The notes below the pieces were generated by a model. The model was not told the origin of the DNA. It was given only the letters and a program-made list of their open reading frames with translations, and did not search any database. DNA of 40,028 nt. Source: Malassezia furfur. Its lineage: Eukaryota. Location of the stretch: NCBI GenBank assembly GCA_052055015.1, contig JBQJIT010000055.1; one strand, given 5' to 3'. Position numbers and translations under genes: made by a program. This document shows positions 1 through 40,028 of the stretch, piece by piece. The stretch's first letter is position 1. Every line of letters starts with the position of its first letter.

Positions 1-1
1 C

Positions 2-1129
2 AAGGTGCTCGCGAGCGTGCAGCGCGCCGACTTCCGCGAGCGCGACCTGCTCGTGCTGGTGCTGGAGCGCGTGCGCGATGCGGTGCCGCCGCCGCCGCCG
101 ACGTCGGTCACCGGCACGTACGACGAGGTGCCGTGGCTGCCGACGACCGCGACGCTGTTCGTGGCGCACTGCCTGCGCGCGGTGGCGCTGCCGCACCTCG
201 TGCTCTTCCCGACGCTGTTCCGTTTCCTGCTGCAGCGCCCGCGCCTCGACGTGCACGACGTGCCGCTGCTCTACAACCTGCTGCATACCGCCTCGGACCA
301 CCTGCACCACGAGCGCAGCTGGCTCCTGCGCTTCCTCGACGACGCGTTTGCCGCGCACGCGCACCTCGCCGATGCGCACACGCCCGACGCGCGCCGCCGC
401 ACACGCACCGACTGGCGCGTCTTCCAGCGGCGCCACGTGTGGGACCTCGTGCTCAGCCTGTACGACGCGCTCGCCGACAACGCCGCGGCCGCGCACCATG
501 CGAACGCCGCAGCGGACGCACGCGACCGCGCGCGCCTCGCATCCATCATCGCCCGCGCCGCGGCGCTGCCCTACCTCGCCACGACGCTCGTCGCGCGCCG
601 CGGCCTACTGCACTGGGCGTCGATGCGCGTCACGCGCGGCGACCGCGGCACCTACTGGCTGCAGCTCGTCGCGAGCATCGCGGGCACGCACCTCGCGCGC
701 GGCGCGCGCATCGCGCACCTCGACCACCTCGACGCGGCGCTGCAGGGCACGCTCGTGCTCACCGCACTCGATGTCGCGACGAACGCATGGCCCCAGGACG
801 CGCCCGACGCCGACGCGGTCGCTGCGGCGCTCGCGCTCGCGCACGCGCTCCTCGAGTACGCGGCGCTGCGTGGGCCTGCGTCGTTTGGCGCGCAAGAGGC
901 GCACGTCGCGACGCGCCTGCTGCATGCCCTCGCGCCGCACGTCCAGGGCGCCCAGCACACCGAGACGCTCGGCCAGTGTGTGCTGTACGCAGCGCAGCTG
1001 ACGCCCGCGCCGCACGACCGCGCGCTCGTTGCGCTGTTTGCGCGGCACCTCGACCTCGCGCTGCACGCACGCACCTATGCGCCGCGCGCGTGGGCGCTGC
1101 GCCGCCTCGTAGCCGCTTCACGTGCCTAG
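2..1129 (+). CDS. URB1: Nucleolar pre-ribosomal-associated protein Urb1/Npa1, C-terminal part (5'-partial, runs in from the window edge)
   Basis: Frame is open from base 2 to TAG at 1127-1129. Segment FLLQRPRLDVHDVPLLYNLLHTASDHLHHERSWLLRFLDD and FQRRHVWDLVLSLY resemble the NopRA1/URB1 C-terminal domain. Codons are strongly GC3-biased. Confidence 0.75.
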   Translation, partial: KVLASVQRADFRERDLLVLVLERVRDAVPPPPPTSVTGTYDEVPWLPTTATLFVAHCLRAVALPHLVLFPTLFRFLLQRPRLDVHDVPLLYNLLHTASDHLHHERSWLLRFLDDAFAAHAHLADAHTPDARRRTRTDWRVFQRRHVWDLVLSLYDALADNAAAAHHANAAADARDRARLASIIARAAALPYLATTLVARRGLLHWASMRVTRGDRGTYWLQLVASIAGTHLARGARIAHLDHLDAALQGTLVLTALDVATNAWPQDAPDADAVAAALALAHALLEYAALRGPASFGAQEAHVATRLLHALAPHVQGAQHTETLGQCVLYAAQLTPAPHDRALVALFARHLDLALHARTYAPRAWALRRLVAASRA

Positions 1130-1190
1130 CGGGCGTGCACGTAGGTAGACCTCCACACGCCCCCACCCCGCCTTCGTAACGCACGCCGGC

Positions 1191-3130
1191 ATGTCGGGCG
1201 CTGCGCGAGGACATGTGCCCGCGCGCCTGCGTGCGCTGCCGCGCGACCAGCTGGGGTGTGCGCACCTCGCAGACACGCCCAAGGACAAGATGGATGCGCT
1301 GCTCGAGCGGTACGCGGCTGCGCTGCGCTACGGCCGCCGTATTCTCGAAGGCGACCTGCGCCCCCACGACGCAACGGACGCCGAGGAGCCGCGGAGCAAG
1401 CGCTCGCGCCTCGAGTACCCGACGTGCGCCGTGTGTGGCATGGACCTGCGCCGCCCGTACGTGTGCCTGACGTGCGCGTACACGGCGTGCTTCTTCCGCG
1501 ACCCCATCACGGACGCCGCCGCCGCCGCCGCGTCGTCCGCCGGCGCGCACGAGCCTGCGGCGACAAACGGCACGGCGCACGCGCGCGACGGCACCGAGGT
1601 CGGCACGTCGCACATCGGCCTGCACCTCGCCGAGGAGGCACACCCGTTCGGTACGCCTGCACGCCCGCTTACCCAGCCTGCGACCTGGTGCACGGCACGC
1701 TGTTCTGCTCGGCGTGCGACGACGTGGTGTACGACCCGCGCTTTGAGTACGTGCGCCGCGTCGAGCAGCACCGTGCGCACGTGTACCGTGCGGACGAGGC
1801 CTCGCTCGACACCATGGCCGCACAGGATGCGCTGTGTACGTGGGAGAGACTGACGCAGCGCCGCAGGGCGAGCGCCTCGCCTCGGTGTGCCGCACGCCGC
1901 GCGGCCTGCGCAACATGGGCGCGACGTGTTTCCTGAATGTGATTCTGCAGTCGTTCCTGCACAACCCGCTGCTGCGCAACTACTTCCTGAGCGACCGGCA
2001 CAATGCGGCGCTGTGTGCGGTGGGCAAAGAGTGCCTCGCGTGCGAGATGGACAAGCTGTATGCCGAGGTACGTCGCCGTGCGTCTCACCCAGTTTTACGC
2101 GCGCCCGGACCACCGCGGCCCGTACGGCCCGACGTCGTTCCTGTACGCCATCTGGGTCGACAGCTCCTCGTCCGAGCTGTCGCAGACGGGGCAGCACGAC
2201 GCCCAGGAGATGTTTATTAGCGCGCTGAACGGCATCCACGGCGCGCTCACGCAGCACGCACACGAGCGCACGCAGCTCCCTGCGTTCCCACTCGACGTGC
2301 CCGACGCCAACAAGCAGCTGTACGAGCGCGCGGACCACCGCGCCAACGGGCAGCCCTACCTGGACCACGGCGCGGGGTGCCCGTGCGTGGTGCACCGCAC
2401 GTTCTGCGGCGTGCTACAGAGCAGCGTGACGTGCCTGCGGTGTGGCAAGGTGACGCACACGCGCGAGCCGTTCCTTGACCTGAGCCTCGACGTGCGCAGC
2501 GACGACGCGAGCGCCGGTGGCGTCGAGGACGCGGCGCTTGCGGCGCTCGCGAAGAAAAAGAAGCCCGGCAAAAAGGACGACAAGGGCGCCAAGCCGCGCG
2601 CAGGCACCGCCACGGCGACGCCCGAGCCGCGCGCACAGAGCCTGCACGCGTGCCTCGCGCGCTACTGCTCGCCCGAGCACCTCGGCGACGCGACGTACCG
2701 GTGCAGCGAGTGCCAGAACAGCGCGCGCGCCGTCAAGCAGCTCGCGCTGCTCACGCTGCCGCCTGTGCTGTGCATCCAGCTGAAGCGCTACGAGCACGCG
2801 GCCGCCGCGACCAAGGTCGACAGCCGCGTGCAGTTCCCGCTCGCGATCGACGTGCGCGACTGCTGCGTGGAGGAGGACGAGGAGCGCGAGCCGGCGCGCG
2901 ATCCGACCGCGTACGTGTACGACCTGTTCACCGTCGTCGTCCACGAGGGCTCGCTCACCTCGGGGCACTACACCAACTACTCGCGCTGGAAGCAGCAATG
3001 GTACCGCTTCGACGACGACAAGGTCACCCCGGCGTCCGTCGCACAGGTGCTCAATGCCAAGGCGTACCAGCTGTTCTACCTGCGGCGCAGCCTGTACAAC
3101 CAGGCGAGCCATGGACTGCATGCATCATAG
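1191..3130 (+). CDS. UBP8: SAGA deubiquitinase Ubp8/USP22 (zf-UBP + USP domain), 4 exons, 621 aa
   Basis: Exons 1191-1650, 1677-1835, 1859-2067, 2093-3130; introns of 26, 23 and 25 nt (GTACG..CTNAC.CAG) join the ORF-track pieces in frame. Zn-finger Cys/His pattern, Cys box GLRNMGATCFLN, QHDAQE and His box HEGSLTSGHY. Confidence 0.9.
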
Positions 3131-3189
3131 TGTCTCGTGGGAAGGTAGCTATCTAGCTAGAAGGGAGGAGGGGCGTTGCCATGCGCCGC

Positions 3190-4956
3190 CTACGACAGCC
3201 GTACGGGCTCCTGCGGGATCGGCTCGTGCGCAATCCACCGCGCAATGCGGTCGATCGTCTGGGTGCGCTCCGGCTCGAACCAGGAAAACATGGGGAATAC
3301 GTGCACGGCGTCCTTGACCTCGTCAAGCACCACCTCGCGCTCCTCCAGCGGGCACGCATCGCGCGCCGCAAAGTAGTCCGTGCTGTTGTGCAGGTGCGCC
3401 ACACGGTGCGAGCGGGGATAGCAGTCGCGCCAGACAAACTGCTCCGGCGCCTGTCCCGCGCTGATTCGGTCGCCGACGTACTCGGGGATGCCGTGCACGG
3501 TGCCCTGCGCGAGGCGGTGCGCGAGCGTGAGGTGCTGCTCGGTGTTGAGCTCCGCGCTGCCCGTCACAATGTAGGTGCGCTTCGGGAAGCCCGAAAAGCC
3601 CCAGTGCGGCGGCCGCCCGCCGCGCTCGCTGTCGAGCTGCAGCGACACGGGCGAAATGTACGGGTTCAGGTACGTCTCGCTCGCGGGGAGGCGCCCCAGG
3701 AACGCGCACACCGACGTGTTGCGGTACATGATCGACGAGTCGATAATGTCGCTATCGCGGTTCAGCACGGTCGTCGAGAACGCATTGGGCGCCTGGATCG
3801 GGCCACTGTGCGAGCGCGACACGTCGCTCCACGGGGAGATAAGCAACAGCGAGCCGGGCATCCCCGCGACCCGCTCGTCGCGCAGGTACCGACACAGCGC
3901 CAGCGCCAGGTTCCCGCCCGAGCTGTCGCCGGACAGCAAAATGTTTTCCGGCGCAAAGCCGCAATAGCGCGTCAAATACAGGTAGCCCACCAGCGCATCC
4001 ACCAGTGCCGCCGGATAGCTGCGCTTGGGGTGGTCGTGGTCCGCAAGGCGATACTCGAGCGCAAACAGGCGCCGCGGTACGTCGCCCTTGCACTTGGTCA
4101 GCCGCGCAAGCAGCTGCCGGTCCATGCCGGCATTGGGGCTGCTCTCATGCGCACTGCCCATCCAGTACGCACCGCCATGCAGATAGTAGATCACCTGCTC
4201 ATTGGGCTGTGCCGGCGTCGTGCAGTGCAGGTCGCTCTTGGGTGCAAAGTACCAGTATCCACAGATGCGCTCCAGTGCCACCTCCTGCATCGCCATTGCG
4301 CGCAGGAGCTCGCCGCGGAAGTCGGGGCTCTGTACAAGGTTGTCCGACGACGGCGCTGGGCGCAGAAAGCGAGCCGGCTCGATCCAGGTAAACTCACTGT
4401 GCTTCAGCTTCGGCTCGTGCTTCGGTGCTTTTTTGGTGAGGATGACGTGCGTCTTGCACGCATAGCTGATGCACCGACGCAGGAAAATAATGGTGATGCT
4501 CCGCAGCCACGACCACGACGGACGGCCACGCTGGCTGCGCGGAATGGTTCGGATCGCCTGCCACGGCAGGAACACGAACGCAGTGACCAGGATAAAGAAC
4601 ACGGTATACAGCGCCTTGAGCGGCTGGTGCACCCACATGGGGGGTTCCTGATTAAACTCGGACGAGCGGCCATGGCCCTGGTTGGGGAAATTGATCGAGG
4701 GGAGGAACCGGGGAAGATGATGCGGGAACAGGTTCGTGCCGACTCGGGGAAAAACGGTGGGGGCGTGGAATATAGTATGGTACACAGAGGTAGGTGTCTT
4801 TTCGTGGGACTCGGACGACCGATGCTCAACAAAGGTGTCTGTCAGGTCCGCACCATCCACACCCTTATCGTGCGGACGATCGCTCGAGCCATCTTCTGAT
4901 ACAAGTAGCGTAGGCTCGCGTGAGTCAAAAAAGGTAGACCCGAGCCCTTTCTTCAT
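3190..4956 (-). CDS. Alpha/beta-hydrolase of the hormone-sensitive-lipase family (esterase/lipase, Say1-like), 588 aa
   Basis: YYLHGGAY oxyanion motif, nucleophile elbow GDSSGG, LLLISPW, C-terminal His motif DAVHVF, and an N-terminal hydrophobic segment VFFILVTAFVFLPW. The first in-frame ATG is at 4956; the ORF-track start 4971 is GTG. Confidence 0.85.
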   Translation of the reverse strand: MKKGLGSTFFDSREPTLLVSEDGSSDRPHDKGVDGADLTDTFVEHRSSESHEKTPTSVYHTIFHAPTVFPRVGTNLFPHHLPRFLPSINFPNQGHGRSSEFNQEPPMWVHQPLKALYTVFFILVTAFVFLPWQAIRTIPRSQRGRPSWSWLRSITIIFLRRCISYACKTHVILTKKAPKHEPKLKHSEFTWIEPARFLRPAPSSDNLVQSPDFRGELLRAMAMQEVALERICGYWYFAPKSDLHCTTPAQPNEQVIYYLHGGAYWMGSAHESSPNAGMDRQLLARLTKCKGDVPRRLFALEYRLADHDHPKRSYPAALVDALVGYLYLTRYCGFAPENILLSGDSSGGNLALALCRYLRDERVAGMPGSLLLISPWSDVSRSHSGPIQAPNAFSTTVLNRDSDIIDSSIMYRNTSVCAFLGRLPASETYLNPYISPVSLQLDSERGGRPPHWGFSGFPKRTYIVTGSAELNTEQHLTLAHRLAQGTVHGIPEYVGDRISAGQAPEQFVWRDCYPRSHRVAHLHNSTDYFAARDACPLEEREVVLDEVKDAVHVFPMFSWFEPERTQTIDRIARWIAHEPIPQEPVRLS

Positions 4957-5150
4957 GCTGTGCGCATTCACACCACAAATTCTTGGCTAAACAATCGACG
5001 CGGAATTGAGAGCCACTGCGCGTGTTACGGGCTTGGCAAGTGGGCCGACTTGTGCACGAGTTGCTTAATCTACCTAGGGCACGCCTTGGCAGCGCCCGTC
5101 ATTCGGCCGGCAACCCTAAAATATCCATGTGGCGTGTTGCGAGGCACATT

Positions 5151-6136
5151 TTATAGGTCCGCTACCAAAGGTGGAGGTTCAAGCACCGCCTCGTCCCAGG
5201 GGCCACGCAGCTCATGCTTCCAGCGTTGCGCGTAGCGCATCCATGCAGGACACAGCACACTCACAAAGACGATCCCACTGGGGACCAACACATAGGCCAG
5301 CAGCGCATGCAGGGGGTATAGGGCATACAGACACGCGCCCGCTAGCAGCACCGTGAGCGGCACCGCCGCACGCGGCACACCCGGTGCCTTGGCGGCCGCG
5401 TAGCGCGCGCCATACGCAAGGTAGATGCGCTGGCGTAGCAGTGGAAAGATGGCAAAAAGCTGCAGCGCCGTGAGCAGCAGTGCAAACACGTCAATGTCCC
5501 ACGTCAGCCGACTCGACAGCACCACACTCGCACACATCGCCAGGTTCAGGCTCAGCGTCGAGGACAGCAGCGTATGCGACGGCGTCACCATGTCATAGTT
5601 TGCCAATGCAAGGTGTGCACCAAAAAGGATCGCAGAAAAGGCCCAGATGCTATCGCTCGTCGTCGCCTCGCTGAGCGTGCGCAGCACGGGCGAGAGTGCA
5701 TGCAAGATCAACGCCAGCACGCCAAAGCTCGGTAGGCTCAGTCGCAGGGATGGCTGCTGTACGGATGCTCGGCCGGGGATCCCGCAGCATGCCAACAGCA
5801 GCGTGCACACCAAGCTACCGGCGACCAACGTGGGCGCCAACAGGGTGCCCTGGTATACATGCACAAACAGGGCCACGAACAGCAGGACCATTAGGATCTG
5901 CTGTACAATCCCCAATGACGACAGCACAATCGTGCCAAATTCGGGGAATGCGGCCGTCGCTGTGGGTCAGTGCGCGCGGCACACGTACCATTCGTGCGAA
6001 GCTCGCTCAAAAACGATGCGTCCACGTGGTTGTCCGGATACGGTTGTGCCTTCCAGAGCAATTTTTGCCAGGGCGGCCCCACTTCCTCAGTGCGGACCGG
6101 CTCCGGACCCGAAGAGGCGCCCGCCGCAATGCTCAT
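5151..6136 (-). CDS. GPI2: GPI-GlcNAc transferase subunit Gpi2/PIG-C, 2 exons, 318 aa
   Basis: Exons 6136-5989 and 5959-5151; 29-nt intron 5960-5988 (GTACGT..CTGACCCACAG). Motifs WQKLLWKAQPYPDNHVD, LSPVLRTLSEATTSDSIWA, LSLNLAMCASVVLSSRL and KHELRGPWDEA. Confidence 0.9.
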
Positions 6137-6576
6137 GGGCGCATACCGTTGGCGCTACGGACAAAAGCAACGGGGAAAGCGACCAAATCTCCGATGCCCT
6201 GCGTCGAGGTAACTCCTCTGTGGAGGAAGCGAGATTTCAAAATCGGGGGACGAGGTACATTCACACTTCTCCGCGCGCACAAGCGCAGCGCAGCGCATGG
6301 CTTGGTGGGGCGCAGGCGACGGGGGGGCGCAAGCGGCGTCCATCCATTGGGACTGGTCATTCGGGCCAAAATCCCGTAGTGATTACATAATAACATCGGC
6401 AGGGGGGCGCCACGCAGGTCCCTTTCCGCATTCTGCACGCCAGTCGCGGACCGCGTCGGTTGCGTACGCAACACGGGTCCCATCGGACTCGGTAATTAGC
6501 GAATTTGCCACCTACTCCACCGCACGGTAACATTTTGGCCGCCGTTAATCTGAACCCGTTGGATTAGGTATCGACA

Positions 6577-8462
6577 ATGACGAGCGCGACTCAGGGTCCA
6601 ATACCTATTGCCAGGGGTGGCGACGGCATCCAGAATGGAAACAGTGAGTCAACCGCGCCAACTAGGTTCGGTGCAAGTGCCGGAGCGGGAAGTTATCTGG
6701 GAATGAGCGGCAGCCTTGGCGGCAGCAGCAGCTTCAAGGAGTCGATGGCGCTCTCGTTCGGCAAGGACGTGGCCGAGTACGTACTGCATCAGCATGCACG
6801 CACATACTAACACCTCGAAGCCTGCTCGAGTACTCGATTGGGCGATTCTCGTCGTCAACCGACTCGGATGCCACAGTGGCGGCGCCGTCGTCTGTGCGGC
6901 TAGAGTCCACCTTTTGCCGCAACTTTACCTGCTGCGGACGCGGCCTAGACGATCTGCACGATCTGCTGCAGCACTACGAAGAGTGCCATGTGCGGTTTGA
7001 GGACGAGGACGAGGACGAGATGCAGTCGATCATTACCGACGAGGAGCTCGAGACCACGAGTATGGGCTCGGATGCACCGGGGACCGCTACGGCGGCGACG
7101 GCATCGCCGCTCGCGAGCCCTGCAAGCACCAAGGCGCACGCGGGCGTCGACCGCGTCGCAGAACTCAAGCGTGGGCGCCCTGTCAACGACTCTACCACTC
7201 CCATGATGGTCACCGCCGCCGAAGACCTCGACTCCCCGAGCGCGTTCGACACGGCAGTCATGCGTTCGCCATCGACGAGCCGGGGCAAAAAGCGCGCGTT
7301 TGGTCAGCCTGGCATGGCGGCCGGCAGCGCAGCCAACCCGCTGTACCGCGCACTTGTGGACGGCGGCATGACGCGCCATCCGTTCGGAGTGAACAACATC
7401 TACTCGCCGTCATCGCCCTTTTCGACGCCGGGAAGCTCGCGTGCGGGTACGCCGTCCCTGGACTCGGATAGCGAGACGTTCTTTGGATCAAGCACGCAGC
7501 CGAGCGTCTTTTCCAACTTGTCGATCCGCGGAAACAACGCAGACGACCATCAGCTTCCATCGTGTGCGCCGCCGAACCTCTTCTTCCCTTCGGCGGCCGC
7601 CAACACCTCGAACCGGCCTGCGAAGCGCGAGCGCTTCAACTCGAACACGAGCAGTGCCGCGCCAAGTACCACCAGTTCCGCATCCAACGCAACAAGCAAC
7701 GCGTCGCCTTTGCCGACCGACACAAGCGCCGGCGAGCACCGGCCTTACAAGTGCCCTGCGCCCGGCTGCGACAAGACGTACAAGCAGATGAATGGTTTGA
7801 AATACCACCGCTTGCACGGTCACTGCAATCAGAACCTCCGCAACACAAACAACAATTTGGTTATGCAATCCAATGATGCCACATCCACCGTTTCACGACC
7901 CAGCACACCGGTCAAGGACAACGACGGCAACGCATCCATGGCGACTGATACACAAGCCTCGGCGCCGAATGCGCCCGACTTGGCTGCGTTTGGCATCCAC
8001 AGCACAGCGGGGCCGACCAGCGGCGACGCGCAGCAGCCCCGTGACGCTCCGGCGACGCCCACGAAAGCCAACAACGGCTCGGGCCAGTTGGAGAAGACGT
8101 ATGTCTGCCAGGTGGGCAACTGCGACAAGCGATACAAGAACCTGAACGGTTTACGCTACCACTACTTGCACTCGGGCTCCCACGGCTTACTGGGTCTGCA
8201 GCTACTGCACGCCAACGGCGGCGGTGCCAGTGCCAAGGCCGACAGCGTCAGCGGACGCCCGCCCGTGTCCACCGAGACACTCTCGCGCGAGCAGATTGTG
8301 CAGGCGGCCGCCGCTGCACAGGCGCTGCTCAGCCAGCAGGCGCAAGCTCAGTGCGCCAAAAATGCTTCGTCTACGCCAGGCACGCAGCCGAACTCGGCGT
8401 CGTTTTTGGCGGCATTGGGCAACGGCAATCTCTCGCTCACCAGCGGTGGGCAGCCGCGGTAA
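6577..8462 (+). CDS. SFP1: Sfp1-like split C2H2 zinc-finger transcription factor, 2 exons, 613 aa
   Basis: Exons 6577-6776 and 6821-8462; 44-nt intron 6777-6820 (GTACGT..CTAAC..AAG). Motifs LESTFCRNFTCCGRGLDDLHDLLQHYEECH, RPYKCPAPGCDKTYKQMNGLKYHRLHGH and CQVGNCDKRYKNLNGLRYH. Confidence 0.85.
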
Positions 8463-8643
8463 GGTTCTTGGTTCTGTTTTTCATGTATCGACGAGGACTC
8501 CCTGCGGGACGACCAGTTGTAAATCGGTGCGCGGTTGTTTCGTTGCACGATGATATTCGCGCCTCTTGTACTTTCTAGATATAGGTTTTTTGTAAGTCTC
8601 GTAATTTGGACGACCAACGGTTCTACTTGTGGCTATTCGAGAC

Positions 8644-9224
8644 TTAGAACTTGATCGGGAGGATCTCGACCCAGTAGTTGTCTGCGTGTCAGCGGTGTGG
8701 GGAACGTACCAGGGTCCAACAGGAAGGCTGTCGTGTGAGTCGCCTGCGATGAGTCCACGTACCGATCGAGCGCATCTTGCCATCTGTGGTAAGCCAAAAT
8801 GGTACGTACCAGTCAGACGCTTCTGGAAGCGCACACCCAGGCGCTCAAAGCGCGCGCACGCCTCTTCCACGTTCTCGACCGAGATACCAATGTGGCCGTA
8901 GCCCTGCGGCTTGTCGTTGCCGTTGTGGTAGTGGAAGTCGGGGTCGTTCTCGGTGCCATGGTTGTGCGTCAGCTCCAGCAGACCCTCGCGCTCGCCACGC
9001 TTGCCGGTCTGGTGCTCGTAGCCCAAGAAGTACAGCGTGAAGCCGTCGTTCTTCATGGTGTCAATCAGCGTCATGCCCAGCACGTTTTGGTAGAAGTCGA
9101 GCGACTTCTGCGGATCCTTGACACGGACCATCGTGCTGCGTGAGCAATTCATGCGTACTGGTTCAGGCGGAAACTGGCGGTCTCTAACGGTAAACTAGCT
9201 TCACATACCTGGCGTCGTAGGCAT
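8644..9224 (-). CDS. GLO1: Glyoxalase I (lactoylglutathione lyase), single-domain, 6 exons, 147 aa
   Basis: Exons 9224-9209, 9183-9159, 9135-8810, 8783-8763, 8727-8710, 8681-8644; introns 25, 23, 26, 35 and 28 nt. The spliced product [22 protein letters not shown]...[11 protein letters not shown]...GYGHIG...[25 protein letters not shown] carries all four metal ligands (H, E, H, E). Confidence 0.92.
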
Positions 9225-9469
9225 GGTGGTAATGGAAGACGACGACGCCCGAGCTCGGGCCATGCCCGTGACCCGCGAGCGCCCACCCTGACTACCCAAA
9301 ATTCGCGCACGTGAGCCACGTGGGGCCCACGACCGAGCGTAGCCGCGCACGCCATGGACACCATGCTACCAAAGAAGCGTACACACTAGGATTTTGGTCG
9401 TGAAAACGGACCGGCACCCGGCACCACAAAGGTATTCAGAACCCATAGCACGCGATTCCTTTCGATAAT

Positions 9470-10918
9470 CTACCGCTGAGCCTCCGGTTCCACCGCCGCG
9501 TCGGTCACTGGGTTGCCCGAACCCTGCTCCGTCGTGAGAGACATGTTCTTCATGCCATCCACGGGCGCGGCCGAGGCAGCTTGTTTCTTCGACTTCCGAG
9601 ACGGCTTGTAAGGCACACCTGCCGCGGCCGCGTTCGCAGCCGCCTCCTCTTCCGTCTCTGCGAGACCGCCCTCGGACTTGAGAATGAACGGAGCCATGCG
9701 GGGGTTCACTGCGTTAGTTATCCATACATACCCTTCTTCTCCTTCTTCTTGGTCTCCTTCGGCTCGTCCTCGGGGTAGGCAAGTGCCTTCACTTTGCGGA
9801 AGTCCTCGCTGGACGTATACATCTCCTGCACAGGCTCCAGCAACGAGATGAGCGCCTGCGTCACCGCCGTCTTCAGGTCCTGCGGGTGCACTTTTTGCGC
9901 CTTGAAGTCTTCCACGAGTGAGGCGTAGTTGTTGTAGTGCACCGTGCCTCCGTACTTTTCCGGACGAACGATGCTAAACAGCGTTTCCGCGGGCGCATCG
10001 CTCGGAATGAGCGGACGCACCCAGTGCGAATCGAGCTCGACGCCCATGCTCTTAGCATCGTTGCGCAGGCGCATGATCGGCATCAACACGGAGCCCACAA
10101 AGGCAATCACACCGTTGTTCTCAATCTCGCCCGGCATGCAGTAAGCACCCTTGATCTTGCGCTTAATATCCGCAGGCGAATCCAAGAAGTCGATCTTGGA
10201 GTCCACATCAGACGACGACATCTTGGCGCCGTTCATGCCCGGCACCATGGGGTTCATCAAGTGTGCGCGCTTCATGTAGCCAAGCTTCGGCAAGTACTGT
10301 TCAGCGAACGTGAAAATCTTGCGCTGGTCCACACCACCGAACTGGAAATCCACATCGAGGTACTGCTCGTCCAGCGCCTGCAGGCCGGGGTAGAGCAAAC
10401 CGCTTAGCAGCGGGCTCTCGACCTGCTTCACGACTTCGGCGCCCGCCTTCTTCGCGTCACGCTCCGTCACCATCGCAGCAAGACGGTAGGTATCAAAGTT
10501 GTACTTCTCCGAAAGCTGGTAGGAGGATCCCAACACGAAGTTGAGGCGGTCGGTCGGCACGCCGATGGCCTTCATCACCGCGACCAGAATGTGCTGGTAG
10601 TAGTCAGCACGGTGCTTGACCAGCTCGATCGGTGCCTTCATATTGTCAAGGAACGCGTGGATGTCTGTGTCAGCACAATTACCTACCAGCCAAAAGCACC
10701 TTGACATTCACGCCCGCGCGCAAGAAGTCGGCGAGCTTCGTGAGCGGCACAAGATAGCCGACGTGGGGACGGCCCGTGGGAGCGGTACCCCAGTAGCACT
10801 TAACAGGGCGCTCATTCTCCTGGAGAATCTTCAAAATGGTCTCTCCACCGAGAACCTCATCGAGATCACGCGTAAGGAGGTGGTAGCGGAAGTCCGCCGT
10901 GAGCTCCTCGGAAGACAT
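9470..10918 (-). CDS. TYS1: Cytoplasmic tyrosyl-tRNA synthetase, 3 exons, 467 aa
   Basis: Exons 10918-10687, 10664-9732, 9708-9470; introns 22 nt (10665-10686) and 23 nt (9709-9731). [14 protein letters not shown] (HIGH), [15 protein letters not shown] across the splice junction, [11 protein letters not shown] and KMSSS. Confidence 0.93.
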
Positions 10919-11100
10919 CGTGACAAAATGTGTGGGAGTCAGAATAATCCGTTGCGATTATGTCAGCGCGTGGGAAGGATGCGGTGCCTGACGCGAGCGC
11001 GACGGGCCGTGTCGAGGAAGCCGTGCTGAACGGGACGCTTCAGACCTTTACCGGAAGGAACTACGTATCGTGAAAAGCGGGTATACAGATCGAACGCAAT

Positions 11101-11769
11101 TTACACGCGGTTGCGCGCCGAGGCGCCCTTGTCGAACAGCAAACGGACAATGAACACCTGGCCCACCGAAATCGCGATGATCAACAGCGTCTGAATCACG
11201 CTGTAGCGCACGATGCGGTTGCGCGTCTTCTCCACGATCGAGAAGCCGTGGTTTTCGCGGGTACGGAAATAGCGCAAGGTGCGTTCCACCGCAATAAAGT
11301 CGGCGTCCAGCTTTTGCATCGAGTCTTCGACCGGCGTCGACTGCTCCGCGAGCAACGCAGCCTTGGCGATGGGCAGGTCTAGCCGAGGTTCGGACTCGAC
11401 GGTGATGTCAAAGTCGACCAGCTTGTCCTCCACCGAGCTGAGGTAGTTCTCAAAGCAGAACGAATACTCTCCAAACTCGTTGGCGGTAAACACGTAGTCC
11501 TCTTGCGATGATCGCTGACCTTCGACAATGACCTTGTCGGTAGGGCTGTGCACACTGTAGTCGATGTCAAAGTTGCCGCCCTCTTGCACCGCAAAGTAGA
11601 AGCCGACCTTTTCGTACTGTTGGTCGACCCACGTGTAGAAACAGGTCTTTTCGTACGCGGGTACCTTGACAGACAGTGATGCCGCATTTGCCTTCCCGGG
11701 CAGAAGCGCAAACAGCGTAACGCACAGCAATGCAAACACGGCACACGACTGCCTCCCGTACCCCGCCAT
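11101..11769 (-). CDS. p24/emp24/gp25L family cargo receptor (GOLD domain, probably gamma/Erp type), 222 aa
   Basis: Signal peptide, CFY..VGFYFAVQEGGNFDIDY..GEYSFCFEN GOLD domain, YFRTRE, C-terminal transmembrane helix, LF and terminal Val. Confidence 0.9.
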   Translation of the reverse strand: MAGYGRQSCAVFALLCVTLFALLPGKANAASLSVKVPAYEKTCFYTWVDQQYEKVGFYFAVQEGGNFDIDYSVHSPTDKVIVEGQRSSQEDYVFTANEFGEYSFCFENYLSSVEDKLVDFDITVESEPRLDLPIAKAALLAEQSTPVEDSMQKLDADFIAVERTLRYFRTRENHGFSIVEKTRNRIVRYSVIQTLLIIAISVGQVFIVRLLFDKGASARNRV

Positions 11770-11825
11770 GGTGTTGGAACGAGGAACGGCACAGCGTGAT
11801 CGTCACGTGATTCCCGAGCGCTATT

Positions 11826-13713
11826 CTACATGGGGGGCTGCGCCATGCGCTCCAACGCATTGACCAGTTGCTCCATCTGGGTGAGTGGGAGGTACACGTA
11901 CCCCTTGTGTCGTGGACACGCTCCATACTTCGAACTCCGATTGCGGCTCGTCAAGTGTGCCGATCAGCGCTTGTGCATTGGGGCCTGCAGCGTCGGCCAT
12001 CGTCTTTTCGTAACAGGCAAGCTCCTTACTAAGTTGGTGCGCACACGCGCGGCCAGGGCCAATGCAAATGAACCGCTGCACCCCTTGCTCGACCAGCGTG
12101 TGGATAGCCTTCACCCAGTAGACCGGCTTGTCTAGTGCATCGGCAAGGTCGCTGCGGACCTCGTCGATGTTCTGAAAGATGCGGCCGTCGTACGACGATA
12201 CGACCGGGAGCGCCGGGTTCAGCCCGCCAATTGGCATAACGTCCACCAGAGAGCGGTATTTTTCCGCGGCCTCCGAAACCATAGTGGTGTGGAAGGGACC
12301 GGCCACCGGCAAGTTTACGGCGCGTGCCCCGTACATTTTGAAACGCAGACGGTCGCAAGCATACATCACACCCACGCGCGTCCCGGAGAGCACAATCTGG
12401 AGCCGCGAGTTGATGTTGGCCACTGCGACGAATTCGTCGGACGCGATGCCCTGCACTTCGCCGTCGCGAATCTCGCGTTGGACCTCTTCGACTTCGCGGA
12501 GCGCGTCCTCCAGGCGTCCCGGACGCACAACGACGGCGCTCACCTGCGTCCCCTTCCATGTGCGTGAACTGCCATCGTGCTGCGCAATGTCGGCAAGGTC
12601 ATCGGACGGCTCAGAGACCAGCAGCTCGCTGCCCTTCCCAGTACCGGCGTTGGCAAAGCCCCACGTCTCATATATATTGACCGGAGGTGTGCATCCCTCG
12701 GGGAACAGCACGGGATGGTTCACCAGACAATTCATCGCCTCCAGCCCGCGGTAACGCAGTGCGCGTAGTGCATCTTCCTGCTGCAAGCAGCCGGCCGCGA
12801 CCAGCGACGCGTACGTTCCCGAGCCGTGGCCAGTCGCCCACGACACCTGTTGCTCCACGAAGTCCACCCCGAATTCTTCCCGTAGCACGGCCAACATCGC
12901 CAGGGTGCACGCAAGAATCGCCGGGGTGGCGTTTTCGGAGCGCGTGAGCTCAAGCTGGTTGCCGGAGAAGACGAGGTCCAGTAGCCATCCAGGCTTGAGG
13001 GACTTGTTTGGCTCAAGTTCGGACAGGTGCTGGAGCTTGCTCTCAAATGCATCGCGCAGCGGATTGGGGGGTAGAGACTGGTCCAGGCGACGACCCTCGA
13101 TAAATGCAGTGAGCGTGGCTTCGGCTTCCTCCCACACGCGCCGTGCGGAAGGGTACATTTCGTATAGGTCGCGCGACATCGTCACGTACTGGGACCCCTG
13201 TCCAGGGAGTATCAGGGCCGTCTTTTTGGGCTCCAGCGGTCGCCCATGGTATCCTTCACCGATGCCCGCGGCACTGCGTCCCGCCAGCGGCGGCACGACG
13301 CCAGATGAGACCCACGATGATGCATTGAACGAGGTAGATGGGTCCGAAAACGTGCGGAGCTCGGGCAGCGGGTGCTTGGGCGACGCATACTCGGCATGGG
13401 TCGATGCCTGTCCCTCCGGGGAAATGCCCGCCGCAGCACGAAGCGCCTTACTTGCACCTGCGCGCGAACGGCGGCGATTGTCGGTGACGGCAGACTTGCC
13501 TGCGTGTGCACGCACAAACTGGACGGGCCGGGTCGCCTCTGATACCGTCGATTCGGCCAAGTCGTTTTGCGACGGCGGCTGGGGTGTTGGGGTGTCGCCG
13601 TTCGACGGAGCCGATTCGCCCTCGCCTTTGTCACTCCTGCGCCATAGATACCTTACTTTGGGGTTTGCGGATGTGGATCTCGCTAATACTCGTGGTATCC
13701 AGGGGCGTAGCAT
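11826..13713 (-). CDS. MCT1: Malonyl-CoA:ACP transacylase (FabD/Mct1)-like protein, probably mitochondrial, with an atypical active site, 2 exons, ~620 aa
   Basis: Exons 13713-11902 and 11876-11826; 25-nt intron 11877-11901. Motifs LILPGQGSQ, LRYRG, VANINSRLQIVLSG, LPVAGPFHT, PVYW and FICIGPG. The Arg-rich, acid-free N-terminus MLRPWIPRVLARSTS suggests a presequence. The start codon is inferred. Confidence 0.8.
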
Positions 13714-13858
13714 GGCTGGCACGCAAGACGTCCTCAGCAGGTCGTCCAAAGAGAGATCGCGTCTGCGGGGAACACTCCGGCACGTGGGAACTGAAGGACC
13801 GGACGTGTGGAGGCCCAACCAGCACCACCGTGCGCCGCGGCTGGACAAGCGAACCACC

Positions 13859-15271
13859 ATGCGACACGCCCCGCCGGGCTGCGTTGTGGTCGTGAAATGC
13901 CTAGCGACACTGCTAGGCATGAGCATGCTTGCGCCTTTGTACGTGTGGGCCTGACACAGTAACACGCTTGTCACATCGTTGGCCTACTTTCACGACGCCT
14001 TTGGCAATGCGCCGCGCCTGGGTGCGACGGTGAGCAGCAGCATCATGACCGTGTTCAACCTGACCTCGGTCCTCTTCACCATCCTTGCAACCGTGCGTGG
14101 AAGCAAAAAGAAGTCGAACCCAATGCGCCGCGTGGTATGGTCGCTTTATCTCTCGATCGCCGCGTTCATGGTGTTGGTTGCGTCGGTGGGCCTGCGCGGC
14201 ACAGAGCCGCTGGTGACCGCGATGCCATACTATCTGTTTCTGCTGCTTCTTTCTGTGGCATTGGCGATATCGCAGGCGTTCATGCAGAGCGGGGCCATGG
14301 TCATCTGCACGCAGCTGTCGATCGACGGCACGCTCATGGGCTACCTTCAGATGGGCCAAGCGCTGCAGGGCGTGTTTGGCAGTGTGGTCAACTTTGTGAG
14401 CACGGTTATGGCCATGCACGTGGAGAAGCGAGAGCAGGGAGCAGCAGAGACGCGCGCCTGGGAGAATGCGAGCGCCGCGACGGTCGTCTTTGTGGTGACC
14501 ATCCTCCTGCAGGTCGGCACGCGCCTGTGTCTGACACGCGCGGCGCAGGTGCCCTCCGTGGAAAAGCACATCCAGACGTGGGAGACCAACATGCTGAGTG
14601 GCGACACAGAGACCTCTGAGCCAAACGCCTGGGAGCATCTGCTCCACGTCCAGAAACGGATTCTGCCGTGGGTCGCCAGCATCTTTTGTATCTTTTTGGT
14701 CACGCTTGGCATCTACCCTGCATTGACCGCGCAGGTGCGCACGGTGAACCCCCATGCGAGCGCATGGCTTGAGGACGCGAGTGTGTTTGTTGCGCTGCAC
14801 ATTGTGCTGCTCAATGTGGGCGATTTGATTGGGCGACGGCTGCCGACGCTCTCGCCGTACTTTTTGATCCGGCGCGGGTGGGTCGCGATGCTCGCAACGA
14901 CGGCGCGCTTCGCATTCCTTCCGCTGTTCCTTGCGTGCAATATCGTGAAGGAGAATGGCGCGCGCCGCGCTTGGGCGCTACCCGATGCGGCCTTTTTCGG
15001 GCTGGTGCTGCTGCTGGGCATCACGACGGGCTGCACAGCAACGTCGGTATTTCTTTCGGGTCCCAAGACCGTGGATGGGACTATGGCACACAGCATGCCC
15101 CCTTCCGACACGCCTGCAGGGGCGGACGTGGAGTACGACCCGCTGTTGGACGACTATGACCCGCACGAGAACCGCGACGCGGCGATTGCCTCGATGTTGC
15201 TCGCATTCTGGCTCGTGATGGGCCTAATGGCAGGCAGCTGTTTCAGCTTTGTGGTGCTTGCGCTGACCTAA
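13859..15271 (+). CDS. FUN26: Equilibrative nucleoside transporter (ENT/SLC29, Fun26-like), 2 exons, 463 aa
   Basis: Exons 13859-13938 and 13960-15271; the 21-nt intron 13939-13959 restores the TM1 motif LLGMSMLAPFNTLVTSLAYF. Also MGQALQGV, VTLGIYPALT, NVGDLIGR, RFAFLPLFLACN and GLMAGSCFS, with multiple hydrophobic helices. Confidence 0.85.
13939..13959 (+). other. Shortest spliceosomal intron in the window (21 nt)
   Basis: GTACGTGTGGGCCTGACACAG: consensus donor, CTGAC branch site and CAG acceptor. It contains an in-frame TGA (13952-13954) that would otherwise interrupt ENT TM1. Confidence 0.85.
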
Positions 15272-15323
15272 AGGGCCAGAAACGTATCTCCACAGAGGAT
15301 ACCCTATGAGCATGTAGTGTAAA

Positions 15324-15630
15324 TTACTCGTCGTCGTAGCCCGACACCGGTTTCCGGGGACCCTCAGGGACTGTGTGTGAGCGCGCTGGAGCAAACTTAC
15401 GAGGATAGGTAATCGGGATCTTCTCTGCGGGCTTCCAGCCGTAGGACGCGCGCACGCGCGGCACGGTGACCACCGCAATGGGACCCATGAACCCGACGAG
15501 CAGCGAGAAGAAGACAACGGGGCGCTCGTGTGCCGAGGCACGCTGTTGTTAGGTTTCGTATTGTGTGCGGACGTACGAGGTATTTGAAGGTGTTGTTGAA
15601 CGGCCGCACGGCAGCAGAGAGGAACGACAT
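15324..15630 (-). CDS. NADH:ubiquinone oxidoreductase 9.5-kDa accessory subunit (NI9M/NDUFA3-like), 3 exons, 80 aa
   Basis: Exons 15630-15577, 15542-15401, 15370-15324; introns 34 and 30 nt. Product MSFLSAAVRPFNNTFKYLRASAHERPVVFFSLLVGFMGPIAVVTVPRVRASYGWKPAEKIPITYPLPEGPRKPVSGYDDE has one TM helix plus the IPxTYPLP...GYDD pattern. Confidence 0.85.
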
Positions 15631-15944
15631 GTCCAGCAGAGGCACAATCACCGTCGTCGACCGGAAGCGAGAGGGGGCCTCCACGTGGGGCCATGTGGCG
15701 TGCCGCGGATCGGACCTAGCGGCCGTGTAACATCCAAGCTGGTGGCCTGCAGCCCTTGGCTTGACAACTGCTGTTCTTGCACAGTCAAACGCTACACGAC
15801 TGTTGGGCACTCAGGCGCTCCCGACCAACCTTTTCGGGGATCGCAACCAAGCCGACCCCCTGTGTTTACGACACCGTCTGCGCCGAAGCACTGGTGTCGT
15901 TGACCGCTGGCCGCACGGCCGGAGCTCTCCGGGATCTCGACGCG

Positions 15945-17699
15945 ATGACGTCCCCGTTTATCGAGGCGATGGACCCCTTTTCTATCTCACTCACGGAACT
16001 CGATGATCCGTTCATGGATCTCAGTGGGAACGGGTCGCTGCCGCTGGACGACGCACTCGACATTGTCCATGGCACGCCGCGAGCGCTACAGAAAGAGTTT
16101 GTTGCACACCGCCCGCCCGGCTCCGATCTCGCCGCGGCACTGGGCAAGTCGCCACGCATGGGTATACTCGACCCCCTCAGTGAGCCGAGCACGTGGTTGT
16201 CGCAGAGTACATGGACCGCGACGCTGCACCCCGACGAGGCCAGCGGCGGCCTCGAGAGCAGCTCGAGCACCACGAGCACCAGCAGCATGTACAGCCTCGC
16301 ACGCACCTCGCACGCACCCGCAGATACCACCATGCGCGGGCCGTTCGGCAGCGGCAGCAGCGCAGACAGCGAGCACGAGTTTGGCGACGTCTGGCACGCC
16401 GCGATGCATGCCTCGCCCGATGTCCCCTCGGCGATCTCCTCGACGTCGTCCGAGTCGTTGCTCCGCGCATCGCCCATGTCGATGCGCACCCCCAACCAAT
16501 CGCCTGCAGAGACCGGCACGGGCACGTCGGTGCCTGTGCCTGCGCGAAAGGAGCGTAGGTCGTTTGATGCACACACGTCGACGCCACCCTCGCTACCCTC
16601 CTCTCACGACGCAGCGCACGCACACGGCGTGCTGCGTCCGCCAGGCACACCGAGCGACCGCGCCGTGAGCGAGATGGCCTCGACGCCGCCCGCGTCGCTC
16701 GCGAGCCAAGCGCTCCGATCCAGCCCAGTTCATGCACGGACCGCGCCCGTGGTGATGCGCGGATGGGCCGAGCCGTACATGATGCAACAGGTGCAGGCCC
16801 TGTCTGCGATGGGATACACGCCGCACACGGATCCCGGTGCACTGAGCCATCTCACAGGGACGTTTGCGCCGCTCAGCATGCACGCCATGAGCTCGGCGGC
16901 GCCCCAGGCGCTGTTTGTCGACCCGCAGTCGACGCAGGCGGAGATTACGTCGCCGCACGGCAGCTGGGACCCCTCTGGAACTCCGACATCGTGGGCCACG
17001 CGCACACCCACGCTGTCCACGATGTCGCTGCAGCAGGCGCTGCCCATCTCACCGACGCGGCGCGGGCGCCCGTCGGTGGCCAAGACGCCACGCAAGGCAC
17101 AGAGCACGCCGCTCTTCCAGATCACCACCATGTCCGGCGCCGAGCCCACGACGGTGCCGGCGGTGCCCGGCACCACCACGCCCGGCCGTACACGCGGGCC
17201 CCAAAAGGCGCTCCGGAAACACACGAGTCACCGGCGTATGAACGCAGGTGCGGGCGCGAACACCATGTCGCCCGTGCCCGACGCCAAGGCCGCGCACGGC
17301 TCCCGGCTGCGCGCGCGGGGCTCGATGATGGCACTGCGGCAGGCAAATGCGATGCAGGCGGCGGCCAAGCCGGCGTCGGCCCCGCGGAAGCCAATGACGC
17401 TCAGCTTTGTGAACTACGGAATTGACGATGCCGAAGAGTTGTGTTCGGCCGTGGCGCCGAGCGGCAGTTACAAGGTGCCGCTGCGCGGCTACTCACGCGA
17501 CTCGGACGGCGAGGAGGAGGAGGCAGATGACGCGATGCACGACAGACCCACGCCCACGCCCACACACAAGCCGCTGCGCCATGCCGCGTCCGCAGACACG
17601 GGCGCCGCAGGCCGAGCACCACCCGCTGCCAGCCCCGAAATCAAACGGCGGCAGACGACGGCGGTACTGCGCGAGCAGGCGAACCGGCAGGACGGATGA
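15945..17699 (+). CDS. WetA/Esc1-like putative regulator, largely low-complexity, ~584 aa
   Basis: Ser/Pro/Thr-rich ORF whose C-terminal SFVNYGIDDAEELCSAVAPSGSYK (17403-17474) resembles the ESC1/WetA motif FVNFT...GVAPSGSSK. The first in-frame ATG is at 15945. Confidence 0.65.
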   Translation: MTSPFIEAMDPFSISLTELDDPFMDLSGNGSLPLDDALDIVHGTPRALQKEFVAHRPPGSDLAAALGKSPRMGILDPLSEPSTWLSQSTWTATLHPDEASGGLESSSSTTSTSSMYSLARTSHAPADTTMRGPFGSGSSADSEHEFGDVWHAAMHASPDVPSAISSTSSESLLRASPMSMRTPNQSPAETGTGTSVPVPARKERRSFDAHTSTPPSLPSSHDAAHAHGVLRPPGTPSDRAVSEMASTPPASLASQALRSSPVHARTAPVVMRGWAEPYMMQQVQALSAMGYTPHTDPGALSHLTGTFAPLSMHAMSSAAPQALFVDPQSTQAEITSPHGSWDPSGTPTSWATRTPTLSTMSLQQALPISPTRRGRPSVAKTPRKAQSTPLFQITTMSGAEPTTVPAVPGTTTPGRTRGPQKALRKHTSHRRMNAGAGANTMSPVPDAKAAHGSRLRARGSMMALRQANAMQAAAKPASAPRKPMTLSFVNYGIDDAEELCSAVAPSGSYKVPLRGYSRDSDGEEEEADDAMHDRPTPTPTHKPLRHAASADTGAAGRAPPAASPEIKRRQTTAVLREQANRQDG

Positions 17700-17803
17700 G
17701 TCGCGCAACGCTTGTGTATATTTTTTGTAGATGATAGATTCGTGCGTTGAGCTAAGAAGACGTATTCATCCGGGGAATCGGGAGCGCGGCACGGCGCGCT
17801 GCA

Positions 17804-18192
17804 TCACGGCGCGGGCGCCGAGGGCACATCGAGGCCGACGGTGCGTGCCGTCGCCTTGATGCGCTCCTGCTCAGACATGCCGTACAGCGGGTTGTACTGC
17901 TCCATGAGCTTGTTGAACACGCGCTTGCTCCGCAGGAACAGCTCGAGGTCTGCGAGTGCAGACTGGCTGTGCTTTGTGTCTTCCAGCTGCTGCGTAAAGG
18001 CGGCGAGCGGCGTATTCTGTGCATCGGTGCGCGATGGCAGCTGCGGGTTAGACGTTCGCGACGTACCGCATCGCGCAGCTCGTCAAAGACCTTCGCCGCA
18101 AGTTCCTTGGGCGTCGCACGCGTCCGCGCCGCTTCCAGCGACGCGAACGAGAACAGGCTCGCGGATGCCTTCCGAGCCGCAGCCGACGACAT
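17804..18192 (-). CDS. FMC1: ATP synthase assembly factor Fmc1 (mitochondrial), 2 exons, 120 aa
   Basis: Exons 18192-18067 and 18040-17804; 26-nt intron 18041-18066. The C-terminus FLRSKRVFNKLMEQYNPLYGMSEQERIKATARTVGLDVP matches the Fmc1 pattern. Confidence 0.8.
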
Positions 18193-18358
18193 CGTGGTGG
18201 AGGGCGAATGCACGAAATCCGGCGCTTTTGCACACAGCGCCGCCGCGCCGCCTCCACTGGGGTGGGGGCCAGGCACACCGAGGCGGCTGCACCGTAGGGG
18301 GCCATAGCCATCTGTCCTATTGAAGCGCTATGCCCACACGTCTATCATCGTACATCAC

Positions 18359-21852
<3,494 letters not shown>

Positions 21853-21923
21853 GAACACGTGCTCGGCGAGGTCCGTGCGGGCGTGCAGGGGACGGGTGTT
21901 CCGTAGTTTCGTTTCCCTCCAAC

Positions 21924-22716
21924 ATGGCCCGTTACTGTCTTTACTATTGGCCTCAGATCCCGGGGCGTGGCGAGTTTGTGCGCCTCGCATTCGAGTATGC
22001 CAAGGTGTCGTTCAGTGAGGTGAACGACATCGAGACGTTGCAGGCACTCACGGACCCGAAGCGTGCCGAGGCAGGACGGCCGCCACACTTGGCAGTCCCA
22101 CTGCTCGAGGTGCAACAGGGCGACACGCACGCCTATGTGAGCCAGACGCCGGCGATTCTTGACTACCTCGCGCCCAGGCTCGGGCTCGCAGGCACGCAGC
22201 CGGATGTCGACCCCGCCGTGACGCGCGCACACATCCTCCAGCTCACGCTCACGGCGCTGGACTGGGCAAATGAGGCACACAACGTGCACCATCCGATGTA
22301 CGTGCACAAGCTTACCACAGCGGTGTTGGACTCTACTACGAGCAACAAAAAGAGGCCGCTGCCGAGGCCGCCAAGCAGTTCCGTGAGGGACGCATCCCGA
22401 AGTTTGCAACGGTACGTGTGCGTCCTTTCTCACATAGTATTTTGAAGCGACGCTCGCGCAAAACTTGCGCGCGACCAACGTGCGGCGGGTGCTCGGCACC
22501 ACGACGTCCATCGCGGACCTTGTCCTGTTCCAGGTACTCGAGGGGCTCCACTTTGCATTCCCACGGACGATGCAACACGCGGCATCTTCGACGCCGGAGC
22601 TCGGTCGCTTCCGCTCAGAGATCGCCACGGAGCTAGGCGCGTATCTGCAAAGCACGCGCCGCCGCGCCTTCAACGACGGCCTCTTCCGCCATTATCCTGA
22701 GCTCGACGCGCCGTAG
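21924..22716 (+). CDS. Glutathione S-transferase, 3 exons, 247 aa
   Basis: Exons 21924-22297, 22321-22411, 22438-22716; introns 23 and 26 nt. Motifs LYYWPQIPGRGEFVRLAFE, SQTPAILDYL, HHPIGVGLYYEQQK, RIPKFATYFE, SIADLVLFQVLEGLHFAFP and GLFRHYPELD. Confidence 0.88.
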
Positions 22717-22767
22717 GAGCGCCTGTGCGCCAAAATATTTTCGTAATCCCACTCCTCTGTTGCGACG

Positions 22768-24917
22768 ATGGCCGCCGAGACCGACGCGGACGCGTCGGCG
22801 CGGACGCAGTTCTATACCCAATCGTTCACCATCTTCACCTCGCTGCAGTCGATCGCCGCATCGCAGCAGCAGGAAGATCGCGGCGAGGATGCGGCGGCAT
22901 GGCTGGCAGCGGGGCCGTCAGTGCAGACGATGCAGTACTATTACCGTATTGGCACGTTGTATTGCGACACGCTTCAGACATACATTGACGCGCTCGAGGC
23001 GAACTCTACGAGTGATGCCGATTATCTGAAGCACATACAGATGCTCCAGACCCTCTTCCACCTCGCGCAGGTGCTCTACCTCCCCGAAGACGGGCGTGGG
23101 ATGGGCGTGCTCGGCGAAGAGCTGCTGCACTGGCTCAACGCTCACGACATCGGTACGTGCAGTCCCTCACGCAGCTCCCACAACTGAACAGGGCCAACAA
23201 ATTGCCCAGACCTCGCCGTCGTATGACCATCCGGAGTTCTGGGACTATCTGTTCCGCTGCGTCCTGCGCGGCTTCTACACGACGGCCGCGACGGTACTGC
23301 AGAGCTACCACGCCCCAGGCGTATCACCCACGCTACAAAACATTGCCAGTGAGACTGCCCAGATCCTCAAGTCGCTCCCACGGTCCACAGGGTACGCGAC
23401 CGAGCCGGCGTTTTTCGCGGCGCATCGCAATTGGCATACGTCGGTGCGCGTTTTCTTGTCGGGTCTGCAACGCAAGATGAACGCCGTTCAGTCTGAGCTA
23501 AGCTCGAGCGGGCACGCACATGCCGAGGAAGAACGCCTCGAGCTAGAGGCACAGTTCCGCTGCCTACTCGAGCTGCTGTGCGGCGTGCAGGATAGGATTC
23601 TCGAGTTTTCGGAAAACTGGGTCGAGGCACTGTGTGCATGGGGCACGCTTGTCCAGCCCGCGATGAAGCGCGATGATCTTCCGTACGTTGACCCACTCAC
23701 ACAGCGAGGTCGTTCAATTGATTACCGACCATCTTCAGCCCGATGGCACGCTTAGCAGCGACATGATCCTCGTGTCCTTAATGCGCGGCGACGTCACCAA
23801 AAGCATCAAGCAATGCCTCCCTTTTGATGAGTGGCTCGCGGCGCACCTGGGTGACCTGTGCAGCAAGGCCCTGCTCCTCGACGAATCGCAGCAAAACGAC
23901 GGAGCACCGCTGATGGACACGGTACTATTTGCGTGGGCAGACACGTTACTGAACGAGGAGCGGCTCTGGCGCATGGCCCTGTCGTACCTGGCCGTGGTCC
24001 AGACGCCTGCGGCACGCTCCAAGATGCGCGGCGTCCTATTCAGCGTGCCGCTGATGGACATCGACGACGCTGATGCGCAGTTCAAACAGGTCGAAGAAGT
24101 GCTCGGCGCATGCATCGAGTATGGAATGGACGACGAAGTACGCGTCATCTGCAAGGTACGTCCCACACCTCACACAGCGTCTCGGTCACAGCCTTATGGA
24201 GCACAAAAAATACGGCCTGGCGATCGCCTACAGTGTCCGCGCGCGCGACGCGCGACAAGTCCGCCAGATCGCTGAGCAGATGCTGCACGATTTTGTGGAG
24301 CACGGTGCAGAGCAGTTCATCAAGAGCGTCGACACCATCCCGCGGGTGCTGCTGGACAATGCGGAGACCGTGGCCATTGAGGCGGGGCTCACCGCCGACA
24401 ACGCCGAGCTTGCGACGCCCTTCGCGACGGTGTCGAGCATCTTTTCGACTGAGACGTTTGCGCCGCTCGTCTTCCATGTAAAATACCGCGACTTCCTCGA
24501 GCTATTTGCGGACAAGAGCACCTGGGCCGATGCGGCGCACATCCTCGTTGGCCTACTTACTAGCGACGTGACGCCCGAGTCGTTCTTGGCCGTGCTCCTA
24601 GTCAACGCATTGCCGCTCATCCAAGGTGCGTCGCGGAAGCTAACGCAGCGCCCGATCTCTACTTTACACTTTCCGAGACGTACGAGCTGTTACGCATCGT
24701 CGAAAAGGTCGCGCCCGCCGCGGCGCAGACCCAAGCGGAGGCACAGCCGGCTTACTACTTCTCTTGGCTCGAGCAGCTCCTCGCCCGCGAGGCAGGCACA
24801 TCCACCGCGTCACCGGCGGCCCAGCGCAAGCTGGTCCAGGAGCGCATGCTCACCGTGCGTATCGCTGTGGCTCAGTACCTTTCGCGCGTGCTCGTTGAGG
24901 GCGCAGAGAGCGCGTAA
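22768..24917 (+). CDS. NUP85: Nucleoporin Nup85, 5 exons, 686 aa
   Basis: Exons 22768-23152, 23175-23682, 23705-24155, 24178-24625, 24649-24917; introns of 22, 22, 22 and 23 nt each restore the frame. Motifs LLHWLN, FWDYLFRCVLRG, WVEALCA, FDEWLAAHLGDL, LWRMALSYL and C-terminal VRIAVAQYLSR. Confidence 0.82.
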
Positions 24918-25113
24918 GACACCTCGGGCGACCTGAGCGTTGTCGTAGAATATGCATTTGCATGGTATGAGCACAATGGTCTAAATACTGCCTTGACTGT
25001 TCCTAGTGGCAACACAAACTGCCGTGCGTCACGCCATCAAGACAGTCGACGGAACATGTGCAGGCGCAGCAAATAAACGCGAGATTTTTTTTTGAGAGGA
25101 ATCGCTTCGTAGC

Positions 25114-25565
25114 TTAAACCACGGTGCCGGCGTTCGAGGCGATACGCGGCCAGAGGTCAGCCTGTAGATTAGTATTCTGCAAGGCACACGCCAGATACGT
25201 ACACATTCCTTGGCAACCGGGCCCGTGATGGCACTGCCCTTCATCTCACCCTTGGGGTTGACAATGACACCGGCGTTGTCCTCGAAGTACAGGAAAACAC
25301 CGTCACGACGGCGCCACGGCTTGCGCTGGCGGACAACAACAGCAGCAAGCACCTTCTTCCTGAGCTCGGGCTTACCCTTCTTGACGGAAGCCACGAACAT
25401 GTCGCCCGCAGCCGCCGCGGGAAGACGGTTCATCGCCGCACCAACACCGACAACGGCAATGACGAACAGGTTCTTTGCACCCGAGTTGTCGGCGCAGTTG
25501 ATGACCGCACCCACCGGGAGACCCAGCGTCATGCGGTACTTGTTACCCATAGAAACCTTCGGCAT
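25114..25565 (-). CDS. RPL23: 60S ribosomal protein L23 (uL14), 2 exons, 136 aa
   Basis: Exons 25565-25203 and 25161-25114; 41-nt intron 25162-25202. Sequence [20 protein letters not shown]...[43 protein letters not shown]. Confidence 0.95.
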
Positions 25566-25630
25566 GGTGACGTTACGACGGTTGAGAGGATCAAACGAGT
25601 GCGTTGAGGCTTAGGTTGCCCAGTTTGGTA

Positions 25631-25646
25631 CTATATAACACGTGAC
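25631..25646 (-). promoter_or_regulatory. E-box (GTCACGTG) abutting a TATA-like element upstream of RPL23
   Basis: The minus strand reads GTCACGTG-TTATATAG, about 66-81 nt upstream of the RPL23 ATG at 25565. Confidence 0.45.
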
Positions 25647-25782
25647 ATTATTCCAAGAATGGCAGAATTATACCTCCACCAATACTTAGATCGGGCAATC
25701 GGGATACAGATGGCGCGGCCGGCCGCGGCGGCGCATGTGGAGCGGTTGACGCTCGAGTCGCCGGGGTGGGAGGAGTACTTCA

Positions 25783-26738
25783 TTAGTGTCGGATGAGACT
25801 CAGAAATTCTTCGCGGGTTTTTTGACGGTTGCGGAATACACCAAGCATGCAGCTCGTAACCGTGCTCGCGCCGGGCTTTTGAACGCCGCGCATCGACATA
25901 CACATATGCTCATACTCCATCACCACGGCCACGCCACGCGGCTTCAGTGCTTCATCGAGCGCCAGTGCAACTTGGCGCGTAAGTCGCTCTTGTACAGAAA
26001 GACGCCGCGCAAACGTTTCAGCAATGCGCGCCAGTTTCGAAAGGCCGATCACCATCCGGTTGGGGATGTAGCCGATGTGGATCTGGGTTAGTAGGCACCA
26101 AAATACGCACCTTGCCCGTAAACGGCACCAGGTGGTGCTCACACAAGCTGTAGACAGGTATGTCTCTGACAATTACCATCTCGTCATGATCCTCATCAAA
26201 TATGGCATTCGAGATCACGTCTAGGGTTAGCATCCGGGGTGTGTCGATTTTCACGTACCACACAACTGCTCCTCGTACCCCTTGGTCATCCACAGAAGCG
26301 CACGAGCATAGCGTTTGGGGGTATCTTTGAGTCCTTCGCGCTCCGGGTCCTCGCCAAGACATTCCAAAATGGTCTTGACTGCCCCCTCGAGACGCTTCTC
26401 GTTCGCTTTGGCCTCTTCCGGCGTTTGGCGCAAGCGGTCCAACGTTTTCTTTGCGGGCCAGCCAAGTCCGTCCTTGTTCATAACAGACTGCAACTTCTCT
26501 GATACTTCCGAGAAACCGTTGATGTTGGTTTTGGCGCCCGTAGGCGTGCCCAAACCACCTCCGTGCTTAGTGATCACTTCGTTCTGAAGCGAGCTGGTGG
26601 AGTTCATGACAGGAGGATCCGATTCATAGCCGTCCTCTGTATGCTCATCCTGCGCCGTGTTAGTCTCATTTCATATATGTTACGTACATCGATCGGCCGC
26701 TTCGTCCCCCGCTGCGTCTGCTCCGCTTCCGACGACAT
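25783..26738 (-). CDS. FOL2: GTP cyclohydrolase I, 4 exons, 283 aa
   Basis: Exons 26738-26688, 26649-26259, 26220-26111, 26082-25783; introns 38, 38 and 28 nt. Motifs [49 protein letters not shown] and HMCMSMRGV. Confidence 0.93.
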
Positions 26739-26914
26739 TTTTGTGAGAAGTCGCTGTGAACCTCCACGTTGCGCACAGGGAGTATGCTTGAGTAGCTAAT
26801 GATGACGTAAACTAGCGTAGGCCTCCGCTCTCTAATCACCTGTTCCTGATTGGATGAGCAGTAGGGCGGGGTTGGTCTCCTAGGCTACCCTAAGCTTAAA
26901 CCTTGTCTCTAACC

Positions 26915-27234
26915 ATGTCGAAGAGCATTACGCTGGACGAAGTGAAGAAGCACAACTCGGGTATGTATGGTCGAGATGCTCCACCACTCGGCGTGGGAAA
27001 GTCCAGATTGCTAACACGGGCGCAGACGAGTCGGCCTGGGTCGCCATCAAGGGCAACGTCTACGACGTGACCGAATTCTTGGACGAGCACCCGGGTGGTC
27101 GCAAGATTCTGCTCAAGAACATTGGCTCGGATGCGACGTCTAAGTTCGTGAACTACCACCCCGACTACGTGCTGAAGGAGGTTGCGCCGAAATTCAAAAT
27201 CGGCTCGCTCGCAGAGGGTGACTCGAAGCTGTAA
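26915..27234 (+). CDS. Small soluble cytochrome b5-type heme protein with C-terminal PTS1 (SKL), 2 exons, 84 aa; absent from the ORF track
   Basis: Exons 26915-26960 and 27026-27234; 65-nt intron GTATGT..CTAAC..CAG. Product [84 protein letters not shown] has HPGG plus the second heme His. Confidence 0.9.
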
Positions 27235-27848
27235 GCAGCTGTGTCTGTGTACACAACTCGATATACTGGAGAGCATGTGGGCCCAATGTGCATAGCGTGA
27301 TGGTTCGCACCTGAGAAATGAAGCAATCTTTCATGTCCCAGTGCCGGCCGGTGCGGCCGTGCGTGCCAATAGACGGATCGCTTGTCAGGCCCGGTTCGCC
27401 TCCACACTTGTGCCGGTGCGGAGGATAATGGCCGGCCCGACCCGAGGCCACCTTGCGGGTCTCGCGACCTCGACAATGTTTAGTCAGACCCAATTAGTCA
27501 GACTCAGACGAGATTAACCCGGGGTACGCCGTCCGCTCGCGGGACGCGCAGTGGGGCTTGACAAAATTGGGCATGGCCCACATTTTAATTCGCGGAAGCC
27601 AATTATCCATCGACCGACGCGTTTGCGCTACGACTCGATTTTCGCAGGAACCTGGGTGAGAGCGTTTGGTGTGCATCGCTTGTGCTCTATCCTTGGGAAG
27701 AGCAGCAAAATTCGTAGGCGGTTGCGTGCATCATCCTCGCTACCCTTCCTTCCTTGTGGTGCGATCTGCGCCGCGTTTGTTTGAGTTCGCTTGTACGCGC
27801 GACGCCCCCGTTTTCAACAAGTGACGGTTGACGGCGCCGCGTACTCTC

Positions 27849-30800
27849 ATGGCAGATACGTTACCCATTGTTCCTGGCGACGAGCAGAATGGTCTGAAGC
27901 ATCCTGCGCAGTCGAGCCATGCGGAGGGCTCTGCGCAGGTGCCCGCGTTGGCGATCCCCCTGTCCAGCGATGCTTTGGATGCGCTCCATGACGTGCAGTC
28001 CGCGCAGGGCGCCAGCAACGGCCCCTCTCGTCGCCCCTCTCTCCAACCCATTTCTCAGGATTCGCCCATGGTGGATATGAGCGAAGCACAAACCCCCACG
28101 ACACCGACGTCCGCCACGCACCCTCCTCCCGCGCGCTCGCCGCGCGAGATGGACCTAGGCTATCTTGCGCCGATCGTTACGGGCGTGGAGGAAAAGGCAC
28201 AGACAGACATGCATCTGCCCGTCCCCAACACGCAGGCATCGCAGATCGCGTCGCCGCCGCTTATGCCAAACGCGCTTGACCCACAGCAGCGACCACTGTC
28301 ACCGCTGCGTCCCGTCGTGGCGCCGGCAAGCGCTCCCGGTCCCGCGCAGGATGGTGGACTAGTGGACCCCGAGCTGCTGGGCATGGCGGTACCCAACTTG
28401 CCGACTGCGCCGCATGCGTCGCGGGCGGTTCGCAACGAGCATGGTGCGCGTGCGTTGAGTCCTGCATCGGTGGCGCGGGCCAACACGCTTCCGCGACAGT
28501 CGCGTCCGCCGAGCCTCACGCCGGGTGCCAAAGAGCCCACACACGAAAACGCATCGGGGGATTTGGCGCGGCATGCGTCCGTCTCAGCACGTCCACCCGC
28601 GCAACTCGAACGGGCGGACAGTGTGCGGACGACGCCACAGCGCTCGGAGCGGTACCGGTGGTCGCTGGGCGACTACATGCTTGGCAAGACCATCGGTGCC
28701 GGCAGCATGGGCAAGGTCAAGTATGGGTGCCACAAGGTCACCAGGGAAAAAGTTGCGGTGAAAATCATCCCGCGGCACACGTCGGTGAATGCAGTGCAGC
28801 ACCAGGCGCGCGAAAAGGCCAAGCGGCACCCGGGGCAGGCGAGCAGCCAGTCGGACCAGGAGCTAAACGCAGCGCTACAGCGCGCGGCGGCCAAGGACAA
28901 GTCGAAAGAGGTGCGCATCCTGCGCGAGGGCAGTTTGCAGCTCCTGTTGCGTCACCCATACATTTGTGGGATGCGCGAGATGATTGTGCACCACAACCAC
29001 TACTACATGGTGTTCGAATACATCAACGGCGGGCAGATGCTCGACTACATCATCTCTCATGGCCGGCTGCGTGAGCGCAGCGCGCGCACCTTTGCGCGGC
29101 AGATTGGCAGTGCGCTGCAGTACTGCCATGCCAACAATGTGGTGCACCGCGACTTGAAGATTGAAAACATCCTCATCTCTAAGTCGGGCAACATTAAAAT
29201 CATCGACTTTGGCCTGTCCAACCTGTACTCACCACACTCGCATCTCAACACCTTCTGTGGCTCGCTGTACTTTGCCGCGCCCGAGCTGCTCAATGCCCGC
29301 GTCTACACGGGCCCGGAGGTGGACGTGTGGAGTTTTGGCGTGGTGTTGTATGTGCTGGTGTGCGGCAAGGTGCCATTCGACGACCAAAACATGCCTGCGT
29401 TGCATGCCAAGATCAAGCGCGGCCAGGTCGAGTACCCTGTGTGGCTGAGTCCCGAGTGCAAACAGCTGCTATCGCGCATGCTGGTGACCAACCCACAGCA
29501 GCGCGCGTCGCTGCACGAGGTGATGACGCACCCGTGGATGATGAAGGGCTTTGACTACGTCGAGCCCGCGCACCTGCCGGCGCGTGTGCCGCTACGTCCG
29601 GGCATGCTCGATCGCGAAGTGATCGAGGGTATGACCGGATTTGAGTTTGGCACCGCCCACGAGATCGAGGCGCGGCTCAACGAGCTGCTCCACAGCGAGG
29701 GCTACCAAGCGGCGCTTGCGCACTGGGAGCAGCAGCAGAATCCAAACGCTGTTGCATCCGCGGAGCCGCGCAGCACGGGAGGCGACGAAGAGCGCAGCAG
29801 CGCAGAGCACGGCCGCAACCGACTCTCACGTTCTTTCTCTGGCATCAACTTTTACCGGCGGCGCCTGTCGCAGCGTCTGCGCGACGAGGACGAGACCAAG
29901 ACCGACACGCAGCAGCCGCCGGGCATCAAAGGCCCGCTTGACCCCACGCTGGGGTACCACCCGCTGATCTCGATCTATTATCTCGTGCACGAAAAGATGC
30001 AGCGCGAAAAGGTGTATGGCCAAATCTCATTCGCTTCGAGCGACATTGCGCTCGAAACGGGTGCCACCGCAGCGACCGCGCTGCGGGGTGCTGGCGTGGC
30101 ATCGGCCGGCGCGCCGCCCGCGCCCGAGTCGGTGCCAACGCACACACCCGTTGCGTCAACGTTGCCGATGCCGACCTCGGCCGATATACCCCACGAGCCC
30201 GTCAAGGTGCCCGAGCAGACCCACGCGTCCCACCGCACCACCGACACGCCCGGCCACCTCGGCGTACTCACGCCCCCGCCGCGCGCCGCAGGTGCAGGCG
30301 GCGGTCTCGGACCCGAAGAGGTGCCCACGCCCGTATTCGAGTCGCGGCAAAAGTCGCAGCCGCACGGCCTCATGCTTGGCCCGCCGCGTCCGCGCGCGCA
30401 CGCCGACGAGCTCGAGTCGAGTTTGCGTGGCTCGCTACCGAGCCCCGAACTGCCGCCGTGGCACAACAAGCACCTCCCGATGGCGCCGGGCGGCGACACC
30501 CGCGCAGGCCTGCGCCGCAGCTCGACCATCTCGACCGGGAGCCGCTCGCCGAGTTCGGCAGGCTCGCTGGAACGCCAGTCGATGCTCCCCTCGCCGCTCG
30601 CCTTCGGTGGCGGACAACGCGCGCTGCCGTCGCTTAGCACAATCGCCGACGAGAGCGGCACGGCGCCCGGGCGGATGACGCCGAACGCGACGTCGGCCAA
30701 CACGTCACTCGCGGCCCACACGCAGCAGCCGGCCGCCCCGAGCGACGCAACACTTTCGCGCCGCTTTGGTACGATGCGTGTTCGGTCACCGTCGCAGGCG

Positions 30801-31493
30801 CGCTCACGCACGTCATCGCTGATGGATACGAGCAGGACCAACTCGCCTGGCCCTGCATCAGACACGCCCGGGACGCCTGGGACGCCGCAGACAGCGCATG
30901 CACCGGCGTCGGCGCCCGAGATGCCGCTGTCGCCCGATGAGGCCATGTCCAAGCCCGTGTTTCTCAAGGGCCTGTTCAGTGTGCACACAACAAGCCGTCG
31001 GTCGCGACAGGTGATCCGGCGAGACCTAATCCGTGTGCTGGAAGAAATGAGCATCCCGCACCGCGAGATCCGCGGCGGATTTGAGTGCGTGTACAAGCCA
31101 AGCGTCGCTTGGGAGAACGCAGAGGGCAGCAAGACGGCGCCGTCGCTCACGACCTCGACGACTTCGATGCCCGCGTCGACAACCGCCGTGCACGCGCCCG
31201 CCGATGCGGGCCTCGAGTCGCGCGACGTGCCGCCCGCGGCGACCGGCATCGGGCAGGTGGGCATCGACCGTACGCCGAACGGCGCGGTCGAGGCCCCACG
31301 TGCACCGACGGACGCGCCGCGCGCTGAGGCGGCGCCTGGCGGCGAGGGCGACGTCAATGTCTTTTTCGAGGTGTTTGTCGTCAAGGTGCCGCTGCTGCTA
31401 GGCATCAACGGCCTACAGTTCCGTCGGCTGTCGGGCAACGCGTGGCAATACCAGATGCTTGCGAAGCGCATCTTGGCCGAGCTGAAATTGTAG
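27849..31493 (+). CDS. KIN1: Kin1/Kin2 (MARK/Par-1) Ser/Thr protein kinase with C-terminal KA1 domain, ~1214 aa
   Basis: Motifs [54 protein letters not shown] and KA1 [30 protein letters not shown]. The first in-frame ATG is at 27849. Confidence 0.92.
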
Positions 31494-31572
31494 TATGGGA
31501 TGTATGTATTCTGCAGAGCCTGGGAATTACAAGGGGCACGCGTCGTTTTCGTCGCCCCGTCCTGCGTCTACC

Positions 31573-33276
31573 ATGTCGGCCGTGGAGCTGATCAACCCGA
31601 GGGCCGAGTCCGTGCGGCGGATTCAGGCGCTGCAGGTGAACATTGCTGGCGCTGTTGGCCTTGCGCAGGTCGTTCGCTCGAACCTGGGCCCGCGCGGCAC
31701 GCTCAAGATGCTTGTCGACGGCTCGGGTAACCTGAAGATGACCAAGGATGGCAAGGTGCTGCTCACCGAGATGCAGATCCAGAACCCTACTGCAGCGATG
31801 ATTGCCCGCACCGCAGTTGCACAGGACGAGCAGTGCGGTGATGGCACAACGTCGGTCGTTCTGCTCGTGGGTGAGCTGCTCAAGCAGGCGGAGCGCTACA
31901 TTCAGGAAGGCGTGCCGAGTCGTGTCGTGTCGGACGGCTTTGACGTCGCCAAGACCGGTGTCCTGCAATTTTTGGAGACGTTCAAGGTGCAGCAGACGCC
32001 GGACCGTGCGACGCTCATCTCGGTGGCGCACACGGCGCTGGCTACCAAGCTGCCGGCCAAGCTCGCCACGCAGTTGGCTGACAGCGTGGTGGATGCGGTG
32101 TTGGCCATCAAGCCGCGCGATCCCGAGTTGTCTGCGCCCGCCCCCGCTGCGGACGGCACCACTGAGGACGTCGCAGCGTGGCAGAGCCGCGACCCGATCG
32201 ACCTGCACATGATCGAGATCATGAAGATGCAGCACAAGAGCGAGTCGGACACGCGTCTGATCCGCGGGCTGGTGCTTGACCACGGCGCGCGGCACGCCGA
32301 CATGCCGAAGCGTGTCAAGAATGCCTACGTACTCACGCTGAACGTCAGCCTCGAATACGAAAAGACCGAGATTAATTCGGGCTTCTTCTACTCCTCCGCG
32401 GAGCAGCGCGAGAAGCTTGTCGAGTCGGAGCGCCGCTTCGTGGACGCCAAGCTGAAGAAGATCATTGAACTGAAGGACGCGGTGTGCGACGCGCCGGCGA
32501 ACACGCCCGAGTCCGAGCGCAAGTCGTTTGTGATCTTCAACCAAAAGGGCATCGACCCCATGTCGCTCGACATCCTCGCCAAGCACGGCATCCTGGCGCT
32601 GCGCCGCGCCAAGCGTCGCAACATGGAGCGCCTGCAGCTGTGCTGCGGCGGTGTGGCCCAGAACAGCGTCGATGACCTCTCGCCCGACATCCTGGGCTGG
32701 GCGGGTCTGGTGTACGAGCATACGCTCGGTGAGGAAAAGTACACATTCGTGGAGGATACCAAGGACCCGAAGAGTGTCACGCTGCTCATCAAGGGCCCGA
32801 ACACGTACACGATGAACCAGATCCAAGATGCGGTGCGCGATGGTCTGCGCAGCGTTAAGAATGCCATCGAGGACCGTGCACTGGTGCCCGGTGCGGGTGC
32901 GTTTGAGGTGTGTGCGGCCAACCACCTGCTCGAAACGGTGCGTCGCAGCGCCAAGGGGCGTGCCAAGCTCGGTGTCGAGGCGTTTGCGCAGGCGCTCATG
33001 ATCATCCCCAAGACGCTCGCGAGCAACGCGGGTCTCGATATCCAAGACGCGATCGTCACATTGCAGGACGAGTGTGCAGACGGACACGTCGTTGGCCTCG
33101 ATTTGCAGACGGGCGAGGTCATGGACCCTGCCGTGACGGGCGTGTGGGACAACTACCGCGTGAAGCGGCACATGATCCACAGCAGTGCGGTGATTGCGTC
33201 CAACCTGCTGTCCGTAGACGAGATCCTCCGCGCCGGCCGATCCTCGCTGAAGAGTGGCGGGCCGGGGCCCATGTAG
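31573..33276 (+). CDS. CCT6: Chaperonin CCT/TRiC subunit zeta, 567 aa
   Basis: Motifs [61 protein letters not shown] and [12 protein letters not shown]. The ATG in ACCATG context at 31573 is preferred over 31495. Confidence 0.95.
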
Positions 33277-33376
33277 CGCGTGCACGCATGTGCGATAGAT
33301 AGCGCCGCCTGACGGCCGCACGCCCCCTCCACCTCGTCCCTTATTGCGTGCCTGATCCAGGCGCCCGTGTGTGGAA

Positions 33377-36300
33377 ATGGGTGCCGCTGCGCAGGAACAT
33401 ACCGCGCCCTGGGACTCGTTGCGCCGCGTCTCGTACACGCTTCCGTCACTCATCTCGCTCGAAGATGATCCACGGCACCGCTACATGCCGGATGCATCGG
33501 GCGCGCAGAGCTTTGCGCTCCCCGTGCTCGACTTCCCCGTGCACCGCACGTCGCGGCCGGCACTGATGGGCGGCTTGCATGTGCGCGTGCGCGAGCCACG
33601 CAGCGCACATCCACGGCCACACCCCGCGGGCGAGCTGCGCCCGCGCCACATTCGGCCCGTCACCGCGCTGGCCGCCGCGGGGGGACCCGGCGCCCCGCAC
33701 GCGCAGCACGAGCATCAGCGCACCGCGATGCTTTACAGTGCCGGGTGCGACGGTCTCGTGTGTGCATGGGACCTGAGTGAGTCGGGACCGCTGTTCCGGC
33801 AAAACATCCGTGCCCACGACAACTGGATCTCTTCGATGGTGCTGTGCAATCACAACCAGACTGTGGTTACCGGTTCGCTGGACTGCACGGTCAAGGCGTG
33901 GTCGCCGTACCTGGACGATGGCGCGATCTTGCACGAGCTCGGCGCGCACGCCGACTTTGTCAAGGACCTTGCGCTCGCTGCGTCTGCAGACTGGATCGTG
34001 AGCGCGGGCCTCGACGCGGCCGTGTGCCTGTGGGATTTGCGGCACGGGCGCAAGGCGCCCATGTGGCGCGCACGCAACCCTGCCGCGATCTACTCGACGG
34101 GCAGCAGCCGCAGCGGCGGTGTGATCGCGACGGGCGGCGTGGATTGCGTCGTGCGCGGCTGGGACCCGCGCATGCGCGACCCGACGTTTGAGCTCGTGGG
34201 CCACCAGGACAATGTACGCACGCTCGCCGTGTCTGAGAGTGGGCGCTACGTGCTTTCCGGCTCGTCAGACACTACGCTGCGTCTGTGGGACGTCGGCGAG
34301 CAGCGTTGTCTGCACACCTTTACGCACCACAACAGCAGCGTCTGGTCGCTCTATTCCGACGACCCGGACCTGACCACCTTTTACTCGGGCGACCGCGATG
34401 GCTATCTGTGCAAGGTACACTACACACACGGCGGAGATCCCGCCGAGAACGAGTGCGTGGTTCTGGCGCGCACGCTGTCTGGCGGCGAGGAGCCCACGAC
34501 TCGCCCCATCCCGATCCAGAGCGTCGTTGCGGACGGCGAACACGTCTGGACGTCGAACGCCCGCACACCGACGATCCAGTGCTGGCGTAACCTGTCGTCC
34601 CACACGCGCCGTGCGCACGTCGCGTCGGCGCCAGGCACCGTACATGGCGTACCGCTCGCCCACTGCGTCAACCTGGCCCCAAACGAGACCTGGGACACGC
34701 TTGCCAAGGCCGGCTTCCACGACCTTGTCCACTCGGCGATGCACTCGCCCACCGCCACGCGTTTCCACATCTCCGACGAACAAAAGGCCAACAGCCTGGC
34801 GCATCTCACTGCCGAACAGCAGCTCACGATCGAGCGCGAGCTGGCATATGCTCAGTGCGTCGTCACCGAGGACGCCACGCCGCTCTCGGCAGAGCCTGCC
34901 TACGAGATCCGCGGCTACCATGGCGCACTACGCGCCGTCGTCCTCAACGACCGCATCCACGCGCTCTCAATCGATACGGGCGGCGCTGTGGCGCTGTGGA
35001 ACATGGTACAGGCGACGTGCATCGGCACCATGGACGTCGATCGCCTACGTGAAGCCGCTCAGCACCATCGCATCGACCCCCGGCCAGCCCATGAAATCAC
35101 CACAAGCCCATGGCGCCCGCAGGACACTCCGAGCGACACACTTGCGATGGTGCAGAGCCTGGTCGAGAGCGATGCGGTCGTCGCGCCGTGGTGTTCGCTC
35201 GATACCGCCACGGGCGACTTGACCGTACGCCTCGAGCAGGACAAGGTGTGGGCCGCCGAGGTGTACGTCGAGGACCTGTTCCGCGCACCGTTCGACCAGT
35301 CGAAACGCGCATGGCACGAAGAACGCACATACATTGGTGCCACGGTGCTCCGCAACTTGTTTGCGGCCCTCAATGGTGCCGAGGCGCTACTGCACCCGCC
35401 TAACGAGCCAGGCACGCCCTATCTCCTGCACTGGCTCGATACGCACCGCGCATCACCCGAGCAGCTCGTGCGCGCGCCAATTGCGCAGGTCGTACCACCG
35501 GCCCTGGTGGGTCCTGCATCGGCACACGACACCATCTGGTCCGTGCTTGCCAACATGACGGGCCACGCAACGGTCGCCGTGCAGATGCATACCTCGGCGC
35601 AGACCGCGGCATCGGATACCCCGATGCCGCGACTCGCGTGCGTGCTCGTGGAGCTGCTGACGAGCCTGCGCGATGCGGGTTCAGCGTCGAATGCCGAAAC
35701 CTCGACGTCGCCCACCAAGAGCCCTACCGACGACAGCCATTCCACTTCCAACTCACTGTTTGGTCTCCGCAAGAACTCGTCGGCACGCAAGGGCACGAAG
35801 CAGGCTGCATCGGTGAGCGAGCCTTCGCCCATGCGCCAACACCTCGAAACGCTCACGGCGCTCCTCCGTGCGCCACGACGCGACGCACCACCGCTCAAAA
35901 ACACGCCTCAAATCACCTATCCCGCTGGGACGCTCGTCTCGATATCCCACGACCTCGCAAGCTCCGAGCATCAGAGACTTGCGTATCGCGGGCGCGTCAG
36001 CCATGTCGCACGCGACGCGGCCCTGCTCGAAGTGCTGGCACCGCCCTGGTTGCTCAGCATGCTGTTGAATACACAGGCGCAAGACCCGACATTCCAACGG
36101 ATGCCGGTTGTGGTAGAGCCGTGGTCGGATCCCAAGGAGCCCACGCGCAAACTGCCCGCGCTCTCGGCCACCGACGCACAGTTCAGCGCTGCGCGCATGG
36201 TTCGTGCAGCGCGCGTTGGACTGCATGTGCAGGAATTGCTGCACAAGGCAGGTGTAAGGGTTCCTGCGGCACCCTCACAGCCGCCGGACTCGTGCATTGA

Positions 36301-36409
36301 AATTTTGTGCAATGGCCAGCTGTTGTCCAGCCACACCACACTTGCGCAGTGTCAGCGGCACTACTGGAAGTCGTCGTCGACCATGAAGTTGCAGTACCGC
36401 CAGAAATGA
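33377..36409 (+). CDS. WD40 deubiquitinase-associated factor of the WDR48/UAF1/Duf1 family, ~1010 aa
   Basis: N-terminal RRVSYTLP, WD repeats (HDNWISSM, HADFVKDL, GHQDNVRTL..SGSSDTTLRLWD, HNSSVWSL), LNDRIHAL, VAPWCSLD..TGDLTVRL and C-terminal IEILCNGQLL...YWK...LQYR (DUF3337-like). Confidence 0.8.
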   Translation: MGAAAQEHTAPWDSLRRVSYTLPSLISLEDDPRHRYMPDASGAQSFALPVLDFPVHRTSRPALMGGLHVRVREPRSAHPRPHPAGELRPRHIRPVTALAAAGGPGAPHAQHEHQRTAMLYSAGCDGLVCAWDLSESGPLFRQNIRAHDNWISSMVLCNHNQTVVTGSLDCTVKAWSPYLDDGAILHELGAHADFVKDLALAASADWIVSAGLDAAVCLWDLRHGRKAPMWRARNPAAIYSTGSSRSGGVIATGGVDCVVRGWDPRMRDPTFELVGHQDNVRTLAVSESGRYVLSGSSDTTLRLWDVGEQRCLHTFTHHNSSVWSLYSDDPDLTTFYSGDRDGYLCKVHYTHGGDPAENECVVLARTLSGGEEPTTRPIPIQSVVADGEHVWTSNARTPTIQCWRNLSSHTRRAHVASAPGTVHGVPLAHCVNLAPNETWDTLAKAGFHDLVHSAMHSPTATRFHISDEQKANSLAHLTAEQQLTIERELAYAQCVVTEDATPLSAEPAYEIRGYHGALRAVVLNDRIHALSIDTGGAVALWNMVQATCIGTMDVDRLREAAQHHRIDPRPAHEITTSPWRPQDTPSDTLAMVQSLVESDAVVAPWCSLDTATGDLTVRLEQDKVWAAEVYVEDLFRAPFDQSKRAWHEERTYIGATVLRNLFAALNGAEALLHPPNEPGTPYLLHWLDTHRASPEQLVRAPIAQVVPPALVGPASAHDTIWSVLANMTGHATVAVQMHTSAQTAASDTPMPRLACVLVELLTSLRDAGSASNAETSTSPTKSPTDDSHSTSNSLFGLRKNSSARKGTKQAASVSEPSPMRQHLETLTALLRAPRRDAPPLKNTPQITYPAGTLVSISHDLASSEHQRLAYRGRVSHVARDAALLEVLAPPWLLSMLLNTQAQDPTFQRMPVVVEPWSDPKEPTRKLPALSATDAQFSAARMVRAARVGLHVQELLHKAGVRVPAAPSQPPDSCIEILCNGQLLSSHTTLAQCQRHYWKSSSTMKLQYRQK

Positions 36410-36453
36410 GAACGTTTCATAGGGCCAAAGCTGCCATAATTAATGATCGATCT

Positions 36454-36537
36454 GGGCACATAGCGGAGTGGTTTACCGCATCGGTTTTCGGTCTTGCTGA
36501 TTCCCGAAGGTCATGGGTTCGATCCCCATTGTGCTCT
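36454..36537 (+). tRNA. tRNA with a 10-nt intron, most likely tRNA-Arg(TCG)
   Basis: Acceptor stem GGGCACA/TGTGCTC, D arm GCGG-AGTGGTTTA-CCGC, anticodon stem TCGG/CCGA, anticodon TCG at 36488-36490, intron ~36492-36501, variable loop AGGTC, T arm ATGGG-TTCGATC-CCCAT. The tRNA call is firm; the isotype is less so. Confidence 0.8.
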
Positions 36538-36543
36538 TTTTTT
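36537..36543 (+). terminator. RNA polymerase III terminator (T7 run)
   Basis: Seven consecutive T immediately after the tRNA acceptor stem. Confidence 0.75.
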
Positions 36544-36629
36544 GCCGCCAAAAAAAAATCAATCCCTCGACTCGGACACCCGCCCCCCTTTGCTTCCTTT
36601 TGCCTGATTTTCGCGCGCCGCGCTCTTCT

Positions 36630-39600
36630 TTACTGCACTAGTTCTACATAGTTGGATGGTACCATCAGGCAGTGTGCGCCGCGCGCAATCAGCCACCAGT
36701 CAGGGTCGGACTGGTCCACGATCGCAAGCGTTTCGCCCTCAGTGATGCTGGCTTCCTCGTCGGACGCCGCTTCGTAGTCGTACAGTGCCGTGGCCGCGAT
36801 TGTTTGGTTCATGGGCACGACATATGCCGCAGGGATTAGGCCCTTACGTTCAGGCAAGGCAACCCATGCGCCCCAGGTCCAGTCGCCTTCGATGTCGGCG
36901 CCCGTCAACGTAGAATGTACCACAAAGATCTGGTTTGCTTCGAATGATAGCGATTCCACGCCATCGCCTTCGAAGGGATACACGCTGCGCACATGGAAGG
37001 TGCGCGTCATGTCGAAGCCCAGATCCGCATCGGGCTGCGCCGCTGCCTCGGTTGCAGGGGACCCGGCGATCGCCGTCGCGGACGGCGCTTCGTTGTATCC
37101 ACTCGCCTCGGGCGCCGCCTCGCTCGGATCGTCAAACGCCCCGGGGACATGCGGCGGTTCAGCAGACTCGGGCCCTCCCTCGTCGTCGCTTGACTCCGGC
37201 TCGGGCAGCGACACGGTCGATAGGCCCTTGGGCGGCGATGCCGATCCCAACACGGCCCCGGCTCCGGGCGCGCCGGACCGGTCGCGCGTTTGGGTCTTGC
37301 GCAGCGATTGCCCGCCCCGAATCTGCGACAGGAGCGCATTACGGTCGGCCGGTCCCGCATTTCCGCCTAGCGGCGCCGACGGCGCTTTGGGCGCAGAAGG
37401 TATTGCCGAAGCCGCCGGGGCCGGGGCCGCGGGCGGCGCAGGCGCCGGCGGAGGCGTTGGCGCCACTGGCACGTCGCTTGTGGGCACCACACCGCTAAAC
37501 AGCTGCTGCGCGAGGTGCTGCCTCGTTGCGCGCGAGCTCAAGCCCGGCTCTTCGTCGTCTTCCTCCTCCTCATCCCAGTCGTCGTCGTTAGCCGGTGGAA
37601 GGTGGACGCCGCTCCGCGACGCAGGTGCACTGGACGTGTTACTACGTTGTGCAGGTGGCAGCGCCGGACCAGGTTGCGGTGCGCGTGACGGCGGTGCCGA
37701 TGGGGCCGGAGCTGGCGGGGCCGGCGCGGGCGGCGCGGGCGGCGCTTCGTCGGCCTGGGGGGTGCGGAAGAAGGGGTTGGTATTGCGTTTTTCAGCCGCC
37801 GGTACCGGCGCAGGCGCAGGCGCTGGAGGTTCCACAGGCGCTGGAGGTGCAGGAGGTACAGGGGCGGGCGCTGGCTCCCAGTCGTCGTCGGACGGCGCTT
37901 CACGGGGCGCTGCTGGCGGCGGTGCCGTACGCGGCGGCGCACGAGGTGGTGCGGCCGGGGCCGTGCGCGGTGCCGGGGCCCGCGACGGCGGCGGAAGACG
38001 CGGCGACGTGTGCTCATCGTGCGTCTGAGCCGCCGTGGCCGGCGGCGCAGGCGGCGGCGGAGCCGACGTGGCCGATGGCGTTGCGGGTGCCTCTGCCTCC
38101 ACCCGTTCGGCGGGCAACGTCGGCACCGGCGCACGGCCTGTCTTTTGCTCGCGCATCCGCGCGCGCCGCGCCTCTTCGCGCGCGGCCGCTTCACGGTCGG
38201 CCTCGGCCGCGCGCGCCTCGGCCTCGCGTTTTTCGGCTTGGAGACGCTCCTCCACCGATACGTCCACGGATGGCGACGCATCGCCGGCCGGGCGACCCCC
38301 GACGCCAAGCAGGCGCATGCGCTCCTGCACGCGGCGCTGTGCCTCGGCGCGGATCCACGCATCGCGCTCGGCGCCCGTGAGTTTGGGCGGCACCGCGGAC
38401 GCGGGCGTCGTGGCAGGTGGTGCCGTGGCCGGCGGCGGAGGCGGCACGGCACTCGGCGTTGGCGCCGCGTCCGGCTTGGGCGACGCCGCAACGGGTAGCT
38501 CGGGCGTGTCACGGAGATGGCCATGGCGGTCATTGTTGCGTGCATCGCGCTGGCGGCTCTCTTCGACACGGCGTTCGTGTGCGGAGGCCTGCCGGCGTTC
38601 GATCCGCTTTTCAAGCGAGGGCAAGCGCTCGTGGAGGAGCTGCATCAGCGTGCGCTCGGCCTTGCGTCGCTGCTCGTTGGCATGCGACCCTTCGCGGCGG
38701 TTGTAGTACTCGATGTCGTCCTGGAGCCGGCGGATCTGGTACCGCACGTCCTCCATCTCGCGGTCGAGCTCGTGATCCTCCTCGTCGTCGAGCTGGGTGT
38801 TTTCCAGCATGCGCTGCGTCCGCTCAAGCTGGCGGCGCATCTCGCCGAGGTCCTCGGCCGCACTTTGGCCCTCATAGCGCACTTGGCGCCGGTCAAGGTA
38901 CCGGCTGCGGCTGCGGTACCCAGCCGAGTCGGAGTCGTTGTGCTTGTACGCCACAGCATCGCTCTGCTTCTGTACGGGCTCGCGCTCCACCGGGTTGCGG
39001 TAAAAGGAGCGCGTCTCGGCATACTTGCTGTCCTTGTTTGAGCCCGGCTCGGGCAGCTGCAGTGCTGTGGCATTGCGCACGCTCGTGTCCTGCTTGAGCA
39101 GGTCCTTGAGGAAGTCGACCGACTCGCTCAGATCGCGCGACGACGTCGGTACAAGCTCCGGTGGCAGCTCGTTGGGCAACTCGTTGCCGTTCAGCGCGCG
39201 GTAGATCAGTGCCATGGCCACGTGGAACTCTGCAAGGTTCAGTTTGCCGCGGTTCTCGGTATCGGCGAGGTGCCACACCTGCAGCAGCTTCTCGCGGTCC
39301 AGTCCGCTCTGGCCAAATAGCTCGCGGGCAACATCCCCCGAGATGAACCCGGTGCGCTTCGCGTCCCAGGCACGGAAGATGTTATCGTACGACTTTTTCT
39401 CTTCCTTGCTGAGCGTCCAGGGGATTTTGGGCTTCGGCTTCATGCCATCTGCACCCGTCGGCTGCGCCGTCATGGTCTGCAGCGTCGACTGGAACTGTGC
39501 AGGCTGTAAGCTCGCCTGGTGGAAGTTCATACTGCTCGGCGCCGGCGCGCCGCTATACGGCTGAGCGGCCGGTAGAAACTGGGTGTACATAAGACGCATG

Positions 39601-40022
39601 CGCGGATCGTTCAAAACGCCAGTCATCTGCGGCATCATTCCCGTTGACTGAGGCATCATGCCCGTTGCCTGCGGCATCATGCTTGTGGCCTGCGGCATCA
39701 TTGGCGATGGTCGTGCGCCGGTCGGCTGCGATAACATCGGCGACATGCCGGTCATTTGGGGGGGCATCCCAGGCATCGGAGATGGCATCCCCGTCATCTG
39801 CTGCGGCATTCCCGTCGCTTGCGGCGGCATCCCAGCGCCCATCGGCGGCGGCGGCGGTGCCGGCGGACGTGCAACAAAGGACGCCTGGCCCGAAGCGCCG
39901 CTGCTATACCCGGGCGCCATGCCATTCATGGACGTGAGCTGTGGCTGCATGTATCCCCCCGTGAACTGCGGGGTCTGGTACCCGCCATAGTTGGGCGGCG
40001 CACCGCCCGGCCACTGGTTCAT
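36630..40022 (-). CDS. PAN1: Pan1/intersectin-like (Cin1-type) endocytic scaffold: QxTG repeats, EH, coiled coil, Pro-rich, WH2, 2x SH3, 1130 aa
   Basis: QxTG repeats, EH domain IPWTLSKEEKKSYDNIF..GFISGDVARELFGQSGL..VWHLAD..GKLNLAEFHVAM, NPF, DDDW acidic motifs, WH2 DRNALLSQIRGGQSLRKT (37293-37346) and two C-terminal SH3 domains. The ATG lies 6 nt from the window edge, so an upstream exon cannot be excluded. Confidence 0.85.
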   Translation of the reverse strand: MNQWPGGAPPNYGGYQTPQFTGGYMQPQLTSMNGMAPGYSSGASGQASFVARPPAPPPPPMGAGMPPQATGMPQQMTGMPSPMPGMPPQMTGMSPMLSQPTGARPSPMMPQATSMMPQATGMMPQSTGMMPQMTGVLNDPRMRLMYTQFLPAAQPYSGAPAPSSMNFHQASLQPAQFQSTLQTMTAQPTGADGMKPKPKIPWTLSKEEKKSYDNIFRAWDAKRTGFISGDVARELFGQSGLDREKLLQVWHLADTENRGKLNLAEFHVAMALIYRALNGNELPNELPPELVPTSSRDLSESVDFLKDLLKQDTSVRNATALQLPEPGSNKDSKYAETRSFYRNPVEREPVQKQSDAVAYKHNDSDSAGYRSRSRYLDRRQVRYEGQSAAEDLGEMRRQLERTQRMLENTQLDDEEDHELDREMEDVRYQIRRLQDDIEYYNRREGSHANEQRRKAERTLMQLLHERLPSLEKRIERRQASAHERRVEESRQRDARNNDRHGHLRDTPELPVAASPKPDAAPTPSAVPPPPPATAPPATTPASAVPPKLTGAERDAWIRAEAQRRVQERMRLLGVGGRPAGDASPSVDVSVEERLQAEKREAEARAAEADREAAAREEARRARMREQKTGRAPVPTLPAERVEAEAPATPSATSAPPPPAPPATAAQTHDEHTSPRLPPPSRAPAPRTAPAAPPRAPPRTAPPPAAPREAPSDDDWEPAPAPVPPAPPAPVEPPAPAPAPVPAAEKRNTNPFFRTPQADEAPPAPPAPAPPAPAPSAPPSRAPQPGPALPPAQRSNTSSAPASRSGVHLPPANDDDWDEEEEDDEEPGLSSRATRQHLAQQLFSGVVPTSDVPVAPTPPPAPAPPAAPAPAASAIPSAPKAPSAPLGGNAGPADRNALLSQIRGGQSLRKTQTRDRSGAPGAGAVLGSASPPKGLSTVSLPEPESSDDEGGPESAEPPHVPGAFDDPSEAAPEASGYNEAPSATAIAGSPATEAAAQPDADLGFDMTRTFHVRSVYPFEGDGVESLSFEANQIFVVHSTLTGADIEGDWTWGAWVALPERKGLIPAAYVVPMNQTIAATALYDYEAASDEEASITEGETLAIVDQSDPDWWLIARGAHCLMVPSNYVELVQ
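39618..39701 (-). repeat. Coding minisatellite, 4 x 21 bp (MMPQxT[G/S])
   Basis: Units 39618-39638, 39639-39659, 39660-39680 and 39681-39701 each end in GGCATCAT on the + strand. They encode MMPQATS MMPQATG MMPQSTG MMPQMTG. Confidence 0.9.
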
Positions 40023-40028
40023 CGGATA

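Follow-up and report, generated by a model that had tools for sequence, protein, structure and literature searches.

The 40,028-nt stretch of Malassezia furfur DNA analyzed here (the window) contains 16 genes, at 1651-27025, whose coding sequences are interrupted by 32 very short segments, raising the question of whether these segments are real introns and, if so, whether introns this small call for an unusual spliceosome. Rebuilding the introns gene by gene gave lengths of 21, 22 (four introns), 23 (five), 24, 25 (three), 26 (four), 27, 28 (three), 29, 30 (two), 34, 35, 38 (two), 41, 44, and 65 nt, with a median of 26 nt and 25 of the 32 at or below 30 nt; introns without stops whose length is a multiple of three (3n) may be under-detected, which would bias these length statistics and those on phase. 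The introns and the evidence for each are as follows:

1651..1676, plus strand: UCH (ubiquitin hydrolase) intron 1, 26 nt, GTACGC...CTTAC-C-CAG; exact in motif-agnostic search, frame test
1836..1858, plus strand: UCH intron 2, 23 nt, GTACGT...CTGAC-G-CAG; motif-agnostic search, frame test; retention gives a premature stop
2068..2092, plus strand: UCH intron 3, 25 nt; Pfam UCH continuity, motif-agnostic search, frame test
5960..5988, minus strand: GPI2 intron, 29 nt; Pfam GPI2 continuity, motif-agnostic search, frame test
6777..6820, plus strand: C2H2 zinc-finger gene intron, 44 nt; motif-agnostic search, frame test
9184..9208, minus strand: GLO1 (glyoxalase I) intron 1, 25 nt, GTATGT...TTTAC, after a 16-nt first exon; homologs
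9136..9158, minus strand: GLO1 intron 2, 23 nt, after a 25-nt exon; homologs and NCBI M. furfur protein
8784..8809, minus strand: GLO1 intron 3, 26 nt; gap-free homolog alignment and NCBI M. furfur protein
8728..8762, minus strand: GLO1 intron 4, 35 nt, after a 21-nt micro-exon; homologs and NCBI M. furfur protein
8682..8709, minus strand: GLO1 intron 5, 28 nt, after an 18-nt micro-exon; homologs and NCBI M. furfur protein
10665..10686, minus strand: cytoplasmic TyrRS intron 1, 22 nt; Pfam tRNA-synt_1b, motif-agnostic search, frame test
9709..9731, minus strand: TyrRS intron 2, 23 nt; motif-agnostic search, frame test
11877..11901, minus strand: acyltransferase-domain gene intron, 25 nt, near the 3' end; motif-informed model, frame test
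13939..13959, plus strand: nucleoside transporter (ENT) intron, 21 nt; homologs, motif-agnostic search, frame test
15543..15576, minus strand: NDUFA3/NI9M (complex I subunit) intron 1, 34 nt; frame test
15371..15400, minus strand: NDUFA3/NI9M intron 2, 30 nt, 3n, no stop; PDB homologs
18041..18066, minus strand: LYR-motif protein gene intron, 26 nt; motif-agnostic search, frame test
19398..19427, minus strand: SEC13 intron 1, 30 nt, 3n, directly after ATG; syntenic loci
19292..19319, minus strand: SEC13 intron 2, 28 nt; gap-free homologs, syntenic loci, motif-agnostic search, frame test
18372..18398, minus strand: SEC13 intron 3, 27 nt, in-frame TAA at intron bases 2-4; last coding exon 10 nt plus stop
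21667..21690, plus strand: PRP43/DHX15 helicase intron, 24 nt, 3n, no stop; PDB, Pfam, orthologs
22298..22320, plus strand: GST-like gene intron 1, 23 nt; motif-informed model, frame test
22412..22437, plus strand: GST-like gene intron 2, 26 nt, TAG acceptor; Pfam GST_C_3, frame test
23153..23174, plus strand: NUP85 intron 1, 22 nt; homologs, orthologs, motif-agnostic search, frame test
23683..23704, plus strand: NUP85 intron 2, 22 nt; homologs, orthologs, motif-agnostic search, frame test, Pfam approximately continuous
24156..24177, plus strand: NUP85 intron 3, 22 nt; Pfam Nup85 continuous (421 to 422-423), homologs, orthologs, frame test
24626..24648, plus strand: NUP85 intron 4, 23 nt; homologs, orthologs, motif-agnostic search, frame test
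25162..25202, minus strand: RPL23 (uL14) intron, 41 nt, CTAAT branch motif; uL14 homologs, orthologs
26650..26687, minus strand: GTP cyclohydrolase I (GCH1) intron 1, 38 nt; frame test, position common to syntenic loci L001 and L004
26221..26258, minus strand: GCH1 intron 2, 38 nt, TAG acceptor; Pfam GTP_cyclohydroI
26083..26110, minus strand: GCH1 intron 3, 28 nt; Pfam positions 81 and 82 continuous
26961..27025, plus strand: cytochrome b5 (CYB5) intron, 65 nt, the longest; frame test, position common to L001 and L004
16555..16614, plus strand: extra candidate intron beyond the 32, 60 nt, 3n, no stop; motif-informed model and motif scan only

Combinations of the splice motifs are strongly enriched over chance, as judged from 100 dinucleotide shuffles scored on both strands. 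The pattern GTACGT.{5,30}CTNAC.{0,3}YAG was observed 16 times versus 0.1 +/- 0.3 in the shuffles (maximum 1), GTRNGT.{5,50}CTNAY.{0,4}YAG 31 times versus 4.2 +/- 1.8, and CTNAC.YAG 23 times versus 6.9 +/- 2.8. A sequence-only motif scan returned 38 raw matches, 26 of which are exactly members of the 32; none falls at 27026-40028. A motif-agnostic search, run per gene with GT..AG ends and codon usage only, placed 24 introns, and 13 coincide exactly with motif-defined introns; in the acyltransferase-domain gene it picked another GT..AG close by.

The reading frames tell the same story. Once spliced, each of the 16 genes has an intact coding sequence that reads from ATG to stop without an internal stop, and, in keeping with an earlier note on this DNA that held most of the introns to be needed for a reading frame or conserved motif, retention leads to a frameshift or premature stop in 29 of the 32 cases. 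Retained UCH intron 1 does both; the stop comes 11 codons past the junction in the zinc-finger gene (which has the sole AAG acceptor of the set), 4 codons past it at TyrRS intron 2, where the next exon is a low-complexity tail, and after 5 codons in unspliced ENT. The three stopless 3n introns (30, 30, and 24 nt) are each non-coding by homologs or orthologous DNA. In a frame test, the best-scoring flanking frames fit intron removal in 24 of 24 testable cases (binomial P = 3.5e-12), including 21 of 21 in the non-3n subset (binomial P = 1e-10); the eight introns outside this test, with flanking exons too short or weakly scored, are all covered by homology or orthology.

Twenty-four of the 32 introns are verified by an unbroken Pfam or PDB match, by distant homologs that align without gaps, or by orthologous DNA; for the other eight (UCH introns 1 and 2, the zinc-finger gene, TyrRS intron 2, the acyltransferase gene, NDUFA3 intron 1, LYR, and GST intron 1) the evidence is frame and motif. 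Pfam profiles are continuous across UCH intron 3 (exon 3 up to position 56, residue 10 of exon 4 at 66), GPI2 (exon 1 ending at 27, residue 6 of exon 2 at 34, with the split codon making the profile continuous), TyrRS intron 1 (exon 1 ending at 44, split codon 45, residue 2 of exon 2 at 47), PRP43 (OB_NTP_bind positions 62/63 and 64), GST intron 2 (residue 29 of 30 in exon 2 at 35, residue 4 of exon 3 at 40), NUP85 intron 3, and GCH1 introns 2 (exon 2 to ~44, split codon 45, residue 3 of exon 3 at 48) and 3. The first residue of TyrRS exon 2 aligns with residue 80 of the yeast enzyme, and the Cyt-b5 profile begins at position 13 on residue 2 of CYB5 exon 2. If translated, the PRP43 intron would add 8 residues that DHX15/Prp43 in the PDB lack, and NDUFA3 intron 2 would add 10 compared with PDB 7zm7_g, 6yj4_b, and 6rfq_g; NDUFA3 exon 2 begins at residue 17 of PDB NI9M chains, leaving room for an 18-residue exon 1.

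Alignments to individual homologs are equally exact. RPL23 exon 1 aligns with uL14 as far as ...GPVAKEC, and exon 2 matches 8esq_V residues 125-139 without a single difference. Spliced ENT (...LLGMSMLAPF/NTLVTSLAYF) is gap-free against the conserved first transmembrane motif in 15 of 16 homologs, P0268 being without this N-terminus. With its four introns removed, NUP85 is gap-free against Nup85 of Violaceomyces, Acaromyces, Thecaphora, and Melanopsichium. The spliced GLO1 N-terminus fits the conserved ETASxRxNHTM of basidiomycete GLO1, its C-terminus is gap-free against homologs when spliced but not when read through, and the five-intron model agrees with P0027, the M. furfur protein at NCBI, in 146 of 147 residues. 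The spliced N-terminus of SEC13 equals that of M. brasiliensis protein P0147, and its spliced C-terminus ends ...WECISDLDA (homologs, WECISDLDA or WECVSEMDS), where the unspliced version ends ...WECISE. At the level of sequence, then, the analysis shows the segments to be non-coding interruptions whose precise excision brings back both the frame and the conserved protein sequence, and on DNA, homology, and frame we infer that the 32 are genuine introns.

Some public models from close relatives conflict with junctions in the window: P0001, P0002, P0003, and P0008 for Nup85 and P0147 for the SEC13 C-terminus. We read these as mis-annotations because residues conserved in distant fungi are deleted or missing there.

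The splice signals are uniform. Twenty donors are GTACGT, and the other twelve are GTATGT (3), GTGCGT (3), GTACGC (2), GTAGGT (2), and GTAAGT (2), giving base counts of G 32, T 32, A 29, C 25, G 32, and T 30 at +1 to +6 (n=32). A branch-like YTNAY element occurs in all 32 introns and is CTNAC in 30 (CTCAC 9, CTAAC 9, CTGAC 8, CTTAC 4; the others are TTTAC and CTAAT), with C at -3 in 31, T at -2 and the A in 32, C at +1 in 31, and a purine at -4 in 25. Exactly 17 introns end in CTNAC-N-YAG, and the acceptor is always the first AG past the CTNAC A. With branch points assigned by motif, taking the YTNAY closest to the 3' end, which makes the distance statistics partly circular, the putative branch A lies at position 16 of the shortest intron (ENT) and at position 17 in five others; 28 introns have the CTNAC element at 5-7 nt from their 3' end, just 3 nt separate the putative branch A from the AG in 17, and the 5' hexamer and CTNAC pentamer are 6-8 nt apart in the ten introns of 21-23 nt. 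C makes up 65% and T 5% of the tail 3' of this A. No polypyrimidine tract was found in the 32 introns, the longest T run being at most 4 in all and the median longest pyrimidine run 3. The earlier note's intron and gene counts, lengths, donor and 3'-end counts, tolerance of CTCAC and CTTAC, branch position of 16-17 nt in the shortest introns, and missing pyrimidine tract were all reproduced on rebuilding.

These are very probably ordinary U2-type (GT-AG) introns of furfur-clade Malassezia, shrunk near the physical floor in a style typical of the genus. Each would consist of three signals in a row: G/GTACGT (the slash marks the splice site), a spacer of at least 6 nt with no base bias, and R-CTNAC plus YAG, the A lying 5-7 nt from the 3' end. 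Going by the motif, this A would serve as the branch point and pair with U2. The intron may be recognized as a single ~20-nt unit, that is, by intron definition, with the 3' splice site chosen by proximity to the branch rather than by U2AF on a pyrimidine tract. Lengths break off sharply at the low end (one intron of 21 nt, four of 22, and five of 23), which may reflect two minima acting together, 16-18 nt from 5' splice site to branch and 5 nt from branch to 3' end.

An alternative, put forward in the earlier note, accepts the introns as genuine but supposes that their early recognition has been remodelled: 21-23 nt would leave no room for U1 and U2 next to each other. Early factors such as the U1 5' end, SF1/BBP, U2AF, or the SF3 anchoring contacts would then have been lost, truncated, or co-evolved in Malassezia. 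The 6-8 nt between the two elements, the missing pyrimidine tract, and the 3-nt step from putative branch A to AG fit this idea, as does the C at donor +4, which would mismatch the standard U1 5' end and so leaves room for something non-standard. We nevertheless consider remodelling unlikely. PRP43, the sole spliceosomal gene in the window, is conventional (E ~1e-42 against DHX15/Prp43; 85-86% identical across Malassezia lineages). Stentor, whose introns measure 15-16 nt, retains the full set of snRNAs and most proteins of the spliceosome, U2AF1/2 and SF3b among them, according to the accessible part of that report (PMC9505925), and myxozoans, with median introns of 22-27 bp, keep U2AF1/2 and canonical U2 branch recognition, again as far as the available text goes (PMC13644364). 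Because both spliceosomes are reported as conventional, tiny introns alone, by analogy, need not mean a remodelled one.

A second alternative concerns where ordinary small introns came from: the high intron load of the furfur clade could reflect recent gain rather than old introns lost by relatives. Twelve window introns are testable at L001 and L004, the syntenic loci of two other Malassezia-like lineages, and eight (the four of NUP85, GCH1 introns 2 and 3, PRP43, and RPL23) are precisely absent from both, with NUP85 an uninterrupted ORF in each; this precise absence is new here. Gain would also fit the density in the window, 0.91 introns per kb of coding sequence against a median of 0.14 in a survey of Ustilaginomycotina (PMC8476143), but published densities may undercount tiny introns. 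The other four positions are occupied in L001 and L004, respectively: SEC13 intron 1 (ATG/intron; a 25-nt frame-breaking intron in both), SEC13 intron 2 (38 and 28 nt), GCH1 intron 1 (36 and 32 nt), and CYB5 (41 and 43 nt), and the introns there share the architecture of those in the window. However, these four are all 5'-proximal (after residues 1, 27, 17, and 15) and the eight absent ones internal or 3', and cDNA-mediated loss classically leaves 5'-proximal introns in place and removes the rest. Moreover, L001 and L004 have an RPL23 intron missing from the window, so turnover runs both ways. Recent gain therefore seems improbable to us, even more so than remodelling.

A third possibility, that assembly or sequencing introduced indels here, that recoding reads through the segments, or that more distant splice sites are used (the first and last named as refutations in the earlier note), is contradicted by the evidence and has a negligible chance of being right: all 32 have GT..AG ends and the YTNAY element, the four shared positions carry introns of different lengths in relatives, the NCBI GLO1 protein follows the five-intron model, P0028 from an independent assembly reads through the last three GLO1 introns gap-free against the unspliced translation of the window (so their lengths are the same there), retention breaks the frame or stops translation in nearly every case, and distant-site models lose 16 conserved residues in the Nup85 comparison. 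The assembly-indel reading was rejected on the same interruptions in independent assemblies.

Genuine GT-AG introns of 21-65 nt do belong, as the earlier note proposed, to the size class of ciliates and microsporidia, and its remark that short introns had already been reported in Malassezia holds as well. The curated annotation of M. sympodialis has 5350 introns with a mean of 30 bp, 99% of them supported by RNA-seq, according to the accessible part of that paper (PMC5389616); the median in M. restricta is 30 bp (PMC9241646), and its re-annotation set the minimum intron length at 15-20 (PMC6473144). Literature searches found no description of a branch site abutting the 3' splice site. Because very short introns are published for both species, the tiny-intron regime of Malassezia is already known; the finding is real, not new, and tiny introns are the normal style of the genus rather than a peculiarity of this locus.

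The window is dense with eukaryotic housekeeping genes (Pfam), and its GC content runs from 56 to 73% per 2 kb. Among its 24 genes, Pfam and PDB searches name NopRA1, a UCH ubiquitin hydrolase, an alpha/beta hydrolase, GPI2, a C2H2 protein, glyoxalase I (GLO1), cytoplasmic TyrRS (PDB search), emp24, an acyltransferase-domain protein, a nucleoside transporter (ENT), NDUFA3/NI9M, an LYR protein, SEC13, PRP43/DHX15, a GST, NUP85, RPL23, GTP cyclohydrolase I (GCH1), cytochrome b5 (CYB5), a KA1 kinase, a CCT subunit, a WD40/DUF3337 protein and an EH/SH3 protein; the gene at 15945–17699 gave no family match in these searches. Exon 2 of Nup85 is 97% identical to M. brasiliensis and 96–98% identical to M. 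furfur models, exon 1 of GLO1 is 99% identical to M. furfur, and SEC13 is 99% identical to M. brasiliensis. The nearest named proteins are all from Malassezia, which places the window in the furfur clade of that genus. An 84-nt tRNA gene at 36454–36537 (+) scores 52 bits in Rfam; ARAGORN did not name it and gave a four-base anticodon, 'cggt', and it may be an intron-containing tRNA.

A motif scan on the sequence alone returned 38 raw matches, none of them past 27025. The pattern GTACGT.{5,30}CTNAC.{0,3}YAG occurs 16 times, compared to 0.1 ± 0.3 in 100 dinucleotide shuffles, and the broader GTRNGT.{5,50}CTNAY.{0,4}YAG occurs 31 times, compared to 4.2 ± 1.8; GTACGT by itself is found at 20 sites (40 when both strands are counted, versus 13.8 ± 3.8 in shuffles counted alike). 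We then trained a codon log-odds table on the long uninterrupted ORFs of the window and ran a dynamic programme gene by gene with only GT..AG ends, a fixed penalty and codon usage as inputs. This motif-agnostic programme placed 24 introns, 13 of which match motif-defined introns exactly. The final set comes from a motif-informed run plus three homologue-based corrections: two introns added in GLO1, two added in SEC13, and the ENT start codon set at 13859.

The rebuilt set of 32 introns in 16 genes is identical, item by item and in every length, to the list in the earlier note. Its median of 26 nt, its 25 of 32 introns of 30 nt or less, its counts of GTACGT donors (20 of 32) and of CTNAC-N-YAG ends (17 of 32), and its placement of the branch A at position 16–17 in the shortest introns (an A assigned by motif) were likewise reproduced. 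At the scale of this locus the introns thus form an ultra-short regime (median at or below ~30 nt); at the scale of genomes, published work describes such a regime for sister species. All 32 are confined to the first 27 kb. The 13 kb at 27026–40028 hold four long genes (kinase, CCT, WD40/DUF3337 and EH/SH3), and the motif scan and motif-informed gene model gave no introns and no motif matches on either strand there.

Several candidates were set aside along the way. A window-wide, motif-agnostic gene chain yielded 98 spurious 'introns' and was superseded by the per-gene runs. A permissive list of GT..YAG pairs (110 candidates, 47 'consistent') was dropped in favor of a bounded frame test; it is uninformative because pieces of length 3n within exons are trivially consistent. 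A single 73-nt intron at 9136–9208 is out of frame and is really two introns of 25 and 23 nt flanking a 25-nt exon, and the 43-nt match at 18909–18951 lies within a SEC13 exon that is continuous with its homologues. The matches at 20767–20828, 19483–19500, 15373–15408 and 6784–6807 either mirror the palindromic donor on the opposite strand or arise by chance, with no role in any frame. Because GTACGT reads the same on both strands, a scan by motif alone will report antisense echoes of real introns, as at 6784–6807 (−) and 15373–15408 (+), a pitfall for automatic intron finders. One additional candidate, found by both the motif scan and the motif-informed model, is absent from the list in the earlier note:

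16555–16614 (+), candidate 60-nt intron, 3n in length and stopless, GTAGGT...CTCAC...CAG

Its host gene encodes 564–585 amino acids without a family match.

The case that these segments are introns comes from reading frame and homology. All 16 spliced coding sequences are open from ATG to stop with no internal stops, and retention of the intron produces a frameshift or premature stop in 29 of 32 cases. In a frame test in which the two flanks were scored independently, all 24 testable introns were consistent with removal (P = 3.5e-12 versus a chance of 1/3), including 21 of 21 whose length is not a multiple of three; eight introns were left out of this test, flanked as they are by exons of insufficient length or score.

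For 24 of the 32, verification comes from homology or orthology. Pfam coordinates run gap-free over UCH intron 3, GPI2, TyrRS intron 1, PRP43, GST intron 2, NUP85 intron 3, and GCH1 introns 2 and 3, and all four junctions of spliced Nup85 are gap-free against four distant Ustilaginomycotina proteins. The five-intron model of GLO1 (exons of 16, 25, 326, 21, 18 and 38 nt) is identical at 146 of 147 positions to an NCBI M. furfur protein and contains the N- and C-terminal motifs conserved in basidiomycete GLO1, which are missing from the unspliced reading. Removal of the 27-nt intron of SEC13 regains the conserved C-terminus ...WECISDLDA. If translated, the 24-nt segment of PRP43 would be an 8-residue insertion relative to DHX15/Prp43 structures, and the 30-nt segment of NDUFA3 would add 10 residues that solved NI9M/NDUFA3 chains lack; exon 2 of RPL23 corresponds to residues 125–139 of a solved uL14 chain. 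The shortest intron, 21 nt, interrupts the conserved LAPF|NTLV motif in the first transmembrane helix of ENT. Spliced ENT is gap-free against 15 of 16 aligned homologues, the exception (P0268) being a protein without this N-terminus, and the unspliced reading reaches a stop after five codons. The other eight introns (UCH introns 1 and 2, the zinc-finger gene, TyrRS intron 2, the acyltransferase gene, NDUFA3 intron 1, LYR and GST intron 1) have frame and motif as their basis. These results show that the segments are non-coding GT-AG interruptions whose exact removal regains the proteins, and frame and homology together suggest that they are removed from the mature mRNA.

Some of the exons are themselves tiny. 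GLO1 (8644–9224, −) has micro-exons of 16, 25, 21 and 18 nt between introns of 23–35 nt; in SEC13 (18359–19430, −), the first coding exon is the ATG alone and the last is 10 nt plus the stop.

Among the homologous proteins compared with the window genes, four Nup85 models (P0001, P0002, P0003 and P0008) have 16-residue holes past junctions, a SEC13 model (P0147) is missing the last, 3-codon exon, and of the ENT models (P0268, P0277) one starts without exon 1 and the other has 6 extra residues where the intron lies. The GLO1 predictions P0028–P0030, made from other assemblies (ENA/Logan sources), run into or through introns. Tiny introns break gene models: 16-residue blocks, terminal exons and N-termini are lost from the public models of close relatives.

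A metagenome scan with the Nup85 exon of the window as query found no relative; with the Nup85 of a relative (P0026) as query, it found six loci. Two of these, L001 (GC 51%) and L004 (GC 54%), are syntenic with the window and come from two other Malassezia-like lineages. Their gene order is SEC13-PRP43-NUP85-RPL23-GCH1-CYB5-kinase, with the GST gene missing; the GST-like gene that lies between PRP43 and NUP85 in the window (21924–22716, +) has no counterpart at the syntenic spot in either. When 21667–26258 of the window was compared with L001:900–7200 and L004:900–7100, 8 of the 12 comparable window introns (four in NUP85, GCH1 introns 2 and 3, and those of PRP43 and RPL23) proved precisely absent from uninterrupted ORFs. 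The remaining four are common in position and vary in length.

Table. Lengths of introns common in position to the window, L001 and L004.
SEC13 intron 1: window 30 nt; L001 25 nt; L004 25 nt
SEC13 intron 2: window 28 nt; L001 38 nt; L004 28 nt
GCH1 intron 1: window 38 nt; L001 36 nt; L004 32 nt
CYB5 intron: window 65 nt; L001 41 nt; L004 43 nt

The layout GTAYGT...CTNAC...YAG is found in the L001 and L004 introns as well. The earlier note had named assembly indels as the explanation of the frame shifts that would undo its reading; because introns of other lengths sit at the same positions in orthologous DNA, such an artefact is ruled out. In RPL23, L001 and L004 lack the 41-nt intron that the window has after ...AKEC, and they carry one where the coding sequence of the window runs on without a break (25203–25565):

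L001:5729–5769 and L004:5713–5753 (−), 41-nt RPL23 intron of the relatives, after ...ELRKK

The common introns are all 5′-proximal and the absent ones internal or 3′. Retention with such a 5′ bias is the pattern behind which cDNA-mediated loss stands in principle, and it points to loss rather than to recent, copy-like gain. As for introner-like elements, 8 of 12 introns are absent from L001 and L004, and 22-nt introns are nearly all splice signal, so that similarity among them is uninformative. In the comparison of the window with L001 and L004, loss through cDNA in the relatives is tentatively a better fit than gain in the lineage of the window.

To describe the splice signals, we set the branch as the last YTNAY in each intron, and all distances are conditional on that choice. 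Every intron begins with GT and ends with AG. At the 5′ splice site, G precedes the junction in 20 of 32 introns, followed by +3A in 29, +4C in 25, +5G in 32 and +6T in 30; donors of this GTRNGT kind match the extended U2-type consensus. The U12-type consensus combines a rigid RTATCCTT donor with a TCCTTAAC branch site, and donors of that type were not found: all are GTAYGT, GTGCGT, GTAGGT, GTAAGT or GTACGC. A CTNAC-like motif (CTNAC in 30, TTTAC in one, CTAAT in one) lies 5–11 nt from the 3′ end in all 32. Relative to its putative branch A, present in 32 of 32, there is a purine at −4 in 25, C at −3 in 31, T at −2 in 32 and C at +1 in 31; the base at −1 is unconstrained (A 10, C 9, G 8, T 5). 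From the putative branch A to the 3′ end there are 5 nt in 17 introns, 6 in four, 7 in seven, 8 in one, 10 in two and 11 in one, and the AG used is in every case the first one past that A. Past the putative branch A, the tail consists of 65% C and 5% T. Donor and branch element are separated by a spacer with no pyrimidine bias (48% C+T), which shrinks to 6–8 nt in introns of 21–23 nt. In the shortest introns both minima coincide, 16–18 nt up to the putative branch A and 5 nt beyond it, which probably accounts for the abrupt lower limit of the lengths.

How do these introns compare with those of other systems? Introns of Saccharomyces cerevisiae have a strong 5′ splice-site and branch consensus and rely little on a pyrimidine tract, and the window introns are like them in these respects. 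In yeast, however, introns measure from tens to hundreds of nt, the TACTAAC is rigid and the AG lies farther from the branch; in the window, the base before the putative branch A is free and the branch-AG distance is 5–7 nt in 28 of 32. In Giardia and Trichomonas, microsporidia and chlorarachniophyte nucleomorphs, the branch element abuts the 3′ AG in one composite motif. The CTNAC-N-YAG ends of the window (17 of 32) resemble the Giardia/Trichomonas type, with a composite motif at minimal distance, a likeness of layout and not of common descent. Those lineages have few introns or a reduced spliceosome; the window, from a free-growing yeast, has many introns (0.91 per kb of coding sequence over all 24 genes).

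The window introns are like those of ciliates (15–16 nt in Stentor) in lying near the physical floor, in their GT-AG ends and in the position of the putative branch A, just a few nt short of the 3′ end. Ciliate introns, though, are rich in A and T, and their branch region is rich in U. The representative intron of Stentor measures 15 nt (PMC9505925). Those of the window are GC-rich, carry a discrete CTNAC element and go no lower than 21–22 nt. Myxozoans and dicyemids fall in the same size class, with medians of 22–27 bp in the accessible sections of a 2026 paper on ultra-short introns (PMC13644364), and compared to theirs the 5′ splice site and branch element of the window are strong. As exceptions below 30 bp, those sections list ciliates, microsporidia and dicyemids and do not mention Malassezia (PMC13644364).

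Other species of the genus have such introns too. The earlier note had cautioned that short introns were already reported in Malassezia. Indeed, according to the available portions of the two papers, the curated M. sympodialis annotation has 5350 introns with a mean of 30 bp, 99% of them supported by RNA-seq (PMC5389616), and M. restricta has 2150 with a median of 30 bp (PMC9241646), in the same size class as those of the window. A review states that Malassezia genes have 'very short introns' (PMC7426719), and the re-annotation of M. restricta used a minimum intron length of 15–20 (PMC6473144). Ultra-short introns as a regime in Malassezia are thus known already, and GenBank in effect contains those of GLO1, as the 146/147 identity implies. 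The GC-rich lineage of the window differs from its relatives in being intron-richer at the compared loci and in having shorter introns (median 26 in this sample of 32). One survey puts the median intron density of Ustilaginomycotina at 0.14 per kb, against 0.91 in the window, and classes M. sympodialis as intron-poor (PMC8476143); surveys of this kind may undercount tiny introns. In searches of the main texts of open-access papers, we found no description of branch and 3′ splice-site anatomy for Malassezia, and the word 'branch' is absent from the main text of the M. sympodialis paper (PMC5389616). Useful by-products are the differences in introns among members of the genus, the micro-exons and the public models found to be mis-annotated; significance for annotation and splicing biology does not make the observation itself new.

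In the mechanism that we propose, splicing would be U2-type, with the A of CTNAC probably serving as the branch point; the intron would be recognized whole, as one unit, and nearness to the branch, not a pyrimidine tract, would decide which 3′ splice site is used. A +4C donor would be mismatched with the 5′ end of a standard U1, and this donor preference is the one intron feature for which such a mismatch is expected. The earlier note went further, reading the lengths to mean that U1 and U2 could hardly occupy such introns together and that the recognition machinery is remodelled. This is arithmetically plausible, but precedent does not demand it. In the part of each source available, Stentor, at 15–16 nt, keeps a conventional set of snRNAs and proteins, U2AF included (PMC9505925), and myxozoans, at 22–27 bp, keep canonical U2-dependent recognition, again with U2AF (PMC13644364). 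The interpretation as a whole is partly supported. We regard it as rather unlikely that the 21–22-nt floor, the 5-nt branch-AG distance and the GTACGT donor with its +4C reflect a lineage-specific change in early spliceosome assembly, for which the candidates would be a U1 5′ end co-evolved with +4C and a choice of 3′ splice site independent of U2AF65 and SF1.

According to the abstract of one study (PMC5654937), transformation and mutagenesis work in Malassezia, which would therefore be a practical system for studying minimal intron length and the distance between branch and 3′ splice site. If the change in early assembly were true, Malassezia would be the sole culturable, transformable yeast with ciliate-sized introns, a case so far missed by reviews of ultra-short introns, and its clades, whose intron loads differ more than two-fold, would offer a natural experiment.
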